A stretch of DNA of 64,000 nt, taken from Candidatus Zhuqueibacterota bacterium. Its GTDB lineage: Bacteria > Zhuqueibacterota > Zhuqueibacteria > Thermofontimicrobiales > Thermofontimicrobiaceae. The stretch spans positions 348-64,347 of the forward strand of contig JAPDQM010000004.1 of assembly GCA_034505795.1 (NCBI GenBank). The letters run 5' to 3'. The notes below the pieces were generated by a model. It was given only the letters and a program-made list of their open reading frames with translations. It had not been told where the DNA came from and made no database searches. The first letter of the stretch is position 1. Each line of letters starts with the position of its first letter. This document shows, in pieces, positions 1 through 64,000 of this stretch. A program made the position numbers and the translations under genes.

Positions 1-2778
1 AGCTTTGACATGAAAGACAAACACGCCAAAAGCAACCTCCTGATCATTGTAGTTCCAGAGATTCCACGCCTCAACCGATGGCCCGCGATAGCCAGAGCTG
101 CCGGGTTCATGCTTAAGTATCTGCACCAGTTCACCGGAAGTAGTAAAGATTCTGATCTCGCACTTCTCGGGCAGGTTATGGAATTGGAGTTCCTTAATCC
201 AGGGCAGCGTTTCGTAAGCTGACGTCACAACGTACGGATTAGGAATGACCGTGATATAATCCAGGTCTTTCTTCGTGGCGCCCGCCGTCGTCGAAGGACT
301 GGTTTTAATTTCATAAATATCCTCTGCGGTAAGCGGCTTTCTGGTGAAGATCTTCGCCACGTCGCCGGTCTGAGGAACGATGCTGATATCTTCATAGGTG
401 GTATCTTCGCCCACGATAACCATCTTTGGCGGCGGCGCCGTCAGGATGATCGACCAAGTAAATTTGAATGCCCCGTTGATATTCTCACGAAGGGTCATTT
501 TATCGCCGCTGGACCATTTATTCTTCAGTTCAGCAGTAGTATCAGTCGGTGAAGGAACCAGGATGAAATCCAATTTCTGATTGGTCGTCACATTGACAAT
601 CTCGAAAGGAACGGGGATTTTTGGCCCAAAGGCGGTATCGCCGGCTGCGGTGAAGCGAACTTCATAATCGCAGGCGATCGGATTACCCGAATGCGTCATT
701 TGAATACTGTAGTTAGTCGTAGCCGTGTCATTTGTCGTCACCGAATGCCAGTATGATCGCTGAGGATCAAAAGCTATCGCCTCTTCATCGACCACAAACA
801 GACGCAGACCATCAAAAGATGGAACGTATTCCTCGCCGCCGAGCAATGTACTGCGTTGAATAATTGTATCATTTTTCGCCACATCAAACACGGAGAAGGC
901 TTTGTCACTACCGCTGCCGTTGATCAAAATTTTATAGGAGTTTTGGACCATCGCTGATGGATCCAAAATTTCTGGCAGGATGCTGGCCGTGGAGTTCCCC
1001 TGTAAATGCAACAGATCGGCTTTGCCACTGTGAAAACCTGCAGCAGGTTTCTGCGGAATGATGCGCACCGTATTATCCCCTGGCTTGTTGGGGTCAGATA
1101 CCTGGGGGTTTTCCATGGGTGGAATGACCAGGCTGCCCGACACATCATCGGCATCGTAGGCGCATACGGCATACCAATACTCCACGCCATTTTTCAGATT
1201 GCGATCGACAAACTTGTGAAAGAGTCCCGTATCATCGCCCAAATGGAAATAGGGATTGGCCGGGCTGGCACCGACAACGCCATTGTTCAGGTCACATTGT
1301 GCCAGCGGAACATAGCCTACCAGAGCGCCGACGGCATTGTTGATCGGATCACCCCAGGTCAGGCCGCGATCCGTCGAGCGATAGATGCGATAGCCTTCAA
1401 AGCGGTTGTTGCCTGTGAGCGGGTCGATGGAAAATTCAGAGGGCGCTGCATCCCAATATAGAATTACCGTCTGATCGCCAGCGACGGCCCGCACGTTCGG
1501 CTGCACCGGCGGAATCGCTGTTTTGTAGTTTTTATCATACAGCAGTTGACACAATGTCGCATTGGCCAGCAAATCGGCCTTGTTGACGCCAAAAATATTA
1601 GCAAAGGTAAAAGTCACCGTCTGCCCCGGTGCCAGATCGAACGGACCAGAGGCATGCACGGAGGTAATATCGGGACCGTAAGTATTTGGTGTCTGAGTCC
1701 AATCGCCAGCATGGGGTGTTACATTATGAATTCTCTCAATGCCAGATGCCATGCGATCGTAAACATCTGCCTGGGTGGGGAGCGCAAGAAAATCCGTGTA
1801 AGTGGCAATTGCCAGCGTGGTCAACCCCAGCTCCTTGCCATCTTTTCCCTTTGGCGTTTCCAGCATCTTTAATCCCTGCCAGGCCACTTTTTTTTCAAGA
1901 TAGCCGGCCGCTTTATCATCACCATCCCAGATGTAAAGAAAATTTCCCAGAATCGGATCTTCTTTCACCGGAATGAATTTCGCATAATCATCTTCCCATT
2001 CGTTATTTCCTTCCTCAGGGCAATCCATATCGGTATGTACGCCGACGTAGCAGTCTTTGATCGTATCTGTGCCGGTGTTGGTAATGTAGAATTTGAACAC
2101 AATCATATCCTCGGCCAACACGCTTGACCATTGCATGGCGCGACCAAAGGTTTTCAGATGGAGCGGGGTCGGCTGCTGACAGGTAGGATCATCATCCACC
2201 GCCATCCAGATGCCTTCGGCATCGGCAGCAACTTCACCAGTTTCATATACGCCAGGGAACCCTAACGATCCTACAGGACCTACATCCGCCGGCCAGGTTG
2301 CAGCCCAGGAGTTGGGCTTATTGGACATCGCCAAACCATTTTCGCCAATACCGGAATCATAGCCCGGCAACGGCTCATAATGATTTTCATTGTTGGTTTC
2401 GTAGCAACCCAGCGCCGCGTTGGAAACTCGCTTCTGGCCATTCACAATGCCCCCCACCATCAATGCTTCACACCATTGATACGTGATGCCAGAGCCGATC
2501 GGATACTCAAAGGTCAACATTTCGCGGCTATACCCCAGCCGATTGTTATTGGCAATTTCCAGGCCGATCTTGCCAACATCGAAGCGACCATATTTGCGAT
2601 CGTTGAAACCGCCCGGCTTCACCAATTTGGCTTTTTTAATATCAATGCCCTGTGCTTGCCGCAGCGATTGATAATATTCCCATTTGGTCATTCCCTTTTT
2701 GGCCTGGGCCTGCAACACTTGCAATGCACCAAGGAGCAGGCTTAAAGCCAAAATCAGGAACACTATTTTCCTAAGCAT
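1..2778 (-). CDS. Secreted partner protein of the upstream TonB-dependent transporter, long variant. The C-terminus runs off the window (>=926 aa). Signal peptide, FN3-like module and divergent T9SS-like C-terminal beta-sandwich.
   Basis: Absent from the ORF track because it has no in-window stop. My own translation of the minus frame is open from ATG 2776-2778 (GGAGG at 2787-2791) down to base 1. N-terminus MLRKIVFLILALSLLLGALQVLQAQA. FN3-like segment PPVQPNVRAVAGDQTVILYWDAAP..FEGYRIYRS. C-terminus ITVIPNPYVV..LQFHNLPEKCEIRIFTTSGELVQILKHE, with the same layout as ORFs 9911..11908, 30462..32591, 38331..40445 and 45313..47388. Plus-strand track ORFs here are short antisense shadows. Confidence 0.8.
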   Translation of the reverse strand, partial: MLRKIVFLILALSLLLGALQVLQAQAKKGMTKWEYYQSLRQAQGIDIKKAKLVKPGGFNDRKYGRFDVGKIGLEIANNNRLGYSREMLTFEYPIGSGITYQWCEALMVGGIVNGQKRVSNAALGCYETNNENHYEPLPGYDSGIGENGLAMSNKPNSWAATWPADVGPVGSLGFPGVYETGEVAADAEGIWMAVDDDPTCQQPTPLHLKTFGRAMQWSSVLAEDMIVFKFYITNTGTDTIKDCYVGVHTDMDCPEEGNNEWEDDYAKFIPVKEDPILGNFLYIWDGDDKAAGYLEKKVAWQGLKMLETPKGKDGKELGLTTLAIATYTDFLALPTQADVYDRMASGIERIHNVTPHAGDWTQTPNTYGPDITSVHASGPFDLAPGQTVTFTFANIFGVNKADLLANATLCQLLYDKNYKTAIPPVQPNVRAVAGDQTVILYWDAAPSEFSIDPLTGNNRFEGYRIYRSTDRGLTWGDPINNAVGALVGYVPLAQCDLNNGVVGASPANPYFHLGDDTGLFHKFVDRNLKNGVEYWYAVCAYDADDVSGSLVIPPMENPQVSDPNKPGDNTVRIIPQKPAAGFHSGKADLLHLQGNSTASILPEILDPSAMVQNSYKILINGSGSDKAFSVFDVAKNDTIIQRSTLLGGEEYVPSFDGLRLFVVDEEAIAFDPQRSYWHSVTTNDTATTNYSIQMTHSGNPIACDYEVRFTAAGDTAFGPKIPVPFEIVNVTTNQKLDFILVPSPTDTTAELKNKWSSGDKMTLRENINGAFKFTWSIILTAPPPKMVIVGEDTTYEDISIVPQTGDVAKIFTRKPLTAEDIYEIKTSPSTTAGATKKDLDYITVIPNPYVVTSAYETLPWIKELQFHNLPEKCEIRIFTTSGELVQILKHEPGSSGYRGPSVEAWNLWNYNDQEVAFGVFVFHVKA

Positions 2779-2820
2779 AATATGTTCCTCCTCGCTGTTT
2801 AAACTCTTTGACTTTATGGA

Positions 2821-5601
2821 TTAGAAACCAACACTGAACCCAAGCTGCAATACCCTTGGGGGACCCCAATAATAGGGTATAGTCACCCAATCTTTAGAAT
2901 AGTCCCAGTTCGCCGAGACATCGGGTTTGCCAGTCGAGCCGTTCACCGTATAAACATTCTTTTTATTGAACAAATTCTGAACATCGGCATAAAGGGTAAA
3001 ATCCAAACCATACCATTTATAAATTTTAGACGCACGCAGGTCCACCGTCATCGTCCACGGCTGTCGGGCACTATTGGGTTCGTCGATGCGCAGGCCCCGA
3101 GCGCTTAACGGAGTATAAGGCAAGCCGCTGCCATAGTTGCCAACAAAATTCATCTGCCAATTGCCCGGCTTGCCAATATCGAGCATAAAATTAACAGTGT
3201 GAGTCTGATCCCAATCCATGATAATCGTTTTTTTCGGCGGATAGGTCTTATTCACCGAAAAGCTGTACCAATCGTTATAGCTATCCGTCACGTCGTTGGC
3301 GTTGCCTTCTGCTCGCGATAAGGTGTAATTGATCTGGCCACCAAAATAATTAGAGAAGCGCTTTTTTAGCGTAATCTCGACCCCTTTGGCGTTGGCATAG
3401 TCTTGATTGATCAATCGGTGATATTGGACTGGCACCGCCTGATAGCGGCGGAAAGTGGTATAATCATAGATATTTTTATAATAGAACGTGACATCAAACG
3501 CAATATCATCAGCCAATTTGGTTTCGATCCCCAGCTCGTAGGCAATCGTTTTTTCGGGCTTTAGATTGGCGTTACCAAGCTGCGTATAGATGCCATTGAT
3601 CGACATATTCGGAAATGGATAAACCGGATCATCCATGTTTTCAGTTAAGAACAAATAGGAATATTGGGGTATTTGATAAAAATGGCCATAGGCAAAATGT
3701 AGCACCGCCTTGTCCATGATCGGGTGAGCGAAACCCAACCGCGGACTTACGTACAGCTTCTTCTCAGCATTCACCAGATTCTTGCGCAACTTGCCGGTCA
3801 ACGGATCGATGACTTCCTCTGCCGTCGGCTTATGCGGATCGACAATATATTTGGCGCGAGTATTCATGTAATCCAATCGCAAGCCGGCATTGACCACGAT
3901 GCCCAGGTCATCCAATTCCATTTTATCCTGCAAATAGGCCGAGCCTTCAATGGGGCGATGGTCGTATTTCTGAACATCGGGCACCGCCAGATATGGACCA
4001 TACACGTAATGATATTGAAGATGGGTCTCCTTTAACTCAACGCCCAATTTGATCTGATGCACTTTGGTGATTTGGCTGGTCACGTCGAATTTGCCGTTCA
4101 CAATGGTATTTTTTCGATCCTCCCAGGTGGCGCCGCCGCCAGAAGTCCAGGTCGAATCTTCAGCATCCCAGAAAACTGAATCAAATTCGTATTCCTGATC
4201 TGCCGGGGAGATATTCGCCATACCGGTATAGACGCCGTCCTCGTTGAGAATCTGCCATTCCCCATTCTCATCCTGCATGCTAAAAAATTCTGACGCTTTG
4301 TAGCGGTAATAGGCCCGTGCCGAATAAAAGACGGATGATTTCACGGTGTAAAAAGTACTGGGGCCCAATTGATGCGTCAAAGTCCCATTCAGCATCAGAT
4401 TATCATCGAAGTTCGTGCCGGTATTTTGGGGGACATATTTGTTGGTGTGAGAGTAATTTTTGAATCGCTTTTTTCCGCCAACTGCGCCTAAAGTCAACTT
4501 AATTGAACTCAACGGTTTCAATACCAGTTTGGCATTGGCCCGGCGCTCTTTTTGGTACGGTTGACCGGTCCAGCCCAGATAGGTATCGGTATCAAAGGCA
4601 TCACCGGCGATGAAAAAGGTGTTGCCACTGCCTAGGAAGGGAATTGGGCCACTGAAATCCAATTCGGTCCGAAACTCATTGAAATCGGATTCTTTCTTGG
4701 TAACCGTCTTCCAATACTTGGGATCGTAAACATTCTGTCCCGGTACGGTTTGGGCATTATTGCTGGCCGTCACCAGTTGGCCGGTGTTATCCACCCAGCG
4801 GCCATACTCATCGAGATATTTGTAGAGATAACGATAGGTATGCGGATTGACGAATTTATCGGTAAAAAATCGCACGCGACCGGAATATTTGCTGCCTCCC
4901 TCCTTCGTCACAATATTCAGCACGCCGGACATGGCCTCGCCATATTCCGCATTGAACGTCCCAGTCAGTACCGCCAACTCTGAGATACCCACATTGGCCA
5001 CATCGCTGCCCATGCCTCCCATCAGCGGATCTTCGACATAGAAGCCATCTATCATGTACGACAGTTCGTTCCTTCTGCCGCCACGGACGTTGAATTCCCG
5101 GTTCAAACCCGTGCCGCTTTCCACAAACCCCGGCGTCGTTACCAACACTTCCTGGAACGTAGCCACCGGCATTCGGTCGATCTGTTCGCTGGTGGTGACG
5201 GTCGACGATGAAGTCACATCTTTTTCGATCAACGGTCGCTCGGCCACCACTTCCACCACTTCACCCTCAATAACTGTGGGCTCCATCTGAAAATCCACCT
5301 TGGTGGTCAGGTCAATGATTACCTGAACATCCGTTTTGACGATAGCTTTATAGCCCATCATCATGGCTTTCAGGCGATATTTGCCTGGTGGCACATTGAT
5401 CATGAAATAATAGCCGTTGCCATCGGCGGCCGCGCCCAGCGTTGTTCCTTCAATGATGACACTAGCCCCTGCCAATGGCGCTCCGCTGGTCTTGTCCTTG
5501 ATAACACCGGCAATTTTGCCCGTCGTTCCACTATAAACGGATATGGCCGAAAGCAGGAACAAAACTAACAGCAGAGCAACAAAATTGAACTTGCTGTTCA
5601 T
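2821..5601 (-). CDS. TonB-dependent transporter with N-terminal CarboxypepD_reg-like domain (short subfamily, 926 aa)
   Basis: Track ORF 2821..5676 trimmed to the internal ATG at 5599-5601, which is preceded by AGGAGG. Signal peptide MNSKFNFVALLLVLFLLSAISVYS. CarboxypepD_reg-like TGKIAGVIKD..GKYRLKAMMMGY. Plug motifs FNVRGGRRNE..IDG..LNIVTKEG. Long beta-rich C-terminal region ending in an aromatic residue (..FSVGF). Confidence 0.9.
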   Translation of the reverse strand: MNSKFNFVALLLVLFLLSAISVYSGTTGKIAGVIKDKTSGAPLAGASVIIEGTTLGAAADGNGYYFMINVPPGKYRLKAMMMGYKAIVKTDVQVIIDLTTKVDFQMEPTVIEGEVVEVVAERPLIEKDVTSSSTVTTSEQIDRMPVATFQEVLVTTPGFVESGTGLNREFNVRGGRRNELSYMIDGFYVEDPLMGGMGSDVANVGISELAVLTGTFNAEYGEAMSGVLNIVTKEGGSKYSGRVRFFTDKFVNPHTYRYLYKYLDEYGRWVDNTGQLVTASNNAQTVPGQNVYDPKYWKTVTKKESDFNEFRTELDFSGPIPFLGSGNTFFIAGDAFDTDTYLGWTGQPYQKERRANAKLVLKPLSSIKLTLGAVGGKKRFKNYSHTNKYVPQNTGTNFDDNLMLNGTLTHQLGPSTFYTVKSSVFYSARAYYRYKASEFFSMQDENGEWQILNEDGVYTGMANISPADQEYEFDSVFWDAEDSTWTSGGGATWEDRKNTIVNGKFDVTSQITKVHQIKLGVELKETHLQYHYVYGPYLAVPDVQKYDHRPIEGSAYLQDKMELDDLGIVVNAGLRLDYMNTRAKYIVDPHKPTAEEVIDPLTGKLRKNLVNAEKKLYVSPRLGFAHPIMDKAVLHFAYGHFYQIPQYSYLFLTENMDDPVYPFPNMSINGIYTQLGNANLKPEKTIAYELGIETKLADDIAFDVTFYYKNIYDYTTFRRYQAVPVQYHRLINQDYANAKGVEITLKKRFSNYFGGQINYTLSRAEGNANDVTDSYNDWYSFSVNKTYPPKKTIIMDWDQTHTVNFMLDIGKPGNWQMNFVGNYGSGLPYTPLSARGLRIDEPNSARQPWTMTVDLRASKIYKWYGLDFTLYADVQNLFNKKNVYTVNGSTGKPDVSANWDYSKDWVTIPYYWGPPRVLQLGFSVGF

Positions 5602-5906
5602 AAAAAAACCTCCTGTTATTAATTCGGTTATTTCGTTGCCCAAAGAAATTCTCAGGTTCAAGGAATTGGAATGCAAAATGTATTACATGAGTTCTAAATC
5701 CGCTCCTTTCCCGAAGAACAATGTGATTATAGGCGTAACGGTGATGCCTCGATTGGACGAGATAAACAGAGCCTGGCTGCAGCCGCATCAGGAAGGTTGT
5801 ACAATGGATTCTGGAGGCGAATTATAATTCATAATTTGTGGTTAGCAATGCCCGTGGTGATGCTTCCTGCAGTTTTTCCTTCGGCTTAGGATTGTTCATT
5901 AAAAGT

Positions 5907-5948
5907 AGAAACACCCCTGATAGTAGCATGGCATACAGGGGTGTTTCT
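5907..5948 (-). terminator. Stem-loop downstream of the FG-GAP/BNR gene, possible intrinsic terminator
   Basis: Perfect 13-bp stem AGAAACACCCCTG / CAGGGGTGTTTCT with a 16-nt loop, 90 nt after the stop at 6038. On the minus-strand RNA it is followed by ACUUUUAAUG, a weak U tract. Confidence 0.45.
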
Positions 5949-6037
5949 GGTATTTGTCCGCCCTTCTGAGTCAGCAAAGATCAAAATCGCTGATTCGTCA
6001 AGCGATTTTTGGCGAACCAGTTATCAGCCGCCTGATG

Positions 6038-8722
6038 CTATTTGACCAGCAGCATCCGTTTGGAAATTTGCTGATGTCCGATTCGAAGCACATACAAATA
6101 AACGCCGCTGGTAACCCGTTGGCCGGTGTTATCCGTGCCGTCCCACTGCACCGCATATTGTCCAGGCGCCACCGTTCGATCGACCAGGGTTTTGATCTCC
6201 TCGCCCCGCAAATTGAATACCGCCAACGTCACATGCTCAGTTTTCGGCACGCTGTAGTTGATCGTGGTCGTCGGATTGAAGGGGTTGGGATAGTTCTGAT
6301 CCAGCACAAAATCTGTCGGCTTTGGCTGAACCGGATGCTCGGCCACGCGGGTGACCTGATGTTCGAATCGTAGCACCTTGCCACCATAGGTAAACACATA
6401 GCCAAAGTCTTTGTTCAGGAATAAGCCGCTAACGTAGTCATCCGGATCCAACTCGGCTGGCGTATTGATCTGTCCCCAGGTTGCACCCAGGTCAGTAGTG
6501 TAAAACACACCAAGGTCATCCAGACCAATGATGATATCGGAATTGGGAATGGCGACCACGCTATTGACATAGCTATCGGTGGAGGCCACGGGATTATCTG
6601 TGGACGACCAGGTTTCGCCGCCATCCGTGCTATTGATCACATAGCCGCCACGCGCAGCTAGCATGCCGTTGTTCTCATCACTAAAAGCCAGCGATCGTGG
6701 ATAGTTGGGAATAATTTCGACCGGGATCGTGAAGCCTTCCCAGGTCACACCCAGATCAAATGAGCGAAACACAAAGGAAGCATTATATTCCATGTTGGTG
6801 GCACTGCACCAAACTTTAGGACCCACGTTGCATGCGGCCGTGCCCCAGGTATAGTAGGCATAAGCAGCGCCCAGGAAATCGACGCCAGTGATCTGGGTCC
6901 AGGTTTCGCCCTTGTCCGTGGATCGGACGAAATACATATTGCCGTTCGGTTCAAAATCACCGAAAGCAACGGCAGTATTCGCATCGAGCACGCGGAGACC
7001 GTCGAACCATCCTGGAGCAATGACGCTGATCATGTAGGAATGCTTTTCCACCCAGGTTGCGCCGCCGTCGGTTGTTTTATAAATTTTGCCTTCGGCATCC
7101 GCCACCAGTGCCGTATTGGCATCAAAGGCATCCATTTGCGCAGCTCGACCGGGAATAGGAGTCGCATTATGAGTGAAGGTCTTGCCACCATCGACTGAGC
7201 GGAACACATAAGTTTGTCGTGCGGTGCCATTCACCCCACAGAACCAGATGGTTTGCCCATTATCCAGAATTCGGCCTGGCTTGAACAACAAGCCAGTTGG
7301 TGGCTGCCCATTTAGCAAAACTTCTGGGGCAACGATCATGTTGTCGAATGTCATGGGCTTTGGACCAGCATAATCCAGCACCACAATCGGCTTGGTACCG
7401 AGGTTCGGAAATACGCCCGCATCAGTGCTTGAGGTATAGAGCACTTCCATTTCCGGATCATCATCTACATTGGCGATATTGACCACGGTCCAGATGCCAC
7501 CATCGGCGTACATCGAATCGATCATGGCAAATTCGTAGTTGGCGGGATTGGTGATGTCGCCCCCGCGATAAGCCAGGCGGAAGATCGCTGCATTGGGCGT
7601 CGATGCTCGGGAACCAAACACAAAATCCAGATGACCATCGCCATCGATGTCACCGGACGCGCCGCCCCAGGGGCCACGTGCGCCGCTGGGCCAATATTTC
7701 GACATATTGACCAGTTCGGTTCGCTTCAGCGTGTCCGCATTTTCTTGCAACAAATAAATGCCTTTATAGGCATCATTACCCCAGTCGTAAACCGCGCAGA
7801 TGATCTCTTTGACGCCATCGTTGTTTAAATCCACCACCTGGGACGATTGCACCGGAGAACCACCCGCCATAGGCAGCAACGCATCATACTGCCACGCATT
7901 GCCATCCCACGTAAATTTGGTGATTTCGTTTTCGCAGAAGCTATAAACATGCGGCCCGATGACAGCCACATCCCATTTGTTCTGCGCCGTTCCCGATTTC
8001 AAGTTAAAATCAAGACCGCTGACTTCTAACTTCCAGGTCTCGGAGCCATCCCCATTATCCGGGATGTTGCTCACCGACACCACGCCGCAGAAATAGCCGG
8101 CACCCGATTTGCCCGTACGATCGGCAAACACCAGTTCCTCGGTGCCATCGTTATCGGGATCGGCGATCACCCAACGCATGGGACGAATATTCAAATTATT
8201 ATCGGAAGCAATGGTCCATTTGGCATTTGGCAGATAGTTGCCAGTGCCATCGGGCACGCCCATTTCATCGCTGCCGTCGCCTTTTGATTCAAAAACCAGG
8301 ATCCGTGGAGGATTTTCATTGCCAGCCTCGAGAAAGTTGACTGGCCCCCAATACAGTTCCGGCTTGCCATCTTTATCCAGATCGCCCAGGGCAAAGCAGG
8401 GCCAGGTGTTCTGCTTGGGAATATTAGCGGTCGCCTTCCAGACCACCACCCAATTGTCGCCTTCTCGTTCTAATTTGTAGATCCGCGGGATCAATTCAGT
8501 GGGGGTATCATTCCAGTTGTCATTGACAAGGAAAATCTCAACTTTGCCATCTTTGTCAATGTCCGTACCAGAAATCATGTTTCCGGTGCCGCCATTATTG
8601 AGATTCGCTTCAGGGATTGGAATCTCAGCTTTGCGCACAAACTGCTGCGCGTAGTTCGCAGTAGTGATAAACAGCACTGCCACCGCCAGCAGCAATAGGA
8701 TTGTAACGATTTTACCTCTCAT
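6038..8722 (-). CDS. Secreted FG-GAP/VCBS-repeat plus BNR/Asp-box beta-propeller protein with canonical T9SS C-terminal sorting domain
   Basis: Signal peptide MRGKIVTILLLLAVAVLFITTANYAQQ with AGGAGG upstream. Repeated DxDxDG motifs (DIDKDGKVEIF, GDLDKDGKPEL, ADPDNDGTEEL, VDLNNDGVKEI, GDIDGDGHLDF). Six Asp-box-like motifs (SVDGGKTF, TTDGGATW, STDKGETW, SFDLGVTW, STDGGETW, TTDLGATW). C-terminus LDQNYPNPFNPTTTINYSVP..VAVFNLRGEEIKTLV..SGVYLYVL..LLVK. Confidence 0.85.
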   Translation of the reverse strand: MRGKIVTILLLLAVAVLFITTANYAQQFVRKAEIPIPEANLNNGGTGNMISGTDIDKDGKVEIFLVNDNWNDTPTELIPRIYKLEREGDNWVVVWKATANIPKQNTWPCFALGDLDKDGKPELYWGPVNFLEAGNENPPRILVFESKGDGSDEMGVPDGTGNYLPNAKWTIASDNNLNIRPMRWVIADPDNDGTEELVFADRTGKSGAGYFCGVVSVSNIPDNGDGSETWKLEVSGLDFNLKSGTAQNKWDVAVIGPHVYSFCENEITKFTWDGNAWQYDALLPMAGGSPVQSSQVVDLNNDGVKEIICAVYDWGNDAYKGIYLLQENADTLKRTELVNMSKYWPSGARGPWGGASGDIDGDGHLDFVFGSRASTPNAAIFRLAYRGGDITNPANYEFAMIDSMYADGGIWTVVNIANVDDDPEMEVLYTSSTDAGVFPNLGTKPIVVLDYAGPKPMTFDNMIVAPEVLLNGQPPTGLLFKPGRILDNGQTIWFCGVNGTARQTYVFRSVDGGKTFTHNATPIPGRAAQMDAFDANTALVADAEGKIYKTTDGGATWVEKHSYMISVIAPGWFDGLRVLDANTAVAFGDFEPNGNMYFVRSTDKGETWTQITGVDFLGAAYAYYTWGTAACNVGPKVWCSATNMEYNASFVFRSFDLGVTWEGFTIPVEIIPNYPRSLAFSDENNGMLAARGGYVINSTDGGETWSSTDNPVASTDSYVNSVVAIPNSDIIIGLDDLGVFYTTDLGATWGQINTPAELDPDDYVSGLFLNKDFGYVFTYGGKVLRFEHQVTRVAEHPVQPKPTDFVLDQNYPNPFNPTTTINYSVPKTEHVTLAVFNLRGEEIKTLVDRTVAPGQYAVQWDGTDNTGQRVTSGVYLYVLRIGHQQISKRMLLVK

Positions 8723-8777
8723 TGAAACCTCCTTACAATTGGTTAAAGGTTAAATGGATTGCAAAATGGCCTACTAT

Positions 8778-8812
8778 TTACTGACCGGTCGCTACGAGCG
8801 ACCGGTCAGTAA
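8778..8812. repeat. GC-rich perfect palindrome, family 2 copy 1 (TTACTGACCGGTCGCT-ACG-AGCGACCGGTCAGTAA)
   Basis: 16-bp arms with a 3-nt centre, 13 nt downstream of the PorV-like stop at 8825. Near-identical copies at 15060-15090 and 15107-15135. No U tract on either strand. Confidence 0.9.
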
Positions 8813-8824
8813 GAATTCAATCAA

Positions 8825-9817
8825 TTAAAATGTCAAAGCTAATGAGAATCGATGCACGCTCTTCAGCACGCCCAAATCGGCAAACGAATAATCGATCACC
8901 GCACCCAGGGCGCCCAATGTCGTCAGATCGACACCAGTGCCGAAGGTGAAACCGCCTTCATCAAGATTAAACCGATAGCCACCCCGGAGAAAGAACATAT
9001 TATTGAAACAATACTCCATCCCCCAATTGTACTGTTCGAGATTGTTATTCGGGTGAATCATATCGGCGGCGGTGGTGATTTTATTCGTCGGGGTATCCAG
9101 CAGACTCATGCTAATCCCAATCCGGAAATTGATGGGCAGGGAATAGGTCTCGAACGACTTCGGTTTGTTTACATCCACCGATTTAGGATCACTATAATCG
9201 ATGTAGCTTCCGCTGAATTTCACCTCCGGTCCGAAATGGAGGATCGACATGCCCAGGTTCAGACCATGAAAGCCGGTGCGATAGAGAGTGCCCATATCGA
9301 GCGCCCAGGTGGTATAACCATAGTCCAGATATTTTTCGCGTACCAGTTTGGTGGTGATACCAATGGACAGACGATCGGTCAAAAACCGAGCGTAGGAAAG
9401 GCCGAGGGCAAAATTGGTGATACTAAAATTTTCACCTGTGCCTTCGGGCATAGCCACCGTCGTCATTTCCATATCACCGGTCATGAGATAGGCGCTGCTA
9501 ATGGCAAACGTGCCGATATTGCCCAAATCCATGGAAAAGGCCAATGAACCGATGGAAATATCCGCCGGCCAGACGGTATAGGCTGTATACAGGTTTCGTT
9601 TTTGACTGCCAACCAGACCGGCTGGATTCCAAAAAGCGGAACCCGCATCGTTGGTCAGCGCAGTATAGGCTTCACCCATGGCCGTACCGCGTCCACCCAC
9701 GCCGATCTCCAGGAACTGAGCCACCGCCGTGCCCACCGGCGCAAAGTCCTGCCCATGCACTGCTGTACTCAGGATGAGGGCTACCATTGCGATCAGTAGA
9801 ATGTTTTTTGTATTCAT
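8825..9817 (-). CDS. PorV/PorQ-like outer-membrane beta-barrel protein
   Basis: Signal peptide, then the family-typical N-terminal motif PVGTAVAQFLEIGVGGRGTAMGEAYTALTNDAGSAFWNPAGLVG. Alternating beta-strand pattern and terminal ..SLALTF. Paralogs at 37266..38291 and 44241..45290. Confidence 0.75.
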   Translation of the reverse strand: MNTKNILLIAMVALILSTAVHGQDFAPVGTAVAQFLEIGVGGRGTAMGEAYTALTNDAGSAFWNPAGLVGSQKRNLYTAYTVWPADISIGSLAFSMDLGNIGTFAISSAYLMTGDMEMTTVAMPEGTGENFSITNFALGLSYARFLTDRLSIGITTKLVREKYLDYGYTTWALDMGTLYRTGFHGLNLGMSILHFGPEVKFSGSYIDYSDPKSVDVNKPKSFETYSLPINFRIGISMSLLDTPTNKITTAADMIHPNNNLEQYNWGMEYCFNNMFFLRGGYRFNLDEGGFTFGTGVDLTTLGALGAVIDYSFADLGVLKSVHRFSLALTF

Positions 9818-9910
9818 GATCTATTCCTCGTAATCGATATTCACATTCGTATTTATTATTAACCGCTGCCATCCTCCCACGCGAATGGCAGCAGTCGCTC
9901 TGCAATTTAG

Positions 9911-11908
9911 CTAACGGACGATCACAAACTTGCCAACTTTGGTACCTAATGACGGCGAATCCACCACAAACATATAAATTCCCGGCGCAGCTTCCTGATT
10001 GTTGCGCGTGATCAGATCCCACTCAGCCACGCTGGCATTAGCGCTACCCAGGAAATCTTCGGTTTTGCGGACAATTTCGCCCGAGGTAATTTCATCTACC
10101 AGATCGCCATCCAGGGTAAAGATCTTGATGGTCGCATCGGCTGGCAGATTCGTGAATTGCAGGCGATGTTGCCATGGGTCGGCATCGCTGGGGATGCGAT
10201 TGTTCCACACCGCGCTGCCAACATAGGGATTAGGCACCACTTTGATTCGATCCAGACTGTTCGCCACCGGATTGGCAGGGCAGATATATTTCAAATTGGC
10301 CAGGATGTTGGTTTCCAATCGGCCAAATGGCTCCGGTAAAGGTTTGCTGAACGATTGAACAGCGTAATAATAATCGAACCCCAGAACAATATCTCGGTCG
10401 ATGATTTGATATTTGCCTGGTTCATCCCCCGAAGGAGGCGGCCAACTGGTGCTGCCAGTAGTATCGACATAAGTACCCAAACCCAACGGTTTAAAGTCGA
10501 AATTGCCAGCCGCGGTTTTACCCGCGCTTTTCCAGACTTTAAAGCCTTGGAAGTTTTCATTGGCCAGCGGCACGTCATCCCAGATCACTTTAACGCCTTT
10601 GGTGAATCCATTTTCCACATAAAGCTCGAGTTTGAGATCGGGCGGCGGCGGTGCCAGGGATGCGATTTGATAATCGGCATCGACGATCAGTTGCGCCACG
10701 CGCATGTTCTTGATCAACTCGGCCAGGCTATACACCCCACCTCGTACCGGATCGCTGCCCACCGCCAATGCCGCGGTGACGACGATCGAATCGCCCGCTG
10801 CAAAATTTTCCAATGGGCCCAGGGTCATAATGGCGCGGTAATCATAAGGAAACGGTTTGCCGCCTGAAACGATGGGGCCTTCAAAAACCTTTGGCGCCAT
10901 CATCCGGTCGTATGATTCTTTATCTGTAGCCGGGTCATTATAGATATGGTTTTGATGAAATGAACTCACTTTGAATGAAGCCGGATAGGTTTTCAATACC
11001 CGAAAACCGATAAAGCCTGGTGTCTGCAACGTGCCATCGGGACCAGGATTGCCAGTATCATCAGCCTGGCCGTTATCGGCCGGATAATTGGGGTTGTCAG
11101 CATCCCACATGATCATCATCTGACTATCGGCATCAGCCGCCGTAATACCATGTTCCGCCTGCAACCAGTCCGGAAAATAGGAAAACCAATCCCAATTTGC
11201 ATTGCACGCGCCTAAGTCATCCTGGTTGGAAAAGCGATATTCCGCATCCCAATTCGGCAACTTAGAGACATCGGCATCCATGCGATAGGTAAAATAGAAA
11301 TTTTTCAGATCACGTGGCGTATCCGGATAGCCATCCCCATCGGAATCGATGCCCACGTTTTTGATAACGTATTCATAAATGATAAAATCATCGCGGAAGC
11401 TTTCGCTCCAGGCGTAGGTTCGCTCGATGACCTCCAATCCCAGCGGCGTATGCTCCGAAGCCAGCGGTGCTTGCACATCATAGTAGCGGGTGTAGGTATC
11501 CTCCTCCGAACGTGCACCGGCACCCGTGATTACCACGACTGAATCGATGGGCGCAAATTCATGATCATCGGCTTGAGAGGAATGAATCACACCGTTTACC
11601 TCTGCCGTCAACCACAGGCTGCCGCGATAGAGATAGGAATTGCCCGATCCGCCCGGATAATCGCATGATGGCGTTCGATTAACATACGCGTCATCGCCGG
11701 CATAGCCAAAATTGGTGACTCGATTCCATAGCGTGCCAATTTTGTGATACTTCCAGTTATCTAGAACGATGGGGCCAACGGCCGATTTGTCGCTTTTGGC
11801 CACCGCAAATTGCTTTTTCTGGCTATCGGCGCTCCAGACCAGTGATGCTGCACTAATCAGCATCACCAAAGTAATAGTTAGGGCAGGTAACAGATATTTG
11901 AATCTCAT
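9911..11908 (-). CDS. Secreted partner protein of the upstream TBDT (665 aa): unassigned N-terminal region, FN3-like module, divergent T9SS-like C-terminal domain
   Basis: Signal peptide MRFKYLLPALTITLVMLISAASLVWSA with AGGAGG upstream. FN3-like PPPPDLKLELYVENGFTKGVKVIWDD..FQGFKVWKS..FDYYYAVQSF. C-terminus IKVVPNPYVGS..LQFTNLPADATIKIFTLDGDLVDEI..PGIYMFVV..KFVIVR. Starts 26 nt after the TBDT stop. Confidence 0.85.
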   Translation of the reverse strand: MRFKYLLPALTITLVMLISAASLVWSADSQKKQFAVAKSDKSAVGPIVLDNWKYHKIGTLWNRVTNFGYAGDDAYVNRTPSCDYPGGSGNSYLYRGSLWLTAEVNGVIHSSQADDHEFAPIDSVVVITGAGARSEEDTYTRYYDVQAPLASEHTPLGLEVIERTYAWSESFRDDFIIYEYVIKNVGIDSDGDGYPDTPRDLKNFYFTYRMDADVSKLPNWDAEYRFSNQDDLGACNANWDWFSYFPDWLQAEHGITAADADSQMMIMWDADNPNYPADNGQADDTGNPGPDGTLQTPGFIGFRVLKTYPASFKVSSFHQNHIYNDPATDKESYDRMMAPKVFEGPIVSGGKPFPYDYRAIMTLGPLENFAAGDSIVVTAALAVGSDPVRGGVYSLAELIKNMRVAQLIVDADYQIASLAPPPPDLKLELYVENGFTKGVKVIWDDVPLANENFQGFKVWKSAGKTAAGNFDFKPLGLGTYVDTTGSTSWPPPSGDEPGKYQIIDRDIVLGFDYYYAVQSFSKPLPEPFGRLETNILANLKYICPANPVANSLDRIKVVPNPYVGSAVWNNRIPSDADPWQHRLQFTNLPADATIKIFTLDGDLVDEITSGEIVRKTEDFLGSANASVAEWDLITRNNQEAAPGIYMFVVDSPSLGTKVGKFVIVR

Positions 11909-11934
11909 TGATTTGCCTCCTTGGTCTCAACGAA

Positions 11935-14808
11935 TTAGAATTGCACTGCCAGGCCGAAACGAACCAGGCGCCGATCGCTATAGGCCTGTGGATTGCGGAT
12001 ATATGCGCCAGTTACATTGTCAATATTAATGATCGTTGGATCATTGGTGACTTCATAATACAACGAACTGCCGATCCAGTCAACATTTTTCCGATCAAAC
12101 AAATTATAAATATCCACGAAGAAGTCGAGGTTCAAATCGGACACTTTCACCTGGCGGATAAGTTTTACATCCGTGGTGGTGGTATAAGGCAGTCGTTTAT
12201 CATTGACCTTGCCTGATCCGTAGGAAGAATAAGGCAAGCCACTGCCATAGCGAAATTGGAAATTCGCCAACCAGTTCGCCAGCGGCCGAATGCCAGCCCA
12301 TTGCACACCGAAGTCTGCTGGGGAGCGCAGCGTCAGGGTCGCATTGATGGTGTGGGTTTGATCATAATCCAGAATATTCATACGACGGGCATCGGTAAAC
12401 GAGCCAGTTCCGCCCAGATAATTGGAACTCCGACCCTTCGCAATGGAATAGGTATAGTTGGCCGTCGCACCCCAGTATTTTCCAGTCCGTTTGGTAAACG
12501 TAAACTCAAGCCCCTTAATATTGCCATAATCGGCATTAGTAAAAATATTCAGCTCGATATTCTGAATACTTCGGCCCACATACTTTCGCCAGTCCATCAA
12601 ATTGGTCACGTCTTTGTAGTAGCCAGTAATCGTTCCTTTGATGTCATCGGAAAATTGATGTTCCACGCCCAATTCATAGGCTACGGTCTTTTCCGGCTTC
12701 AGATCAGGATTGCCAATGTAGTTTCCCACCTTGGTAAGCGATTGAATGAGATGGTTCCGATACAGGAAGTAACCATCGGGTCGCTGAAAATAGTGTCCAT
12801 AGGTAAAATGGAGCACGTCCCGAGCCGTGATTGGATGGGAAATACCCAGTCGAGGACTGAGTTGATATTTAACCGAGGCTTTGGTCGGGTTAAGGAATAG
12901 CGGAATCCCGCTTTCATCGACCTCGGTATAGGGATAGTTATAATCGCTGGGGAAATAGATCGGATCTTTCCAACCATTGGGATTGAACACATCAAAGCGC
13001 AACCCGATCAACGCAATGATGCCCTGGAATTCGAGCTTATCTTGCAAATAGGTAGCAAAATCATAGGTATCTTCATCCCAGATGTCCTTGCGAACCGCGG
13101 AGAGGTTGAGTGTCCAACTGATATTTTCCGTCTTCGTGCGATGCAGGTACAGTTCAAAACCACCTTTCAACAAATGGTTGGCCGTAATTTGGCTGACCAT
13201 ATCCGCCTTGAGGCTGTAGGTCCACGATTGCTGATCGCGATAACCAGGGTCGTCGCCGCGAATCCACCAATAGTTGTTCTCGCGCTCCCGATAGATCGGA
13301 TGTGGCCCTGGTTTGTTAATGTCCCACACCAGGTCTTCGCTGGTATTGCCATCCCCATCCCGATCTTCCACATCTGGAGTGGCGTAATGATAATTGGTGT
13401 AAAAATTATTGAAACGGATTTCATAAAACGTATTCGGACTCAACGTGTGGGTCCAGATGGCGTAGCCGATATTGCTTTTCTTATGATAGTTCCAGAGATA
13501 ATCCTGCATCCCTGCCACGTAGTAATTGCGAAGCACACCATAGGCGATCCCATCAGGGGTTGTCCCTGCCGAAGCAACCAATTCCCCCTGCTGAGCGCGA
13601 TATTTCGAGGGATCATTCACATAGACGTAGTGATTGATGGTATCGCCTTTCATGGTCTCGACGTCAAAATATTCGTTGATAGGATAATTAGGCGCCGGCC
13701 CGTACTTAGCGGCTGGAAAATAGTAGCTATCCCAATCACTTTTATTGAAAACACCTCCTATTGCCAATTTATGGTTCGATGACATGCGATAGGTCAACTT
13801 GCCTTGATAATTTTGATCCAACGATTTTTCGTTCAGATAGAACCCCTGATCCTTATCCGAAATCTCTGCCGACAGGGAGAGCAGCAGCGCGCCCGGAATT
13901 TTCAGCCCCAAGGTAGGCAACGCATAGGTGGTCAATGGCTCAGGGCCGTTCAAATTGAACTCGTAAATTTTCCGCATCATCCGCGATTTGTTCTGCCAGT
14001 TCTTCAGCGCGCCCAACGAATCCCCAAAGAACGATCGTGACGAAGTAGAAACATAGTTATTGATATTTAGGCTGCCAAAATCAGTGGATGTCGCCCGAAT
14101 TTTGCCGGAGTATTTGGTGGTGCCCTCTTTGAGCGCCAGGTTCAAAATGCCAGATTGGACGTTGCCATATTCGGCGCTAAAACCACCAAGTGAGACTTCC
14201 ATTTCCTGGATGCCATATTCTGGAATATCGCTGGTGAAGCCACCCAAATTGCCGGAATATTCACCCGCCGGATCTTTCACAGGAATGCCGTCAATCAACA
14301 CGAGCACTTCGCCGGTTCGGCCGCCACGAAAGTGGTTATTGACCACGCCGGCCTGGATATTGGCCATCCCCTGGAAATTATCCACGGGTTTGATATCAAA
14401 TTCTTCCGCGGACACAAAATGCCGGGTGGATATTTCGTCCTTTTGAATCATCGGCCGCTCGGCCACGATGGTCACGCCCTGGCCCTCGATAACCGTCATG
14501 GATAATTTAAAATCCACCTTGGTGGTCAGATCAATCGATACGCGCACGTTTTCGACATTTACCACCGAATATCCCATCATCGAGGCCCGCAGGCGATAGG
14601 TGCCCACAGGAACGTTCAGAATCACATACTGCCCATTGATATCCGTCGCGGCGCCCATCGACGTGCCTACTACCACAACATTGACGCCGGGCAGCGGCTG
14701 TGCAGTCTCCGAGTCGACGATCGTTCCCGCTATTTTTCCGGTAACCCCTGCAAAAGCAGTTGACACGGCCAGCAAGAATAGCGTTAAAAGAGTGAGTCGT
14801 TTAATCAT
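11935..14808 (-). CDS. TonB-dependent transporter with CarboxypepD_reg-like domain (short subfamily, 957 aa)
   Basis: Track ORF trimmed to ATG 14806-14808, preceded by GGAGGA. Signal peptide MIKRLTLLTLFLLAVSTAFA. VTGKIAGTIVD..GTYRLRASMMGY. Plug motifs HFRGGRTGEVLVLIDG..LNLALKEG. C-terminus ..RFGLAVQF. Confidence 0.9.
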   Translation of the reverse strand: MIKRLTLLTLFLLAVSTAFAGVTGKIAGTIVDSETAQPLPGVNVVVVGTSMGAATDINGQYVILNVPVGTYRLRASMMGYSVVNVENVRVSIDLTTKVDFKLSMTVIEGQGVTIVAERPMIQKDEISTRHFVSAEEFDIKPVDNFQGMANIQAGVVNNHFRGGRTGEVLVLIDGIPVKDPAGEYSGNLGGFTSDIPEYGIQEMEVSLGGFSAEYGNVQSGILNLALKEGTTKYSGKIRATSTDFGSLNINNYVSTSSRSFFGDSLGALKNWQNKSRMMRKIYEFNLNGPEPLTTYALPTLGLKIPGALLLSLSAEISDKDQGFYLNEKSLDQNYQGKLTYRMSSNHKLAIGGVFNKSDWDSYYFPAAKYGPAPNYPINEYFDVETMKGDTINHYVYVNDPSKYRAQQGELVASAGTTPDGIAYGVLRNYYVAGMQDYLWNYHKKSNIGYAIWTHTLSPNTFYEIRFNNFYTNYHYATPDVEDRDGDGNTSEDLVWDINKPGPHPIYRERENNYWWIRGDDPGYRDQQSWTYSLKADMVSQITANHLLKGGFELYLHRTKTENISWTLNLSAVRKDIWDEDTYDFATYLQDKLEFQGIIALIGLRFDVFNPNGWKDPIYFPSDYNYPYTEVDESGIPLFLNPTKASVKYQLSPRLGISHPITARDVLHFTYGHYFQRPDGYFLYRNHLIQSLTKVGNYIGNPDLKPEKTVAYELGVEHQFSDDIKGTITGYYKDVTNLMDWRKYVGRSIQNIELNIFTNADYGNIKGLEFTFTKRTGKYWGATANYTYSIAKGRSSNYLGGTGSFTDARRMNILDYDQTHTINATLTLRSPADFGVQWAGIRPLANWLANFQFRYGSGLPYSSYGSGKVNDKRLPYTTTTDVKLIRQVKVSDLNLDFFVDIYNLFDRKNVDWIGSSLYYEVTNDPTIINIDNVTGAYIRNPQAYSDRRLVRFGLAVQF

Positions 14809-15059
14809 GGAATCCTCCATTAAAATAGGCAAGATAGTTTAAAAGCAGAATAACGATGAGCGATTTGATTGTCGGTTGGTGCAATTTGAGTTAATCCAAT
14901 CATTGTTTAAAATAACAAATTGATTAAGGAATAACTACCTCTATGTCGGGAATGCTTCAGTTGCGATCAGGATTTTTGCAACAATTTAAAATAAAAATAT
15001 TAGCATGAAAGTCAAGAAAAAAATTTGGAAATTGTAAAATTCTTTTAAGCCATTTCATT

Positions 15060-15090
15060 ACTGACCGGTCGCTACGAGCGACCGGTCAGT
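15060..15090. repeat. GC-rich perfect palindrome, family 2 copy 2
   Basis: ACTGACCGGTCGCT-ACG-AGCGACCGGTCAGT, identical in its core to 8780-8810. Downstream of the GHL10 gene stop. Confidence 0.9.
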
Positions 15091-15106
15091 TTATCTCGGG
15101 CGCTTC

Positions 15107-15135
15107 CTGACCGGTCGCTGCCAGCGACCGGTCAG
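15107..15135. repeat. GC-rich perfect palindrome, family 2 copy 3 (variant loop)
   Basis: CTGACCGGTCGCT-GCC-AGCGACCGGTCAG, 14 nt downstream of the stop at 15149. Same arms as the other two copies with a different 3-nt centre. Confidence 0.9.
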
Positions 15136-15148
15136 TAGGGACTACAGA

Positions 15149-18100
15149 TTATTTGACCAAAACCATGGTTCGATGCTTTGCCGTGCCATCGACTTCCAAT
15201 CGGTAAAAATAGACTCCGCTGGCAAGCTGCCGACCATCAAACGGAATTTCATGATGCCCAGCAGTAAGCTGCCCATCCACCAGCGTTGCCACGTTGCGGC
15301 CCAGCAAATCGAAAACTTTCAAAACCACCCGTCCTGCAATCGGCAGCTCGAATGGAATCGTGGTGCTAGGATTGAACGGATTGGGATAGTTCTGGAACAA
15401 TTGGAACCCCGTGACGATGGCCGACGGTTCATCCGGAACTCCCACCGGTTCTGCCGACTTTTTCACAGCCCGCAAATTATCGACATAAATTTTACCGGAA
15501 AACGTGCCCGCGTCATCGTGGGTCAATTGAAAACTGTCGACATAGTAGGATTTGCCATCCATAATTTCATTGCCAAGCCAGGTGCCCACGCCATTGGGGT
15601 CGCTCAGGTCCCATTCAATCAATCGCCAGCCATACCAATCAATGGTCACCCATTTGGACACTTCCAGTGGATAGCCCTGGCCATCGACCTCCCGCAGTGA
15701 AAATCTGAATTTATTACGGCTACCATCCCCATAAACATAGCATTGCAAAATATAAGTATTATCAAATCGTACGTCCCTTGGGGCTCCGTTGGAGAGATAT
15801 TCGCGCAGCAGATAGCCTCCGGACGGCGGCGTAGTCATCCATTCATAGGCAATAAACGCGGACCGCTTATTCACCGGCGCCGTCGCTGAACCAGGCAGGT
15901 AGACCTCTTTGGAATAGCCAAATGATGTATTGGCCACCACAATTCCGGAAGTAGAACCGCTATAATTCGGCTGCTCCCAGAAACCGGTATTAGTAAAGTT
16001 ATCGATCAGCTTGATTTCAGTGTATCTCTCCAGTGCGGTTCTGAATAACACCTCGCGGCTGGAGGCGATGAGATTGCCAGTCGTATCGGTGATCGTATTG
16101 CGCAATTGCAACAAATAATCGCTGGCGGGCAACAATGGCTCATACCCTTTCAGATTGATTACCGACCGATCGCCCACCGCCGTGACCATGGTCTGAGTTT
16201 TAATAGTCACACCATCCTTGCTAAGTACCAGGGTGGTATCCAGTACGGTAGCGGGATTGATGAGCTCATCAAATACAACACCGATGACGTTGTCGACATC
16301 GAAATCAGGTGTCTCGCGATCGAAATCGGGATAGCTCGAGACGATAGTGGGGCCGGCATTGTCGATCGCCCGGGTTCGGAATCGCAATGAAAATGGATCG
16401 CCAGCAATCCCATCGCCATTGCCATCCAATGATCGGCCATTGACATCGGTGGCCAGATTGCCTATGGTAACGGTATACTCCGTATCAAAGGCAAGATTGC
16501 CTTTCACATCCAGCGTCAACGATTTATTCGCCGCATTCCAGATGAGTTGCTCCAGTTCGGCCACGGGATTGAACGTGATTGCACCCGCGAAGCTGCTTTG
16601 ATTCATGGTCTTGGAAAAATAAAAAACAATGGTGCTGTTTACCGGGATGGTATCCCCTTCTGCCGGATTGCTGGCGATGACAGTGGGCGGCAGTGACGGA
16701 ATTGGTTCCGTGTGAACCGCATTGGATACCGCGGACTCGTTCCAAAAGCGGTCAAGAGTGGTAGCAGCGTAATAATAGATTCCATTATAATCCTGCTGAC
16801 CGGTGAAGTGATCATTGAAAGAATAGCTCCCCTTCCCGAAGTGAATATCCAGAATTTCGTCCTCCGTCGGATCGAAAAGATCATCCGGTGAGCGATAAAG
16901 GGCAAATCGCTGATCGGCCTGGATGGATGGAGGGGGCGTAACGGTTATCTGATAGTTTAAAGAATCGATTTTGTCGATAGCTATTGCTGGAGCCGCAGGC
17001 GCCGTCATCGGATCGGCTTTGATCGGTCGGATTTTGGTTTTCCGATTGAAAAATGTCGCTGCGGCTTCTTCCCAATAGTCATAGTCCTCCCAACTGCCAT
17101 AGCTGAAGAATTGACAGCCGTCAACCCAGGGGATAGTTCTTATTTTCTCGACCACTTCGGGATGGCGATACCATATTTTTTGTTCAGCAAAAATATAAGA
17201 ACCCGGTCCAACGCTAAACAGTCGGCCCTCTTGAATGCCTTTTTGAATGTAGGGCCCCCAACACTGCGGTGGAGCACCGACAAGCATGTCGTAAAAGCCC
17301 TGGCCGGTGGTCCAATGATAATGCATTGGTGCCAATTGATCGACATAGCCTTCGTTGAACCACAATGCAGCATCCTGATGAACATCGCCATAGCCCTGCC
17401 AGGGCCCCCAATTGTATCGGCCCAGGGCGGCGGCTGATAGCCGAACCCATGGTTTCACTGCCTGGATTGAATCATGCAACGTGCGCACAAATTCCGTCAC
17501 CGACCAGCGCCACCATTCTTCCCAGGAGGAAAATCCCTGGGGCACACCAGAACTATAGGGATGTTCGATGTCGTAAAGATAGCGGGAACCGGTGCTTTGT
17601 GTCAATGCTTCAAGCTGATCTTCAGTGATCATACCATCCAGCACGCTCTCCTCGGCGCCTGGTTTTTTCAATCCCGACGATACCATCGGGCTACTGTACT
17701 CATTCCAGCGCACATAGTCCAGATGCAGGCCATCGATATCATAATTGCGAACTATCTCCATGGCAACTTTGATGGTATATTCGCGCACGGCTGCCAATCC
17801 CGGGGAGAGACAAATATAGGATGTCATCGGGTTGCCATCACGATCGCGACAGATCCATTCGGGATGCACGGCTGCTGGTGCCCCAGCCTGAGTCGATGAC
17901 GCCTGAAAGACGTTGAACCACGCATGTACCTCCATCCCTCTCTTGTGCCCTTCTTCCACAGCATACGCCAGCGGATCGTAACCAGGATGGCTATAACCGG
18001 CATAATAGCCCCAGGGCTCAAAAGATGAATTGTAATAGGCTGTCCCGCTCTGACGGCACTGCCACAGTACCGCGTTCATATTGGCCTGATGATGATTGTC

Positions 18101-18265
18101 CAGAATCTTCCGCACCAGCGCCTTGTTCTGTTCGGCAGGCTTTCCGGCGCTGATATGCTCCCAGGTGATCACCCAGGTCGCGCGAAATTCCTGATTTTTT
18201 CCACCCAAAAGATTCTGCTGCGATAGCAAAAATAAGGCAATCACAATAAAAATGCGTTTCATCAA
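15149..18265 (-). CDS. Secreted glycoside-hydrolase-like family 10 (GHL10/DUF187-type) protein with two SbsA/Big_5-like Ig domains, an unassigned ~183-aa module and a T9SS sorting domain
   Basis: Signal peptide MMKRIFIVIALFLLSQQNLLG with GGAGG upstream. N-terminus FRATWVITWEHIS..NMNAVLWQCRQSGTAYYNSSFEPW..GMEVHAWFNVF..DGLHLDYVRW resembles PF02638-type TIM barrels. Ig-like PPTVIASNPAEGDTIPVNSTIVFYFSKTMNQ and GPTIVSSYPDFD. C-terminus LFQNYPNPFNPSTTIPFELP..VLKVFDLLGRNVATLV..SGVYFYRL..MVLVK. Confidence 0.8.
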   Translation of the reverse strand: MMKRIFIVIALFLLSQQNLLGGKNQEFRATWVITWEHISAGKPAEQNKALVRKILDNHHQANMNAVLWQCRQSGTAYYNSSFEPWGYYAGYSHPGYDPLAYAVEEGHKRGMEVHAWFNVFQASSTQAGAPAAVHPEWICRDRDGNPMTSYICLSPGLAAVREYTIKVAMEIVRNYDIDGLHLDYVRWNEYSSPMVSSGLKKPGAEESVLDGMITEDQLEALTQSTGSRYLYDIEHPYSSGVPQGFSSWEEWWRWSVTEFVRTLHDSIQAVKPWVRLSAAALGRYNWGPWQGYGDVHQDAALWFNEGYVDQLAPMHYHWTTGQGFYDMLVGAPPQCWGPYIQKGIQEGRLFSVGPGSYIFAEQKIWYRHPEVVEKIRTIPWVDGCQFFSYGSWEDYDYWEEAAATFFNRKTKIRPIKADPMTAPAAPAIAIDKIDSLNYQITVTPPPSIQADQRFALYRSPDDLFDPTEDEILDIHFGKGSYSFNDHFTGQQDYNGIYYYAATTLDRFWNESAVSNAVHTEPIPSLPPTVIASNPAEGDTIPVNSTIVFYFSKTMNQSSFAGAITFNPVAELEQLIWNAANKSLTLDVKGNLAFDTEYTVTIGNLATDVNGRSLDGNGDGIAGDPFSLRFRTRAIDNAGPTIVSSYPDFDRETPDFDVDNVIGVVFDELINPATVLDTTLVLSKDGVTIKTQTMVTAVGDRSVINLKGYEPLLPASDYLLQLRNTITDTTGNLIASSREVLFRTALERYTEIKLIDNFTNTGFWEQPNYSGSTSGIVVANTSFGYSKEVYLPGSATAPVNKRSAFIAYEWMTTPPSGGYLLREYLSNGAPRDVRFDNTYILQCYVYGDGSRNKFRFSLREVDGQGYPLEVSKWVTIDWYGWRLIEWDLSDPNGVGTWLGNEIMDGKSYYVDSFQLTHDDAGTFSGKIYVDNLRAVKKSAEPVGVPDEPSAIVTGFQLFQNYPNPFNPSTTIPFELPIAGRVVLKVFDLLGRNVATLVDGQLTAGHHEIPFDGRQLASGVYFYRLEVDGTAKHRTMVLVK

Positions 18266-18454
18266 TACACCTCCAAGACAAGTTTATAATTTCAATTAAA
18301 ATTTCCCCACCAGATTTTGTCCCCACGTAAGATAAAACCTCGACCGATAGCTTCCTCCATGGCGTTCAGATCATGAGCAGGACCATTGCTCAGAAACGAG
18401 CGGAGTTAGCAATACCTTGGAGACCTTTCATTTCTGAGACCCATCTAACTCTCC

Positions 18455-18611
18455 TGTAACGCAATTTGCTAAATTGCGTTACATCCATCCGCACCGGTTC
18501 TATTATCACCCTGCAAAGCTGTAACGCAATTTGCCAAATTGCGTTACAACCATCCGCGGCGGTTCTATCATAGCAGGCAAAACTGTAATGCAATTTGCCA
18601 AATTGCATTAT
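18455..18611. repeat. Tandem array of three 64-65-bp units, each carrying the 27-bp palindrome GTAACGCAATTTGCCAAATTGCGTTAC (family 1)
   Basis: Palindromes at 18456-18482, 18521-18547 and 18585-18611 (the last degenerate). The inter-palindrome segments are similar to each other (xCCATCCGCxxCGGTTCTATxAT..). Lies between the stop at 18673 and the start at 18265. Confidence 0.9.
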
Positions 18612-18672
18612 AATCATCTGTTGAAAAATCTCATTGGTTAGATCCTTTGGCCTCTTTGAAGATACAGGTAAC

Positions 18673-20592
18673 TCATCGTCGTTGCTCGATTAACATCACC
18701 CTCCCATCCATGTCGCTTAGTACCACCCGATTTTCATCCAGCGGCGCCACCGTATGAATTAACGCCGTTCCGACGCGGAATTCAAAATTAACGCGACCTG
18801 TTTTTGCATCAACCGCATACAAAAACCCATTCTTAGTACCGAAGAAAACCACCCCATCCTTTTCGACCGGCATTGACGCTGCGATATCATAGCCATAATT
18901 GCAGGAAGCTGCCCACACCAATTGTGGCGAAGCTGCTTCGGCTGAAAAAGCCAGCAGCGTATCTTCCATGCAGCGAGCGTAAATCCTTCTGCCGTCTTCT
19001 GAAATACCAATAGACTCGCGGACTTTGTAGGCATTGGTCCGCCAAACGATAGCACCAGTCTTTGAATCAATGGCCGTAATATAACGATCCGGCGCAACAA
19101 TAAAGACCTTGTTGTCCGCGGCTACTGGCCAGCAAGCCGCTGGCGAAAATAATCGTCCTGGATGGCCATTGCTCCACTTCCAAACCAGCGAACCATCTTT
19201 TTTATTTAAGGCATACAAAAACGTATCCCACGCACCAAAGATCACCTGATCCTGGTAAACTAGAGGCCGGGTCTCCACAAAACCAGCTACGCCGCTGAAC
19301 TCCCATTTGAGCTTGCCGTCATGCAAATCAAGTGCCCGAAATCGGCCATCGCTGGCGCCGATGTAAACCGTTCCCCGTTGAATGCGCGGCGCAGCCACCA
19401 CCGGCGCCTGAGTACTATATTGCCACAACAACTGTCCATTCTCGATGCTCAGACAATAAATATTTTTGTCTGTTGCAGCAAATACCAATCTCCCATCAGC
19501 AACATCAGCGCCGGAGAAGATACTTCCTTTTGCTTGGAAAGTCCATCGTTTTTTTCCATCCTTCAGTGAAAGCCCGTAACACCGGCCATGACGATCGCCC
19601 ATTACCACCCAATCACGCCAGACACGTGGCGAACCCGCAGTTGTGGCTTGACAATCGAACGACCATTTTATCTTCACTTCGGGAAACCTCTGATTTACGG
19701 AAAAATCGGGACGATTAAATTTGGCAGTGTTTGAATCAACGCTGCATCGCTCGAGGGATAATTTATGCCATAAATTGGGCATGGGGCCTGGAGCATGGGA
19801 GATGGAGTGATTTATCCGCTCAGCCCTGTCAGAGTGGATTGGGGGTAGCGGCAAACGTTCGTAGAAGAACATGCTATCATTTTCAATGGTTACGATATTA
19901 TAGCCGCCTACAGGCTGATCTCTTCGAAGAGTGGAACGGCCCATTACGCCAGGGATACCTTCCAGATCGTAGCTTTTATTTCGATGACCATGCCCAAACA
20001 AAATAGCTTTCGTCTGATATTTTCGCACCCGATCCAGAAATTCGAACCAATTGTCCACCGATGTGTCGATAGGATAATGCGTGACAAAAATGAGCGGTTG
20101 TTCTGGATCAGACAAATTCACCAGCGCCGAATCCAGCCAGTGCAGATCCTCTGGTGCGAAATGGCCATCACCCATGCGCAGCAGTGGCCCCTGGTGCATT
20201 CCAATGAAGCGATAGCGCTCAAATTGAAAATTAAACTTATCATTTCCCCATAACTCACCAAATTTGCTGCATCCGGATTCCGACCATTTGGTGTCATGAT
20301 TGCCCGGGATAATATGATAGGGCTTATTCAGACTATCCAAAATGGCTTTGGCCAATTCCAATTCGTTATTGCTACCCATTTCCGTAATATCGCCAGACAG
20401 GATCACGAAATCAATGTCCTCGATATCATTAATGTCTCGAACCGCTGCACGCAAATCTGCGGCGCCAGTTGGCGAACCAACATGCGTATCGCTTAACCAG
20501 GCAAAACAGATCGCTTCCTGTTGGCAAAATGCAGCAACAGCGTAGCAATAAAAGAAGCCCAAAAACAGGATGATGATATATCGATATTTCAT
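18673..20592 (-). CDS. Calcineurin-like metallophosphoesterase fused to a PQQ/BamB-like beta-propeller
   Basis: Track ORF trimmed to MKYRYIIILFLGFFYCYAVAAFC (ATG 20590-20592). MPE motifs SDTHVG, SGDITEMG, GNHD, GHGHRN. C-terminal repeats of the PQQ-like type (IYCLSIENGQLLWQY, FRALDLHDGKLKWEF, LYALNKKDGSLVWKW, ITAIDSKTGAIVWRT, LYAVDAKTGRVNFEF). Confidence 0.8.
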   Translation of the reverse strand: MKYRYIIILFLGFFYCYAVAAFCQQEAICFAWLSDTHVGSPTGAADLRAAVRDINDIEDIDFVILSGDITEMGSNNELELAKAILDSLNKPYHIIPGNHDTKWSESGCSKFGELWGNDKFNFQFERYRFIGMHQGPLLRMGDGHFAPEDLHWLDSALVNLSDPEQPLIFVTHYPIDTSVDNWFEFLDRVRKYQTKAILFGHGHRNKSYDLEGIPGVMGRSTLRRDQPVGGYNIVTIENDSMFFYERLPLPPIHSDRAERINHSISHAPGPMPNLWHKLSLERCSVDSNTAKFNRPDFSVNQRFPEVKIKWSFDCQATTAGSPRVWRDWVVMGDRHGRCYGLSLKDGKKRWTFQAKGSIFSGADVADGRLVFAATDKNIYCLSIENGQLLWQYSTQAPVVAAPRIQRGTVYIGASDGRFRALDLHDGKLKWEFSGVAGFVETRPLVYQDQVIFGAWDTFLYALNKKDGSLVWKWSNGHPGRLFSPAACWPVAADNKVFIVAPDRYITAIDSKTGAIVWRTNAYKVRESIGISEDGRRIYARCMEDTLLAFSAEAASPQLVWAASCNYGYDIAASMPVEKDGVVFFGTKNGFLYAVDAKTGRVNFEFRVGTALIHTVAPLDENRVVLSDMDGRVMLIEQRR

Positions 20593-20605
20593 TTTGCTTT
20601 TTTTG

Positions 20606-20632
20606 GTAACGCGATTTGCCAAATTGCGTTAC
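20606..20632. repeat. Single copy of the family-1 27-bp palindrome (GTAACGCGATTTGCCAAATTGCGTTAC)
   Basis: One mismatch to the copies at 18.5 kb. 45 nt after the stop at 20677 and 13 nt upstream of the ATG at 20592. Confidence 0.9.
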
Positions 20633-20676
20633 AGTCCTCCGTGCCAATTTTGCCATCCGTTGGTGCCAACAAAACA

Positions 20677-23202
20677 TCACCGCAATAGCAACAATCGTTT
20701 CGATTCATTGAAAGTACCCGCGATGAGTTTATATAAATAAATCCCGCTGGCAACATCCCTACCGTGATCGTCTTTGCCATCCCACCTCACCTGATAGAAG
20801 CCACCATTCTGACTTTCATTCACCAGCGTCCGAACCCTTTTGCCCAAAATATCAAAAATCTCTAATCGCACTGGCTGTGGTCCTGATGAAATCTGATATT
20901 CAATAATTGTTTGCGCATTGAACGGGTTGGGATGATTTTGTTGCAAGACGTATTGCTGCGGCAGTTCGATCGGCGCGATCTCTACGGGCACCGGGACTTT
21001 CTTCACAATCCGCAAGTCGTCAAAATAGAGCGTGCCCACCGTTGGACTGCCGGGATTATAGGTGAACTGGAGGCTTTCTAATCGCAATGTCCCATCCAGA
21101 TTACCATCCCCCAGCCATGTGCCCGTGCTGTCTTTACTCATATCCCATGAGACCAACTTCCAGCCGATCCAATCGATGGTCAACCAGGGACTCACTTCGT
21201 GATTGGCCGCAGCCAGGTTGGGATAATTATCATCCACACAGAATCGAAACTGATTTCCGCTGCCATCGCCAAACACATAGGTCTGCAAGATATAATCTTT
21301 ATTAAACAAGACCGTTTTAGCAGGAGCGCTATCGGCGATATAGAGTCGGATCAGCCAGGAACCGGCGTTCAAATCCCAGCCATAATTGACCTGTAGCGAA
21401 GCAGTGCTCGGACTGAGCAGATTGACAATTTTGTTGTTCACATCGCGGCTCGTTTTTTCGGTCAGGATGCCAGCCGTACTTCCACTCTGCTGGGGGGCCC
21501 ACCAATTGGCTAACAGATTTACTTCAAGATTATCGATCGGAATGATGCTATAATCCACGGTGGCAGTTCTAAAACTATAGGATTTCGCGGCGGTAACAGT
21601 ATTCCCCCAGGCATCAAAAAAGCCCGCTGCAACCCGCGTAACATAGACTTCATCAGCAAATAGCTTTTGTGCTGGGAAAAAGCAAAACACGCTACGATCA
21701 TTCACCAGATAATGCCTCAATGTACCAGGCACATCGGTGTGGTCCTGAAATCGTTCCAGCCGAATCCTGTCCGCCGCAATAGAATTGGAATCAATCGCTT
21801 CATCATAGGTGAGGTTGATGATTGGCAGCAGCTCGATGTCGCTTGCGCCTGATTTGGGATAAACCGTGGCAATTTTCGGCGGCGACATATCCGGAGGTCC
21901 CGTTTTGAAATGCAACACAAATTCATCGCCTCCAACTCCGTCCTGATTCCCATCGAATTGATGGCCATAAAAATCCGTCGCCGTGCCGGAAATAGTAATG
22001 GCATAGTCCGAGAGAAATCGAAGGCTGTCAGGTCGGAAGGTCATTTTTTTATCATCATTTTGCCAGATAAATTTTCCTGTAGCCGAAGGTTCGATGGAAA
22101 AACCCACCTCCACCATGGCCCGATTCATCTTGCGACTAAAGTTGAAAACGATGTCGTTCCAGGCGGGAACATTGGTAGCCCCATTGGCTGGCGTGGTGGA
22201 GACAATGTACGGCGGAACTTTTGAGATCAGCTTCACATCTTTGAATGTGAAAAATGTGTCCACCGGTGTCACGGTCAATGTGTCGCTATAGTACCCATCC
22301 GCTTCGACAATCATCTCCTGTGTACCATAAGGAAGGGCATCGAAAAAATAAAAACCATTATGAAGCAGTTCAGGATCATTGGTATATTTGAAAAATAGCG
22401 ACGCATATGAATCAGTGACATAAGATTTTCCGCTAATCGTCACCCGAGCACCATTGATCGGAACACCGGTTTCGTTGTTCGTTAGAATACCAGCAACAAT
22501 ATGCTCGGCTGGCCTGGGAATATCATGAAATTGCAGAATTGACCAATAGAATGTTTTGGCTTCCAGTTTTTTCCATTCAGCATTCATATTGAGCTGATTC
22601 TGTCGCGGATTGGTGTGGAAGCCAGCCTCGCTCAGCTCCGAAGGCATATTGCTCTGACGATTGACATGAAGATAGGGCCCGGGCCAGCTTGGTGAGCAAG
22701 CGCCGGTATAGGCATAGAATGTGCAGTCGCCAATGGAACCGCGGGTATTGGTCCGCATTCCTCGGGTTAAAATATTCACTATAATATCGGCCATCGCTTT
22801 GCCACCATTGGGCACTTTTTCAGCTTTATTATAATACTGCCCCCAGAGCAATAGGGTGCTATTGTATTCCGGGCTACCGGCATCGCTATGAATGGAATGG
22901 AACCAGGCCGCGCCTACGCTATTGGCGTAATCGGTCCGCTGGCTTAGTGATACAATTTGCTGATCATTGGTGCGAGAAATATAAACCGTATCGATATCGG
23001 TGGTCTTGAGCAACATTTCTCGCAGAGCCAGGGCCACACCCAGATTCTTCTCAGCCTCTGAATAATTATAAATCCCCATATTTTCCCGCTGACTGTGCCC
23101 AGGGTCGAGAAAAATATTCCAGCCAGCAAGACCCGTGACCTGACTAAAACTTATCCCAACCGTTATGAAAATGAATAAAAATAAACTCAATAAAAATCTC
23201 AT
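20677..23202 (-). CDS. Secreted N-acetylmuramoyl-L-alanine amidase (Amidase_3-like) with CarboxypepD_reg-like and SbsA/Big_5-like Ig domains, an unassigned ~180-aa module and a T9SS sorting domain
   Basis: Track ORF trimmed to MRFLLSLFLFIFITVGISFSQ (ATG 23200-23202). Amidase_3-like IFLDPGHSQ..EAEKNLGVALALREML..VYISRTND..LSQRTDYANSVGAAWFHSIHSDA. Ig-like PPYIVSTTPANGATNVPAWNDIVFNFSRKMN and PPKIATVYPKSGASD. C-terminus LQQNHPNPFNAQTIIEYQI..LEIFDILGKRVRTLV..SGIYLYKL..LLLLR. Confidence 0.8.
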   Translation of the reverse strand: MRFLLSLFLFIFITVGISFSQVTGLAGWNIFLDPGHSQRENMGIYNYSEAEKNLGVALALREMLLKTTDIDTVYISRTNDQQIVSLSQRTDYANSVGAAWFHSIHSDAGSPEYNSTLLLWGQYYNKAEKVPNGGKAMADIIVNILTRGMRTNTRGSIGDCTFYAYTGACSPSWPGPYLHVNRQSNMPSELSEAGFHTNPRQNQLNMNAEWKKLEAKTFYWSILQFHDIPRPAEHIVAGILTNNETGVPINGARVTISGKSYVTDSYASLFFKYTNDPELLHNGFYFFDALPYGTQEMIVEADGYYSDTLTVTPVDTFFTFKDVKLISKVPPYIVSTTPANGATNVPAWNDIVFNFSRKMNRAMVEVGFSIEPSATGKFIWQNDDKKMTFRPDSLRFLSDYAITISGTATDFYGHQFDGNQDGVGGDEFVLHFKTGPPDMSPPKIATVYPKSGASDIELLPIINLTYDEAIDSNSIAADRIRLERFQDHTDVPGTLRHYLVNDRSVFCFFPAQKLFADEVYVTRVAAGFFDAWGNTVTAAKSYSFRTATVDYSIIPIDNLEVNLLANWWAPQQSGSTAGILTEKTSRDVNNKIVNLLSPSTASLQVNYGWDLNAGSWLIRLYIADSAPAKTVLFNKDYILQTYVFGDGSGNQFRFCVDDNYPNLAAANHEVSPWLTIDWIGWKLVSWDMSKDSTGTWLGDGNLDGTLRLESLQFTYNPGSPTVGTLYFDDLRIVKKVPVPVEIAPIELPQQYVLQQNHPNPFNAQTIIEYQISSGPQPVRLEIFDILGKRVRTLVNESQNGGFYQVRWDGKDDHGRDVASGIYLYKLIAGTFNESKRLLLLR

Positions 23203-23338
23203 TGCGTTTCCTTTCCAAATTTTTAAGCCCTCAATCGTATGCCCACATTTGTCAACATCCAGTTCGATTGCCAACTGCTATCAGCCTTACTTTCATCTGA
23301 TGATTGGAGATCGCGGACGGTTGACTGATAATGGATTG

Positions 23339-24298
23339 CTATTCCCAATTCAATTCCATGAGATAAATCGCCCCTTCATCCAGCACATCGAACGCTATCG
23401 TTTTCCCAGCGGGCGACCAGGAGGGATTCATCTCCAATTTGTCATCAGGGAAAACCAATCTGGTTTTCTTTGAGCCATCGATTTTAACGATGTAAAGATC
23501 CGAAGCAAGATACCGGTAGCCATCATCGCGGGTAACCATGCAAATTAAATGTTGACTATCTGGCGCCCATTGCGGTCGATGACCTGGCCCCAGATCTTTC
23601 AGACCTGTGCCATTCACATTCATCACGAACATATCGCCCCCCAAAATTTCGAACGCCACACGCGCCTTATCAGGGGACAGCACCAAATTGATGCATCGCT
23701 CTCCCTTGACCGGCTCAAAGACGCGGTAGTCTTTGGTAGCTACATTACCGATGGCGATCTGGTCGTCCTTCAAGAAAGCGGAAATAGCCGGGGTAGCGCT
23801 TTTCTGTAAGGTCGCAGCCTTCTTGCCCGACTCATACACTTCCAGCTTACCCCGACTGTACATATAAATTTTTTCATCCCAGGCTCCCCAATGTGGCAAG
23901 CCTGGCATTAGCGTACGAAAGTTGGTGAGGTAGCGCGAGTCGCCGGTCTCAATATCAAAGACCTTTACCGCATTAAAACGATATCGCTTTTCGAATTTTG
24001 CTATCCGGCTGACGATGGCTTTTGCGTCCCCGGACCATTCAAATCCGAACCCGGCGGCTGGCTCACTGCTGATCTCCCGCGCCTCGCTACCATCAGCATT
24101 CATGATCCATAAGCCCTGATAATTGGAAGTGGTAAAGGCAATTTTCGTCCCATCAGGAGAGAAAACCGGATGCATGAAATAGAGCCCATCACCGCCAATA
24201 AGCTTGACTGGATTACCAGTTATCTGCTCCTGTGCGGGTGCCATAATTGCTGATAGGATAAAAACAATTAAAAATAATAGCACAATTTTTTGTTGCAT
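23339..24298 (-). CDS. Secreted PD40/TolB-like WD40 beta-propeller protein
   Basis: Signal peptide MQQKIVLLFLIVFILSAIMAPAQE. PD40-like repeats FSPDGTKIAFTT..LWIMNADGSEAREIS, LSPDKARVAFE..MFVMNVNGTGLKDL, WAPDSQHLICM..LYIVKIDGSKKTRL, WSPAGKTIAFDV. Confidence 0.75.
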   Translation of the reverse strand: MQQKIVLLFLIVFILSAIMAPAQEQITGNPVKLIGGDGLYFMHPVFSPDGTKIAFTTSNYQGLWIMNADGSEAREISSEPAAGFGFEWSGDAKAIVSRIAKFEKRYRFNAVKVFDIETGDSRYLTNFRTLMPGLPHWGAWDEKIYMYSRGKLEVYESGKKAATLQKSATPAISAFLKDDQIAIGNVATKDYRVFEPVKGERCINLVLSPDKARVAFEILGGDMFVMNVNGTGLKDLGPGHRPQWAPDSQHLICMVTRDDGYRYLASDLYIVKIDGSKKTRLVFPDDKLEMNPSWSPAGKTIAFDVLDEGAIYLMELNWE

Positions 24299-24372
24299 GA
24301 GTTTGCTCCAATTAATTGGTTCAGTAGTTCAGTAAACTGAATTGTTGAGTTAAGTTGATTATGCGCCAGCCT

Positions 24373-24541
24373 GTAACGCAATTTGCCAAAATTGCGTTAC
24401 AACTCTCAGCAAATCTACGATTCGAACGAACTGCCAAATTGCGTTATAACTCTCCGCAAGTCTCAGATCTGAACGATTTGCCAAATTGCGTTATAACTCT
24501 CCGCAAGTCTCAGATCCGAACAATTTGCCGAATTGCGTTAC
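24373..24541. repeat. Array of four ~47-49-bp units derived from the family-1 palindrome: one full copy (24373-24400) and three with a degenerate left arm
   Basis: Right arms CCAAAATTGCGTTAC (24386-24400), CCAAATTGCGTTAT (24434-24447 and 24481-24494) and CCGAATTGCGTTAC (24528-24541), each followed by AACTCTCxGCAAxTCTxxGATxxGAAC. Lies between the stop at 24565 and the start at 24298. Confidence 0.85.
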
Positions 24542-24564
24542 AAAAAATGCAAAAGATCATCGGA

Positions 24565-27279
24565 TTATTTGATGACCGTCAATTTTTTCACTGATGAAAA
24601 TTCCTCAGTTTTCAATTGGCAAAAATAGATGCCCGATGCGGCATCATCTGCATCCCAGTGGACGCAATAAATACCTGGCGACTGGCGTTCATTGACCAAC
24701 GTGGCGATTTCCTGGCCCAATAGATTTATTATTCGTAACTCCACTTTTGTTTCTTTGGGGATGGCATATTCGATCATGGTTTGGGCATTGAATGGATTGG
24801 GATAGTTCTGTTCCAGATAAAATCGGAGCGGCGTTTGGGAATCGAAATCCGCAATATCTGAAACCTGGGTCACCAATGAAAACTTAATCGCATCAGCACG
24901 AAGCACCGCATTGGAGTTGGTATTTTTCCCCGTATCAACCACCCTTAGCTCGATTTTATATTTAGCTGGCAAATGATATCTGCCCAGCAACACCCACGAG
25001 CCGCTGCCTTCATTCTGATTGATGATGATGGAATCGACCACCACATTTTGAACTCTCAGCACGTAAGCCGCATGATTGGACGCGTTCACTGTAGTGGGCA
25101 CGATCTCAAAAATATCATAGTACCCCCCAATATTCACCTGGGTCTGAAACGATGCCCAGGCACGCGGTGTCTGATTAAGCCCGGCATACCGACTGGACGG
25201 GCCATACGCTTCAGCCACACTGGTAGCCCATTTGCCGAATTCTCGATAATTCAGCGAATCTTCATTGTCGACCACGGCAAAGAAGGATTCCACTTTCGCG
25301 CTCACCGGCAGCGACAAATAGGGCTGATGCGGATCGTCGCTATAGACAATGAGCGTATCAGCTACCATCCCAATATCTCGTGCATAAAATTGTAGGGGCA
25401 AAGAGATCGTACTCATCCCCGCTACTTCGACCGGAAACGAAGTAACCGCAGTTATGAAATGGCGCTGCGATTTAAGACCAAATATGCTCAAACTTTGATA
25501 ACCACGATTGGTGATTTTCAAGTTCCAGTTGAAGGTTACATCCTGACTCACAACTCCCAAATTGATAAAATTTTGATCAACTGCCAGATCCCGTTCTCGA
25601 ACCAGGGCGGAAAATTTGGCCACATCGGCGGCCGCGACCTTGCCCGGCTGCCGGCTTCCTTCGGCCACCAGTTCCAGATAATTTTGGGTGCCGGCGGTAA
25701 AATAGGCGGTGCCCACATAAACCCAGTCCATCGAGGTCAGCGGCTGGTTGAAAATCGCGGTATCAATTGGCTGGCTATTGGCATAAATTCGATACATCAA
25801 ATGATTGACAGGATTGTCGACTTTTGGTACTTGAACGAAAATATTATAAAAACCAGCTTGAGGAATATCGGGGATCCATTGGACGCGAACTGTATCGCTT
25901 GCACTCAGAGTAACAATTTGAGCGTCTGGGCCCCAGGCACTATTGGACGATGATTGCCATTTGCCAGATTGTACAACAAAGCCGGCGTCTCGATTGTCTA
26001 CAATAATATCATCGGGCAAATATTGGATAAATTGCATGGCCTGATTGCCCACGCTATCGCAAACAGCCACACCGACTTTGGCAAGCATTTTTTTCGCTAT
26101 CGGCGCAATGGTCTGCCACTGGTTCGCCCCAATTTTTTGGCAGGGCAAAATAGTGTATCGTTCATAAATATCTTTGGCGGCCACGAATGGCTGCGGCTGA
26201 AAAATCGGTTCATCAGTGCTGATAACAAACGCAACATCGTTCCCAAGCGATCGTTCCTCAATTGTTAGCCTCGGAGCTTCCGCATCAGCGGTCTTTAGCC
26301 AGCGCTGCATGGCCTCGATCGCCGTGCAATAATAAAATTTGACATCGGGGTAAATACCGGTCAGATGATGGGCCACGCTATCGATTTTCTGAATATTCGG
26401 TAGAAAATCGGCCTCTGGCAGATGACCCCAGATGCAAGCCACTTGATCGACTCCCGCATGGGCCTGTTTGAAAATCTCATGCAGATATTCCCGAGAGCGC
26501 GTAGTGCTCAAATGCGCTGAACGAACATTCCAACCGCGATAGCTTCCCGGCCGCTGATAGTTTTCAGGAGATGGATGAAACGGGATCCACTCCGCTGGCG
26601 CCTGGGACCAATCGTAATTATTATCCAGCGGTTCAGTGACATCGATGCCATGCACGGGATAATCATTGTGCATACTAAATGGCAGCAACTGATCGAGATA
26701 CTTCTGCCAATCATTATCCATAAAATGCCAGCCACTACGGAAGGAGACCGGGAACACCTTCTCCTCCAGTAGCAACTGGCACAGCGTCAAATCAAAATCA
26801 TCTTTGCATTCCAGAAACGTTTGCGTCTGGTTCCAGTACCAGATACCATCGCCATCGTAATCGGTCCAGCCAAAGGTGTGATAGTGTAGCGACAGCTCAT
26901 CCCCAAGCTGGCGCACAGCATCCCCATGATATTCCTGCATCAAATACATGGTCATGATATTCGGTATCGGGACATTCCGATTAGTGGCATATCGGAAAAT
27001 GTTGCCGGCCATCATCCACCAGGTCAGTTTCAACGGCTGGCCATCGGAATCAACCAAACGCGCCCGGAAGGATGGATCCATGACCTGATGGGCGTTTCGT
27101 GCAGGATTGGTATACAGGTCGAGACTATAGGTACAATGATACCTCGAGACGCTCATGCCATCCCAGATAGCCGTGTCAGAGCCTAAGACGAGATATACTT
27201 TTCCAGCAGCCGTACTTCCGGCCGGAAGAAACAGGATAACGATAAAAACCAATAGCAAATATTCGGAAACAGTTTTCAC
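24565..27279 (-). CDS. Large secreted protein: unassigned ~430-aa N-terminal domain, two golvesin-C-terminal-like modules (tentative), a DUF1573/ASH-like Ig module (tentative) and a T9SS sorting domain
   Basis: Signal peptide MKTVSEYLLLVFIVILFLPAGSTAA. Segments IIVDNRDAGFVVQSGKWQSS..AWGPDAQ..AGFYNIFVQVP and FAVVDNEDSLNYREFGKWATS..YGPSSRYAG..GGYYDIFEIVP..AAYVL..WVLLGRYHL resemble the golvesin-like binding fold as I remember it. C-terminus LEQNYPNPFNAQTMIEYAIP..LRIINLLGQEIATLV..SGIYFCQL..LTVIK. Confidence 0.7.
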   Translation of the reverse strand: MKTVSEYLLLVFIVILFLPAGSTAAGKVYLVLGSDTAIWDGMSVSRYHCTYSLDLYTNPARNAHQVMDPSFRARLVDSDGQPLKLTWWMMAGNIFRYATNRNVPIPNIMTMYLMQEYHGDAVRQLGDELSLHYHTFGWTDYDGDGIWYWNQTQTFLECKDDFDLTLCQLLLEEKVFPVSFRSGWHFMDNDWQKYLDQLLPFSMHNDYPVHGIDVTEPLDNNYDWSQAPAEWIPFHPSPENYQRPGSYRGWNVRSAHLSTTRSREYLHEIFKQAHAGVDQVACIWGHLPEADFLPNIQKIDSVAHHLTGIYPDVKFYYCTAIEAMQRWLKTADAEAPRLTIEERSLGNDVAFVISTDEPIFQPQPFVAAKDIYERYTILPCQKIGANQWQTIAPIAKKMLAKVGVAVCDSVGNQAMQFIQYLPDDIIVDNRDAGFVVQSGKWQSSSNSAWGPDAQIVTLSASDTVRVQWIPDIPQAGFYNIFVQVPKVDNPVNHLMYRIYANSQPIDTAIFNQPLTSMDWVYVGTAYFTAGTQNYLELVAEGSRQPGKVAAADVAKFSALVRERDLAVDQNFINLGVVSQDVTFNWNLKITNRGYQSLSIFGLKSQRHFITAVTSFPVEVAGMSTISLPLQFYARDIGMVADTLIVYSDDPHQPYLSLPVSAKVESFFAVVDNEDSLNYREFGKWATSVAEAYGPSSRYAGLNQTPRAWASFQTQVNIGGYYDIFEIVPTTVNASNHAAYVLRVQNVVVDSIIINQNEGSGSWVLLGRYHLPAKYKIELRVVDTGKNTNSNAVLRADAIKFSLVTQVSDIADFDSQTPLRFYLEQNYPNPFNAQTMIEYAIPKETKVELRIINLLGQEIATLVNERQSPGIYCVHWDADDAASGIYFCQLKTEEFSSVKKLTVIK

Positions 27280-27426
27280 GATACTAAATTATCCTTTTCA
27301 AATTTCAATTTTACTAACCACTGATGTTTCTTATTGTTTAAAAACGCTATTGAACTCAATGGCACTTGGGAAAAATTTATTGCACTACTTGCCCCTTCGA
27401 CAAGAGCTCTCGTTCCTTTATAATCA

Positions 27427-27461
27427 AAAGCCGTTGGGAAAACACTCCTCCCAACGGCTTT
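27427..27461 (-). terminator. Rho-independent terminator of the 27496..28815 gene
   Basis: 13-bp stem AAAGCCGTTGGGA / TCCCAACGGCTTT with a 9-nt loop, 35 nt after the stop. On the minus-strand RNA the stem runs into CUUUUGAUUAU. Confidence 0.6.
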
Positions 27462-27495
27462 CATCAGATCGAAAAATCAACAAACCTGGCTAGCA

Positions 27496-28815
27496 TTACT
27501 TCATCAGAGTCATTGACTTCAGAATGGTCTGGCCGTCGACTTTCAGTCGATAGTAATAGGTTCCAGAAGCCAGTCCGGAAGCATCGAATCTGATTTCATG
27601 CTTGCCCTCAGTCATGGTTTCGCTGACCAGCGTTTTTACCTCTCGTCCCAGAATATCGTACACCTTCAGCTCGACATGGCCGGTTTTGGCCAAGGTGAAC
27701 GGAATGGTAGTGGTTGGATTGAACGGATTGGGGTAGTTTTGCAGCAGATTGTAATTGCGAACCACTTCGCCGTTTTCAACCAGGACAACACCAGTGTACG
27801 GATTGGCATTTTTCCATTTCTTTATCACGCCACCGTCGAAATCATTGGTGAGCGCGTACCAAACGCCGCCTTCTTCCCAGAAGCAAATGCCGCGCGGCGA
27901 GTAAAAAATATCGCCATCCGTTGATGCCCCTGCCACATATTTTCCGCCGCTCTTGCCAACACTGTCAACAATCGCCCAGCCTTTATTGGGATCCAACGCA
28001 TACCAACCGGTAAAATCGGATGCACCGACATCCCAGTAGGTTCCGACCCACATCATGCCCCAGGGATCCCAATCCAGACATTGACCCCACATCACCTTTT
28101 CGGGGGTGGTGCCAAAGGTATCTACCGGTGCATAGGTGCCATCAGGACCATCATCGCTATGCCAATGAACAACGCCATTTCGACCAGAGTAGATTTTGCC
28201 AAAATACACATCTTTGCCGTCCTTGCTCACCAGCAAGCTGCGCTGCAAGCCCAGATTGGTGTCGGCCACGAAAGAATAAAGCTGCATATCTTTGTCGAAA
28301 ATGTAGGCGGGATTGCCGCTCGCCACATGAGCGAGGTAGATGTAGCCATTCTCATCAGCGGCGCCCTCAGTCAGCGAAGCACCTGGTTTTGGTTTCACCT
28401 TGCCAGTAACCTCCGCGCTGAAATTGGCAGGATCGAGCGTCTGATAGTTGATCCGCCACATTTCATCATAGGCTGAATGCAGCACATTCCCCTCATTGTC
28501 GAGTGCAGTTCCGCGGCAGCCATTTACCAGTGTATCGACCTGGCCGCTGGCATGTTTCAAGAAGCGAACCTTCGCGTAGACAGTGCCATCTGGGTTATAA
28601 ACCCACATCGGCTTAATCGGGACCTTGGTAGTACCATCGGGTTTGACGAGTGTGTCGGTATAAGCGTAAGAGCCAACCCAAATCTTGCCATCGGCGGTTC
28701 TTACGATACCATGTGGCTGCGCTATTTTAGCAAAATCGCCGACATATTCCCATTGCGCCAGCCCTAAGCTGGAGAACATCAATAGTGCTACAACTGTGTA
28801 AAGAACTTTTTTCAT
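27496..28815 (-). CDS. Secreted protein of unknown function with canonical T9SS sorting domain
   Basis: Signal peptide MKKVLYTVVALLMFSSLGLAQ with GGAGG upstream. Beta-rich body with no motif I can name. C-terminus LLQNYPNPFNPTTTIPFTLA..VELKVYDILGREVKTLV..SGTYYYRL..MTLMK. Confidence 0.75.
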   Translation of the reverse strand: MKKVLYTVVALLMFSSLGLAQWEYVGDFAKIAQPHGIVRTADGKIWVGSYAYTDTLVKPDGTTKVPIKPMWVYNPDGTVYAKVRFLKHASGQVDTLVNGCRGTALDNEGNVLHSAYDEMWRINYQTLDPANFSAEVTGKVKPKPGASLTEGAADENGYIYLAHVASGNPAYIFDKDMQLYSFVADTNLGLQRSLLVSKDGKDVYFGKIYSGRNGVVHWHSDDGPDGTYAPVDTFGTTPEKVMWGQCLDWDPWGMMWVGTYWDVGASDFTGWYALDPNKGWAIVDSVGKSGGKYVAGASTDGDIFYSPRGICFWEEGGVWYALTNDFDGGVIKKWKNANPYTGVVLVENGEVVRNYNLLQNYPNPFNPTTTIPFTLAKTGHVELKVYDILGREVKTLVSETMTEGKHEIRFDASGLASGTYYYRLKVDGQTILKSMTLMK

Positions 28816-29138
28816 TTCATTCCTCCATAATTTTGTTCGGATAGCAAAAGTATTTTTCTATCCCATGTGATGAGCCATTTAAGATGCTGGAGAGCACAAA
28901 AAACTCTCCATAAATTTGATAACCTGAGCGCGGCAAAAATCCTTCATCTATCATTTTTCCCATGGCGGCCAGAGGTAAGTGCTCTGATTGACGCTGCTTT
29001 TAAGTAAATATAGCATGAATCCACCAAAAATGATAGCGATTCCTATTTTGCAGCCCTCTAAAAATTTCTTTGAAACATGACTGTTTTTGCTATCACCTCC
29101 TTGATCATTTAAATACCCAACGTTAATTAAGAAAATTA

Positions 29139-30335
29139 CTATGGTCGCCCATAGTAAGGCGCCCCTTCTTTGAGCATATTGATTTTGATCACTCGTCGCT
29201 TCTTGGCATCATCGCTACGCCGGGCGACATAGAGAAACTGCTTGCTGCCCCAGGTGAGCGAGTAACTGGTCGGCTCCAGCACACCAGGATAAAGTGGTGC
29301 AAATGTGCCATCAGGATGTATGACGACAACCGCCTCTGGCGCATCGGTGCCAACATACATATCGCCATCCGCAGCAAATGTAATCGATAATATTTCAAAC
29401 GTGCTGCTGATATGGGTGGTCCAATCAAAGAATAGTTCGGTAGGGCCCAATTCGTTTTCCGATAGGATCTGATTGCGCCAGATTGCCTGCTGATTGGTCG
29501 CATTAATCTTGCCGCCCACATAGACATAGCCGTTAAAGATACGGATGGCTTTGATGTAAGTATCCGGGTATGGTATAATGCCTTTGGAAGTTCCATCCCC
29601 CTGGATGGTAACTTTATAGAGGCTATCCCCTTTGCCGCCCACAAACAGAAAACCTCCCGGAGCAAAATCCAGGGCATACACCGCATCTTTCACCCGCACC
29701 CATTGAGCGGCAGCTCCACCGCCCGCAGGCACTCGATACAAGTAGCGTGTGTTTCGTGCGACATAAAGCATGCCATCCGGCCCAAATTCCATACCGGTAA
29801 AGAGCGAAAAAGTGGTCGTTCCATAATCGGTTTTCACCTCTGCCGGCGTGATTTTGACGATCTTGCGCGAGCCAAGGGCGACATACAGGTTTTCATCCTT
29901 ATCGCATTCAACCATATACGGCTCATCGAAATCACCAAAGCCGCCGAATTCTCCCACGCCTCGGACCAGGCGATAGCGCATCAAATTACTAAACGAAATC
30001 GCGCCCAACACCGACACCTTCACCGTGGTCGAATCAGCAACAAAGTTGGGGCTCTGAACGATCAATTGGTTCGGGGATGCTTCTAAAACCACGGCTTTCG
30101 TTTTCCCAAAATGCACAAAATTATTTTCTTTTATGGGCGAAAAGTTCTGGCCGATAATTTTGATCGTCACAATACCGGCCAAAGCGCTGTCGGCTGGCTC
30201 AATAGCGGTGATCACCGGATCTGGATTATAAACATAATTGGGATTGTAAAGGCTCTCCGGTTTCTCCTGCTGACAACCGCTGACCAACACTACCAGCCCT
30301 AGCAGAATCGCTGCAAATCCCTTCCATCTATTCAT
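29139..30335 (-). CDS. Lipoprotein with N-terminal IPT/TIG domain and C-terminal NHL/SMP-30-like beta-propeller
   Basis: Lipobox LVSGC in MNRWKGFAAILLGLVVLVSGCQQE. IPT-like ITAIEPADSALAGIVTIKIIGQNFSP..VHFGKTKAVVLEASPNQLIVQSP. Repeated blade-like segments (NLYVALGS, MLYVARNT, FLFVGGKG, YVYVGGK, DMYVGTD, FLYVARR). Paralog of 36028..37215. Confidence 0.8.
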   Translation of the reverse strand: MNRWKGFAAILLGLVVLVSGCQQEKPESLYNPNYVYNPDPVITAIEPADSALAGIVTIKIIGQNFSPIKENNFVHFGKTKAVVLEASPNQLIVQSPNFVADSTTVKVSVLGAISFSNLMRYRLVRGVGEFGGFGDFDEPYMVECDKDENLYVALGSRKIVKITPAEVKTDYGTTTFSLFTGMEFGPDGMLYVARNTRYLYRVPAGGGAAAQWVRVKDAVYALDFAPGGFLFVGGKGDSLYKVTIQGDGTSKGIIPYPDTYIKAIRIFNGYVYVGGKINATNQQAIWRNQILSENELGPTELFFDWTTHISSTFEILSITFAADGDMYVGTDAPEAVVVIHPDGTFAPLYPGVLEPTSYSLTWGSKQFLYVARRSDDAKKRRVIKINMLKEGAPYYGRP

Positions 30336-30384
30336 TCATTTCTCCTCATGCTTATTACTCCGCCCCAGTAATCAATAACTGAAC

Positions 30385-30447
30385 ACTGATAACTGATCAC
30401 TGATCACTGATTACTGATCACTGATTACTGCTGCCTGATAACTGTCT
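30385..30447. repeat. Nine tandem heptamers (ACTGATN consensus) containing three GATC sites
   Basis: ACTGATA ACTGATC ACTGATC ACTGATT ACTGATC ACTGATT ACTGCTG CCTGATA ACTGTCT. Lies between the partner-gene stop (30462) and the lipoprotein-gene start (30335). Confidence 0.9.
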
Positions 30448-30461
30448 TCTAAACTAAAAAT

Positions 30462-32591
30462 CTATCGAATGATCACAAACTTCCGAAATGTGCTGTCGCC
30501 TTTTTTGTACAATAGTTGATTCGTTTCGGGATCGTAGTAATCTTCGGTAACTTCAAAATGGGCGATGTAAACACCGCTGACCACCACCTGTCGGGAAGAG
30601 GTCACCGAGTTCCAGGTCTCGTCGCCGCTACCGTTGGTGTGTTCGATGGTCTTAATCAGATCGCCGCGCTCGGTAAAAATCCGAATTCGACAGCGAGCAG
30701 GAATATCAAGAAAAGTAATTTTATCCGGCTCGCCCAGATATTGCAGACTTCTGGCGCGGATACTAAACGGATTGGGGACGACCCGAATATCTTTCAACGC
30801 GACTCCAGCTTTCCGGCGCAAATAAGCAGGCTCGGTGGTTCGGGTGTAGAAGCGACCGCTATGCAGAACGCCCGTGGGATTTGCCTCTCCGGTGGTGTTA
30901 TTGCTGCCGTCGTTCACTGCCACCAGATAGTAGTAATAGGAAAAGCCACGAGCGGCCTGCGTATCATTGAATTGGGTGGTTCCGGGTGGCACCGATCCAA
31001 TTTTCTGATAGACAGTATCCGGACGACCAATGGCGCGATAGATTTCATACCCCGCAAAATCGGGTTGACCCTCGGACTCGCTGGGCGACCAACTGAGACT
31101 GATCCGATCACCACCAGATTCCACATTGAAGACTGCGGGCGGCAACGGCGCCTGCGGTATCTTATAATCCAGGTCGAAATTCCGCTTGGCACGGCCAAAC
31201 GTCAACAAGATGGAATCTTTTCCGGTGTAGAACCAGGTGTTTTTATAAACGTTCTTGTCGGTGGTGGTACTGCCATCGGGCAAGGTGTAAGGTGAGTTTT
31301 GCAGCAGCCAGTTACGGCCAATCAACTCGCACATGGGCCGACTTAAGCCGCTCACGCCCTCGGCTTCCACGATCCGCACGCTTTCACCGGGCTCCAGATC
31401 AAAGGGACCGTAGCAAAGCCAGACATTGGTTCCGCCACCATCATTATGGATGGTCACCGGATCGGGATTGGATGCCATGTAGACTTCATCCATGCGATTG
31501 GTGCCGCCCAGGCCTTTATATGGTTTCCCGCTGAGCATTTCATATAATTCGATCATGCGGGGTTCATCGGTTTTCTGGAGATTGCCCAAGCTGGGATAGG
31601 TATCGCCAGCATGCCAGCCCAGCACTGCCGGCTGATTGGGATCATCGCTCTTATCGGTAGCGCTCTTGTCCACATGCAAAATAGCAGTACCGGCAAACTG
31701 CGGCCCGGTTAACCGGCCGGGTGCGGTCAACATCGGTGCACCAATATTGTCATAACTGTTCATCGCCGACTGCCCTGCCCAACTGAAGCCACATCGAATC
31801 CATTCGACAATCGGATTGGCTTCGGTAATTTTCTCCCCCACGTGTTGGGCGTAGTCTTCCCCGCGCTTGGTCACCCAGGTATGCTTGCCCCAAACCTGCC
31901 CGTCGCCAATCCTCTCGCCACCTTCACGACAGACGCTATAGCGCTGCCCCCAGCCGATGCGAACCCCTTTCAACGCTCGATTAAGCTCGATTTCAGGATC
32001 ATAGTCGGTATTGCCGGTATTGGTAAACGTGTATTCACAGATGAAATAATTGTCGTGATACTGTTGACTGAAGAAAAGAATTCGCCGGGTCATAGTCAGA
32101 CCGATCTTGGTATTCACCACCATCATAATTTCGCGATCGGCAATCAGGGAGGGATCCACCTCATCCACGTCACCGGCGTAAGGTGCAGTCACATTGTTGC
32201 CATCCACCAGCACCACGGGCGGGGAAAATTTAGCGATTTGCTTGAGCTGCATCGGAAACAGCGAAACATCGACCGAACCCAGGGTAATCGTCAACCCAAA
32301 CACCTCCCAGGACTGGCCTTCGGTATCGATGAAATCTTTGGTGGCGATCCAGGCTCGTTTGATAACGGCGTTATCCTGTTTGAGGTAGTCCGCCGGCCAG
32401 ATCAATCCTTCGTAGTAGCTGTTATTCCAGGCGCGCTCACTGCCATACGCATTGAAGTGAGTTTGTAATGAACCGATGCGGACATAGCGCCGCTCGGTCC
32501 CAGCAACTTGCGCCGATGCACTGGATATAGCTATCGCTAGGATACCGACGACCAGCAGAGCAACTGTCAATTTATGCATATTTTTTTTCAT
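30462..32591 (-). CDS. Secreted partner protein of the upstream TBDT (709 aa): unassigned N-terminal region, FN3-like module, divergent T9SS-like C-terminal domain
   Basis: Signal peptide MKKNMHKLTVALLVVGILAIAISSASAQ. Family motifs YFICEYTFTNTGNTDYDPEIEL, HVDKSATDKSDDPNQP, GPFDLEPGESVRIVEAEGVSGL. FN3-like PPAVFNVESGGDRISLSWSPS..FAGYEIYRA..FSYYYYLVAV. C-terminus IRVVPNPFSIRA..ITFLDIPARCRIRIFTERGDLIKTIEHTNGSGDETWN..SGVYIAHF..KFVIIR. Confidence 0.85.
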   Translation of the reverse strand: MKKNMHKLTVALLVVGILAIAISSASAQVAGTERRYVRIGSLQTHFNAYGSERAWNNSYYEGLIWPADYLKQDNAVIKRAWIATKDFIDTEGQSWEVFGLTITLGSVDVSLFPMQLKQIAKFSPPVVLVDGNNVTAPYAGDVDEVDPSLIADREIMMVVNTKIGLTMTRRILFFSQQYHDNYFICEYTFTNTGNTDYDPEIELNRALKGVRIGWGQRYSVCREGGERIGDGQVWGKHTWVTKRGEDYAQHVGEKITEANPIVEWIRCGFSWAGQSAMNSYDNIGAPMLTAPGRLTGPQFAGTAILHVDKSATDKSDDPNQPAVLGWHAGDTYPSLGNLQKTDEPRMIELYEMLSGKPYKGLGGTNRMDEVYMASNPDPVTIHNDGGGTNVWLCYGPFDLEPGESVRIVEAEGVSGLSRPMCELIGRNWLLQNSPYTLPDGSTTTDKNVYKNTWFYTGKDSILLTFGRAKRNFDLDYKIPQAPLPPAVFNVESGGDRISLSWSPSESEGQPDFAGYEIYRAIGRPDTVYQKIGSVPPGTTQFNDTQAARGFSYYYYLVAVNDGSNNTTGEANPTGVLHSGRFYTRTTEPAYLRRKAGVALKDIRVVPNPFSIRARSLQYLGEPDKITFLDIPARCRIRIFTERGDLIKTIEHTNGSGDETWNSVTSSRQVVVSGVYIAHFEVTEDYYDPETNQLLYKKGDSTFRKFVIIR

Positions 32592-32715
32592 TGCTTGATC
32601 CTATCTTTCACATGATTATTCACCATCTTCAGCCGACGCTGCCACAACTGCTGGGTGCCGCAAACGAAAAAGGACGGCACCCGCCATCGTTATGAAACAG
32701 CCGGCATCAATCCGT

Positions 32716-35700
32716 TTAGAAACTGATTTTCAAACCGAATTTAATATCTCGTGGATTTAAAAAGGTGAAATAGGTTAAATTCGGCATATCGATATAGGCT
32801 TTGGTATCCAGAATTCGCTTCAGATCCTCTTTGGTCTTGGTGGGATCGCTGGGGTCGTATGCTTCATATTTGACGCCCGGCTTGCGATAATCCCCGATGC
32901 GATCATGACCATGTTCCGAACCCGATTCCCATGAAAAATGCAACGATTCCATGTAATCCAGATAATCATAGTTATTGGCAAAACCGGCATAATTCAGGAA
33001 TTTCAAGTTGAAGACATTGGTGATGTCCAGATAGGCTTGCAGTTCGTAACGGGCCAATTTGAACGATTTGGTCAACCGCATGTCAAAATTGTAATTATCC
33101 CGCCAGCGCACGTTATCGACAACACCTGGAATATTGTGGGGATTGTAAGTTGCATAAGCGCCGGCACGCCAGCTTGCCAATAGATTGAGATACCAGTTGC
33201 CCAGCACATGCTGTCCCAGCCAGACCGGTCCAAAATCTGGTGGAGTATGGATGTCGAAATTGAATCGAGCATAGGGTTGCGGCCGGGGCTTTTCCTGATA
33301 AGGATTCTCCCGGATGTAGTTACGCTGCTTATTGGGATCTTCGTAATATCGCAGCAATCCAAAATAGCCCGACGTGCCTACGTCGTAGGTATAGTTAATG
33401 AACCCCGTCAGCCAGCGGCCCGTAGTTTTGGTCAGGGTCAGTTCAAAGCCGCGAATGTCTTCGTAGTTGTTGTTGGCGGCTTTGCTGTACTGCACCGAGG
33501 CATTGATATTTTCGTAATAGACCCAGCCGGGTTGGTTGGTAATGTCCTTGTAATAAGCCGCCAGATTCAACAAAAAGAGATCGAACAGGTTCTGAGCATA
33601 GCCCAACTCATAGGCTACCGTTTTCTCAAAAACCATGTTCGGATTGCCAATCGTGGTCACCAGACCATTGTATTCCCGCTGCAACCGGAAACGATAAGTT
33701 GACGAGGGTTCCTGGGTAAAATGGCCGTAGTTAAAATAAAGTTTGGAATTAATAGTGATGGGATGCGAAATGCCCAATCGCGGACTCAGATGCCAGGTGG
33801 GTTTCGCATCTTCGGTCGGAATGCTGACTTCGATGAGCTTGCCAAATCCCTCGCGAAAATATTTGTCATAGGCCGCCATCTGGTAGACCACACCGTTCGG
33901 ATCGGAATAATCCAATCGCAAACCCACGTTGGCAATGAAGCCTTCAAATTCCAGCTTGTCTTGCACATAGGCACCGACTCGATAGGGGAAGCGATGATAG
34001 ACCTGCTGCCGATTCCACGTCGTCATGCCAGGATTTTCGGTGTAAGATTTGATGTTGTAGTCATCATAAACAATCTCCACTCCCGCTTTCACCTGATTGA
34101 CATTATTGAGTTGGCTGGTGAAATTCGCCTGCAATTTGGTGGTAGCGATAACGCTTTTATCCCGCCCCAAATTCATCCAGCCACCCAGAATCATGCCATC
34201 AATGCCGGTGACACCATAGCCCCAATAGCCCCACGGTGCTTCGTCCGTAAAAATACCGGGAACGGGTTCATATTTCTTCGTGGTATCCCGCAGCGCCATC
34301 TGGTAGGTCTTGTAGCGGTTGATGTTGTGCTGCAAATTGATTTCATAAAACGTTTTGGCGCTCAACATGTGCGTCCATTTAAAACCTAACATCGTGCGAT
34401 AGATGTTGCTGGGGCTGTAATAACCGGGCATATAAAGAATGGCATCGCCGCTGCTGCTACTGATCAGGTCGGCTACCTCGCTGTTGTAGCGCAATACCCG
34501 GCCGGTGGGCGTGGTCGTCCAATCATAAGGCGACACAGAGAACACTTCGCTGTAAAGGCCGGTTACCAGCAGCTTAATCATCGGATTGATATCGGAGGTT
34601 AATTTTAGCTGCGTAGAATTGTCCAGATAGTTGTCTCGTGAAAGCGGGTAGATGAACATCTCCCGTTCCTGGAAATGGGACAACGTAAATCGCAAATCCC
34701 CCAGCGCCGGGCCAATCACCGGAATTGGGCCGCCGAAAATGCCATCGACCACATAGTCGGGTTTATTGATGTCTCCCCGACGTCGATGCTGCCACTCCCA
34801 CAGCTTCTTCGCTCCTTCCGGCGTCAGATCATTCTTAGGGTCATTATCCCGGATGGTAGCATCGGAAACCGCGATCCAGCCTTCAAAGATCGGATATTGT
34901 CGCTGCGTGTACGCATCCCAGGCACCGTTGGTGGTACCGGTCCAACAAACCGCCGGGTCCATGTACGGCCGGGTGAAATAGGTGTAGGGATCATAAATCG
35001 AAGGCCCAAAATTTTTCTTAGCGGGTGGCCGATATTGAATCGTCAGACCGCCATTATAGTGCCGGCGATCGCCTTCCCTGGTCACCACATTGACCACGCC
35101 CGACCGAATATTGCCATATTCGGCATTAAAGCCAGCAGTTTGAATTTTCATCTCCTGGATAGAATTCAAACTTAGCGCCGTAAAGGGGACATTGGAGCGC
35201 TCGTCATTCAGCGACAATCCGTCCACCATAAATGCCGTTTGTCGGGCGCCACCGCCACGAATGATAACCCCCTCGCTCCCCTGTTCAATTCCCGCCTGCA
35301 GGACCAGGACCTCATTCACCTGTTTCACAGGTAAGGTTTCGACTTTTTTAAAATCGATATTGATTTCACTGGCCGCCACATCTCTGGTTACCACGGGACG
35401 CTCGGCAACAACCACCACTTCGCTCATTTCCAATGCTTCTGGTTTCATTTTAAAACTTATGGTTGTTGTCAAATCAATTTTCACAATTACATTTTGCGTG
35501 GATACCGATGCATAACCCATCATCGTGGCCTTAAGCGTATACACACCTGGCGGCACGTTCAGTATCACATAATCACCTTTCAAATCCGTGGTGGCGCCAA
35601 CGCTGGTGCCTTCGACAAAAACATTTACCCCGGGCAGCGGTTGCCCGCTCTCCGCATCGCTAATATGACCAGCGATTTTACCAGTAATACCGGCGAAGGC

Positions 35701-35769
35701 CATGGGCACCAGAATCAATAGCGACAGGCTAATGAAAATGGATATCTTTTTCACGACATTCTTCTCCAT
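32716..35769 (-). CDS. TonB-dependent transporter with CarboxypepD_reg-like domain (long subfamily, ~1017 aa)
   Basis: Track ORF 32716..35814 trimmed to MEKNVVKKISIFISLSLLILVPMAFA (ATG 35767-35769; the start is less certain because there is no clear SD). ITGKIAGHISD..GVYTLKATMMGY. Plug motifs IIRGGGARQTAFMVDG..VNVVTREG. Conserved post-plug insert ..PYMDPAVCWTGTTNGAWDAYTQRQYP.. C-terminus ..KFGLKISF. Confidence 0.88.
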   Translation of the reverse strand: MEKNVVKKISIFISLSLLILVPMAFAGITGKIAGHISDAESGQPLPGVNVFVEGTSVGATTDLKGDYVILNVPPGVYTLKATMMGYASVSTQNVIVKIDLTTTISFKMKPEALEMSEVVVVAERPVVTRDVAASEINIDFKKVETLPVKQVNEVLVLQAGIEQGSEGVIIRGGGARQTAFMVDGLSLNDERSNVPFTALSLNSIQEMKIQTAGFNAEYGNIRSGVVNVVTREGDRRHYNGGLTIQYRPPAKKNFGPSIYDPYTYFTRPYMDPAVCWTGTTNGAWDAYTQRQYPIFEGWIAVSDATIRDNDPKNDLTPEGAKKLWEWQHRRRGDINKPDYVVDGIFGGPIPVIGPALGDLRFTLSHFQEREMFIYPLSRDNYLDNSTQLKLTSDINPMIKLLVTGLYSEVFSVSPYDWTTTPTGRVLRYNSEVADLISSSSGDAILYMPGYYSPSNIYRTMLGFKWTHMLSAKTFYEINLQHNINRYKTYQMALRDTTKKYEPVPGIFTDEAPWGYWGYGVTGIDGMILGGWMNLGRDKSVIATTKLQANFTSQLNNVNQVKAGVEIVYDDYNIKSYTENPGMTTWNRQQVYHRFPYRVGAYVQDKLEFEGFIANVGLRLDYSDPNGVVYQMAAYDKYFREGFGKLIEVSIPTEDAKPTWHLSPRLGISHPITINSKLYFNYGHFTQEPSSTYRFRLQREYNGLVTTIGNPNMVFEKTVAYELGYAQNLFDLFLLNLAAYYKDITNQPGWVYYENINASVQYSKAANNNYEDIRGFELTLTKTTGRWLTGFINYTYDVGTSGYFGLLRYYEDPNKQRNYIRENPYQEKPRPQPYARFNFDIHTPPDFGPVWLGQHVLGNWYLNLLASWRAGAYATYNPHNIPGVVDNVRWRDNYNFDMRLTKSFKLARYELQAYLDITNVFNLKFLNYAGFANNYDYLDYMESLHFSWESGSEHGHDRIGDYRKPGVKYEAYDPSDPTKTKEDLKRILDTKAYIDMPNLTYFTFLNPRDIKFGLKISF

Positions 35770-35983
35770 TTGTTTAAAATCATAATGGCCTGATTTACAC
35801 CAGACTCGAATCAATAATGTCTCTCCTCATTTTTTGGTCGCTTTATGGTAAGTAGGCTAATAAGATTGAGTCGCTAAATAGGTCACACAGTTGCACGATT
35901 CATCAGCCGGAACAAGCGTCAGCTTAAACGTGTCCAAACCGACAACCACGCGCAAAACGCAAATAGCACTTGGCACAGCGCTT

Positions 35984-36022
35984 CCTATTACCTAATTACC
36001 TAATTACCTATTTACCGAATCA
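35984..36022. repeat. Tandem octamer repeat (CCTAATTA-like, about 5 units)
   Basis: CCTATTA CCTAATTA CCTAATTA CCTATTTA CCGAATCA, immediately downstream of the stop at 36028 and upstream of the next TBDT gene. Confidence 0.85.
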
Positions 36023-36027
36023 CTCAA

Positions 36028-37215
36028 TCAGGGCGCCCCATATTTTTGCATGAACAGCTTAATGATCCGCTTCTGGGTTGGGTCCAATTCATTGCGTCGA
36101 TTTACATAGAGATACTGTCCTGGTCCCCAGGCCATGGCATAACTGGATGGCGCGATGACACCAGGATACAACGGCTCAAAGCTGCCATCGGGATGCAATA
36201 TGATGATGGCCTCCGCTGCATTGGTACCAATGTAAAGATCCCCATCCGTTGAGAAGACCAGGGATTGGACTTCCGATACTGCGTCGACATTGGCACTCCA
36301 GTCAAAGTAAACTTCTCGCTCGCCCAACTGATCATCGGAGATAATCTGATTGCGCCAAACATATTGATGGTTAGCTGCCTTATCCACGCCACCGACATAA
36401 ACATAACCATTGAACACCTGAATGGCTTTGATGTAAATGGACGGATATGAGGCAACCGCTGCACCCGAGCCATCCGGTTTGATGCGGTAAAGATCGTTGT
36501 TATCGCCCCCGGCGTACATTACGCCGCTGGGTGCAAAATCAAAATCCCAAATTTTGCCAGGAGCATCGACCCATTTGGTCGCAGCACCGCCGCTGGCCAG
36601 GGGAATCCGATACAGGGCGGTTGTCAATCGAGACAGATACAAATAATTATCCGGGCCGACACGCATCGCCTGTGCTTTCAGGAAGCTCGTAGTCCCGAAA
36701 TCCTGGCGCACCCCATCCGGAGTGACCTTTTCGATCTTGCGGGTAGTAAGGGAGACGTAGAGGTTCTCGTTTTGGTCGCAAGCAATGCCATACACATCAT
36801 CGTATTGACCAAAACCAGCATACTCCCAGACCGCCTGTTTTAGTTTATAGCTCATGGTATTGCTGAATAAAAAGGCTCCCTGCGTAGCAATTTTGATGGT
36901 AATCGCCTCTGACGGCTTATTGGGACTCTTCAAAACCAGTTGCGTTTCCGAGGCTGAAACAATAGGAACCATATCCTTATTAAAAAATACCAGGTTCTCC
37001 TCGGCCACCGGCGAAAAATTGGTCCCAATAATTTTGATCTCACCAATGCCAGCAAGTGCGCTATCAGCCGGAATGATCTGTGCAATCGTCGGCGCTGGCT
37101 TACCTGTAACATTAGGGTCAAAAAGGCTGGGCGGATTATCGGCTTCGCAGCCAAGCAGCAACAGTATCGCAGCCATCATTGAAATGACAATTGCGGCGAA
37201 AAGTGTCTTTTTCAT
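36028..37215 (-). CDS. Lipoprotein with N-terminal IPT/TIG domain and C-terminal NHL/SMP-30-like beta-propeller
   Basis: Track ORF trimmed to MKKTLFAAIVISMMAAILLLLGC (ATG 37213-37215, AAGGAG upstream, lipobox LLGC). IPT-like IAQIIPADSALAGIGEIKIIGTNFSP..LVFFNKDMVPIVSASETQLVLKSP. Alignable by eye along its whole length with 29139..30335. Confidence 0.8.
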   Translation of the reverse strand: MKKTLFAAIVISMMAAILLLLGCEADNPPSLFDPNVTGKPAPTIAQIIPADSALAGIGEIKIIGTNFSPVAEENLVFFNKDMVPIVSASETQLVLKSPNKPSEAITIKIATQGAFLFSNTMSYKLKQAVWEYAGFGQYDDVYGIACDQNENLYVSLTTRKIEKVTPDGVRQDFGTTSFLKAQAMRVGPDNYLYLSRLTTALYRIPLASGGAATKWVDAPGKIWDFDFAPSGVMYAGGDNNDLYRIKPDGSGAAVASYPSIYIKAIQVFNGYVYVGGVDKAANHQYVWRNQIISDDQLGEREVYFDWSANVDAVSEVQSLVFSTDGDLYIGTNAAEAIIILHPDGSFEPLYPGVIAPSSYAMAWGPGQYLYVNRRNELDPTQKRIIKLFMQKYGAP

Positions 37216-37265
37216 TTGTTTCGCTCCTTTGCTATATTGAGGATTGAACATTCATCAATCGTTTC

Positions 37266-38291
37266 TTAAAGTGATAGTCGGAATGAAACCCGTTGCACAT
37301 TATCGAACACCCCAAACGGCGTATAAGCATAATCCAGTGCGATCATCCGATCGCCCAAAAATTTGGTTTGCACCCCGAAGCCCGCGGCAAAATCCTGTTC
37401 ATCCCGATTGAGCATGTAGCCAAACCGCAACGCCAGCATATTCATTAGTGTATATTCAGCACCGAAATTCAATTGCTCCGAATAATCTCGCGGGTGGATC
37501 GCATCGACGGAAATCAACAGGGAATGCATATTGGTCTTTTCCATGAGCACATCAAAAATATTCATGGAAATACCCATTTTGAAGGTCAATGGCAACTGGA
37601 ATCCTTCGGATTCGAACTTCACTTCCTGGGAGAAATTGCGCACGGTCATTCCGAACACCAGGCTTTTAAAACCGGTGCGGTAAATAGTTCCAAAATCGAT
37701 CGCGAACACGCTCAAGTCATTGCTCACTTCTTTCGTGCCCTCGGCAACCGTTTCGCCGATAGGAATGATGCTGTTGCCCAGTTTCTGGTTGACGTACCGA
37801 ATATGGCCGCCCACCGAGAACCGATCGGTCAGCGATTTGGCATAGCCCAGGCCGATGGCAAAAGCCGAAGGCTTGAATTCACCAGTATCGATATAGCCTT
37901 TGTCGCTGGTCGGATCCACTCGCGTGCCAATGAATTCTCCATAGTCAACCGAGATCAGACTCAGACCAAAGGTACCATATTTCCCATAGGTCGGGTTGAA
38001 AGCGATGCTGGCCGAGTAGTGGGTCATGTCCGCAATCCACTTGTTCTGATTCAGCGATAGGTCCATGAAGTTGTTCATCAGGGAGAGGTTAGCGGGATTG
38101 TGGAATAGCGACAAAGATCTTCCTTCAACGGTGGTAAAAGCTTCGCCCATAGCCGCAGCGCGTGCTTCAGTGGCTACGCTTAAAAATTGTAAACCTGTCT
38201 GCGCTAATTTTTTATTCGCAGAGTAGCTATTGCAAATAACCAGCCCGATGGTCAGGATGGCTAAGCCGAGTATGAAGATCGCTTTTTTCAT
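37266..38291 (-). CDS. PorV/PorQ-like outer-membrane beta-barrel protein
   Basis: Signal peptide, then KLAQTGLQFLSVATEARAAAMGEAFTTVEGRSLSLFHNPANLS. Beta-barrel pattern with terminal ..SFRLSL. GAGGAG upstream. Starts 39 nt after the partner-gene stop. Confidence 0.75.
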   Translation of the reverse strand: MKKAIFILGLAILTIGLVICNSYSANKKLAQTGLQFLSVATEARAAAMGEAFTTVEGRSLSLFHNPANLSLMNNFMDLSLNQNKWIADMTHYSASIAFNPTYGKYGTFGLSLISVDYGEFIGTRVDPTSDKGYIDTGEFKPSAFAIGLGYAKSLTDRFSVGGHIRYVNQKLGNSIIPIGETVAEGTKEVSNDLSVFAIDFGTIYRTGFKSLVFGMTVRNFSQEVKFESEGFQLPLTFKMGISMNIFDVLMEKTNMHSLLISVDAIHPRDYSEQLNFGAEYTLMNMLALRFGYMLNRDEQDFAAGFGVQTKFLGDRMIALDYAYTPFGVFDNVQRVSFRLSL

Positions 38292-38330
38292 GGTATTACC
38301 ATCTCCTCGAATTTATGAAATTGTGATTGG

Positions 38331-40445
38331 TTAACGAATGATGATGAATTTCCGAATGGCATTATCGCCTTTTTTGAATAACAGTTCACCCGTATTCGCA
38401 TCGTAATAATCCTGCGTCACTTCAAAATAGGCGATATAGACACCGCTAACGACGACCTGCCGCGACGAGGTGATGGAGTTCCACTCGGCATCACCACTGC
38501 CATCCGTGTGTTCAATGGTATAGATGAGATCACCGCGTTCGGTAAATATTTTAATCGTGCAGTATGGCGGAATATCCAGGAACATGATACGATCCTGCCC
38601 GCTAATACCATATTGCAGGTCACGCGCTTTGATATTGTATGGATTCGGTACGACCCGAATGGCCTCTAAACTTTGCCCCGACTGTCGTTTCAGTTTAGCC
38701 GGATTGCTGGTGCGGGTATAGAACATGCTGCTCTGCAACGAGCCGCCCGGATTGGCTGGCGAATTGTTGTGCAGGCCATCATCAAAAGTCACAACATAGT
38801 AATAATAGTCGAAGCCACGCACGGCTGTTTTGTCTTCGAATCGGTTGACGACTTGCGGATGAGCAGTGCCGGCGCCACAGGCAAAGATTTCGTCATAGGT
38901 GGTGTCGGGCTTGTGGATCGCCCGGAAGAGTCGATAGCCAGCAAATCCCGGCCACGATTCAGCCGAATTAGACCAGGTGAGCACGATCCGATCGCCACCG
39001 GAATTGACGCGAAATTCATCAGGCGGTGGCGGTGGCAGCGGAATATTGTACTTCAATTTGTAATTCTCGATGGTACGCTGAAACATCTTTTTCAACGAAT
39101 CTCTGCCAGTTAGCACCCAGGCATTTTTATATTCGTCTTTGTTATTCGTCGTGCTGCCATTGGGCAGGCGGAAAGGCGGCTGCCCCTTCAGCCAACGAGC
39201 GCCAATAGTGTAACAGGAGTCCCGACAAAGGCCATCGATGCCTTCAGCAATCACGATGTGAATACTGTCGCCGGGAGCTAATGTGTAGGGGCCAAAACCC
39301 AAACAATGCGAAAAACCGCCGGGCGTACCACCCCAAACATCGGCAAAGCCATCACCCACGGCATCCGCATGCATCACGGGTGGATGGCCGGCGGTCATTG
39401 CCGCATACTCCTCAGCCATTTTAGCCGCATTAAATTGATCATTGGACGAGGTGATCGGCACATCGGAACCCAAAAATTGCGTTGTAGTCGGCTGATTGGG
39501 ATCATTCGACTTATCCTGGGCGGATTTATCAGCATGCAACACCAAATTGCCCGTAAATTGAGCGCCACCCAGGTGCCCATCGCCACCAGCCGAGCCATTG
39601 GGTCCACCGGTGCAATCAAACGTCGCTTTAGAATGTTTACCGGTCCAGGAAAATTCACTCAGATACGGCTGGCCAGTCTGTTGGTCATAGACCAGCATGG
39701 TATCGTTCATGGTGCAATGCCCCCAGGCCGCAGATTGTGGCAGATAATAGTAGCCATAGGGACCGGTTTCCCGCGCAGCGGTGTAGCGGTATTGAAAGAA
39801 GAACACCACATCCTGCAGGGTCTGGACATTCACCGTGCCCTTGTTATCAATAATGCCGGTGTTTTTAAAAACGTAATCATAAATGAAGTAGTTATTATGA
39901 AACTGTTGGCTGAAGGCATAGATCGTTCGATATTCCGTGATGCCAATACCGGTATTGACAACATTGTAAAGAATGCGATCAGTGACCGCATTGGGATCGA
40001 CTTCATCCACGGCATCCATGTAGTCCAAAAAACCAGCCGGCGTATCATCCACATAAACCCGGGGCCGTTCGAAACGACCGATCAATTTGAATTGCTGGGG
40101 CATGAATTCATTCTTTTCATCCCACACGCGGGGGCCGATATGGACGACTTTATAATCGAACGTTTTGCCAGCCAGGGGATCATTATAATTTTTGGCGCCA
40201 ATCCACAGCGCTTTGGCGGCCTTGCAATCCTGCCAGTTGAACTGCGCTGGCCAGCGCAGGCCATCCTGCTGGTCAGAAACCAAATGCCGGCGACCCACTT
40301 CGATTTCGCAGCCCATGCTGGAGTACCACTCGTGCAGCATGCCCACGGCCAGCCACTTGGTTTCATCACCCAAAACCATGGTAACACTGCTCAAACATAA
40401 TATCACAATGAGCGAGAGTCTGGTGAGAGAACGGTTTGCTTTCAT
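38331..40445 (-). CDS. Secreted partner protein of the upstream TBDT (704 aa): unassigned N-terminal region, FN3-like module, divergent T9SS-like C-terminal domain
   Basis: N-terminal signal-like segment MKANRSLTRLSLIVILCLSSVTMVLG. Family motifs WLAVGMLHEWYS, YFIYDYVFKNTGIIDNKG, HADKSAQDKSNDPNQP, GPYTLAPGDSIHIVIAEGIDGL. FN3-like PPPPDEFRVNSGGDRIVLTWSNS..FAGYRLFRA..FDYYYYVVTF. C-terminus IRVVPNPYNIKA..IMFLDIPPYCTIKIFTERGDLIYTIEHTDGSGDAEWN..SGVYIAYF..KFIIIR. Confidence 0.85.
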   Translation of the reverse strand: MKANRSLTRLSLIVILCLSSVTMVLGDETKWLAVGMLHEWYSSMGCEIEVGRRHLVSDQQDGLRWPAQFNWQDCKAAKALWIGAKNYNDPLAGKTFDYKVVHIGPRVWDEKNEFMPQQFKLIGRFERPRVYVDDTPAGFLDYMDAVDEVDPNAVTDRILYNVVNTGIGITEYRTIYAFSQQFHNNYFIYDYVFKNTGIIDNKGTVNVQTLQDVVFFFQYRYTAARETGPYGYYYLPQSAAWGHCTMNDTMLVYDQQTGQPYLSEFSWTGKHSKATFDCTGGPNGSAGGDGHLGGAQFTGNLVLHADKSAQDKSNDPNQPTTTQFLGSDVPITSSNDQFNAAKMAEEYAAMTAGHPPVMHADAVGDGFADVWGGTPGGFSHCLGFGPYTLAPGDSIHIVIAEGIDGLCRDSCYTIGARWLKGQPPFRLPNGSTTNNKDEYKNAWVLTGRDSLKKMFQRTIENYKLKYNIPLPPPPPDEFRVNSGGDRIVLTWSNSAESWPGFAGYRLFRAIHKPDTTYDEIFACGAGTAHPQVVNRFEDKTAVRGFDYYYYVVTFDDGLHNNSPANPGGSLQSSMFYTRTSNPAKLKRQSGQSLEAIRVVPNPYNIKARDLQYGISGQDRIMFLDIPPYCTIKIFTERGDLIYTIEHTDGSGDAEWNSITSSRQVVVSGVYIAYFEVTQDYYDANTGELLFKKGDNAIRKFIIIR

Positions 40446-40531
40446 ATCTGTTCCTTTATTTTAAATTGCGATTTCTGAAATCCAACTATCACGCCCAATG
40501 GGTGGATCAGCATGATAGCCATTGTTCTGAC

Positions 40532-43500
40532 CTAAAATTTATAATTGATCGTGATTCCCCAAAAGATGGTCCGCGGATTCAAAAATGTGAAATAGGTCTG
40601 GTTCGGCATATCGATATAGGCTTTGTCTTCAAGGATCTTATCGATACGCTTTTGTTCCACCTGACGCCAGTTATTATCCACGAACTCCATATACTTCTGG
40701 GTATTGGCATCATAATAGATGACTCTGGGATTGGGATTGGCAAATTGGGTATAATCGGCTACCCACTCCATTGGCACGTATTCGACGCCTGTTTTCCGGT
40801 AATCGCCCAATTGGTCATTGCCGGGAATATTTTCATATTTCAATTTATCAGCGATGTTTCGCGGCAGATGCAGCGATTTCAGGTAATAATTCCTATCAAA
40901 AGTATCGAAATAGGACAGCCGCGAGAAGTGCTTAAAGTTGAACACATTGAAAATGTCCATAAAGAATTTTACATCCAGGTCTTTGAAGACAAACGTCTTG
41001 GATAATTTTAGATCGATATTGTAATCGGATTTCCATTGGACGTTGTACTCGATGCCAGGGACATTGTTGGGATTCCAGGTATCCCATAAACCGGCAGTCC
41101 AGTTACCCAACAGATTCAAGTGCCAATCGCTCAGGATTTGTTGCCCCATAAATTCCGGGCCGATTTTGCTGGGAGTGTGAATATCGAAATAGGCTTTGAA
41201 GCGAGGCCGCGGTCGTGGCTTCGACTGCTTGGGATTTTTCAAGTCGAAATCCCGCTGCGCCGCAGGATCGTCATGAACTTCGCGCTTGCCAAAGTATCCT
41301 GAAGTTCCCACGCGATACTCATAATTCAAATTGCCAGTGAACCAGCGCCCTGTACTCTTGGTCAGGTCGAATTCAAAGCCACGAATGTCCTCGTAGCTGT
41401 TGTTGGTCAATTTATAATAGTCGAAATTTTTGATATCGCTGATAATCCGAATCCAATATTCCTGATCGGAAATATCTTTATAGTAAGCGGACAGATGCAG
41501 CAAATAATCCGACATAATGGCCTGGTCATAACCCAACTCGTAGGAGACCGTTTTCGCCAATGGGATCGTGGGATCTCCGAAGTATTCCATCTTTTCGGTC
41601 AGGTTGCGCTGATTGCGATAATAGCGTTCCGAGGTCGGCATCTGGCGATAGTGACCATAGTTGAAATAGAGTTTCGAGTTGTTGGTGATGGGATGCGAAA
41701 TTGCCAGACGCGGGCTGACCGTAAATCGCCCTTTGACGCTTTTGGTTTTGTACTGACTTTCATCCTCGGGACGGAATTTAAAGAAATTCCGATCGTACAT
41801 ATCGACATCGAACCACTTGCCATTGGGATTGCTATATTCCATAATCAATCCGAGCGAGGAGATGAAGCCACCCACCTCGATTTTATCCTGAATGTATAGC
41901 GAGCCTCGAAATGGATTTTGCTTAATATAGGTCCAGGTATTGCCTTCGGGCAGATATTTATTTACCTGACCGAATGCCATATCGAAGCGGTCGTGGATGA
42001 ATTCGATACCGCTTTTTAGCTGATTCCATGAATCGATCTGACTCACCAGGTCAGCGCGTGCGGTATAGGTCGAGATCTCGCTGTAGTCGCGAGACACACT
42101 GATCGGACCACCCATGATGAAGTTGCCATCGCCGGTTCCGAACACGGGTCCTTCCTCGAATCCAAATGGCCGTTCGTCGATTAAATAGCCCGGGAAAATC
42201 TCGTAGGTTTTGCTATAATCACGATAGCGCCCCGGCTCGGTGCGATAGATTTTTCCGCTACGCTTCAATTGAACTTCATAAAAAGTAGTGGGATTGATGA
42301 GATGGGTGAATTTGGCGGAAATGGTATTGTAAAATTGAGCCGTAGGCGAAAAATAGATGTTGGTATAAATTCGGGAGGGCGTGGTAAAGCTGCCCGTGAT
42401 CATCGTGGACGCCACATCCTCCGGTGTCTCCATATAGCTGGTGCCACCAGAGAAAGACGATGAGACGCCATATATCTCGCCATACAAGCCCATGACCGTT
42501 AGTTTCATTGCCTCGCTAATATCTGACGTAAGCTTAAGCATACCGCTCCGATTGGTCAGCGCCTTTCGCGACAGCTCAATCAGATACATATCCTGTTCTT
42601 GTCGTGCTGAGGCGAAAAAGCGGAGATTGCCCAGATATTTGCTAATGAACGGTACCGGGCCACCAAAGCCACCGTCCACATTATAATCCGGCTGGTCGAT
42701 ATCGCCTTGCTTCCGATGCTCCCATAAAAATAATCGCTGAGCCGCCTCGGGGGTAAGATCATTGTTGGGATCGTCATCCTGCAACGTTCGCTGCGACACT
42801 GTATTCCAACCATCGAATTTGGGATACTGGCGTTGCGTGTACAGGTCCCAATTCCCGTTCTGAGTACCGGTCCAGCAAACCGCGGGATCGAGATATGGCC
42901 GAAGCCAATAGGAATTTGGATCGTAGGGTGAAATGCCAAAATGCTTGGGTGCGGGCGGCCGATATTTCATGGTCATAGTCGCCGTGTAGCGATCGCTCAA
43001 CCCCTCTTTCGTAACCACATTCACCACGCCCGAACGTACATTCTGATACTCGGCGTTGAAGCCGCCGGTTTGCACCGAAACCTCTTGCACGGCACTCAGC
43101 GGAACAGAAGTAACGGGCTTGTTGTCTCGTTCGTCCCTCAAAACCACTCCATCGACCATGAACATCGCCTGGTCGGCACCGCTACCGCGAATACCCAGGC
43201 CTGATGTAATACCGGCCTGCAAACCCAGGGCTTCATTGACAGTGGTAACCGGCAACGTAGCGATTTGATCGGTGCTGATATTTTTTTTGCTGGCGGCCAC
43301 ATCTTTTTCCACTACGGGACGCTCAGCGACCACTGTAACCTCTTCACCGGCTAACACCTCGGCTTTCATTTTAAAATCGACGGTGGTGGTTTGGTCAATA
43401 TACACGCGGACATTGGTCATTGTCACTGCGGAGTAGCCCATCATGGTCGCCTTTAGCGTATATGTTCCAGGCGGCACATTCAAGATCACATAATTGCCAG

Positions 43501-43675
43501 AGATGCCAGCAGCCGCGCCCATCATCGTTCCTTCAATAACGATATTCACTCCGGGCAAGGGTTGACTGGTCTCTTCATCGATAACCACACCGGCAATTTT
43601 TCCGGTCACCCCTGCCAGGGCCGCGGTCGCAGCAATGACGATGATTGCAATGAGGAAAAGAAACAATCTCTTCAT
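40532..43675 (-). CDS. TonB-dependent transporter with CarboxypepD_reg-like domain (long subfamily, 1047 aa)
   Basis: Signal peptide MKRLFLFLIAIIVIAATAALA with GGAAGGGAG upstream. VTGKIAGVVID..GTYTLKATMMGY. Plug motifs GIRGSGADQAMFMVDG..VNVVTKEG. Conserved post-plug insert. C-terminus ..WGITINYKF. Confidence 0.9.
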   Translation of the reverse strand: MKRLFLFLIAIIVIAATAALAGVTGKIAGVVIDEETSQPLPGVNIVIEGTMMGAAAGISGNYVILNVPPGTYTLKATMMGYSAVTMTNVRVYIDQTTTVDFKMKAEVLAGEEVTVVAERPVVEKDVAASKKNISTDQIATLPVTTVNEALGLQAGITSGLGIRGSGADQAMFMVDGVVLRDERDNKPVTSVPLSAVQEVSVQTGGFNAEYQNVRSGVVNVVTKEGLSDRYTATMTMKYRPPAPKHFGISPYDPNSYWLRPYLDPAVCWTGTQNGNWDLYTQRQYPKFDGWNTVSQRTLQDDDPNNDLTPEAAQRLFLWEHRKQGDIDQPDYNVDGGFGGPVPFISKYLGNLRFFASARQEQDMYLIELSRKALTNRSGMLKLTSDISEAMKLTVMGLYGEIYGVSSSFSGGTSYMETPEDVASTMITGSFTTPSRIYTNIYFSPTAQFYNTISAKFTHLINPTTFYEVQLKRSGKIYRTEPGRYRDYSKTYEIFPGYLIDERPFGFEEGPVFGTGDGNFIMGGPISVSRDYSEISTYTARADLVSQIDSWNQLKSGIEFIHDRFDMAFGQVNKYLPEGNTWTYIKQNPFRGSLYIQDKIEVGGFISSLGLIMEYSNPNGKWFDVDMYDRNFFKFRPEDESQYKTKSVKGRFTVSPRLAISHPITNNSKLYFNYGHYRQMPTSERYYRNQRNLTEKMEYFGDPTIPLAKTVSYELGYDQAIMSDYLLHLSAYYKDISDQEYWIRIISDIKNFDYYKLTNNSYEDIRGFEFDLTKSTGRWFTGNLNYEYRVGTSGYFGKREVHDDPAAQRDFDLKNPKQSKPRPRPRFKAYFDIHTPSKIGPEFMGQQILSDWHLNLLGNWTAGLWDTWNPNNVPGIEYNVQWKSDYNIDLKLSKTFVFKDLDVKFFMDIFNVFNFKHFSRLSYFDTFDRNYYLKSLHLPRNIADKLKYENIPGNDQLGDYRKTGVEYVPMEWVADYTQFANPNPRVIYYDANTQKYMEFVDNNWRQVEQKRIDKILEDKAYIDMPNQTYFTFLNPRTIFWGITINYKF

Positions 43676-43881
43676 AATCCTGACTCCCTTCCAAGATTCT
43701 GGAAATGTAACTGGTTTTTTAAAGTAACTAAAAATGAATTAACAAAATTGGATGTTGCAACCTTAGAGGGAAAAAACAAAGGCATTCTAACTCCATAGAA
43801 GAAGTTCCAAAGAAAAAATGTAGAGGTTGGACTAAGCATAGCTTAAATTGTCATCAATCGATAGAGAAATTTAGATTAGAA

Positions 43882-43910
43882 AATATAAACCTTTTTTAAC
43901 TATTTGTCAA
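43882..43910 (-). promoter_or_regulatory. Sigma-70-like promoter upstream of the 40532..43675 TBDT cassette
   Basis: The minus strand reads TTGACA (43910-43905), a 17-nt spacer, then TATATT (43887-43882). About 205 nt upstream of the ATG at 43675. Confidence 0.4.
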
Positions 43911-44240
43911 GTGAATTTTATGGCGATGAGCAATTAGTCGTAATTTGAAATAAGGAAACAGGCCTGATCATTCCTGGGTTTTCTTGAAACAGATGTCATG
44001 TAACGACCATCTCGACTAAGGTCGCGCAAAATCAATTTCAGGCCGCATCCCCACCAGAACCGTCAGCATTCAATTGCATTTGCTTGCTAAGACCTAAAAA
44101 TATTTCCTCCAGGCAACCAATGCTGTCTTCAAAAAAAGCAATTCCCAGGTCCTCATTAGAGATAATGGTCTGCTCATTATAACCCCACAGAATTCAATCT
44201 CTCTAATACCTCTTTAGAAATTGCCCGTTGTACCTGCCGC

Positions 44241-45290
44241 CTATAATGCGAAATGCACTGAAAACCGATGCACATCATTAAAGGCACCAAAGGGAGTATA
44301 GGCATAATCCAACGCCAGCAGATGATTGCGATAGCTTTGCTGGAAGCCGACCCCGGTGCAGAAACCGTATTCGTCGTTTGGAGCAGAATATCCCAGCCGA
44401 ATGGCAAAGGTCTTGAAAAAGAGGTATTCCAATCCAATGTTAACTTGCTCCTGATAATCCCGTGGATGCGTGGCATCGATACTCAGCAGCAGCGAATTGT
44501 TTTCTTTGCCCAAAACGGGATAAATATCCAGCAAATCCATCGCGACTCCAATACGGAAAATCAATGGCAACTGAAAGCCTTCATCCTCATAGGTCACTTC
44601 TTTTGAGAAGTTGCGGATGCACATGCCGATATTCAAACTCCGGAAGCCTGTGTTATAGAGTACTCCAAAGTCAAAGGCAAAAACAGAGGCCGAATAGCTT
44701 TTGCGGGTGTAGTTGCCATCCGCGGCGGCACCGCTCAGGCCGATGATGCTGCTGCCCATGTCCTGAACAACATATTTTATATTGCCACCCACCGAGAATT
44801 TGCTGGAGAGCGCTTTGGAGTATCCGATGCCAAATGCCATGGCGCTGGGACTGAAGTTACCGGTTTCGACATAACCTAATTCATTGGCGGGATCGTCATC
44901 ACGAATCGTGCCGATAAATGTACCATAATCCACCGAAATCGCCGTAAACCCAAAAACGCCGTAACGGCCATTGGCGGGACTGAAGGCTGCACTGCCATAT
45001 AAATATTGAATGTCCGCAATCCAGTCAATTCGGCCGAACGAAAAATCGGCAACGTTCGACATTTTGGCCATGCCAGAGGGATTGAAAAACATCGATGTGG
45101 AATAGCCTTCCACCGCGGTAATGGCGTCAGCCAGTCCGCTGATTCGAGCATCGGTGGTCACATTGAGAAACTTCATTCCAGTTTGTGCCAGTTTCTGCAA
45201 CTTTTGACCGAAGCCTGCAGGAGCCAGCCAGCACAAAAGCAGCCAGCCCAGCACGATTGATTGCATATATTTTTTCATAGGTCCATCCAT
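44241..45290 (-). CDS. PorV/PorQ-like outer-membrane beta-barrel protein
   Basis: Signal peptide (the start could instead be the ATG at 45278, MKKYMQSIVLGWLLL). KLAQTGMKFLNVTTDARISGLADAITAVEGYSTSMFFNPSGMA. C-terminus ..FSVHFAL. Starts 22 nt after the partner-gene stop. Close paralog of 37266..38291. Confidence 0.75.
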   Translation of the reverse strand: MDGPMKKYMQSIVLGWLLLCWLAPAGFGQKLQKLAQTGMKFLNVTTDARISGLADAITAVEGYSTSMFFNPSGMAKMSNVADFSFGRIDWIADIQYLYGSAAFSPANGRYGVFGFTAISVDYGTFIGTIRDDDPANELGYVETGNFSPSAMAFGIGYSKALSSKFSVGGNIKYVVQDMGSSIIGLSGAAADGNYTRKSYSASVFAFDFGVLYNTGFRSLNIGMCIRNFSKEVTYEDEGFQLPLIFRIGVAMDLLDIYPVLGKENNSLLLSIDATHPRDYQEQVNIGLEYLFFKTFAIRLGYSAPNDEYGFCTGVGFQQSYRNHLLALDYAYTPFGAFNDVHRFSVHFAL

Positions 45291-45312
45291 TCTGCTTTGT
45301 GATGTGAATTCA

Positions 45313-47388
45313 TTAGCGAATGATTAAGAATTTTACAACCTGACTCTGACCAGTGACATTGTCCGTCACCACAGCAATATAGACGCCACTAACGACGATC
45401 TGCTGATACTCGGTGGTGCAGGACCAATAGGCATCGCCACTGCCATCGGTATGCTCGATGGTTTTGATCAATTCCCCGGTTTCGGTATAAATTTTGATCG
45501 TACATTGCCCGGGAATATTGTAAAATGCCAATTTATCACTTTCCCCTGGGAAGAGCAGGCGATTCGGATCGGCCGAGATGTTGTAGGGATTCGGCACTAC
45601 CCGAATCTGGCTCAACGATTCGCCAGCCGGACGTTTCAGATTGGTCGGATCATAAGTTTGGGTGTAGTACCGGCTACTGCGCAAAATGTCTGCAGGGATA
45701 TTAAGCGTTGGATCAGCAGGAATTTCGTTGCCGGTGGAAACAATATAATAAAAATAGGAAACACCCCGCTCCAAAACGGTATCATTGAAACTCCGCTCAT
45801 CGGGTCCGGCGCGATGGATCAATTGGTAGGTGCTGTCGTACTGGCCTTTGGCCCGATAAATTTCAAAACCCGTTCTTTCTGGGTCATTTTCTTCATAAAC
45901 TTCCCAATTCAGCATGATGCGATCGCCACCGCCATTGACTCGAAAAACACTGGGCGGCTTTGGTGGTTGTTGAATGGCATATCCGGATTGATAATTGGCA
46001 ATCGCACGTCGGAACGTTTGAAAGAGCGAGTCCCGGCCACTCAGCACCCATTCGTTTTTCGTTTTGGCGCTAATCTGGCCGGTCTTGAATTGCTTGCCAA
46101 TCTCAATGCACTTTTCGCGGCTTAAACCCGCGGCTGCCTCCGCCCAAACGATGCGAACGCTCTCGCCGGGACGCAAGGTGTAAGGTCCATAGCCATTGCA
46201 AGCAGAAAATCCACCGGGAGTCCCCAATGCTGGATCGCCGGTGGGCTCGGCGAAGTTGCCCGACGGTTCCACTTTCCAGGCATGCCGCGGCGACATGTGG
46301 CCTTTGGACATCCAGCCGTATTCGGATTCCATGCGCGCCACATTGTAGGGATCGTTCTGCGAGGTATTGGGCGCATCGGAAGATTCGTATGTCGTAGTGG
46401 ATGGCTGGCCCGGATCATCGGTCGGGTCCGTGGCCGAGCGGTCGGCATGCAGCGTGACTACACCAATGAACTGTGCTGAGCCAAGCCGACCAACCGTATC
46501 CGCCGAACCAATGTATCCAGCCGATCCCGCCGGATTCCAGATCGGCGCGCCTAAATTGTCATATTGCGTAAATGGCGGATATTTGCCATGCCAACCAAAT
46601 TGCGCCCGGAATTGTTCATTGGGAGGATCGGGCATCACACCGTCGCCTCGCGCATCCAGCATCAAATTAATGCCCCAGCCTGTCGCATTGCCAATAAGAT
46701 AACGCGTTTCACGGCATACCGCCCAACGAAATTGGAAAAAGAAATAAACATCCTCCAGCGTCTGATTCGGCAATTCAATCTCCGGATCATCATCGACATT
46801 ACCCGTGTTGGTAAAGGTGTACTCACAGATGATATAATTATCATGATAGGGATGGCTGAATTGCATGATCTTGCGGGTGGTGGTAATGCCGATCTGGTTA
46901 TTGGTGATATTCAAAATCATGCGATCGGCTTTCAGCGTTGGATCGACACCATCATTATCCACCCGCTTTTCGTAGGTCTCGATTAAGTCAACTGTCGTTT
47001 TGGGCGGTTCAAAGCGGCTATACATCTCGAATTTCACCGGGAAAAATTCATTGGCGCCGGTCACTCGTGGACCGACATGCACCACTTTATACGGGTAAAA
47101 GACGCCTTTTTCATCGGTGAAATTCTTGCAGCCGATCCAGAAGGCCTTGGCTGCTTGCATGTCCTGATAACGGTAGATACCCTCCCATTGCATCCCGCAC
47201 TGTTGCACTTTCAAATTCCCATGCTCGATTTCGGAACCGATTTCCGAATACCAGTTATGCAGCGAGCCAACAGCCAGCCATTTGACTGCAAATTGAGCGT
47301 TGGCCAGAAACGGGTTCAGCGCGAAAATTATAACGCCGATAAGCACGCCCCATCGCATCCGTTTCTTTTCAAAAATTTGTTTATTCAT
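45313..47388 (-). CDS. Secreted partner protein of the upstream TBDT (691 aa): unassigned N-terminal region, FN3-like module, divergent T9SS-like C-terminal domain
   Basis: Signal peptide ..RWGVLIGVIIFALNPFLANAQ. Family motifs WLAVGSLHNWYS, YIICEYTFTNTGNVDDDPEIEL, HADRSATDPTDDPGQP, GPYTLRPGESVRIVWAEAAAGL. FN3-like PPSVFRVNGGGDRIMLNWEV..GFEIYRA..VSYFYYIVST. C-terminus IRVVPNPYNISA..LAFYNIPGQCTIKIYTETGELIKTIEHTDGSGDAYW..SGVYIAVV..KFLIIR. Confidence 0.85.
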   Translation of the reverse strand: MNKQIFEKKRMRWGVLIGVIIFALNPFLANAQFAVKWLAVGSLHNWYSEIGSEIEHGNLKVQQCGMQWEGIYRYQDMQAAKAFWIGCKNFTDEKGVFYPYKVVHVGPRVTGANEFFPVKFEMYSRFEPPKTTVDLIETYEKRVDNDGVDPTLKADRMILNITNNQIGITTTRKIMQFSHPYHDNYIICEYTFTNTGNVDDDPEIELPNQTLEDVYFFFQFRWAVCRETRYLIGNATGWGINLMLDARGDGVMPDPPNEQFRAQFGWHGKYPPFTQYDNLGAPIWNPAGSAGYIGSADTVGRLGSAQFIGVVTLHADRSATDPTDDPGQPSTTTYESSDAPNTSQNDPYNVARMESEYGWMSKGHMSPRHAWKVEPSGNFAEPTGDPALGTPGGFSACNGYGPYTLRPGESVRIVWAEAAAGLSREKCIEIGKQFKTGQISAKTKNEWVLSGRDSLFQTFRRAIANYQSGYAIQQPPKPPSVFRVNGGGDRIMLNWEVYEENDPERTGFEIYRAKGQYDSTYQLIHRAGPDERSFNDTVLERGVSYFYYIVSTGNEIPADPTLNIPADILRSSRYYTQTYDPTNLKRPAGESLSQIRVVPNPYNISADPNRLLFPGESDKLAFYNIPGQCTIKIYTETGELIKTIEHTDGSGDAYWSCTTEYQQIVVSGVYIAVVTDNVTGQSQVVKFLIIR

Positions 47389-47560
47389 AGCGTCCTCAAG
47401 GTTTAATGAAACACCATAGCGATTTATCGTTTGCTACTTGTCCAGCGGACTGTATCCCTGTAGGCCTTAAAGCAGTCATCTTTCAAATATCGTTTATCGT
47501 GGTTGGCCAGAGCTTTCGATCCGCCGGTGTCGTTATCTGGCAAAATGCAATTCATTTCTT

Positions 47561-50500
47561 TTATTTGATGTCGAACGACATTCGAATTCCCCAGAAAATA
47601 TCCCGCGGATCAAGGAACGTGAAGAACTGCTGATTCGGCATGTCGATATAGGCTTTCGTCTCCAAAATTCGTTTCTTGCGCGCTTCATCAGGATCGTTGG
47701 GATCGTAGGGTTCATACGGTACAGTCCGATAATCTCCCGGTCGGTCATTGCCAGGGATATTGCCATAACCCAATTCGTCGCCGATCTTGGCCGGCAGATG
47801 TAACGACTTCATATAGGCGATATAATCGGGAGAATCCACGAAGCCGTATTGCGTCATATACTTGAAATTGAACACGTTCGAAATATCCACAAAGAACTCG
47901 ACATTGGCCGTGCCAATGCGGAAATTTCGGCTGAATTTAATATTAACATTATAGTAATCTTTCCATTGCACATTATTTTCAATGCCAGGAATCGAGCCGC
48001 CGCCGGTCCAGGTAAAATGATAACCCGACCGCCAGGTAGCTAACACATTCAGCCGCCAATCCGCCAATGGATAAATATTCAGCAATTTTGGGCCAAATTG
48101 TTGTGGCATAAAGAAATCAAAATCGGCCCGGGCATACGGCCTTGGCACCGGTTTTTCCTGATAACTGCGCCAGGTTTCTGATTCAATACGTCGCATCACA
48201 GCGGGATTATTGGAGTAAGTGCTAAAGCCAAAATTGCCAGCCGTCGTGACTTCATAGGTGTAGTTGACAAATCCCTGGATCCAGTTGCCGCGATTTTTAC
48301 GCAACGTCACCTCAAAACCGCGCGTGTCCTGATAGTTATAGGGCTTGCTAACCGAATAATTCACTGTTCCATCATCTCGTTGATAGGTCACCGCACGCGG
48401 CTGCAACGAAGAATCCCGGTAGTAACCGGCAACCCGCACCAAAAACTGATTGAATAGATTGTGCTCATACCCCAACTCATAGGCTACGGTTCTGGGCAGT
48501 GGATTGTTGGGGCTGGCGATCCGCATCACATATTTGGTAGCGGTTTCGCGACGCAGCAGATAGAGATTTTCCGGTGTTGGCAACTGTCGAAAATGTCCAT
48601 AATTAAAGTAAAGTTTGCTATTGATAGTGATGGGGAAGGCAATACCCAGCCGGGGGCTCAAGTTAAAGATGCGCTTGGTGGGTTCTTTATCCAGCAGGGT
48701 ATCAATGCCCGTAGAATATTTGGCCGAAAATGCCTTGTTCCAGGGATCATCGTACGCGTACCACTCGCCGCCGGCATGGGAATAATCAAGCCGTAAGCCC
48801 ACATTAGCAATCATCCCCTCGAATTCCAATTTATCCTGTAGATAGATCGCGGCGCGAACCGGATAGGTGTGCCATTTTGATTGAGAGCGGCCGCTGGGCA
48901 GAAAAATGTCCACTGACGCATAATTCACATTATTATCCGTGTAGATAAATTCAACGCCACCCTTCAAATTGTTGAAGCGATCAAGCTGACTGGTCATATC
49001 GAAGCGGGTGGTATAGACGGTCACGCGGCTGCTATCGCGCGAGTTGCTCATTCCCACTCCCATGCGCAGGCCCACAATGCCGGTGCTGGGTGCGGGCTGA
49101 TAGCCAAAAGGCGCTTCATCGATATAATAGTTGTCGCCAAATTTGTAGACCCGGGAGGTATCTCGTGGAGTGCCGGGATTGGTATTGTAACTGGATTGAA
49201 AACGTTGCAGGGTGACTTCATAAAAAGTTTTCGGACTGAGCACATGGGTAAATTTGGCGCCAAAGTTGGTCCGAGTGACGGTAGACGGGCACCAATAATC
49301 TGTGCCGTACATTCTGCCATCGATGTATTTTGGGCCATTGCTCAGCGCACTGGCAATGCTCCAGGAATCACTAAAAATCCCAGGCTCACCGGAGTTATTA
49401 TCATTGGTACCACTCTGCCTTCCAATGAGGCCGTCGATCATCAGTTTCATGCCTTCGCCAATGTCCGAGGTAATTTTCAGTTGTCCATTGTAATCGCGAT
49501 AGGCATCGCGCGACAGCGGCACGATGTACATATCTCGCGCATCGCGATACGAAGCAAAGAACCGAAGATTGCCCAACGGTTCGCTGATAAATGGCACCGG
49601 CCCACCAAAACTCATGTCAACATTATAATCGGGCTTGGAGATGTCCAATTTGCGCCGATGCTCCCACAGGAACACCTGTTGCGCGGCTGCTGGAGTCAAA
49701 TCGTTATCCGGATTATCATCTTTCAAGGTTTTTGCTGAAACCGCATTCCACCCTTCAAATTCAACATATTGCTTTTGCGTGTACTCATCCCAGGCTCCAT
49801 TTTTGGTGCCGGTCCAACAAACCGCATTATCCACATACGGCCGAATCCAGTAGGAATCCCAGGACGAGGGAGAATGGCCAAAATGCTTCTTTGCCGGCGG
49901 GCTGTAACGCGTCAGCAAACCGAAGTGATACTGGTCTTTTTTGCCTTCTTTGGTGACTACGTGAATCAGACCCGCGCGCATGTTGCCGTATTCAGCATTA
50001 AAGCCACCGGTTTGAATTTGGATTTCATCGATGGAGGTGTAGCTTATCGCCGTATAGGGCTGATTGTTTCGCTCATCTCGAAGCGTAAAGCCGTTCACCA
50101 TAAACGCAGTCTGATCGGCGCCACCGCCACGAATGGTCAATCCCTGCACGCCAGCTTCCAGAGCTACCACACTGGCGACACTGACTACCGGCAGCGATTG
50201 GATCTCTTTGGCATTCAGGTTGGCCTGGCTCGCTGAAACATCTTTTTGCACCACTGGCCGTTCAGCCACAACCTGCACTTCCTCGCCCATGATGGCCTGC
50301 AATTTCATTTTGAAATCTACAGTCGTAGTAAGATCAATGCTGACACGCACATTGGCTGCAGTTAAATTTGCATAGCCCATCATGGTGGCTTTCAACGTAT
50401 AGGTGCCAGGTGGAACGTTTAAAATGACATAATATCCTTTGAGATCAGCCGCGGCCCCCATCATCGTGCCTTCGATAACGATGTTAGCGCCTGGCAGGGG

Positions 50501-50614
50501 CTGGCCATTTTCAGAATCGGTGACCACACCAGCTATCTTTCCGGTCACGCCAGCCATTATCGGTTGAGCTGCTAACAGCAGCAGGACACTGAAACAAAGA
50601 ATCAACTTTCTCAT
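47561..50614 (-). CDS. TonB-dependent transporter with CarboxypepD_reg-like domain (long subfamily, 1017 aa)
   Basis: Signal peptide MRKLILCFSVLLLLAAQPIMA. VTGKIAGVVTD..GTYTLKATMMGY. Plug motifs TIRGGGADQTAFMVNG..IHVVTKEG. Conserved post-plug insert ..PYVDNAVCWTGTKNGAWDEYTQKQY.. C-terminus ..IFWGIRMSFDIK. Confidence 0.9.
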   Translation of the reverse strand: MRKLILCFSVLLLLAAQPIMAGVTGKIAGVVTDSENGQPLPGANIVIEGTMMGAAADLKGYYVILNVPPGTYTLKATMMGYANLTAANVRVSIDLTTTVDFKMKLQAIMGEEVQVVAERPVVQKDVSASQANLNAKEIQSLPVVSVASVVALEAGVQGLTIRGGGADQTAFMVNGFTLRDERNNQPYTAISYTSIDEIQIQTGGFNAEYGNMRAGLIHVVTKEGKKDQYHFGLLTRYSPPAKKHFGHSPSSWDSYWIRPYVDNAVCWTGTKNGAWDEYTQKQYVEFEGWNAVSAKTLKDDNPDNDLTPAAAQQVFLWEHRRKLDISKPDYNVDMSFGGPVPFISEPLGNLRFFASYRDARDMYIVPLSRDAYRDYNGQLKITSDIGEGMKLMIDGLIGRQSGTNDNNSGEPGIFSDSWSIASALSNGPKYIDGRMYGTDYWCPSTVTRTNFGAKFTHVLSPKTFYEVTLQRFQSSYNTNPGTPRDTSRVYKFGDNYYIDEAPFGYQPAPSTGIVGLRMGVGMSNSRDSSRVTVYTTRFDMTSQLDRFNNLKGGVEFIYTDNNVNYASVDIFLPSGRSQSKWHTYPVRAAIYLQDKLEFEGMIANVGLRLDYSHAGGEWYAYDDPWNKAFSAKYSTGIDTLLDKEPTKRIFNLSPRLGIAFPITINSKLYFNYGHFRQLPTPENLYLLRRETATKYVMRIASPNNPLPRTVAYELGYEHNLFNQFLVRVAGYYRDSSLQPRAVTYQRDDGTVNYSVSKPYNYQDTRGFEVTLRKNRGNWIQGFVNYTYEVTTAGNFGFSTYSNNPAVMRRIESETWRSYQEKPVPRPYARADFDFFMPQQFGPKLLNIYPLADWRLNVLATWRSGYHFTWTGGGSIPGIENNVQWKDYYNVNIKFSRNFRIGTANVEFFVDISNVFNFKYMTQYGFVDSPDYIAYMKSLHLPAKIGDELGYGNIPGNDRPGDYRTVPYEPYDPNDPDEARKKRILETKAYIDMPNQQFFTFLDPRDIFWGIRMSFDIK

Positions 50615-50925
50615 AGGACAGGCCTCTCCTTAAAGTAAAGGATTTTTGATTAATTGAAAAGTTACCATTAGCAGGCAAGGCTGCAGGAGCGAATGGATGA
50701 AACGATAAAAAGAATGGAATGCAGGTAAACAAGAGTAGCAAGAGGTGTGAACAGCCTTTCGGTCGTCTAATGGCATAGAATTATAACGACTATTTAGCAC
50801 AGATCGATAACTAATGGGCATGAGGCGCTTGATTCTCGACGCGATGGATTCGGGCCTCCCGCCGGTTGCCAGTTCCGATATTTGGAACAAGCAAGACTGT
50901 TACTGTTTGTTAGGATGTCAAACTA

Positions 50926-50954
50926 ATTATATAAAATTTAAACATAATTGTCAA
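50926..50954 (-). promoter_or_regulatory. Consensus sigma-70-like promoter facing the 47561..50614 TBDT cassette
   Basis: The minus strand reads TTGACA (50954-50949), a 17-nt spacer, then TATAAT (50931-50926). About 310 nt upstream of the ATG at 50614, in the divergent intergenic region shared with fur. Confidence 0.45.
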
Positions 50955-51042
50955 CAAAAAATTTTATTTTTTTCAAATTTCATTTACGCTGCATTTCTGC
51001 GCTAGAATTGAAGCTGCATCTGACGCCCGGATCAAAAAACTA

Positions 51043-51071
51043 TTGATTAATTCAAATACATTTGCTACATT
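51043..51071 (+). promoter_or_regulatory. Putative sigma-70-like promoter of the fur-feoB operon
   Basis: TTGATT (51043-51048), a 17-nt spacer, then TACATT (51066-51071), immediately upstream of the Fur box. Confidence 0.35.
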
Positions 51072-51090
51072 AATAATGATAATTATTATC
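51072..51090 (+). promoter_or_regulatory. Fur box
   Basis: AATAATGATAATTATTATC matches the classical 19-bp consensus GATAATGATAATCATTATC at 17 of 19 positions. It ends 24 nt upstream of the fur ATG and abuts the putative -10 element. Confidence 0.7.
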
Positions 51091-51114
51091 AATTTCACTT
51101 TGCCCTGGGAGTCG

Positions 51115-51579
51115 ATGATGCTAACAGAATTCAAGCGCCGTTATCAAGATTTCATTGCGACCCGCAAACTTAAATCTTCCAAACGCCGCGATCTGATTGT
51201 CGATTTCATCATGCAGACCAAAGGCCATTTCACTATCGACGACATCTATCCCCAAATGCTAAAGATCGATCGTAGCATTGGTATCGCTACGGTTTATCGC
51301 ACTCTGCGACTTCTGGTCGATAGCGGCATTTTGCGGGAGCATTCATTCGGTGAAAAGCGGGGCTATTTTGAGTTACTGCCGCTGCATACGCCACTGCATG
51401 ACCATTTAATCTGTACCGATTGCGGTAAAATCATGGAATTCCAATGTCAGTCTATTGAGCAAGAAAAACGGCGAATCGCGCAACAATATCAATTCAGCAT
51501 ACGAACCCATAAATTGGAAATTTTTGGAATTTGCGCCCAATGTCAACAACAAAAAAACAGCCTCAATATCCAGACATAG
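51115..51579 (+). CDS. fur: Fur-family transcriptional regulator
   Basis: Track ORF 51043..51579 trimmed to ATG 51115, because GGGAG lies upstream and the longer ORF would translate through the Fur box. wHTH segment IGIATVYRTLRLLVDSGIL. Metal-site motifs HDHLICTDCG and CAQC. Confidence 0.85.
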   Translation: MMLTEFKRRYQDFIATRKLKSSKRRDLIVDFIMQTKGHFTIDDIYPQMLKIDRSIGIATVYRTLRLLVDSGILREHSFGEKRGYFELLPLHTPLHDHLICTDCGKIMEFQCQSIEQEKRRIAQQYQFSIRTHKLEIFGICAQCQQQKNSLNIQT

Positions 51580-53549
51580 CTTCTGCTGATGTTAATCGAA
51601 TCCAATTTCATAAAAATGTGATTCTCATTGTCGGCAATCCCAATGTCGGCAAGACATCCATATTTAATCAGCTTGCTCGCAAGTATGCTATTACTGCCAA
51701 TTATCCTTTTACCACGATTGAACTCAATACGGGTACTATCGATTTGAATGGCAAGCCATTCGAGATCATCGACACCGCCGGCATCTATCGCCTCGATCAC
51801 CCCTCGGAAGAAGCTCAAATCACCCGCGATCTAATTTTTCACTCGCACCCAGAAATTCTTATTCAAGTCGTCGAGGCGGCTAATCTGGAACAATCCTTGT
51901 TGCTGACTGCCCAATTGTTGGAACTGCGGATCCCCTTAATATTGGTTCTAAATATGATTGATGAAACCGCCCGCCAGGGAGTGCGCATCAATGCCAGACT
52001 GCTTACAGCAAAATTAGGGGTTCCAGTCATCGAAACCGTTGCCACCGAAGGCAGAGGCATCGACGCTCTCAATAAGGCCATGAACCGCTTGAGTCCTCCT
52101 TCAAGCTTCATTCGCTATCCAGCCTTAGTGGAGCAATTGTATCATGATCTGCACCTGTTGTTTCCTGCGAAAAATAAGCCATCCCATGCTTTGCTCTCAT
52201 TGCTGGTTCTTAACGATCCCTACGCTCGACAGTGGCTTGATGACCATTACGGTCCGGAACTCAAAGAAAATGCCTTGAACTATATGAATATTTTTCTTGA
52301 TAAGCATTTTCTCAATCCGGCCATGGCAATATTAAACTCCCAGCAAGCCTGGGTGCAGGACTTAGCCAGCCAGACCCTGAAACGAAAACGACATCTGACC
52401 ATTTTGGGCCTGCAGAAATTCGGTGAATGGTCCCGTCATCCCTGGTATGGTTGGCTTATTGTATTCGTCATAATCGCTATTACCTATCTCTTGGTTGGAA
52501 AATTGGGGGCTGTCTATCTCGTCACGCGATTAGATGAATTTGTTTTCAATCCGCTCACCAACTATCTGGAGCGTCTGATTCCCTGGCCACTGGTGCAACG
52601 GCTGCTGGTGGGAGATTACGGGCTGCTTACTACCGGCTTATTCAACGCAATTGGCACTGTGCTACCTATCATCACCCTTTTTTTCCTGGTTCTCAATTTT
52701 ATCGAGGACATCGGTTATCTCACCAATTTGATTGTGCTCACCAACCGCGTGTTCCAGAAAGTTGGTCTATCGGGCAAAGCGATTCTGCCATTGGTATTGG
52801 GATTTGGTTGCAAAACCATGGCCACGTTGTCCACGAAAATTCTGGATTCTAAAAAAGAGAAATATATCGCCATTTTTCTAATCGGTCTGGCCATTCCGTG
52901 TTCCAGCCAGATGAGCATCATTCTGGCCGTGCTGGCGCTGCAACCCATCGTCGTTCTTGTGATGGTGATTAGCGTTCTGTTCGTCATCGAAATCGCCGCG
53001 GGATTAATTCTGAATCGGCTGCTGCCCAAAGAGCCACAGCCAGATTTTATTATCGCAATTCCGCCGATTCGGCTGCCGGATTTCACGCTACTGCTACAAA
53101 AGACCTATCATCGCACGCTGTGGTTTATCAAAGAAGCGGTGCCGCTGTTTCTATTTGGTGCCTTCGTGCTCTTTTTATTGCACGAAACCGGCGGCATGAA
53201 AATTCTAGAATGGCTCCTGCGTCCAGTTATTGTCTCATTTTTGGATCTTCCCATCAAATTTTCAGAGGCATTGGTGCTAAGTCTGGCTCGGTCTGAGGCG
53301 GGCGCCGTCTTGGTCATGGACATGGTTCGAAATGCCGAATTGACATCGAAACAGCTCATTGTGGCCATCATCGTACTGACGCTGTTCGTGCCTTGCATTT
53401 CTGATATCATGGCGATCATCAAATCATTGAAACTCAGGAAAGCAATGATAATGGTATTTATCATCACCTGCTCCGCCTTCTTGGTCGGCGGATTGATGAA
53501 TTACTTTTTAAATATTTCAGCGATTGGAGGATTATTAGATGCGTTTTAG
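51531..53549 (+). CDS. feoB: Ferrous iron transporter FeoB (G-domain plus membrane permease)
   Basis: G1 motif GNPNVGKTSIFN, DTAG, NMID. Multiple hydrophobic helices in the C-terminal two thirds. The start (51531 or 51540) overlaps the fur 3' end by 40-49 nt. Confidence 0.9.
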   Translation: MRPMSTTKKQPQYPDIASADVNRIQFHKNVILIVGNPNVGKTSIFNQLARKYAITANYPFTTIELNTGTIDLNGKPFEIIDTAGIYRLDHPSEEAQITRDLIFHSHPEILIQVVEAANLEQSLLLTAQLLELRIPLILVLNMIDETARQGVRINARLLTAKLGVPVIETVATEGRGIDALNKAMNRLSPPSSFIRYPALVEQLYHDLHLLFPAKNKPSHALLSLLVLNDPYARQWLDDHYGPELKENALNYMNIFLDKHFLNPAMAILNSQQAWVQDLASQTLKRKRHLTILGLQKFGEWSRHPWYGWLIVFVIIAITYLLVGKLGAVYLVTRLDEFVFNPLTNYLERLIPWPLVQRLLVGDYGLLTTGLFNAIGTVLPIITLFFLVLNFIEDIGYLTNLIVLTNRVFQKVGLSGKAILPLVLGFGCKTMATLSTKILDSKKEKYIAIFLIGLAIPCSSQMSIILAVLALQPIVVLVMVISVLFVIEIAAGLILNRLLPKEPQPDFIIAIPPIRLPDFTLLLQKTYHRTLWFIKEAVPLFLFGAFVLFLLHETGGMKILEWLLRPVIVSFLDLPIKFSEALVLSLARSEAGAVLVMDMVRNAELTSKQLIVAIIVLTLFVPCISDIMAIIKSLKLRKAMIMVFIITCSAFLVGGLMNYFLNISAIGGLLDAF

Positions 53550-54255
53550 TTCACCACGGAAAAGCAAAGCCTTTCAGCATCATCATCGTTATCAGCGCGG
53601 GCATCAGAAAAAAATCGAAGAGTACCTGGAAATTTTGTGGCACATGCAAGAACGACATGGAACTAATCTTAAAAAGTTTCTCGTTGATCTACAAGATGAT
53701 TGGCAGCCATCGATTGCTGAAGCGCTTAAAAAGGAAGGCTACATCGAAGCAACGGATGCAGAATTTCGTTTTACCAGCAAGGGCCAAGCCCAGGCCGTGC
53801 AACTCATTCGGTCCCATCGGCTGGCAGAGCGGCTATTGACCGATGTTCTCAATATGAATTTAGATCACGCCGAAACAGGTGCCTGTGAATTCGAGCATAT
53901 TGTGGTACCCGAAATTATCGATGCCATTTGTACTTTGCTGGGGCATCCCAAGGCCTGTCCCCATGGCCTGCCCATACCTCCTGGAGCTTGTTGTCGTGAC
54001 GCCAAAAGCGCAATTAAAACCGCGATCCGGAACATTACGGAATTACAAATTGGTGAAAAGGCACGCGTGGCTTATATCAATACCCAATCCAATGCCCGAA
54101 TGCATCAACTGACCCAGCTTGGGATTCGCCCCGGAATCGAAATCTGGATTCACCAAAAGTTCCCGGTGTTTGTCATCCGACTCAATCACACTCAGATTGC
54201 GCTGGCGGAAGAAGTAGCAAAAGATATTCTCGTATGGGAGCCAGGAGAGAAATAA
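53539..54255 (+). CDS. DtxR/MntR-family metal-dependent regulator with C-terminal FeoA/SH3-like domain and His-rich N-terminus
   Basis: IEEYLEILWHM.., dimerisation and metal-binding region IRSHRLAERLLTDVL..HAETGACEFEHIV..LLGHPKACPHGLPIP. FeoA-like tail ITELQIGEKARVAYINTQ..LTQLGIRPGIEIWIHQKFPVFVIRL. Overlaps the feoB stop by 11 nt. Confidence 0.8.
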   Translation: MRFSSPRKSKAFQHHHRYQRGHQKKIEEYLEILWHMQERHGTNLKKFLVDLQDDWQPSIAEALKKEGYIEATDAEFRFTSKGQAQAVQLIRSHRLAERLLTDVLNMNLDHAETGACEFEHIVVPEIIDAICTLLGHPKACPHGLPIPPGACCRDAKSAIKTAIRNITELQIGEKARVAYINTQSNARMHQLTQLGIRPGIEIWIHQKFPVFVIRLNHTQIALAEEVAKDILVWEPGEK

Positions 54256-54365
54256 ACCAATGGTCATAGAAATCAGCGGCTTTTACCTGCAGGGTTGTAA
54301 AACCGTTGCCGCCAATAACGCCTTGCCACATCACCGACAACTGCACTCTTGCTGCGCTCTTTTCT

Positions 54366-54395
54366 AAAAAAAAGGGCAGCTCCATTGAGCTGCCC
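54366..54395 (-). terminator. Rho-independent terminator of the ribosomal alpha operon (after rplQ)
   Basis: 9-bp GC-rich stem GGGCAGCTC / GAGCTGCCC with a 4-nt loop, 27 nt after the rplQ stop. On the minus-strand RNA it is followed by eight U residues (the A8 run at 54366-54373). Confidence 0.85.
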
Positions 54396-54421
54396 TATAG
54401 CATGTTTTATTTCCTTTGGGT

Positions 54422-54883
54422 CTATTCAACCGCAGTCGATTCAGTTTCGGTCGCCTTCTTTTCTTCCTTTTCCTTGGTCTCTATGGTCTTTTTTTCTTTT
54501 TTCTCTTTCTTCTCTTTCTTTACCCCTTCGAAGCCTACCAATTCTAAATAAGCTACTTCGGCGCCATCGCCAGATCGACGACCGAGTTTGATAATGCGCG
54601 TATAGCCACCATTGCGCGACGCAAACACCGGAGCAATTTCATCAAACAATTCTTTTATGACCTTTTTATTGCGGACGGTCCTGAGCACCTGACGTCGGGC
54701 GCTTAGTGTGCCCTCTTTGGCAAAACTGATCAGTCGCTCGGCAAGTGGCCGTAGGGCTTTTGCTTTGACCTGGGTAGTTTTGATGCGTTTATGTAAAAAT
54801 AGCTCGGTTGTCAGATTGGACAACAATGCTTTTCGATGACTGGCGGTGCGACCCAATTTATTGAATGATTTGCGATGTCTCAT
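54422..54883 (-). CDS. rplQ: 50S ribosomal protein L17 with Lys/Glu-rich C-terminal extension
   Basis: MRHRKSFNKLGRTASHRKALLSNL.. is the universal L17 N-terminus. The tail reads ..GVKKEKKEKKEKKTIETKEKEEKKATETEST. Last gene after rpoA. Confidence 0.95.
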   Translation of the reverse strand: MRHRKSFNKLGRTASHRKALLSNLTTELFLHKRIKTTQVKAKALRPLAERLISFAKEGTLSARRQVLRTVRNKKVIKELFDEIAPVFASRNGGYTRIIKLGRRSGDGAEVAYLELVGFEGVKKEKKEKKEKKTIETKEKEEKKATETESTAVE

Positions 54884-54903
54884 AACTGCATTCCTTCACT
54901 CGA

Positions 54904-55890
54904 TCAATAATTCTCTGATTTCAGGTATTTGTCTACATCCATTCCAAAATAGAGCCCCTTTTCTTCTAGAATCTTGGTCAATTCGGACAGCGACTTGCGA
55001 CCGAAATTTCTAAACTTTAGCATCTCCTGTTCATCGCGCCGCACCAGATCGCCGATGGTTTTGATATTGGCCGCCATCAGGCAGTTGTGTGAACGCACCG
55101 ATAGTTCCAACTCATCAACGCTCATCTTGAGCAGCTTCCGAATACGAATCACTTCTTCATCGATTTCAGGGCTTTCTTCCTGTTCCGGCTCAATATCAAA
55201 ATTAATAAACAGCAAAATGTGATCTTTGAGGATCTTCCCTGCATAGGTTAAGGCATCGTCTGGCGTAATACTGCCATCCGTTTCGATTTCCAGAATCAGC
55301 CGCTCATAATCGACCTTTTGGCCGACGCGGGTGTTTTCTACCTTAAAACCCACACGAGTCACCGGTGAATAAATGGCATCAATTGGGATCGTACCAATGG
55401 GTTGATCGGGCAGTTTATTCTCTTCTGCGGTAACGTATCCCTTGCCCCGACCGATTTTAAATTCGGCGCGGAAGTTCGCATCCTCATTAAGAGTTGCAAT
55501 ATGCAAGTCAGGATTCAGAATCTCAAAGTCAGTGGTGCCATTCTGCAGATCGATGGCTTTGATTTCCCGGGGGCCAGTTAGCTCCAGCACCACCTTATCC
55601 GGCCGCTTATTGATGAGCTTAAAGCGCACCTGTTTCAAATTCAAAATGATCTCAGCGACATCCTCCACCACACCGGGAATGGTTGAAAATTCATGCAACA
55701 CGCCCTCAAACCGCACGGAGGTAATCGCCGCACCAGGCAACGATGACAAAAGCACCCGGCGCAGGGCATTGCCGATCGTTACCCCAAAACCGCGCTCCAG
55801 CGGCTGAACAATAAACTTGCCATACGTGTTGGTATATGTTGCTTCATCTAATTCGATGCCTTCAGGCATCCGAAAATTTGGCCAATTCAT
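54904..55890 (-). CDS. rpoA: DNA-directed RNA polymerase alpha subunit
   Basis: ..FIVQPLERGFGVTIGNALRRVLLSSLPGAAITSV.. and C-terminal domain ..LELSVRSHNCLMAANIKTIGDL..NFGRKSLSE. Confidence 0.97.
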   Translation of the reverse strand: MNWPNFRMPEGIELDEATYTNTYGKFIVQPLERGFGVTIGNALRRVLLSSLPGAAITSVRFEGVLHEFSTIPGVVEDVAEIILNLKQVRFKLINKRPDKVVLELTGPREIKAIDLQNGTTDFEILNPDLHIATLNEDANFRAEFKIGRGKGYVTAEENKLPDQPIGTIPIDAIYSPVTRVGFKVENTRVGQKVDYERLILEIETDGSITPDDALTYAGKILKDHILLFINFDIEPEQEESPEIDEEVIRIRKLLKMSVDELELSVRSHNCLMAANIKTIGDLVRRDEQEMLKFRNFGRKSLSELTKILEEKGLYFGMDVDKYLKSENY

Positions 55891-55973
55891 TAATGTTACT
55901 CCTCATTGATTGAGGTTATCTATTTTTAGGCCCCACGCGCCCGTACGGGCTGGTGGGTCATCATCACGCTAAA

Positions 55974-56603
55974 TTACTTTGAATAAAGCTCGACAATCAA
56001 GGATTCATTGATTGGATCTGGAATATCGACTCGATTGGGCACGCTCAAAAAGGTCCCGGTCAAATTGGCCTTATCCAGACTCAGCCAGGAATATTGACGA
56101 TCATCCTTGATTTTTCGGAGTGACGAATGGATCACCGCCAGCTTTTTGCTTTTGTCCTGCACTTTAACTACATCGCCAGCTCGCAGCGAATACGAAGGGA
56201 TATCGACAATTTTATCATTTACCATAAAGTGCCGATGTCGGACCAACTGCCGTGCAGTCTTCCGCGAAGGCGCAAAGCCCAGGCGGTAGATCACATTGTC
56301 CAGGCGCCTTTCCAGCAGTTGCAGCAATACCTCGCCGGTGACGCCTTTCATTCGCTCGGCCTTCTCAAAATAATTGCTAAATTGCTGTTCCAGAATGCCG
56401 TAGATGCGACGCACTTTCTGCTTCTCACGTAACTGCACGCCATATTCCGATTGCTTAAAACGACGTGTTCGACCGTGCTGCCCTGGAGCATAGCCCTTGC
56501 GTTCAAAGGGGCATTTATTCGTGTTGCACTTGATCCCCTTCAAAAATAGTTTCTGACCTTCCCGCCGACACTGTTTGCAAGCTGGTCCACTATATCTTGC
56601 CAT
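55974..56603 (-). CDS. rpsD: 30S ribosomal protein S4
   Basis: MARYSGPACKQCRREGQKLFLKG..C.. and the S4 RNA-binding domain RLDNVIYRLGFAPSRKTARQLVRHRHFMVN. Confidence 0.97.
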   Translation of the reverse strand: MARYSGPACKQCRREGQKLFLKGIKCNTNKCPFERKGYAPGQHGRTRRFKQSEYGVQLREKQKVRRIYGILEQQFSNYFEKAERMKGVTGEVLLQLLERRLDNVIYRLGFAPSRKTARQLVRHRHFMVNDKIVDIPSYSLRAGDVVKVQDKSKKLAVIHSSLRKIKDDRQYSWLSLDKANLTGTFLSVPNRVDIPDPINESLIVELYSK

Positions 56604-56649
56604 CTATATTAAACCTCCACTGGTTGTTAATGAAAAATGAATTGATCAT

Positions 56650-57039
56650 TTAAACACGCCGTCGCTTGGGCGGACGACAGCCATTATGTGGGATCGGTGT
56701 CACATCTTTGATCGCTGTGATGGCCAATCCTGCGGCCTGAATCGATCGCACTGCAGGTTCTCGACCCGAACCAGGACCTTTTACCAGCACTTCTACCCGG
56801 CGCAAACCCAATTCCATCGCCTCTTTCACTGCAGCTTCAGCAGCCAATTGCGCTGCAAAGGGGGTGCTTTTTCGCGAACCCTTGAATCCTACGCGGCCCG
56901 CCGATGCCCAAGAGATCACATTGCCGTAATTGTCGGTCAATGTTATGATGGTGTTATTAAAGGTCGCTTTAATATGAGCGACGCCTGTCGCTTCAACTTT
57001 TTCTCGTTTTTTCGTCCGTTTCGCTTTTGGAGCTGCCAA
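56650..57039 (-). CDS. rpsK: 30S ribosomal protein S11 (TTG start)
   Basis: ..[42 protein letters not shown]... The start codon is TTG (plus strand CAA at 57037-57039), with GGAGG 6 nt upstream. Confidence 0.95.
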
Positions 57040-57117
57040 GTTAAACCTCCACCATATTTTTTAATATGAAACCCATAATTCTCTAAAAACTTTTTAAGCT
57101 GCTAATGGCGCTGATCC

Positions 57118-57146
57118 ATTTATCAGACTGAACGCATCATTTTCAA
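57118..57146 (-). promoter_or_regulatory. Possible internal sigma-70-like promoter in the rpsM-rpsK spacer
   Basis: The minus strand reads TTGAAA (57146-57141), a 17-nt spacer, then ATAAAT (57123-57118). Sequence match only. Confidence 0.25.
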
Positions 57147-57310
57147 TTGCAGCGCTGCCTGTGCTCCGTTATTTTATCTTTGGTTATTTGACGAGCGAAG
57201 TTTTGTTCATTCCTGGTCATATCATCGCTCGTTGCAGCGCTTGGCAACCGCATTGGTCAATTACAATCGGCCTTGCCAATTCACCAGCCACAATTCCAAC
57301 CATGCGCCAA

Positions 57311-57691
57311 TTATTTAGTAGCCTTTGCTTTCTTGCCGACGCCAACGGTTCTGCGTCGCCCCGATCGGGTGCGAGCATTGGTATGAGTCCGTTGCCCCCG
57401 CACTGGCAGGCCGCGGCGATGCCTGATGCCACGATAACATCCAATGTCCATCAGTCGCTTGATGTTCATGGAGATTTCTGTCCGCAATCCACCTTCAACC
57501 TTGTAGTCGCCCAGAACGGTTCGAATCCGTCCAATCTCATCGTTCGTCAAATCTTTCACGCGGCGATCAGGATTCACCTGCGCCTTGCTCAATACTTCCT
57601 TGGATAAGGTCGGGCCAATACCAAAGATATATGTCAATGCGACTTCTACCCGCTTTTCTTTGGGAAGATCTACTCCTGCAATACGAGCCAA
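57311..57691 (-). CDS. rpsM: 30S ribosomal protein S13
   Basis: [26 protein letters not shown].. is the universal S13 N-terminus. Confidence 0.97.
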
Positions 57692-57721
57692 AATTTCCTC
57701 CTGCTGCTAACTTTTACCCAA

Positions 57722-57835
57722 TTAACCCTGACGTTGTTTATGCCGAGGATTTTTGCAAATCACCCGGACTCTACCTTTGCGCTTGATGATTTTACAGCTC
57801 TCGCACATTTTTTTTACTGATGATCGTACTTTCAT
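57722..57835 (-). CDS. rpmJ: 50S ribosomal protein L36
   Basis: Not in the track because it is under 60 aa. My translation is [37 protein letters not shown] (37 aa), located between infA and rpsM as expected. Confidence 0.93.
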
Positions 57836-57900
57836 AGCTGCTCCATTTTCTGTTGCAGAATGGTCTGCGATATTCATAAAAATTCTTAATTCGATCTGTC

Positions 57901-58119
57901 TTATTTGTAACGATAGGTAATGCGGCCTCGCGATAGGTCGTACGGCGAAAGCTCTACCGTTACTTTATCGCCTGGTAGAATTTTTATAAAATGCATACGC
58001 ATTTTTCCTGATATATGGGCCAACACAACATGGCCACTTTCTAATTCCACCTTAAAGGATGCATTGGGAAGAGTCTCAATAATGGTTCCGTCGACTTTTA
58101 TTGGTTCTTCTTTCGGCAT
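57901..58119 (-). CDS. infA: Translation initiation factor IF-1
   Basis: [72 protein letters not shown]. Confidence 0.97.
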
Positions 58120-58136
58120 AAATTAACTCTCCCGGT

Positions 58137-58889
58137 TCATAATCCCAATGTTAAAATCTCTGCGCCGTTCTCGGTAATGGCAATGGTGTGCTCAAAATGA
58201 GCCGATGGCAAACCGTCAGCAGTACGTACGGTCCATTTGTCGCTTTCATCAAAAAAGACCTCATATCCCCCCATGTTGACCATCGGTTCAATCGCCAGCA
58301 CCATACCAACTTTCAAACGAGGACCCTGATTCGGCGGTCCATAATTTGGGATTTGGGGATCTTCGTGGAGCTTCCTGCCAACCCCATGCCCTACCAGATC
58401 ACGCACCACTGAAAAGCCCGCCTGTTCCACATGGGTTTGAATCGTATGTGAAATATCCGACAACCGATTTCCTACTCGCGCCACGGCAATGCCTTTATAA
58501 AGCGCTTCTTGGGTAATTTTTAACAACCGCCTGGTCTGCTCGGGGATGCTCCCAATAACATACGTTTTAGCGCCATCACCGAAATAGCTTTCATACTCCA
58601 CACCAATGTCCAGGCTCACGATCTGCCCTGGCTTGAGTCGCCGCTTATCCGGGATGCCGTGAACGACTTCGTCATCTATTGAAATGCATACACTGGCCGG
58701 GAAACCACGATAGCCCTTAAAGGCAGGCCGTGCCCCTCTGGCTCGAATAAACTTATCAACCTCGCGATCAATTTCCGCCGTTGCCACCCCCGGCTCCATC
58801 ATCTTTTCCGCCAGTCGAAATGTTTCAACCACAAGCTGGCAGCTCTTGCGTATCTGCTCGATTTCACGGGGGCTCTTGATAACTATCAT
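58137..58889 (-). CDS. map: Methionine aminopeptidase type I
   Basis: ..VCISIDDEVVHGIP..DIGVEY..YFGDGAKT..VGHGVGRKLHE..LAIEPM..HFEHTIAIT.. are the metal-ligand motifs of MetAP-I. Confidence 0.95.
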   Translation of the reverse strand: MIVIKSPREIEQIRKSCQLVVETFRLAEKMMEPGVATAEIDREVDKFIRARGARPAFKGYRGFPASVCISIDDEVVHGIPDKRRLKPGQIVSLDIGVEYESYFGDGAKTYVIGSIPEQTRRLLKITQEALYKGIAVARVGNRLSDISHTIQTHVEQAGFSVVRDLVGHGVGRKLHEDPQIPNYGPPNQGPRLKVGMVLAIEPMVNMGGYEVFFDESDKWTVRTADGLPSAHFEHTIAITENGAEILTLGL

Positions 58890-59542
58890 CTATTTTCTTC
58901 TATAATAGCCCTTAGCTTTGCCTGGATCTGTTCGACAGTTCCTTCAGCGTCAACGACAAGCAACTTTGCCTGCTGTTGGAAATAATTTTTTAGCGGCTTG
59001 GTTTTTTCTTCATAAACCTTGAGCCGATTTCGGACCGTATCCGGAGCGTCATCGGATCGCTGAATAACCGTGCCGCCGCATTTTGCACAACGATGATCTG
59101 CTGGTGGCGGATTTGTCAACAAATTATAATCCTGCCCGCACTGGCTGCAAACCCGCCGATTTGTTAGCCGCGCTACGATCTTTTCCGTCTCTAATTCTAA
59201 ATCCAATACCCAATCAATCGCTTTGGCCTGTTGCTGCAATTCTGCATCCAATGCCGCCGCTTGCTCGATGGTTCGTGGAAAACCATCCAAAATAAAGCCA
59301 CCTTCACAATCGGCTTGCTGCAGTCGCTCTTTGATCAATCGGATCATTAAATTGTCTGGGACCAATTCGCCGCGATCCATGTAGGATTGCGCTTGAATGC
59401 CTAGTTCGCTACGCTGCGCCACTGCCGACCGCAAAATATCTCCGGTTGAAATATTGGGGATACCGTATCGCGCACTGAGCAATTTGCCCTGCGTTCCTTT
59501 ACCGGTTCCCGGTGCGCCCAACATGATCAATCGCATAGCCAA
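58886..59542 (-). CDS. adk: Adenylate kinase (Zn-lid type)
   Basis: P-loop LGAPGTGKGTQ. Lid with CSQCG..CAKCGG. Overlaps the map start by 4 nt. Confidence 0.95.
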   Translation of the reverse strand: MAMRLIMLGAPGTGKGTQGKLLSARYGIPNISTGDILRSAVAQRSELGIQAQSYMDRGELVPDNLMIRLIKERLQQADCEGGFILDGFPRTIEQAAALDAELQQQAKAIDWVLDLELETEKIVARLTNRRVCSQCGQDYNLLTNPPPADHRCAKCGGTVIQRSDDAPDTVRNRLKVYEEKTKPLKNYFQQQAKLLVVDAEGTVEQIQAKLRAIIEENR

Positions 59543-59572
59543 TCCCTTGTCGCCGACATCAAATTAGCAGTC

Positions 59573-60904
59573 CTAATAACGACGACGGCCACGGATTTTG
59601 CCGCCTTTGATAAAACCATCATAATGGCGCATGAGCAATTGCGATTCCATTTGCTGCAGCGTATCCAGCGCAACACCCACGATGATCAGCAGTGAGGTCC
59701 CGCCAAAGAACGATGCAAAGGTAAACGACACATTACTGAATTTGGTAATAAAATATGGGAAAATAGCCACAATGGCCAAAAAGATCGAGCCCGGTAATGT
59801 AATTCGGGTTAAAATATTGTCGATAAATTCGGCCGTCTTTTTTCCTGGTCGGACGCCTGGAATAAAGCCACCGTATTTTTTCATATTGTCAGCCACATCG
59901 ATGGGGTTGAAAGCAATCGCCGTGTAAAAATAAGTAAAAAAGACGATCATCGCGCCATAGATGATCCAATAAACGACCGATGTATGCTCAAAATAGCTGA
60001 CCATGGTGTTCACAAAATCGCTGCCCGGGAAAAATGTCTTGATCGTACTGGGAATAAACAGGATCGATTGGGCAAAAATAATTGGCATCACGCCCGCCGT
60101 ATTCACCCGCAGCGGTATATGCGTGCTTTGTCCGCCGTATACTTTGCGTCCGATCACTCGCTTCGCATATTGCACCGGGATTTTCCGCATCGCCTGGGTC
60201 AATGCCACCACCCCAGCTACGGTCGCAATCATGATGGCAAACAACAGCACTTCTGCCAGCAAGCCTCGATTGCCGCCGATCACCTGGTCAATCTCGGTGG
60301 CGATGGCATTGGGAAACCGTGCAACAATTCCCGTAAAAATGATCAGCGAAATACCGTTGCCAATTCCCCGCTCCGTGATTTGCTCGCCCAGCCACATGAT
60401 CAGCACACAACCGCTGGCCATAGTCAGCGTGGTCATGATCCGGAACAGAAAACCCGGATTTGGCACAATCGCCTGACTGCCGAGTGGGGTGATGCTTTCG
60501 AGAAAAACCGCTAAACCGTAGGCTTGCAACGAGCTAATCAAAACCGTGCCATAACGCGTGTATTGAGTAATTTTCTTCCGACCTTCCTCGCCCTCTTTTT
60601 GCAGCTTCTGAAAATAGGGAACGACTGCACCCAACAACTGCAAAATAATTGAGGCAGAGATATAGGGCATGATACCCAACGCGAAGACCGTCGCCTGCAA
60701 CAGTGCTCCACCTGCAAACATGTCATAGAGACTAAAAATGCCGCCGCCCCCCATGCGTTGAAAATACTCAAACAGCGCTTTCCCATTAATTCCAGGCACA
60801 GGAATGTGGCCGCCAATCCGATCGACAATCAGTAACGCCAGCGTAAAGAAAATCCGCTTCTTGAGATCAGGAATACGAAAAACATTCTGAAACGATTTGA
60901 TCAT
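59573..60904 (-). CDS. secY: Preprotein translocase subunit SecY
   Basis: Ten-helix hydrophobic profile, ..FALGIMPYISASIILQLL.., and a position between rplO and adk. Confidence 0.97.
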   Translation of the reverse strand: MIKSFQNVFRIPDLKKRIFFTLALLIVDRIGGHIPVPGINGKALFEYFQRMGGGGIFSLYDMFAGGALLQATVFALGIMPYISASIILQLLGAVVPYFQKLQKEGEEGRKKITQYTRYGTVLISSLQAYGLAVFLESITPLGSQAIVPNPGFLFRIMTTLTMASGCVLIMWLGEQITERGIGNGISLIIFTGIVARFPNAIATEIDQVIGGNRGLLAEVLLFAIMIATVAGVVALTQAMRKIPVQYAKRVIGRKVYGGQSTHIPLRVNTAGVMPIIFAQSILFIPSTIKTFFPGSDFVNTMVSYFEHTSVVYWIIYGAMIVFFTYFYTAIAFNPIDVADNMKKYGGFIPGVRPGKKTAEFIDNILTRITLPGSIFLAIVAIFPYFITKFSNVSFTFASFFGGTSLLIIVGVALDTLQQMESQLLMRHYDGFIKGGKIRGRRRY

Positions 60905-61341
60905 AGAATCTCGACCCTCCCCTGTGCCGCCACAATCTTATCTCTGGCTGAGGCCGAGAAGGCATGGGCGTGGATCTCCAACTGTCGTTTGATGTCCCCA
61001 TTCCCAAGAATTTTCACCTTCTGATGTTTTTTGCGGATCAGTCCTCGCTCAAATAGCACCTGGGGATTAATCGTAGTAAGATCGTCCAGCCGGTCCAGAT
61101 CGCTCAGATTGACCACCTGATACTCCTCACGCGAGCGATTATGAAAACCGCGTTTCGGCAGCCGACGCTGCAGGGGCGTTTGGCCACCTTCAAAGCCTCG
61201 TTTATGCTTAAAGCCTGATCGTGACCCGGCGCCTTTCTCACCACGGCAACTGGTGCCACCGTGACCAGATCCCTGGCCGCGGCCCACTCGTTTGCGCTTC
61301 TTGCGTGAATACGGTGCGTATGTCAAAGTTCCCAAATTCAT
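60901..61341 (-). CDS. rplO: 50S ribosomal protein L15
   Basis: ..KRVGRGQGSGHGGTSCRGEKGAGSRSG..FEGGQTPLQRRLPKRGF.. Confidence 0.95.
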   Translation of the reverse strand: MNLGTLTYAPYSRKKRKRVGRGQGSGHGGTSCRGEKGAGSRSGFKHKRGFEGGQTPLQRRLPKRGFHNRSREEYQVVNLSDLDRLDDLTTINPQVLFERGLIRKKHQKVKILGNGDIKRQLEIHAHAFSASARDKIVAAQGRVEIL

Positions 61342-61357
61342 GACGTCCTCATTGCAG

Positions 61358-61555
61358 TTATTCAGTCTCTTCTACTTCAACTAAGTGACTCACCTTGTTT
61401 ATCATGCCCCGAATCTGCGGCGTGTCATTGTGCTCTACCGTCTGATGCAGCCGATGAATCCCCAAAGCCCGAATCGTCAGCTTCTGTTTTTTCAAGTGAC
61501 CGATTGGACTACGTTTCAGGGTGATTCGGACCTTTTTGTTCTTCTTTTCAGCCAT
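61358..61555 (-). CDS. rpmD: 50S ribosomal protein L30
   Basis: MAEKKNKKVRITLKRSPIGHLKKQKLTIRALGIHRLHQTVEH... The start could also be 61564. Confidence 0.92.
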   Translation of the reverse strand: MAEKKNKKVRITLKRSPIGHLKKQKLTIRALGIHRLHQTVEHNDTPQIRGMINKVSHLVEVEETE

Positions 61556-61594
61556 AGCAATCATCTACCCAAGCTTTGCAGTTCATCACCGCCA

Positions 61595-62131
61595 TCAGGA
61601 TAGCGGCGAAGTAAACACTTCTTTATAAGTCAAACCTTTTTTTCGGGCAATAACACTGACATCCAGCAAACTTTCCAATGCCCGCATCGTTGCCTTTACA
61701 ACATTCTGGGCATTGGACGAGCCCATGGATTTTGTCAACACATTTTGGACCCCAACGGCTTCCAGCACCGCTCGCACCGGGCCACCCGCAATTAATCCCG
61801 TACCTGGCGAGGCTGGCTTTAAGAACACCCTCGCCGCTCCAAATTTCGCGGTGATCTCGTGGGGAATCGTTCCATTGATAATGGGAATTCGCACCAGATT
61901 CTTTTTGGCCGCTTCCGTGCCCTTATTAATCGCATCGGTCACTTCATTGGCCTTGCCCAGGCCAATGCCCACATGACCATTCCGATCGCCGACCACCACG
62001 ATGGCATTAAAACCAAAGCGACGCCCACCTTTTACTACTTTCGCCACACGATTGATTTGCACCACTCGTTCTTTTAAATCCAACTCACTGGGACTTATGC
62101 GCTCAATTTTTTTCACGAATATTTTCTCCAC
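61595..62131 (-). CDS. rpsE: 30S ribosomal protein S5
   Basis: ..[40 protein letters not shown].. Confidence 0.96.
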
Positions 62132-62143
62132 TTTGGTTGACTG

Positions 62144-62518
62144 TTAAAATTTTAATCCGCCTTCCCGAGCAGCATCAGCCACCGCCTTGACTCGACCGTG
62201 ATAGATATAACCATTGCGATCGAATACCACTTGCTCCACGTTTAATTCTTTCGCTTTTTTGGCGATGCCCAGACCAACAATTTTTGAAACTTCCATACGG
62301 TTTTTCGCCTTGCTGACCGCTTCTTTTAATTCGCCGGTAAGACTCGAGACACCGGTGATGGTTCGCTGCTGAGTATCATCGACCAGCTGGGCGTAAATAT
62401 GCTTGAGGCTTTTAAAAACCACCAGCCGCGGTTTTTCTGGCGTACCGAAAACCACCTTGCGGATATGTTTCTTTTTGCGTAACCGAGCCAGTTCGCTCTT
62501 GTTCTTCTTTGATTTCAT
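62144..62518 (-). CDS. rplR: 50S ribosomal protein L18
   Basis: ..RKKKHIRKVVFGTPEKPRLVVFKSLKHIYAQLVDD..FDRNGYIYHGRVKAVADAAREGGLKF. Confidence 0.96.
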   Translation of the reverse strand: MKSKKNKSELARLRKKKHIRKVVFGTPEKPRLVVFKSLKHIYAQLVDDTQQRTITGVSSLTGELKEAVSKAKNRMEVSKIVGLGIAKKAKELNVEQVVFDRNGYIYHGRVKAVADAAREGGLKF

Positions 62519-62565
62519 ATTGCGCTAGTCTTTCATGATTTTAACGAGATTATCCTTCAACAACA

Positions 62566-63108
62566 TTAAGCGGCTGTTTTGCCAGCCTTGCGACGAATGT
62601 ATTCGTCCTGGTATTTGATTCCCTTGCCTTTGTAAGGTTCGGGCGGACGGAACGATCGAATCTTGGCGGCCACCTGCCCTACCAACTGTTTATCAATGCC
62701 CTTGACCACAAGGCTGGTTGGACTCTCCACCACCACTTCAATTCCCGCCGGCAATTTAAACAGAATCGGATGGGTATAACCCAAATTTAGCAGCAAATGC
62801 TTGCCTTTTAATTCAGCACGATAGCCAACGCCAACAATTTCCAGCCGCTTCGTAAATCCCTGAGTCACCCCCAACACCATGTTATTGATCAGCGCTCGAT
62901 AAAGACCATGCAGCGCCCGATGCGGTTTATTGTTCGTCGCTCGCTTCACATGGATCAGCCGCTGATCCGCCTCATAACTGATCTCGATGGCCGGATGTAA
63001 CGCTTGCTGCAAAGACACATTGCCCTTCGCTACTTTTATGTTATGTTCATCAAGCTGAATATCTACGCCGGAGGGCACTGCAATCGGTTTTTTACCTACT
63101 CGCGACAA
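62566..63108 (-). CDS. rplF: 50S ribosomal protein L6
   Basis: MSRVGKKPIAVPSGVDIQLDEHNIKVAKGN..PEPYKGKGIKYQDEYIRRKAGK. Confidence 0.96.
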   Translation of the reverse strand: MSRVGKKPIAVPSGVDIQLDEHNIKVAKGNVSLQQALHPAIEISYEADQRLIHVKRATNNKPHRALHGLYRALINNMVLGVTQGFTKRLEIVGVGYRAELKGKHLLLNLGYTHPILFKLPAGIEVVVESPTSLVVKGIDKQLVGQVAAKIRSFRPPEPYKGKGIKYQDEYIRRKAGKTAA

Positions 63109-63129
63109 TGTAATACTCCCTTTCCTGAT

Positions 63130-63528
63130 TTACCAGATATAGCACAACACTTCGCCACCGACACCATACTGCCGGGCCTGGCGATCCGTGATCACGCCTT
63201 TTGATGTTGATAAAATAGCGATGCCCAAATTATTCAGCACCCGAGGAATCTCAGTCGCCCGGACGTATTTCTTCAGCCCAGGTCGGGTCACCTTCTGTAA
63301 GGCGTTGATCACACTCTTTTCCTGCTCATCATATTTTAAATAGATGCGGAGCATGCCCTGCTTATCATCATCGATCTTGATGTAGCTCTGGATGTAGCGA
63401 TACTCCAGCAAAATTTTAGTGATATCCTCTTTCATCCTCGAATATGGAATATCAACTTTGGTATGTTTTGCCTTGATGGCATTTCGCATCCTCGTTAAAT
63501 AATCCGCAATTGGATCAGTCATTGACAT
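63130..63528 (-). CDS. rpsH: 30S ribosomal protein S8
   Basis: MSMTDPIADYLTRMRNAIKAKH..LSTSKGVITDRQARQYGVGGEVLCYIW. Confidence 0.96.
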   Translation of the reverse strand: MSMTDPIADYLTRMRNAIKAKHTKVDIPYSRMKEDITKILLEYRYIQSYIKIDDDKQGMLRIYLKYDEQEKSVINALQKVTRPGLKKYVRATEIPRVLNNLGIAILSTSKGVITDRQARQYGVGGEVLCYIW

Positions 63529-63560
63529 TCGCTATTTCTCCATATAAAAGTACTCTAACT

Positions 63561-63746
63561 CTACCAGCTTGCTTTTGTAACCCCGGGGATCTGTCCCTGC
63601 AATGCCAATTCTCTTAAACAGAGACGGCAGAGTCCAAATTTGCGATAATATGCCCGGGGACGCCCACAGCGGGAACAGCGATTATATTTGCGTACCTTGA
63701 ATTTCGGTTCTCGTTTGGACTTCTCAATGAGAGCTCGTCTTGCCAA
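63561..63746 (-). CDS. rpsN: 30S ribosomal protein S14, type Z (zinc-binding, 61 aa)
   Basis: [20 protein letters not shown] is the Zn-ribbon. Track ORF trimmed to the TTG at 63744-63746, which lies 9 nt downstream of AAGGAG and gives the canonical 61-aa length. The longer track ORF also starts with TTG. Confidence 0.9.
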
Positions 63747-63786
63747 ATTGATCTTCTCCTTCAATACTTTCGGTTAAACAATTCGT

Positions 63787-64000
63787 TTATGCGGCACGCG
63801 CTTCGGTTGACTTTTTCATAAACGGCATGCCAAAGGCGTTCAACAATTCGATTCCTTCCTCATCCGTTTTAGCGGTAGTGACGATAGTGATATTCATTCC
63901 GCGAATTTTCTCAATCTTATCATAGTTGATTTCGGGAAACACTATCTGCTCCTTCAATCCCAAATTAAAATTACCTCGACCATCCATCGATCGGTCCGAT
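63787..64000 (-). CDS. rplE: 50S ribosomal protein L5 (C-terminal part; the gene continues beyond the window end)
   Basis: ..[52 protein letters not shown]... The frame is open to base 64000. Confidence 0.93.

Follow-up and report, generated by a model that had tools for sequence, protein, structure and literature searches.

Transporter cassettes with a T9SS-type secreted partner in a KSB1-like bacterium: a possible, apparently undescribed counterpart of SusC/SusD nutrient capture

Organisation of the locus

The analysed DNA of a KSB1-like bacterium, a stretch of 64,000 nucleotides that we call the window, contains five gene pairs in which the gene for a TonB-dependent transporter (T) is followed by that for a secreted partner of about 700 amino acids (S), as confirmed by an ORF check. 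Genes for a barrel of the PorV/PorQ family (V) are located downstream of three S genes (V1, V2 and V4), and two cassettes include a lipoprotein with a TIG domain and a propeller (I2 and I3). The cassettes span positions 1-50614, all on the minus strand (Table 1; coordinates are window positions). All 15 reading frames listed in the preliminary description were found again at the same positions and on the same strand, and the T-S gaps of 172, 86, 124, 26 and 42 nt were correct. The starts given there for T3, T4 and T5 are internal ATG codons, and the longest reading frames begin at 35814, 14832 and 5676, respectively.

Table 1. Features of the cassette region, in order from T1 to S5.
Feature	Position	Strand	Evidence
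T1: TonB-dependent transporter; CarboxypepD_reg N-domain, TonB-box-like motif, plug, barrel	47561..50614	-	Pfam, paralogy, N-terminal sequence
S1: signal peptide, novel beta-sandwich domain, FN3, variant T9SS CTD	45313..47388	-	
V1: PorV/PorQ-family outer-membrane barrel	44241..45290	-	NF033709 192.8 bits
T2: TonB-dependent transporter	40532..43675	-	Pfam, AF2 model, Foldseek
S2: secreted partner	38331..40445	-	AF2 model, alignments
V2: PorV/PorQ-family barrel	37266..38291	-	NF033709 201.4 bits; 6h3i_F match
I2: lipoprotein, TIG/IPT domain and beta-propeller	36028..37215	-	
T3: TonB-dependent transporter	32716..35769	-	Pfam, paralogy
S3: secreted partner without own V	30462..32591	-	
I3: TIG and propeller lipoprotein	29139..30335	-	
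P: propeller protein with canonical type A CTD	27496..28815	-	
T9SS cargo: two Golvesin_C domains, canonical CTD	24565..27279	-	
PD40/TolB-like propeller protein	23339..24298	-	
T9SS cargo: Amidase_3 (N-acetylmuramoyl-L-alanine amidase), Big_5, CTD	20677..23274	-	
Metallophosphoesterase with PQQ-like propeller	18673..20622	-	
T9SS cargo: GHL10 domain (Cwp19 homologue), Big_5, CTD	15149..18265	-	
T4: TonB-dependent transporter, distant paralogue, PF00593 match	11935..14808	-	Pfam, paralogy
S4: distant S-family member, profile E 5e-27	9911..11908	-	
V4: PorV/PorQ-family barrel	8825..9817	-	NF033709 215.7 bits
T9SS cargo: FG-GAP, BNR/sortilin-like propeller, CTD	6038..8722	-	
T5: TonB-dependent transporter, distant paralogue, PF00593 match	2821..5601	-	Pfam, paralogy
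S5: distant S-family member, C-terminus cut by window edge	1..2778	-	

Six neighbouring proteins in the window gave matches to sorting domain (CTD) models. Four reached a curated cut-off (PF18962 or TIGR04183), including the proteins at 15149-18265, 24565-27279 and 27496-28815; those at 6038-8722 and 20677-23274 matched the related FlgD_ig model only. T9SS core genes were not found within the window, and the CTD matches suggest that a T9SS is present in the host genome. A propeller like that of the 6038-8722 protein was also seen fused to an S module in some long homologues.

Transporter, secreted partner and barrel

The N-domain and plug proposed earlier for all five transporters were recovered by Pfam (CarboxypepD_reg and PF07715), while the barrel model PF00593 was matched by T4 and T5. 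T1-T3 are 27% identical to T5 across ~950 aa, and a TonB-box-like motif, GEEVxVVAERP, precedes the plug (GEEVQVVAERP in T1). The AF2 model of T2 (pLDDT 83.5) resembled the classical transporters PqqU, PirA, PfeA, FepA and BtuB (Foldseek E about 1e-22 to 1e-18, best value 4e-22), with target-normalised TM scores of 0.6-0.8 against PqqU, PfeA, FepA and BtuB. Judged by these alignments and the predicted fold, the T proteins are genuine TonB-dependent transporters. They stand apart from SusC/RagA, as had been supposed: the SusC/RagA model TIGR04056, with a cut-off of 368 bits, gave only 49-59 bits over model positions 2 to ~180 and no match to T5, and the SusC-like ButC ranked only 41st among the fold matches of T2.

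The genes for Fur, FeoB and DtxR-FeoA at 51043-54255, just upstream of T1 and divergent from it, together with weak matches of T4 and T5 to siderophore and haem receptor models, would suit cassettes for the uptake of iron or metal chelates. We regard this as most improbable, because the siderophore-model scores were all far under their cut-offs, the Fur/Feo neighbourhood was not conserved in the other genomes looked at, and the genes that recur nearby code for secreted hydrolases of glycans and peptidoglycan as well as for SSF symporters and sugar kinases.

S1, S2 and S3 are clear paralogues, 38-42% identical over their full length, and for these three the claim of one paralogous family holds. 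S4, with 25% identity to S2 over 571 aa, and S5, which shares mainly FN3 and CTD plus short colinear pieces of the N-domain (S-family profile E 3e-22), are distant members only. According to the AF2 model of S2 (pLDDT 89), a signal peptide (residues 1-25) is followed by a beta-sandwich (~29-470), FN3 (477-570) and the CTD (597-704). In this model the N-terminal region is a new beta-sandwich domain of ~440 aa, for which the fold matches were poor (Foldseek TM 0.2-0.26). The Pfam search yielded no family for S itself and no well-characterised family match. It was also correctly described as unlike SusD: no SusD model in Pfam matched at E <= 0.01 or at E <= 1, and the S2 model is predominantly beta, in contrast to the alpha-helical, TPR-like SusD/RagB. 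The signal peptide is of the SPI type with no conserved lipobox Cys, and the FN3 module is present, both in agreement with the first description.

The C-terminus, until now called sorting-domain-like, appears to be of the T9SS type: hhalign aligned the S CTD with the five bona fide type A CTDs of the window, motifs included (88% probability, E 3e-6). PNP (motif B), GxY (motif D) and K-x5-R (motif E) are kept and Lys699 is invariant; in type A CTDs the conserved C-terminal lysine contacts PorV (PMC10994853). The predicted fold is a beta-sandwich (AF2). Type A models scored S below their cut-offs (for S1, TIGR04183 E 0.005), and two of 53 members matched PF18962/TIGR04183. From alignment and model we read the S CTD as a divergent type A relative with two insertions. 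Assignment to type B was rejected, as CHU_C (PF13585) gave 18.5 bits for S2 against a cut-off of 27 bits, and the weak CHU_C matches found in 14 of the 53 S proteins (best E 0.0013) were all under the cut-off.

All three V proteins exceeded the NF033709 cut-off of 90 bits, which supports the earlier naming of PorV-like barrels at the level of the PorV/PorQ family, and V2 resembled the Flavobacterium johnsoniae PorV (6h3i_F, E 4e-8). They were rejected both as PorV proper (75-89 bits; NF033710 cut-off 250 bits) and as PorQ proper (82-101 bits; NF033711 cut-off 220 bits); on these scores V is a separate branch within the family. One V can apparently serve two S proteins, since S3, which lacks a V gene of its own, shares 75% CTD identity with S2; the S2 and S3 N-domains are only 36% identical, a higher conservation of CTD than of body that is not specific to S and is seen alike in proteins with canonical CTDs. 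The CTD of S1, which has its own V1, was 60% identical in the same comparison. I2 and I3 were borne out as lipoproteins: both carry a lipobox (LLGC / VSGC), and in both a TIG domain is combined with a C-domain that resembles a propeller.

Among the NCBIfam models S matched only PorZ, in its C-terminal part (NF052228; Foldseek likewise found 5m11), and V scores slightly higher for PorQ than for PorV, as would be expected if S and V were accessory T9SS parts comparable to the PorZ-PorQ attachment complex, with no role in uptake. This we consider very improbable. S was rejected as PorZ, since the match covers only the last ~80 residues at 15-26 bits against a cut-off of 260; PorZ has two propellers where S has a beta-sandwich and FN3; and five diverged copies in one genome, each linked to a transporter, do not fit core machinery.

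There is similarly little to recommend T as an outward-acting or assembly factor that helps to export or insert S. Myxococcus Oar has reportedly been proposed to act in such a way for the protease PopC, and T shares with Oar-type transporters the CarboxypepD_reg N-domain and the length of ~1000 aa, besides being tightly linked to S. However, the export of S is already explained by its T9SS-type CTD and the neighbouring PorV-family barrel, and the Oar-type barrel model was absent among the Pfam matches of T1-T3 at E <= 0.01.

Conservation of gene order and pairing

The order T-S-(small lipoprotein)-V-I-(propeller with CTD)-T-S was found again in at least 592 species genomes, with carriers including KSB1, Calditrichota, Neomarinimicrobiota, Ignavibacteria, WOR-3 and Delongbacteria; the same gene order was seen in Calditrichota, Melioribacteraceae and Marinimicrobia. 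The small lipoprotein lies between S and V in other lineages, a P-type gene (propeller with CTD) follows I in most related loci, and an S5-type gene followed by a V4-type barrel gene also occurs in related loci. The T-S adjacency noted in the window is thus conserved across phyla, with T immediately preceding S in 95 of 99 cases (median gap 18 nt), and V was the next recognised downstream gene in 81 of 92. Pairing of subtypes is strict (T2-S2 64 times, T3-S3 26 times, cross-pairs none). From gene order and covariation we infer contacts between T and S and between S and V. No adjacent T or V was present for three S homologues whose CTD is canonical (loci L076, L087 and L089), which shows, for these three, that the variant CTD and V go together; yet in L054 and L073 an S with the variant CTD has no T or V nearby.

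Alternatively, S may act on its own as an enzyme or adhesin that reaches the surface through the T9SS and is tethered there by V. It would degrade or bind a polymer while T imports the products, the two being only co-regulated and forming no stable complex. We judge this unlikely, though a serious competitor. The S module also occurs, not next to T, in long T9SS cargo fused to a beta-helix or BNR propeller, and in L076 (WOR-3) S lies among catabolic genes, namely NamZ, two AmiA-like amidases, two GHL10 genes, an SSF symporter and a sugar-kinase-like ATPase, without T. The S N-domain retains ~61% identity across phyla. SusD lids evolve fast, unlike this N-domain with its enzyme-like level of conservation, so S might be catalytic rather than a lid. 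Against a free-standing S, the adjacency to T is near-universal and closely spaced, and strict co-diversification of T and S would sooner be expected of interacting partners than of loosely co-regulated genes.

Proposed role and comparison with known systems

We consider it reasonably probable that the cassette is an outer-membrane nutrient-import module in which S leaves the cell through the T9SS and its own PorV-like barrel keeps it at the surface. T would be a TonB-energised 22-strand transporter in the outer membrane. S would reach the periplasm by Sec and then cross the outer membrane by the T9SS through its divergent CTD, which is probably neither cleaved nor attached to LPS and would stay bound to the V of the cassette; the retention of uncleaved CTDs by cognate barrels has been described in a review (PMC10202324). 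V would thereby tether S at the cell surface, as PorQ does with PorZ and as PorP/SprF barrels do with type B cargo, and S would work beside or atop its cognate T as a capture or processing partner, filling the gene position and role of the Bacteroidota lipoprotein SusD. I and, in other lineages, the small lipoprotein may be accessory surface binders, and each of the five cassettes may be specialised for different substrate forms.

Peptidoglycan fragments are the best lead for the substrate, albeit a weak one. Glycans or muropeptides derived from peptidoglycan could be freed by the T9SS-secreted GHL10 and Amidase_3 proteins, both encoded between cassettes; the former resembles the peptidoglycan lytic transglycosylase Cwp19 (E 2e-26). 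The L076 cluster with NamZ and the AmiA-like amidases points the same way, and genes for SSF symporters and ROK kinases turn up repeatedly beside other loci. The assignment is weak because the Calditrichota core locus has no hydrolase neighbours (one genome), and because GHL10 members are not exclusively peptidoglycan enzymes, DogH reportedly using starch. A more speculative and rather doubtful proposal is that T, S and V form a tripartite outer-membrane machine physically coupling the T9SS to TonB-dependent import, with the deeply conserved T2-S2/T3-S3 as a dedicated importer of peptidoglycan fragments (necromass) in KSB1, Calditrichota, Marinimicrobia and Ignavibacteria. The private PorV paralogue would then receive S from the T9SS translocon, and S would remain docked for good as a substrate-capturing lid or enzyme of the cognate T.

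Similarities exist with the peptidoglycan/MurNAc salvage of Tannerella forsythia and Bacillus subtilis (NamZ, amidases, MurK/MurQ), as the L076 gene cluster is alike and the window has genes for secreted proteins with GHL10 and Amidase_3 domains. In contrast, the link is one of gene neighbourhood in a minority of genomes, and NamZ and MurQ are absent from the window; our literature searches turned up neither an outer-membrane importer nor an S-like protein in accounts of these pathways.

Type B cargo such as SprB-SprF of F. johnsoniae likewise has its gene adjoining that of a private outer-membrane barrel, and the weak CHU_C matches are a further likeness. According to a review (PMC10202324), the type B CTD probably escapes cleavage and the cargo is probably anchored through the barrel. 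The cassette differs in that its barrel belongs by NCBIfam assignment to the PorV/PorQ family, and the S CTD aligns to type A motifs. We know of no TonB-dependent transporter described in connection with type B cargo.

As in PorZ-PorQ and PorU-PorV, a type A-like CTD is kept and, for S presumably, bound by a PorV/PorQ-family barrel, and the CTD of S matches that of PorZ. However, the S body is unrelated to the PorZ propellers, V misses the equivalog cut-offs (75-101 bits against 220-250), and the S and V genes are neighbours that occur in several copies as parts of transporter cassettes.

The cassette shares with SusC/SusD (RagA/RagB) a transporter of ~1000 aa with a CarboxypepD_reg-like N-domain, a surface-partner gene immediately after it, further surface-lipoprotein genes downstream (here the TIG protein in the SusE/SGBP position), secreted hydrolase genes nearby, and pairs that are multiplied and diversified per genome. 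Unlike SusC, T matches TIGR04056 only across its first ~130-180 residues, and the T2 model is structurally no nearer to ButC than to classical siderophore receptors. S is all-beta, with a signal peptide and T9SS CTD, whereas SusD is an alpha-helical TPR lipoprotein; a PorV-family barrel is added; and T and S are about 56% identical across phyla, in contrast to the rapidly diverging SusCD pairs. We found no published description of the T-S-V cassette in the literature. It looks like an undescribed alternative to the SusC/SusD nutrient capture of Bacteroidota, conserved across several little-studied phyla.

Transporters and their secreted partners

The open reading frames named in the preliminary description of the five cassettes were all confirmed, on the minus strand and in position, by an ORF check, and the lengths given there for the gaps between each TonB-dependent transporter (T1-T5) and the secreted partner encoded next downstream (S1-S5) were correct. 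For T3, T4 and T5 the reading frames stood, but the starts that had been drawn are internal ATGs. Pfam searches assigned CarboxypepD_reg and Plug domains to all five T proteins, and the TonB barrel model PF00593 was matched by T4 and T5 but not by T1-T3, which align with T5 over ~950 residues at 27% identity. In each of the five, the plug is preceded by a TonB-box-like motif (GEEVxVVAERP), which separates it from the N-terminal domain. The AF2 model of T2 (40 input homologues, pLDDT 83.5) matched the classical transporters PqqU, PirA, PfeA, FepA and BtuB (Foldseek E 1e-22 to 1e-18), with the SusC-like ButC chain only at rank 41 among its matches. Scores with the SusC/RagA model TIGR04056 were 49-59 bits, against a cut-off of 368, and came from the N-terminal part of the T proteins only. 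Because of these classical-transporter fold matches and the TIGR04056 score below cut-off, T is a genuine TonB-dependent transporter but not a SusC protein. In the T2 model, a ~90-residue, highly conserved and partly helical stretch in which invariant W, P and D are abundant separates the Plug match from the first strand of the barrel; the same region is present in T1 and T3 and is not alignable to T4 or T5.

The secreted partners had been described as one paralogous family. This holds for S1, S2 and S3, which share 38-42% mutual identity over their full length, whereas S4 and S5 are distant relatives only (profile E 5e-27 and 3e-22), matching mostly in the FN3 domain and the T9SS C-terminal domain (CTD) with short, colinear pieces of the N-domain; S5 extends past the left window edge. 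Scans of all 53 members at E <= 1 gave no Pfam or NCBIfam family for the N-domain, and the weak matches of S in these databases (PorZ C-terminus, Por_Secre_tail and CHU_C) covered the last ~80 residues only. Against PDB sequences the S profile gave a marginal Fn3 match alone. The AF2 model of S2, built from 53 sequences (pLDDT 89, pTM 0.85), provided the domain limits in the table. Its N-domain gave as best Foldseek matches the N-terminal beta-sandwich of GH94 phosphorylases, GH116 and dextran dextrinase, and an assignment of function from this likeness was dropped since TM values of 0.2-0.26 are too weak. PorZ (5m11) was also among the matches of the S2 model. As had been noted, S has no conserved lipobox, and this together with the CTD-like C-terminus argues, as judged from the sequence, that S is routed through Sec and the T9SS and that its CTD is a divergent one. 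That S and its barrel V are part of the T9SS machinery itself is very unlikely, as the PorZ match is limited to the CTD of S and each genome carries five diverged copies.

Positions of domains, genes and sites (nt of the window unless residues or a locus are named)
Feature	Position	Strand	Remarks
S2 signal peptide	residues 1-25
S2 beta-sandwich domain with helical insert	residues about 29-470		AF2 model
S2 FN3 domain	residues 477-570		AF2 model
S2 C-terminal beta-sandwich	residues 597-704		AF2 model
T2 conserved stretch	42689-42958		T2 residues ~240-329
BNR/FG-GAP+CTD gene	6038-8722		free-standing; kind similar to the long S-module fusions
Golvesin_C gene	24565-27279	-	904-aa T9SS cargo, two Golvesin_C domains; ~420-aa N-terminal region without family or PDB match
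Terminator-like hairpin	32673-32688	-	within the 124-nt T3-S3 gap
Iron-uptake/regulation cluster	51043-54255	+	Fur-family regulator, FeoB, DtxR/FeoA fusion; divergent from T1
Housekeeping cluster	54422-60904	-	rplQ, rpoA, rpsD ... secY; directly beyond the cassette locus
WOR-3 UBA3073 cluster	L076:2-17684		S orthologue with canonical CTD
Small lipoprotein	L001:12151-12747; L005:7748-8899		37 more loci

Gene order and the variant C-terminal domain

A total of 1294 relatives of S2 were found at 56-86% identity, annotated as 'fibronectin' or 'hypothetical', in KSB1, Calditrichota, Marinimicrobia, WOR-3, Melioribacteraceae and Delongbacteria. Among those with a name, candidate division KSB1 supplies the nearest, which makes it the probable source group of the window. 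The S profile search gave 8429 clusters at 50% identity, with E <= 1e-30 in 517, and at least 592 species-representative genomes encode an S relative. These carriers are abundant, mostly uncultured heterotrophs of sediment and ocean (KSB1, Calditrichota, Marinimicrobia, Ignavibacteria, WOR-3). The cassette gene order is identical in one Calditrichota genome, one Melioribacteraceae genome and one Marinimicrobia MAG.

For a wider survey, ORFs were called in 83 related loci and compared with the window proteins. S is immediately preceded by T in 95 of 99 cases (median gap 18 nt), and V, the PorV/PorQ-family barrel, is the next recognised downstream gene in 81 of 92. The commonest order is T2-S2-V-I-P-T3-S3, where I is the TIG and propeller lipoprotein and P a propeller protein with canonical CTD, and V4-type barrels come after S5-type genes. 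Mean identity to the window proteins is 56% for T, 57.5% for S and 52% for V, and lower (38-39%) for I and P. Best-hit subtypes paired as T2-S2 (64), T3-S3 (26) and T1-S2 (5), and T2-S3 and T3-S2 did not occur. Because the pairing is this strict, each T must have duplicated and diverged together with its S, as would be expected of cognate partners. Alternatively, S may act on its own at the surface, as an enzyme or adhesin merely co-regulated with T, a reading that we consider rather unlikely.

For the barrels V1, V2 and V4 the PorV/PorQ family model (cut-off 90) gave 193-216 bits; with the PorV and PorQ equivalog models they stayed far under the cut-offs. V2 matched Flavobacterium johnsoniae PorV (6h3i_F) at E 4e-8. 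Both I2 and I3 combine a lipobox with a TIG domain and a propeller-like C-domain; BLASTP detected no relationship of I to P. In 39 loci, about half of those compared, S and V are separated by the gene of a small lipoprotein whose N-terminus is acidic; the window lacks it. Members of this family are 180-340 aa long, have a Cys followed by an acidic stretch (e.g. CEEYQEEDF) and no Pfam match, and may add a further surface component to the module.

The variant CTD of S could be aligned to the window's own canonical type A CTDs, five in number (hhalign 88%, E 3e-6), with the PNP, GxY and terminal K...R motifs in register and with insertions of ~10 residues after PNP and, in S2 and S3, of ~20 before the last strand. 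Lys699 is invariant, and type A CTDs touch PorV through a conserved lysine near the C-terminus (PMC10994853). S-module homologues of 1100-1600 aa (P0126, P0133, P0159, P0193, P0211, P0213; loci L087, L089) carry the S N-domain and FN3 inside a T9SS cargo, where the fusion partner is either a right-handed beta-helix/DUF1565 or a BNR/sortilin propeller at the N-terminus, and have canonical type A (Por_Secre_tail) CTDs; neither T nor V adjoins the two such genes that were examined. The WOR-3 and Stahlbacteria S orthologues (L076, L075) also have a canonical CTD in place of the variant. L076 is without T and V, and the L075 contig ends just past S. The unusual CTD of S thus appears to be associated with V, an association seen in three homologues only. 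However, the variant-CTD S genes L054 and L073 have no V nearby.

S3 has no V of its own, yet it shares 75% CTD identity with S2 while the N-domains share only 36%, which would fit a single V serving both S2 and S3; the CTD of S1, which has its own V1, is 60% identical to that of S2. We dropped CTD conservation as a sign of retention: in S the CTD is indeed better conserved than the rest of the protein, but this does not discriminate, because the canonical CTDs of P and GHL10 orthologues behave alike.

Neighbouring genes and possible substrate

The T9SS cargo encoded between the window cassettes carries GHL10, Amidase_3, Golvesin_C and BNR/FG-GAP domains. The GHL10 domain matched Cwp19 (5oq2) at E 2e-26, a peptidoglycan lytic transglycosylase (PMC6016235), and GHL10 neighbours are present again in other phyla. 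ROK kinases and SSF symporters recur in the flanks of other loci. Peptidoglycan fragments are tentatively proposed as the substrate, with the balance of probability against them. If the substrate were chemically uniform, as the peptidoglycan backbone is, this would also account for the ~56% identity that T and S orthologues keep across phyla. Against peptidoglycan, one Calditrichota core locus has housekeeping neighbours only, NamZ and MurQ are absent from the window, and the GHL10 protein DogH is reportedly one that uses starch (PMC9967864).

In the WOR-3 genome UBA3073 the S orthologue is flanked by an SSF symporter and the exo-N-acetylmuramidase NamZ and surrounded by two AmiA-like amidases, two GHL10 proteins, a GNAT protein, a BadF/BcrA-type kinase-like ATPase and an Amidase_3 protein. 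This apparent peptidoglycan-salvage cluster contains no TonB-dependent transporter and no PorV-like gene.

The housekeeping cluster next door places the cassette array on the chromosome, abutting a ribosomal-protein operon. On the other side of T1 from its cassette lies the iron-uptake/regulation cluster. The probability that the cassettes serve iron uptake is close to negligible, as the Fur/Feo neighbourhood is not kept elsewhere and no riboswitch was found. The window has no Rfam match, and riboswitch control of the T genes was rejected. Iron regulation of the cassettes was likewise rejected, since Fur/Feo genes are not beside them in other genomes. In a promoter and terminator scan of 28800-48000 the counts were not above shuffled expectation, so no operon claims were drawn from it; sites like the T3-S3 hairpin are no commoner than in shuffled sequence.

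Proposed mechanism and comparison with known systems

The best-supported reading of the cassette is that of an import module. S would be exported by the T9SS, and V, a private PorV/PorQ paralogue, would retain its CTD and so tether S, which would then work with its cognate T at the surface, with the lipoprotein I as a putative accessory binder. For such a tether there are precedents: both in PorZ-PorQ and in the pairing of PorP/SprF with type B cargo, a cognate PorV-like barrel has been proposed to leave the CTD uncleaved and to anchor the cargo (PMC10202324). The analysis shows the identities of the domains, the synteny, the pairing of subtypes and, in three cases, the association of CTD and V; from these we infer the tether, the contact between T and S and the inward direction of transport. 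That T is instead an exporter or assembly factor for S seems highly improbable.

If this is true, PorV/PorQ paralogues gain a role outside the secretion machinery, the S N-domain is a new protein domain family (8429 clusters), and the cassette marks a conserved nutrient niche in these phyla, possibly the recycling of peptidoglycan or necromass. It would also guide the annotation of thousands of genes labelled 'fibronectin' or 'hypothetical protein'.

Full-text literature searches, which included the Caldithrix and Melioribacter genomes, an anammox-granule metagenome, T9SS reviews, the T9SS translocon structure and Cwp19, gave no description of a cassette of TonB-dependent transporter, CTD-bearing partner and PorV/PorQ paralogue. 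Partnered transporters of the SusCD type and cognate-barrel anchoring of T9SS cargo are already known; what appears to be undescribed is the combination of both principles, together with the new S N-domain family and its wide phylogenetic distribution. In the FCB superphylum, TonB-dependent uptake of large substrates is understood nearly entirely through SusCD, whose lid is a lipoprotein. In contrast to that lid, the cassette partner would arrive through the T9SS and be kept in place by a PorV-like barrel of its own, which suggests a second solution to large-substrate uptake beside SusCD.

Follow-up and report, generated by a model that had tools for sequence, protein, structure and literature searches.

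What three outer-membrane barrels of the PorV type contribute to operons for TonB-dependent transporters (TBDTs) is the question raised by the window, by which we mean the whole 64,000-nucleotide stretch of DNA analysed here. The first-pass annotation had located three such genes and proposed that each serves the product of the gene preceding it, either as a dedicated carrier or as a permanent outer-membrane anchor, with a FadL-like lateral-gate channel as the alternative. The three open reading frames are present, all on the minus strand, and are referred to by their cassettes as barrel A (44241..45290; 349 aa), barrel B (37266..38291; 341 aa), and barrel D (8825..9817; 330 aa). HMM search gave full-length matches of barrels A, B, and D to the 'PorV/PorQ family' model NF033709 (model positions 1–326; 192.8, 201.4, and 215.7 bits, respectively; cutoff, 90 bits). 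The PorV/PorQ-type N-terminal motif recognized in the annotation is found in all three, e.g. QTGLQFLSVATEARAAAMGEAFTTVEGRSLSLFHNPANL, with barrel A deviating by NPSG in place of NPA(G/N). Two of the barrels score above the cutoff (27 bits) of the Pfam PorV model PF19572 (32.6 and 38.1 bits), and the third below it (20.7 bits). None reaches an equivalog model: the scores of barrels A, B, and D are 74.7, 86.2, and 89.1 bits for PorV (NF033710; cutoff, 250), 82.5, 91.7, and 101.2 bits for PorQ (NF033711; cutoff, 220), and 34.9, 33.1, and 61.1 bits for PorV2 (NF052325; cutoff, 325). The PorQ score is slightly higher than the PorV score in each barrel, and the size of 330–349 aa is also PorQ-like. 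Because the barrels fall below both the PorV and PorQ equivalog cutoffs, functional transfer from PorV or PorQ is by analogy. No match to PorP/SprF (PF11751) was found for the three barrels at E ≤ 0.1 in the Pfam search; some close homologs of the barrels carry a precomputed PF11751 match beside PF19572.

The AF2 model of barrel B (pLDDT, 84.4) has an N-terminal hatch, in which residues 24–75 are non-strand, followed by ~14 long strands. The best two Foldseek matches of this model are PorV structures (8gl6_F and 6h3i_F; TM, 0.68–0.69); FadL, TodX, and TbuX gave TM of 0.50–0.58, and BamG 0.49. In the search of the PDB with the barrel family profile, PorV was the sole significant sequence match (E = 3e-17) and BamG was marginal (E = 0.067). 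The three open reading frames are true PorV/PorQ-family barrels, and since this assignment held, the reservation that they might fall into a non-PorV barrel family can be set aside. Their clade is large, the profile search at E ≤ 1e-30 having yielded 1,167 cluster representatives. Several predicted extracellular loops, placed by assuming standard barrel topology, show conservation of 0.72–0.90, compared with 0.54 for the strands.

These results bear on the channel alternative, according to which the barrel would provide lateral-gate passage for a hydrophobic or amphipathic compound tied to the TBDT substrate and the CTD of the neighboring protein would be irrelevant. The superfamily fold with its hatch and the conserved NPA motif, which FadL and TodX share, would fit such a function, as would a weak match of barrel D to Toluene_X/FadL (PF03349; 18.7 bits; E = 6.7e-4; N-terminal 75 residues). 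This match is, however, below the cutoff of 29.7 bits and is absent in barrels A and B, and FadL and TodX are farther than PorV from the cassette barrels by every measure used, both sequence and fold being clearly nearer to PorV.

The genes surrounding the barrels, likewise on the minus strand, form recurring cassettes. Cassette A consists of TBDT A (47561..50614; 1017 aa; N-terminal CarboxypepD_reg and Plug in Pfam), partner A (45313..47388; 691 aa; SPI-type signal, N-terminal β-sandwich, FN3, and partner-type CTD), and barrel A. Cassette B consists of TBDT B (40532..43675; 1047 aa; Pfam), partner B (38331..40445; 704 aa; CTD encoded at ~38334–38663), barrel B, and, 14 nt after the barrel, an IPT/TIG plus β-propeller lipoprotein (36028..37251; 407 aa) with the lipobox LLLGC, a Pfam TIG match, and propeller-type PDB matches. 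Cassette D consists of TBDT D (11935..14832; 965 aa; TonB_dep_Rec_b-barrel, Plug, and CarboxypepD_reg in Pfam), the divergent partner D (9911..11908; 665 aa), which is 28% identical to partner B and carries the partner-type CTD, barrel D, and a downstream gene for an FG-GAP/BNR/sortilin propeller protein (6038..8722; 894 aa) whose CTD is of the standard type-A kind (29.3 bits for TIGR04183; cutoff, 23). The gaps from partner to barrel are 22 nt (A), 39 nt (B), and 93 nt (D), in accord with the spacing of 22–93 nt after a partner gene given in the annotation. Two further TBDT–partner pairs went unnoticed in that first reading. One, without a barrel of its own, is formed by TBDT C (32716..35814; 1032 aa; Pfam) and partner C (30462..32591; 709 aa), which are accompanied by a second TIG/β-propeller lipoprotein (29139..30335; 398 aa; lipobox LVSGC; Pfam TIG) and a protein of 439 aa that ends in a standard type-A T9SS CTD (27496..28815; PF18962, 42.3 bits). 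The lipoproteins of cassettes B and C were likewise missed in the annotation. The other pair is formed by TBDT E (2821..5676; 951 aa; Pfam) and a protein with the partner-type CTD (1..2778; ~926 aa), the latter lacking its last few residues because it runs over the left edge of the window, beyond which any barrel would lie. A promoter-like −35/−10 site (12/12; 50954–50926), the best of the region, lies upstream of TBDT A, and another (11/12; 43910–43882) upstream of TBDT B; their positions are suggestive, with the overall counts of the promoter/terminator scan at chance level. As the annotation had observed, T9SS core genes are missing from the window, with no Pfam match to the core families among the open reading frames of at least 200 aa.

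The partner proteins, including that of cassette E, have no Pfam family, and their N-domain gave nothing in sequence searches of Pfam, NCBIfam, or the PDB. The AF2 model of partner B (pLDDT, 90.6; pTM, 0.85) is composed of a β-sandwich (approximately residues 28–470), an FN3 domain (477–555), and a CTD of 7–8 strands (597–702). Its Foldseek matches to the N-terminal β-sandwich domains of GH94, GH116, and GH65 enzymes are too weak (TM, 0.23–0.27) for carbohydrate binding to be assigned to the N-domain. PorZ (5m11) is also among the Foldseek matches, and partner B has at least 1296 homologs.

The sorting-domain-like module that the annotation saw at the end of the partners proved to be a C-terminal module of ~110 aa homologous to T9SS type-A CTDs. 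With hhalign, the partner tail was aligned to the type-A CTDs of the window itself (93.9%; E = 1.5e-7) over 76 columns reaching the last residue, with PNP(Y/F)N, IKIF/Y, W, SG(I/V)Y, and K..(I/V)(K/R) as the aligned motifs. The curated type-A models nevertheless stay below their cutoffs in the partners, with TIGR04183 matching only partner A (16.8 bits vs 23) and PF18962 matching none; as for the type-B models, CHU_C (PF13585) matches only partner B (18.5 bits; cutoff, 27) and TIGR04131 none. The best curated match of the tails is the PorZ CTD (E = 2.8e-6 for partner A and 2e-5 for partner D). The family HMMs for the CTD and the N-domain score 125 and 516 bits, respectively, in partner A and 78.5 and 152.5 bits in partner D, and the CTD model scores 52.2 bits at residues 851–939 of the 940-codon frame of cassette E. 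The same CTD model leaves the five standard type-A cargos of the window unmatched, marking the tail as a distinct class; four of these cargos pass a curated cutoff (three PF18962 and one TIGR04183), and the fifth, an Amidase_3 protein, is below that of PF18962 (20.4 bits). Standard type-A CTDs are encoded by 6038–8722, 15149–18265, 24565–27279, and 27496–28815. Judged from its sequence, the partner tail is a divergent type-A-like T9SS CTD in a class of its own. It is also the best-conserved module of the partner, having a mean pairwise identity of 0.65 compared with 0.57 for the N-domain; between partners B and C, the CTDs are 72% identical and the N-domains 36%.

Homology of the tail to type-A CTDs, with PorV being the closest structure to the barrels, would suit a transient function, in which the barrel is a specialized PorV collecting the partner from the translocon, PorU cleaves the CTD, and the fate of the partner is that of ordinary type-A cargo, attachment to LPS or release, the barrel being no lasting anchor. 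PorV itself is a shuttle (PMC5562754), and double cassettes, in which a single barrel may be shared by two partners, would fit a catalytic carrier. On the other hand, conservation of the CTD above all other modules and its separate class are unexpected for a disposable signal, the curated tail that it matches best is the retained CTD of PorZ, and the barrels are PorQ-sized with short loops. We regard this course, including the fate that it assigns to the partner, as rather unlikely.

The arrangement recurs in other genomes. The order of TBDT, partner, barrel, and TIG/β-propeller lipoprotein is conserved in ~80 fetched loci, which are labeled KSB1, Calditrichota, Marinimicrobia, Ignavibacteria-type, WOR-3, and Melioribacteraceae, with no named Bacteroidia genus among them, and the species genomes of GTDB have at least 574 loci of this operon type. 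This wide conservation is a further point beyond the annotation. Most related loci have the lipoprotein gene as a conserved fourth member, and in 28 of 82 the TIG gene is followed by one for the 439-aa protein with the type-A CTD. A gene with the partner-type CTD is followed by a barrel gene in 81 of 90 cases (79 within 1.3 kb, plus two corrected overlap artefacts) and preceded by a TBDT gene in 98 of 102, and all 79 barrels in the sample of loci collected from the partner are preceded by such a gene. Sampling from the barrel instead gave the same arrangement (L081, L082, and L085–L087), with one exception, L084, in which the barrel has no partner gene upstream. About 10% of the partner genes lack their own barrel, including that of cassette C and the orphans in L043, L060, and L072. 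The linkage extends to passenger proteins that have the partner-type CTD without a match to the N-domain, with a barrel coming next in each case (L017, L019, L023, L035, and L047), and divergent barrels pair with divergent CTDs. Locus L047 comes from Caldithrix abyssi, which is in culture; Melioribacter roseus is presumably another cultured carrier, as suggested by the Melioribacteraceae loci. Housekeeping PorV/PorQ genes placed by chance beside transporter genes, for which nothing speaks beyond family membership, would be highly improbable given that 64 kb contain three copies and that none comes near the equivalog cutoffs, and this explanation was rejected on those scores and on the same order in ~80 loci of several phyla.

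Mirror-tree comparison of 73 complete cassettes showed that the barrel distances correlate with those of the CTD, N-domain, FN3, and TBDT alike (r, 0.67–0.76), being highest for the TBDT (0.76), with 0.69 and a partial r of 0.19 for the CTD, which is not singled out by this comparison. As the barrel, the CTD protein, and the TBDT nearly always occur together, synteny cannot separate a barrel serving the CTD from one serving the transporter. Tracking of the TBDT would agree with the channel function considered above, which however leaves unexplained both the distinct, highly conserved CTD class and the order of CTD and barrel on passengers without an N-domain match. The FadL-like alternative of the annotation is weakened by these points and by the closeness to PorV, and we consider it unlikely. 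The strongest co-divergence with the TBDT could also mean that the barrel is a transporter subunit independent of the T9SS, docking sideways on the TBDT and holding surface components, with the partner exported by other means. BamG, a FadL-like barrel whose fold is comparable (TM, 0.49), has exactly such a role (PMC12578637). Yet the partner, a non-lipoprotein with an SPI signal, has a recognizable T9SS-type CTD, another route for its surface export is not apparent, and the family of the barrels is PorV/PorQ, with the BamG sequence match being only marginal; we hold this explanation to be slightly less likely again than a channel.

Two known systems provide precedents for a barrel dedicated to one cargo. 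In the attachment complex of Porphyromonas gingivalis, the uncleaved, type-A-like CTD of PorZ stays on PorQ (PMC10202324). For type-B cargo, the gene of the cognate PorP/SprF barrel comes immediately after that of the cargo (SprB–SprF and PG1035–PorP), the barrel functions as both shuttle and anchor, several specific pairs are found in one genome, and some cargos are orphans (PMC12618676, PMC9143113). We lean, with some reserve, towards the reading that the three barrels are members of a large, unstudied PorV/PorQ clade of 14-stranded, FadL-like outer-membrane proteins and act as dedicated T9SS carriers or anchors of the protein encoded upstream, like PorQ for PorZ and SprF for SprB. The locus-specific carrier or anchor of the annotation gains strong comparative support from gene linkage, unrelated passengers included, and agrees with precedent; the binding of the CTD by the barrel is a prediction for which gene linkage is indirect evidence.

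We infer that the partner depends on the T9SS, that its CTD is bound and retained by the barrel, and that the pair has a role at the transporter, in the following way. The partner would be exported by Sec, and its divergent type-A-like CTD would then take it across the outer membrane via the T9SS translocon. There, the cassette barrel would receive it, the extracellular face binding the CTD, and probably keep the CTD as PorQ does with PorZ and SprF with SprB; with the CTD kept by the barrel, there would be no hand-over to the PorU sortase. The outcome would be a non-covalently anchored surface protein, composed of β-sandwich and FN3, beside the TBDT of the same operon. It is most likely that the partner would capture or present substrate, together with the TIG/β-propeller lipoprotein, and it would occupy the functional place of SusD, RagB, or BtuG in Bacteroidia. 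The GHL10, Amidase_3, and GH20 genes located nearby point to amino-sugar polymers as candidate substrates.

The cassette is close to each of the known systems in some respects only. PorQ–PorZ is approached in barrel size, in the slightly higher PorQ scores, and in the partner tails being closest to the PorZ CTD. The cassette barrels nevertheless score only 82–101 bits against the PorQ cutoff of 220, their partner shows no relationship to PorZ beyond the tail, and they occur in multiple copies per genome within TBDT operons, whereas PorQ–PorZ serves the secretion machine itself. The type-B systems share the cargo gene directly followed by its own FadL-like barrel gene, the presence of several pairs in one genome, and orphan cargos, but the cassette tail is a type-A relative, the barrels are of the PorV/PorQ and not the PorP/SprF kind, the pairs go with TonB-dependent transporters and not, like SprB-type pairs, with adhesins, and the loci are mainly from KSB1, Calditrichota, Marinimicrobia, WOR-3, and Melioribacteraceae. 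PorV (LptO) is the nearest protein in solved structure and sequence, with common N-terminal and NPA motifs; in contrast to this single-copy, housekeeping general type-A shuttle, the cassette barrels are locus-specific, score 75–89 bits against the cutoff of 250, and are 20–70 residues shorter with short loops. BamG–BamH offers an analogy, in that a FadL-like 14-strand barrel would be the static holder of a surface protein beside a larger barrel, although the similarity of BamG to the cassette barrels is marginal by both sequence and fold. We know of no T9SS CTD in BamH.

Resemblance to SusCD, RagAB, BtuBG, and the utilisomes is seen in an operon that opens with a ~1000-aa TBDT bearing an N-terminal CarboxypepD_reg and continues with surface accessory proteins, a β-propeller lipoprotein among them. 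The cassette TBDT is, however, not SusC/RagA, since TBDT B scores 50.1 bits against the TIGR04056 cutoff of 368 and in its N-terminal part only, and the operon has an extra barrel, predicted to be an anchor. Unlike SusD, which is a TPR lipoprotein, the partner is a β-rich protein with an SPI signal and a T9SS tail, and a SusD match was absent from the partners in Pfam. It is possible, though on balance doubtful, that much of the FCB group outside class Bacteroidia (KSB1, Calditrichota, Marinimicrobia, Ignavibacteria-type, and WOR-3) has a SusD-independent, T9SS-assembled utilisome. In such an assembly, a T9SS-delivered β-sandwich 'lid' or capture protein would serve a divergent TBDT, its own PorQ-like barrel would hold the lid permanently and dock beside the TBDT as BamG, which docks on BamA and holds BamH (PMC12578637), does beside BamA, and the β-propeller lipoprotein would complete the complex.

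To our knowledge, PorV-family barrels devoted to a single cargo are known only from PorQ–PorZ, a pair of the secretion machine itself, and from type-B adhesins, in Bacteroidota. The cassette would be a new variant of this dedicated-barrel logic, combining a new CTD class and a new barrel clade with hard-wiring into a TBDT operon. It is undescribed in the literature searched with PorV/PorQ/PorP, TonB-dependent, T9SS, and the phylum names, a search that mostly did not cover subscription journals, so that an earlier description is possible. Substrate uptake is poorly understood in these lineages, which abound in the environment and for the most part have not been cultured; cultured carriers such as Caldithrix abyssi make the model testable. 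If true, the proposed carrier and anchor function would represent an undescribed way to fix a helper protein on the cell surface beside a transporter, and would show how a non-lipoprotein accessory is placed there. It would give a function to thousands of genes labeled 'PorV/PorQ family protein', 'fibronectin', or 'hypothetical', and the natural sets of cognate and non-cognate CTD–barrel pairs would be of use for studies of T9SS cargo specificity. Should the utilisome reading also be true, the T9SS of these phyla would have the assembly of nutrient transporters among its major functions.

The three ORFs that the first-pass annotation had flagged as PorV-like barrels (37266–38291, 44241–45290, and 8825–9817) are present as described, and each matches the NCBIfam PorV/PorQ family (NF033709) over its full length (193–216 bits vs a cutoff of 90). 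None of them reaches the equivalog cutoff of PorV (75–89 vs 250 bits), PorQ (82–101 vs 220 bits), or PorV2 (33–61 vs 325 bits). When the PDB was searched with a barrel profile of 64 family members, PorV was the sole significant match (E, 3e-17), with TodX and BamG being marginal. The AlphaFold2 barrel model (pLDDT, 84) consists of an N-terminal hatch segment and ~14 strands, and its top fold matches are two PorV chains from translocon structures (TM, 0.68–0.69), compared with 0.50–0.58 for FadL, TodX, and TbuX, and 0.49 for BamG. A T9SS-independent structural subunit resembling BamG appears highly unlikely. By HMM, PDB profile, and fold matches, the window barrels are members of the PorV/PorQ family, forming a separate clade. 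The earlier PorV-type assignment stands, neither HMM nor structure search having placed the proteins in a non-PorV family. The clade is large, yielding 18,237, 8,348, and 1,167 hits at E ≤ 1e-3, 1e-10, and 1e-30, respectively, when 1.84 billion cluster representatives were searched by profile.

All relevant genes of the window lie on the minus strand, in five pairs of a TonB-dependent transporter (TBDT) and a partner. Each barrel follows a gene for a protein of 665–704 aa, itself downstream of a 965–1047-aa TBDT with CarboxypepD_reg and Plug domains (Pfam): cassette A (TBDT, 47561–50614; partner, 45313–47388; barrel, 44241–45290), cassette B (TBDT, 40532–43675; partner, 38331–40445; barrel, 37266–38291; TIG lipoprotein, 36028–37251), and cassette D (TBDT, 11935–14832; partner, 9911–11908; barrel, 8825–9817). 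The gaps before the barrels measure 22, 39, and 93 nt, respectively, in agreement with the 22–93 nt noted at first. Cassette C is without a barrel (TBDT, 32716–35814; partner, 30462–32591; TIG lipoprotein, 29139–30335), and in cassette E the TBDT (2821–5676) is followed by a C-terminal domain (CTD) protein truncated by the left window edge. No window ORF of ≥200 aa matches a T9SS core family, bearing out the remark that core genes are absent here. The two best sigma-70-like sites in a scan of 32–51.5 kb, where their overall number was at chance level, are intergenic and just 5′ of TBDT A (50926–50954, −; 12/12) and TBDT B (43882–43910, −; 11/12), which fits one operon per cassette. The cassettes belong to the core chromosome, adjoining the ribosomal-protein region, because a housekeeping cluster (rpoA, rpsD, map, adk, and secY; 54904–60904, −) occupies the right end, where feoB and a DtxR-type repressor with a FeoA domain are also found (51531–54255, +).

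The partners carry SPI-type signal peptides and match no Pfam or NCBIfam family except for weak matches of the tail; public annotation names their homologs merely "fibronectin" or "hypothetical". Partner B, as modelled by AF2 (pLDDT, 90.6; pTM, 0.85), comprises a large N-terminal β-sandwich (~28–470), an FN3 domain, and a CTD with 7–8 strands, the β-sandwich having only low-TM likeness to the N-domain β-sandwiches of GH94, GH116, and GH65 enzymes. Homology of the tail to the window's standard type-A CTDs is evident from hhalign (93.9%; E, 1.5e-7), every motif aligning through the final residue; the tail nevertheless fails both TIGR04183 and PF18962, and its best curated match is the PorZ CTD. 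As a tail HMM matches all partners but leaves the window's five ordinary type-A cargos unmatched, the tail is, as judged from sequence, a CTD class of its own. It is also the most conserved partner module (mean pairwise identity, 0.65 vs 0.57 for the N-domain), and paralogs B and C are 72% identical in the tail vs 36% in the N-domain.

At least 1,296 homologs of the partner family are detectable, and at least 574 loci are confirmed in GTDB species genomes, with labelled sources including KSB1, Calditrichota, Marinimicrobia, Melioribacteraceae/Ignavibacteriales, WOR-3, Delongbacteria, and Fidelibacterota. In 80 fetched loci, the order TBDT, partner, barrel, and TIG lipoprotein is near-exceptionless, and a second TBDT–partner pair frequently comes next. 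A barrel lies within 1.3 kb after 81 of the 90 partner-type CTD genes (79 found by script and two that an overlap filter had removed), a TBDT precedes 98/102 such genes, and all 79 barrels in these loci are preceded by one. Since the loci had been gathered via the partner, sampling was repeated starting from the barrels. A Calditrichia barrel homolog thus obtained is located in the same cassette type, and among five divergent representatives, all three with readable same-strand upstream DNA directly follow a partner-type CTD (E, 5e-27 to 1.5e-17); one of the other two has no upstream DNA. The remaining one, a barrel of this clade 387 aa long with an N-terminal extension (locus L084, 832–1995, on a 2.6-kb contig), has a divergently oriented upstream neighbour, so that a partner gene directly upstream is missing. 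Chance placement is refuted, its probability being negligible. In five Calditrichota loci (L017, L019, L023, L035, and L047), the CTD class is found on proteins that do not match the partner N-domain, and a barrel comes after each. Such pairing of tail and barrel, whatever the passenger, argues most strongly for a barrel that serves the tail; together with the closer relationship to PorV, the linkage also speaks against a FadL-type channel, which we consider quite unlikely.

Several variants accompany these loci. A MAG contig publicly labelled "uncultured Cytophagia bacterium" (L001; CAZYNP010000002.1, 170852–190963) has cassettes A, B, and C arranged as in the window, with 95% partner identity; the label is probably unreliable, because the nearest named relatives of partner and barrel are from KSB1 and Candidatus Oleimicrobiaceae (Zhuqueibacterota). 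Many related loci have, between partner and barrel, a gene for a small lipoprotein (190–340 aa, Cys right after the signal), as in L007 (11114–11695), L013 (11133–11699), L040 (11080–12096), L018 (11009–11728), and L034 (5565–6578); it is weakly conserved in sequence and absent from the window cassettes. Orphan partner genes without a nearby TBDT or barrel occur in L043 (9001–11082), L060 (9001–11121), and L072 (8980–11100), the latter two from one and the same MAG, beside unrelated genes (GDSL lipase, encapsulin, PfkB kinase, and metallophosphoesterase). In the window, the TIG lipoprotein is followed by a protein of 439 aa bearing a standard type-A CTD (27496–28815, −; PF18962, 42 bits), which may be a further cassette member because its homologs trail the TIG gene in 28/82 related loci. 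A run of type-A T9SS cargos (15149–27279, −) comprises GHL10+Big_5, Amidase_3+Big_5, and Golvesin_C proteins, and additionally a PD40 protein and a PQQ-propeller/metallophosphoesterase; in a Calditrichia locus (L081, 12390–19134), the cassette is followed by a 435-aa CTD protein, GHL10, and a GH20 hexosaminidase. The cargo run and the GHL10/GH20 neighbours hint at amino-sugar or cell-wall polymers as the putative substrate.

Type-A CTDs are bound by PorV via its extracellular loops (PMC10994853), PorZ retains its CTD and is seated on PorQ (PMC10202324), and type-B cargos require a PorP/SprF-like barrel whose gene lies directly downstream and to which they remain attached (PMC9143113, PMC12618676). 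The cassette barrel is proposed to act analogously: at the translocon it would receive the partner encoded beside it and hold this protein at the surface through the unusual CTD, whereby the β-sandwich and FN3 domain would be placed beside the TBDT. The strong tail conservation, the PorQ-like barrel size, and the conserved predicted extracellular loops L1, L4, and L7 (mean identity, 0.72–0.90 vs 0.54 for strands, under an assumed topology) are consistent with a lasting interaction; a transient shuttle, with subsequent PorU processing of the partner, seems rather unlikely. As with the "orphan" type-B cargos of F. johnsoniae, partners without a barrel, such as C, whose tail nearly equals that of partner B, would probably share one encoded nearby. 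Synteny is equally compatible with a barrel serving the tail or the transporter. In a mirror-tree analysis of 73 cassettes (window and L001–L080), the distances of partner N-domain and TBDT gave the highest correlation (r = 0.90; other module pairs, 0.67–0.77, with the CTD not singled out), which is consistent with a role at the transporter, and could reflect contact between N-domain and TBDT or merely better distance estimates from long sequences.

It is already known in principle that a single cargo can have a dedicated PorV-family barrel. We found no description of the cassette in the literature within a search of limited coverage, and the combination of a new CTD subclass, a new barrel clade, and a fixed place in TBDT operons with a β-propeller lipoprotein appears new. 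It is spread over several mostly uncultured FCB phyla, in which it might, tentatively, represent a T9SS-assembled, SusD-independent uptake complex.

Follow-up and report, generated by a model that had tools for sequence, protein, structure and literature searches.

The SusD/RagB proteins of the Bacteroidota, which are the lids of SusC/RagA TonB-dependent transporters, have an all-alpha, TPR-like fold and are encoded directly downstream of a large (~1000-aa) transporter with a carboxypeptidase-regulatory-like N-terminal domain. They are present in many diverged copies per genome, and their cassettes contain extra surface lipoproteins. SusG and further surface endo-enzymes of Bacteroidota utilisation loci cut polymers for import. 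In Bacteroides, there are also several families of non-SusD lids for TonB-dependent transporters (bioRxiv 10.1101/2023.03.17.533168). These are unrelated surface proteins that are encoded beside a transporter and inferred to bind its outer face; they are lipoproteins almost confined to the Bacteroidota, and the transporters they pair with are shorter, are not SusC and take up small substrates.

Other relevant systems hold surface proteins on an outer membrane barrel. The type-A sorting domains of T9SS cargo are normally cleaved by PorU (PMC5562754). The C-terminal domains of PorZ and PorU stay in place, and the two proteins have PorQ and PorV, respectively, as anchors (PMC5562754, PMC10947112). 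Type-B cargo proteins, in turn, are anchored by PorP-like barrels, as is the case for the pairs SprB-SprF and PG1035-PorP (PMC9143113). Finally, in the BAM complex of the Bacteroidota, BamG, a FadL/PorV-like barrel, holds a surface protein against the BamA barrel (PMC12578637).

Architecture of the partner protein p1

The present analysis concerns a stretch of 64,000 nucleotides from a Candidatus Zhuqueibacterota bacterium (contig JAPDQM010000004.1), referred to here as the window. The protein under study, p1, and its parts are as follows.

38331..40445, minus strand: partner protein p1, 704 aa (ORF list, translation, AF2 model)
40368..40445, minus strand: signal peptide, residues 1-26, SPase I type, read from the sequence
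39045..40367, minus strand: N-domain, residues 27-467 (AF2 models, Foldseek fold-level matches)
38766..39032, minus strand: FN3-like module, about residues 472-560 (AF2, Foldseek)
38334..38663, minus strand: C-terminal domain, about residues 595-704, predicted variant type-A T9SS sorting domain

The modules thus follow the order signal peptide, N-domain, FN3-like module, linker and T9SS-type C-terminal domain, and the AF2 model of p1 has a pLDDT of 87.8 and a pTM of 0.85. Signal peptides and cleavage sites of p1 and its four paralogs were assigned by eye, without a predictor; all five have the n-h-c organization of the SPase I type, with putative cleavage ends (at the hyphen) VLG-D, ASA-Q, ANA-Q, VWS-A and LQA-Q, and none, p1 included, was read to have the lipobox cysteine at +1. 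The initial annotation had described an FN3-like module followed by a C-terminal beta-sandwich after the N-terminal region, an order that is borne out by Pfam, AF2 and Foldseek. In the AF2 model of p1 the FN3-like module consists of seven beta-strands. It gave many Foldseek matches to FN3 tandems (probability 1.0) and a weak PDB profile match to an Fn3-like protein, and a Pfam fn3 (PF00041) match below threshold was obtained in paralog 30462..32591 alone (17.6 bits vs. a cutoff of 25, E 0.0047).

Relationship of the five paralogs

Four further partner proteins are encoded in the window.

30462..32591, minus strand: partner paralog p2, 709 aa (identity and translation)
45313..47388, minus strand: partner paralog p3, 691 aa (identity and translation)
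9911..11908, minus strand: p4, 665 aa, a distant partner paralog from the second subfamily (translation, N-domain profile comparison)
1..2778, minus strand: p5, a distant partner paralog from the third subfamily, incomplete at the window edge (translation, N-domain profile comparison)

The identity to p1 is 45-46% for p2 and p3, 25% for p4 and 19% for p5. Profile-profile comparisons of the N-domain alone among the three subfamilies, spanning 275-300 columns, gave probabilities of 96.2% (E 2.4e-9), 95.9% (E 5e-9) and 99.4% (E 1e-21). Because these probabilities lie at 96-99%, the N-terminal regions of the five paralogs are homologous and do not share motifs by chance, in agreement with the initial view that the five proteins form one family with a common N-terminal region. 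The motif list on which that view was built largely holds: Y(F/I)I(Y/C)(D/E)Y.F.NTG, H(A/V)D(K/R)SA.D..(N/D)DP.QP and GP(Y/F).L.PG(D/E)S..IV.AE are present as written in all three close paralogs, and the distant members p4 and p5 contain the reported FIIYEYVIKNVG, FKFYITNTG and SGPFDLAPGQTV. The exception is WLAVG(M/S)LH.WYS, which is exact in two of the three close paralogs and degenerate (YVRIGSLQTHFN) in 30462..32591. In p4, the NVG motif is succeeded by an acidic loop of the DxDGDG type. The ORF 1..2778 had rightly been counted as a family member, but its truncation at the window edge and the roughly 300 additional residues that separate its FN3 module from its C-terminal domain had not been taken into account; relatives of p5 at full length have about 939 aa.

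Gene context and cassette structure

The proposal that the five proteins are partners of neighbouring transporters is supported, but the presence of a PorV/PorQ-family barrel directly after three of the five partners had been missed. The cassette order is TonB-dependent transporter, partner, PorV/PorQ-family barrel and TIG/propeller lipoprotein, and the corresponding features of the window are listed below.

43882..43910, minus strand: sigma-70-like promoter match (11/12), ~205 nt upstream of the transporter of the p1 cassette; a consensus match only, in a region whose total of promoter matches is not above the shuffled expectation
40532..43675, minus strand: cognate TonB-dependent transporter of p1, 1047 aa (Pfam: CarboxypepD_reg-like N-terminal domain, plug, divergent barrel)
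37266..38291, minus strand: PorV/PorQ-family barrel after p1, 341 aa (NF033709, 201 bits)
36028..37251, minus strand: TIG and propeller-like lipoprotein, 407 aa, lipobox LLGC-EADN (Pfam TIG, translation)
32716..35814, minus strand: TonB-dependent transporter of p2 (Pfam, NCBIfam)
29139..30335, minus strand: second TIG/propeller lipoprotein, lipobox VSGC-QQEK, downstream of p2 (Pfam, translation)
47561..50614, minus strand: TonB-dependent transporter of p3 (Pfam, NCBIfam)
44241..45290, minus strand: PorV/PorQ-family barrel downstream of p3 (NF033709, 193 bits)
11935..14832, minus strand: TonB-dependent transporter of p4 (Pfam, NCBIfam)
8825..9817, minus strand: PorV/PorQ-family barrel downstream of p4 (NF033709, 216 bits)
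2821..5676, minus strand: TonB-dependent transporter of p5 (Pfam, NCBIfam)

This gene order is nearly obligate. The transporter is located immediately upstream of the partner in all five window cassettes and, for the ~700-aa architecture, in 67 of 70 loci of species-representative genomes, which cover at least six phylum-level lineages. In the same type of genomes, the first 1.3 kb after the partner gene hold a PorV/Q-family barrel gene at 64 of 69 loci, and a TIG lipoprotein is encoded within 2.6 kb downstream at 43 of 61. The pairing with the barrel is not strictly one to one, as p2 and the partners at loci L033, L034 and L043 have no barrel of their own. A Melioribacteraceae genome was found to possess the identical cassette order behind a hybrid two-component regulator. 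For one N-domain protein of another architecture, encoded on a short contig of 5 kb, no transporter gene was called in the ~0.5 kb upstream.

Among the close cassettes of the window, the identities of transporter, partner and barrel are 48-50%, 43-46% and 49%, respectively, and they decrease to 31-37%, 24-31% and 35-38% in comparisons with the distant cassettes. Transporter, partner and barrel of the five window cassettes hence diverge in parallel, and the cassette therefore evolves as one unit. The three downstream barrels exceed the NF033709 cutoff of 90 (193-216 bits) but remain below the equivalog cutoffs for both PorQ (82-101 vs. 220) and PorV (75-89 vs. 250), so that they form a separate branch and are orthologs of neither. 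According to Pfam, the window transporters possess plug and CarboxypepD_reg domains; their barrel was recognized by PF00593 in two of the five cases and missed by Pfam in the other three, and no PDB relatives were found that reach past the N-terminal domain. Their membership of the SusC/RagA family was considered and rejected: the TIGR04056 scores are 49-59 bits (50 bits for the p1 transporter) compared to a cutoff of 368, and the match is limited to the N-terminal ~140-180 residues.

The N-domain: fold and conserved residues

The N-terminal region had been described as conserved over some 480 aa, without a recognizable family and without a catalytic motif that could be named. Both statements stand for a region of ~440-480 aa. 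Neither Pfam nor NCBIfam matched this region in the five paralogs or in 38 homologs, single-sequence and profile searches of the PDB gave no match to the N-domain, and no catalytic family was detected in the Pfam, NCBIfam and PDB profile searches. The N-domain has a size of ~440 aa, and in the representative library it forms 801 clusters when the identity threshold is set to 50%. AF2 predicts a large, mostly beta, supersandwich-like structure with a C-terminal helical hairpin; the few helices are at residues 340-363 and 408-463, and the remainder is predominantly beta-strand. The only Foldseek neighbours are the N-terminal beta-sandwiches of GH94, GH116, GH65, GH15, GH63 and GH36, YidC-P1 and galactose mutarotase. 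These matches, which consistently have the supersandwich fold, show a probability of 1.0, E values of 1e-5 to 2.5e-7 and identities of 7-13%; their TM-scores to supersandwich members are 0.25-0.36 when normalized to the query and at most 0.39 when normalized to the target (YidC-P1), compared to the same-fold mark of >0.5. No confident glycoside hydrolase, peptidase or lectin fold that would explain the family was thus obtained, the matches being low-TM, non-catalytic sandwiches, and no catalytic (alpha/alpha)6 barrel is present in the partner as judged by the AF2 model and Foldseek. At the level of these models, the matches indicate a probable fold class but no function. The supersandwich fold is catalytic in galactose mutarotase and gives active-site loops in GH94 and GH65; since it also occurs in a true enzyme and contributes to active sites, it is compatible with catalysis.

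A homolog alignment revealed a strongly conserved polar set in the main subfamily, composed of N195, D156, R220, H304, D306, D315, Q318, E401, K440, D449 and S450, which could correspond to an active site instead of a binding site or an interface. No conserved polar set common to all three subfamilies was found in the alignments; neither the H-A-D-K-S-A block nor the K440/D449/S450 region occurs in the other two subfamilies, in which the gene context is unchanged. The N-domain had been correctly recognized as a conserved domain, but its modular nature had escaped notice, as it is also found in further T9SS cargo architectures. Among the architectures surveyed, it is fused to BNR/sortilin propellers, beta-helix/PMP repeats and FG-GAP repeats, and never to a recognizable catalytic domain. 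More distant N-domain proteins terminate in bona fide PF18962 domains.

The C-terminal domain and export

What had been described as a C-terminal beta-sandwich is indeed a sandwich (residues 597-702 in the AF2 model), but its identity as a T9SS sorting domain had not been recognized. On the basis of its motifs, it is assigned here as a variant type-A T9SS sorting domain. The window contains five Por_Secre_tail domains that are significant by Pfam; the C-terminal domain of p1 can be aligned with them in every column, shares with them the motifs PNP, IKIF, G..I.T, W, SGVY and K..IIR and differs from them by one family-specific insert. It also shows the type-A pattern, defined for a C-terminal sandwich of ~80-110 aa, of PNP, hydrophobic strand, G, SG.Y and terminal K/R. 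No PF18962 match was reported by the Pfam search for this domain in the five paralogs, and the HMM scores are below the curated cutoffs (TIGR04183, 16.8 bits vs. 23; CHU_C, 18.5 vs. 27). The best NCBIfam match of the C terminus, local only, is to the PorZ C terminus (26 bits), and PorZ (5m11) is also among the Foldseek matches of the p1 model. At least six other proteins of the window have significant Por_Secre_tail domains; the organism therefore uses the T9SS route.

Judged by identity, the C-terminal domain is the most conserved module of the partner: mean pairwise identities of the C-terminal domain and the N-domain are 67% vs. 58% in one subfamily and 69% vs. 62% in the other, and p1 and p2 are 71% identical in their C-terminal domains but only 37% in their N-domains. 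Where several partners have one barrel gene in common, their C-terminal domains are 69-82% identical (N-domains, 36-66%), whereas the value for the C-terminal domains is 56-67% where every partner has a barrel of its own, a comparison that comprises only two or three independent gene arrangements. Because type-A C-terminal domains are normally cleaved, the retention of this domain in the partner is an assumption. Its conservation and a divergence that tracks barrel sharing may be read as indirect pointers to retention.

Distribution and current annotation

Species-representative genomes from KSB1/Zhuqueibacterota, Calditrichota, Ignavibacteria, Marinimicrobia and WOR-3 contain the family in at least 566 stretches, and a single genome can have as many as five copies in 50 kb. 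These phyla, among them the Marinimicrobia (SAR406), are abundant and for the most part uncultured. They degrade organic matter in oceans, sediments and bioreactors, and their polymer uptake has largely been inferred by analogy with the Bacteroidota SusCD. Cultured carriers are Caldithrix abyssi and Melioribacter. The family is invisible to current domain libraries: p1 has 1294 homologs at E<=1e-5, none of which contains a Pfam domain, and their labels are "fibronectin" or "hypothetical".

Comparison with known surface partners

The partner resembles SusD/RagB proteins in the position of its gene directly downstream of a large transporter with a carboxypeptidase-regulatory-like N-terminal domain, in the number of diverged copies per genome, in the additional surface lipoproteins of the cassette and in the possible location behind a hybrid sensor-regulator pair. 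It differs in being composed of a beta-supersandwich, an FN3 module and a sorting domain, in its presumable export by the T9SS, and in a transporter that is not SusC/RagA by the NCBIfam cutoff. Membership of the SusD/RagB family itself was rejected, given that no SusD Pfam match was obtained for the five paralogs (E<=1) or the 38 homologs (E<=0.01), that the predicted fold is mostly beta and not all-alpha, and that the signal peptides of the five paralogs are of the SPase I type without lipobox. With the non-SusD lids of Bacteroides, the partner has in common that an unrelated surface protein is encoded beside the transporter; however, it is T9SS-type cargo of non-Bacteroidota FCB phyla and comes with a dedicated PorV/Q-type barrel.

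Close parallels for the C-terminal part are PorZ-PorQ and PorU-PorV of Porphyromonas gingivalis, in which a surface protein with a sorting-type C-terminal domain is likewise paired with a 14-strand barrel of the PorV/PorQ family. However, PorZ has two beta-propellers and a role in cargo attachment, not in nutrient uptake, whereas the partner-barrel pair, known here from gene adjacency, is encoded in tandem, multiplied per genome and linked to a transporter. SprB-SprF and PG1035-PorP share with it the principle of a T9SS cargo protein that is anchored at the surface by a cognate barrel, but they combine a type-B domain with a PorP/SprF barrel, and the partner a type-A-like domain with a PorV/PorQ (FadL-like) barrel. 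As for the N-domain, the sandwiches of GH94, GH116, GH65, GH15 and GH63 and YidC-P1 are, besides GH36 and galactose mutarotase, the sole class of structural neighbours, but TM values of 0.25-0.39 and 7-13% identity go along with no relation that is detectable in sequence, and the partner is not accompanied by an (alpha/alpha)6 barrel.

Proposed role and alternative explanations

We give about an even chance to the proposal that the partner is a T9SS-exported, non-lipoprotein substrate-capture protein, unrelated to SusD, that serves its cognate transporter and whose retained C-terminal domain keeps it on the barrel at the cell surface. The analysis establishes the domain order, the predicted fold class, the lack of any known catalytic domain, the gene order, the parallel divergence of the cassette and the likeness of the C-terminal domain to sorting domains; the functional steps, from T9SS export to a lid-like action, are inferred. 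The partner would then be a cell-surface accessory of the transporter encoded directly upstream. Made with an ordinary Sec signal peptide and not as a lipoprotein, it would be exported through the T9SS, and its uncleaved C-terminal domain would dock on the PorV/PorQ-family 14-strand barrel encoded directly downstream, much as PorZ docks on PorQ and PorU on PorV, and which would tether the partner in the membrane plane next to the transporter. The FN3 module would serve as spacer and the ~440-aa N-terminal beta-supersandwich as the working part, to which an extracellular substrate would bind. An oligosaccharide or a different polymer fragment is the most likely substrate, and Ca2+ in the acidic loops may assist in its capture. 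The N-domain would hand the substrate to the extracellular face of the transporter or close over that face, and would in this way do for its transporter what SusD or RagB does for SusC or RagA, but with an unrelated fold and another mode of anchoring. The TIG/propeller lipoprotein would be an additional surface binding protein.

Much of this evidence can also be read in other ways. The N-domain may be a new surface enzyme (glycoside hydrolase, polysaccharide lyase or peptidase) that cuts a polymer for the adjacent transporter, a reading that we consider unlikely. A position beside the transporter would suit an enzyme equally well, H304, D306, D315, E401, K440, D449 and S450 are highly conserved in the main subfamily, and the structural neighbours, YidC-P1 aside, all come from carbohydrate-active enzymes, of which galactose mutarotase uses this very fold for catalysis. 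Furthermore, T9SS cargo in the carrier phyla is often enzymatic (PMC3534657). However, the enzyme parts that are matched are non-catalytic N-terminal sandwiches without the (alpha/alpha)6 barrel, two subfamilies dispense with the H-A-D-K-S-A block and K440/D449/S450 in an unchanged gene context, the searches for catalytic families were negative, the fusions of the N-domain are restricted to binding-type modules, and lids, unlike surface enzymes, typically form obligate one-to-one pairs with a transporter. A similarly low probability is assigned to the partner being ordinary T9SS cargo, which would still serve the transporter but would have its C-terminal domain cleaved, the mature protein being attached to lipopolysaccharide or released and the barrel being a shuttle or secretion helper. 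The presence of all type-A motifs and the usual cleavage of such domains by PorU speak for it, as do the fact that PorV shuttles most cargo and does not anchor it (PMC5562754) and the partners that have no barrel gene of their own. Yet to be the most conserved module, with a divergence that tracks barrel sharing, would be unusual for a disposable signal; among the models, it is the PorZ domain, a retained one, that matches best, and a dedicated barrel paralog per cassette (64 of 69 loci) would be costly for a transient helper.

Two further explanations are far less probable. Partner and PorV/Q-type barrel might be biogenesis or stability factors of a large divergent transporter, comparable to BamG and BamH, and take no part in substrate capture. 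The arrangement in the Bacteroidota BAM complex (PMC12578637) provides a precedent, and the transporters are very divergent, with PDB relatives for the N-terminal part only and three of five barrels missed by Pfam. We consider this account highly improbable, as the presence in one genome of five diverged cassettes, all with a separate partner, resembles diversification for particular substrates, not general assembly, and as the cassette can be preceded by a sensor-regulator pair in the way of nutrient-utilization loci. It is just as hard to believe that the partner is an adhesin or a surface-layer component whose linkage to the transporter is an incidental feature of operon organization. The N-domain does occur in very long, adhesin-like proteins with beta-helix/PMP and FG-GAP repeats, one of which is the protein on the 5-kb contig with no transporter called in the ~0.5 kb in front of it, but the transporter linkage of the ~700-aa architecture across at least six phylum-level lineages (67 of 70 loci) and the parallel divergence of the cassette members argue against coincidence.

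Implications

If the partner is indeed a capture protein, the family would be a marker for the prediction of substrate-specific uptake loci in the carrier phyla, the lid principle of TonB-dependent transport would have evolved again with a different fold and anchoring system, and many additional PorV/PorQ paralogs in FCB genomes would have a function. A broader reading, which we put forward tentatively and hold to be somewhat more likely wrong than right, is that non-Bacteroidota FCB phyla (KSB1/Zhuqueibacterota, Calditrichota, Ignavibacteria, Marinimicrobia, WOR-3 and others) possess an undescribed, SusD-free uptake machine with a non-lipoprotein lid, in which the TIG/propeller lipoprotein is a further binder. 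If this is true, the T9SS would be directly linked to the assembly of nutrient importers, a new domain family would be defined, and PorV-like barrels would have a novel function as anchors specific to a cassette.

One N-terminal domain common to five secreted partner proteins

The five paralogous partner proteins belong to three subfamilies and are encoded by the following genes:

38331..40445, minus strand: p1, main subfamily
30462..32591, minus strand: p2, main subfamily
45313..47388, minus strand: p3, main subfamily
9911..11908, minus strand: p4, second subfamily
1..2778, minus strand: p5, third subfamily, cut by the window edge

The p1 gene encodes a protein of 704 aa, to which p2 and p3 are 45-46%, p4 25%, and p5 19% identical. 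Complete relatives of p5 are about 939 aa long and possess an additional insert ahead of the C-terminal domain. The sequence blocks that the initial annotation had listed as conserved were all found in the paralogs, save the N-terminal WLAVG.LH.WYS block, which is degenerate in p2. Long plus-strand ORFs inside well-supported minus-strand genes, such as one of 364 aa opposite p1 (39306..40400), are most likely shadow ORFs.

Pairwise BLASTP of the N-terminal domains (N-domains) of p1 and p5 was not significant (E 0.098), and profiles were therefore needed to establish homology. Homolog alignments were built separately for each subfamily (A5, A4, and A6), cut to the N-terminal region, and compared as profiles. 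Over 275-300 columns, these N-domain-only comparisons gave probabilities of 96.2% (E 2.4e-9), 95.9% (E 5e-9), and 99.4% (E 1e-21). All five paralogs therefore have one and the same homologous N-terminal domain, about 390-440 residues long. Signal peptides of the SPase I type that lack a lipobox, as judged by eye, were found in all five, which points to secreted proteins and not to lipoproteins.

The claim that the N-terminal region has no recognizable family was borne out. Pfam and NCBIfam gave no match on this region of any of the five paralogs, even at E<=1; the N-domain was also unmatched by Pfam in all 38 homologs scanned singly, and phmmer single-sequence and profile searches of PDB sequences returned nothing on it. 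The only public names of homologs are "fibronectin" and "hypothetical protein." A search for invariant polar residues by homolog alignment revealed a conserved set within the main subfamily and few across all five paralogs. In the 123-sequence alignment of the main subfamily, N195, D156, R220, W241, H304, D306, D315, Q318, E401, K440, D449, and S450 are conserved, and the other two subfamilies lack both the H-A-D-K-S-A...DDP.QP block and the K440/D449/S450 region. Glycines and prolines aside, the only polar or aromatic positions that stay invariant in all five are D147, S179, N195, W267, and Y347. Invariant aspartates are numerous in the second subfamily, where a DxDGDG-type loop follows the NVG motif, and we take them to suggest putative Ca2+ sites.

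Predicted fold of the N-terminal domain

An AlphaFold2 model of full-length p1, based on an alignment of 39 sequences, had a mean pLDDT of 87.8 and a pTM of 0.85. The modelled N-terminal domain is large and mostly beta (about residues 29-405), is closed by helices at residues 408-463, and is followed by a seven-stranded FN3-like module (residues 477-555), a linker, and a C-terminal beta-sandwich (residues 597-702). The WLAVG block, within the first ~34 residues, forms two confident strands in this model and loses confidence in a model of the N-domain only (pLDDT 83, pTM 0.87). Because it is confident only in the full-length model, these residues may pack against the C-terminal modules.

Foldseek searches of PDB with the full and the N-domain-only models retrieved the same sort of neighbor. 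These were GH94 phosphorylases (cellobiose, cellodextrin, chitobiose, and laminaribiose), together with GH116 beta-glucosidases, GH65 phosphorylases, GH15 dextran dextrinase, GH63 glucosidase I, and GH36 enzymes; the neighbors outside the glycoside hydrolases were the periplasmic P1 domain of YidC and a galactose mutarotase. The matches had a probability of 1.0 and E values as low as 2.5e-7, with TM-scores of only 0.25-0.39 and identities of 7-13%. What these neighbors have in common is a galactose-mutarotase-type beta-supersandwich at the N terminus. In glycoside hydrolases and phosphorylases, this supersandwich accompanies the catalytic (alpha/alpha)6 barrel and is not that barrel, which is absent from the predicted model of the partner. 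An identity as a GH94, GH116, or GH65 enzyme was thus rejected, since the match is limited to the accessory sandwich of those enzymes and their catalytic barrel is missing. The Foldseek matches assign the modelled N-domain to a fold class and to no family. A confident match to a glycoside hydrolase, peptidase, or lectin fold that would explain the family was the result that could have overturned the initial annotation, and the Foldseek run yielded low-TM, fold-class matches only.

The C-terminal domain as a variant sorting domain

The last ~110 residues of the partners gave weak matches to CHU_C, TIGR04183, and, most consistently, the PorZ C terminus. The partner C termini were aligned with those of five other proteins of the window that bear Pfam-significant Por_Secre_tail domains. 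The landmarks PNP(F/Y), an I-K-I-F strand, G..I.T, W, (A/V)SG(V/I)Y, and K..(I/L)(I/V)(K/R) at the extreme C terminus are common to the partners and the five sorting domains, and the partners carry one family-specific insert. Since every landmark matches, the C-terminal domain is predicted to be a variant type-A T9SS sorting domain.

This domain is also the most conserved module, with 67% identity versus 58% for the N-domain, and 69% versus 62% in another subfamily. The gene string that encodes both p1 and p2 includes just one barrel gene, and the two proteins share 71% identity in the C-terminal domain but only 37% in the N-domain. The opposite pattern was seen for p1 and p3, each of which has its own barrel (C-terminal domains 57% and N-domains 47% identical). 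In related loci, C-terminal identity was 69-82% for barrel-sharing pairs and 56-67% for separate-barrel pairs, although these cases are few and not independent.

Transporter cassettes and their surroundings

The window contains five cassettes on the minus strand, and in each a TonB-dependent transporter of ~950-1050 aa, with a CarboxypepD_reg-like domain, plug, and barrel, is encoded directly upstream of the partner. A PorV/PorQ-family barrel follows directly downstream of three of the five partners (NF033709, 193-216 bits versus a cutoff of 90); these barrels fall short of the PorV and PorQ equivalog models. A lipoprotein with a TIG domain and a propeller-like part continues two of the five cassettes. 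Transporter, partner, and barrel diverge in parallel within the window, which argues that the cassette duplicates and evolves as a unit. The features of the region are as follows:

40532-43675, 32716-35814, and 47561-50614, minus strand: the three close transporters
36028-37251 and 29139-30335, minus strand: TIG lipoproteins
15149-18265, 20677-23274, 24565-27279, 18673-20622, and 6038-8722, minus strand: the genes between the cassettes, for a GHL10-like hydrolase with Big_5 and sorting domains, an Amidase_3 protein (MurNAc-L-Ala amidase) with Big_5 and sorting domains, a Golvesin_C protein with sorting domain, a metallophosphoesterase with PQQ-type propeller, and an FG-GAP/BNR propeller protein with sorting domain
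51531-54255 (plus strand) and 54904-55890 (minus strand), island flanks: FeoB, a DtxR-type iron-dependent repressor fused to FeoA, and RNA polymerase alpha subunit

The transporter family is itself poorly characterized. The transporters of the window score 49-59 bits against a curated SusC/RagA cutoff of 368, which places them outside that family. The divergent barrels of the three close transporters are missed by Pfam PF00593, and a PDB sequence search matched only their N-terminal carboxypeptidase-regulatory-like domain, with no relation to any solved transporter found past it.

The TIG lipoproteins have the lipoboxes LLGC|EADN and VSGC|QQEK. Their cysteine is followed by acidic residues, a pattern shared with the lipoprotein surface-export signal of Bacteroidota, and their C-terminal part is propeller-like (weak Reg_prop and ScyE matches). 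These lipoproteins are possible analogues of surface glycan-binding proteins.

With T9SS cargo genes in between, the five transporter-partner cassettes extend over ~50 kb (1-50614, minus strand), a region that looks like one very large nutrient-acquisition island. The interspersed genes for GHL10-type, Amidase_3, and Golvesin_C proteins may be a hint that the substrate is glycan or cell-wall material. A riboswitch or other RNA element upstream of the transporters could have named the substrate, and no Rfam family reached gathering score anywhere in the window. Flanking housekeeping genes mark the island as chromosomal, and it is no obvious mobile element.

In a promoter and terminator scan, total match counts equaled the shuffled expectation. 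Two sigma-70-type promoter matches were noted, one perfect (50926-50954, 12/12) and one near-perfect (43882-43910, 11/12), both on the minus strand and ~310 and ~205 nt upstream of their respective transporter genes. Despite the overall counts, their position suggests, as weak evidence, that the cassettes are transcribed separately, each as one unit.

Related loci and spread of the family

At least 566 stretches matched, and 80 loci taken from species-representative genomes were scored with HMMs made from the window's own proteins. The transporter was found directly upstream of the partner in 67 of 70 loci, a PorV/Q-family barrel within 1.3 kb downstream in 64 of 69, and a TIG lipoprotein thereafter in 43 of 61. 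These genomes are labelled KSB1, Calditrichota/Caldithrix, Melioribacteraceae/Ignavibacteriales, Neomarinimicrobiota, WOR-3, Delongbacteria, Fidelibacterota, and Stahlbacteria. In a Melioribacteraceae genome, genes for a hybrid sensor kinase and for a response regulator precede a double cassette.

The partner-to-barrel gap is 440-1130 bp in 41 of the 64 loci, and in two that were inspected it holds an additional small ORF (193 or 338 aa) that resembles a lipoprotein, with a lipobox-like ISQC or ISC, and that has no counterpart in the window:

8114-8695: gap ORF in related locus L009
8080-9096: gap ORF in related locus L051

A MAG labelled "uncultured Cytophagia bacterium" (CAZYNP010000002.1, locus L003) encodes a partner of 95% identity in the same cassette order. 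Several MAG labels among the matches (Cytophagia, Deferribacteres, Lentisphaeria, and Bacteroidetes) do not fit the closest relatives, which are affiliated with KSB1, Calditrichota, and Marinimicrobia; these labels are probably wrong.

Among 1.84 billion representatives, a profile of the five N-domains matched 801 clusters (50% identity) when the threshold was E<=1e-3, and 227 when it was E<=1e-30. The domain is not confined to the ~700-aa architecture: in proteins of 1000-1600 aa (P0361-P0364, P0376, P0384, and P0497), it follows BNR/sortilin propellers, precedes beta-helix/PMP repeats, or is combined with FG-GAP repeats. Seven of eight scanned N-domain proteins end in a bona fide Por_Secre_tail domain, and none of the eight has a recognizable catalytic domain. 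For one gene of such other architecture (locus L083), no transporter was called in the ~0.5 kb upstream on its 5-kb contig, a single case that cannot be generalized.

Proposed role of the partner proteins

The best-supported reading is that the partner is a surface-exposed, substrate-capturing accessory of its cognate transporter, exported by the T9SS and tethered to a barrel. After T9SS export, the retained C-terminal domain would tether the partner to the PorV/Q-type barrel of its own cassette, and the N-domain would capture substrate and then either hand it to the transporter or close over the transporter. We infer all of these functional steps from sequence, predicted structure, and gene order. 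Indirect support for tethering comes from the C-terminal domain, since it is the most conserved module and its identity pattern follows barrel sharing. Three points favor binding over catalysis for the N-domain: the nature of its structural neighbors, the kinds of module to which it is fused, and the absence of a set of polar residues conserved throughout the superfamily. The observations of the initial annotation are confirmed, and its interpretation is supported in part and extended here.

There are precedents for tethering in PorZ-PorQ and PorU-PorV (PMC5562754, PMC10947112), and further precedents are type-B cargo with PorP-like barrels (PMC9143113), BamG-BamH (PMC12578637), and non-SusD lids (bioRxiv 10.1101/2023.03.17.533168). 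The partner system is alike in function to SusCD and the alternative lids of Bacteroides, and alike in anchoring logic to PorZ-PorQ and SprB-SprF, but it belongs to none of these families. An identity as SusD was rejected, with fold, signal peptide, and HMM evidence all against it. Transporter accessory proteins and T9SS cargo with a cognate barrel are known kinds of protein, whereas the N-domain family is new to the libraries. No description of the N-domain, or of a cassette of transporter, T9SS cargo, and PorV/Q barrel, was found in literature that included the genome papers of Caldithrix abyssi and Melioribacter roseus, a coverage that is incomplete and does not prove absence.

The N-domain family is large, ecologically relevant, and without annotation, and specialists in TonB-dependent transport and in the T9SS alike would find the proposed architecture surprising.
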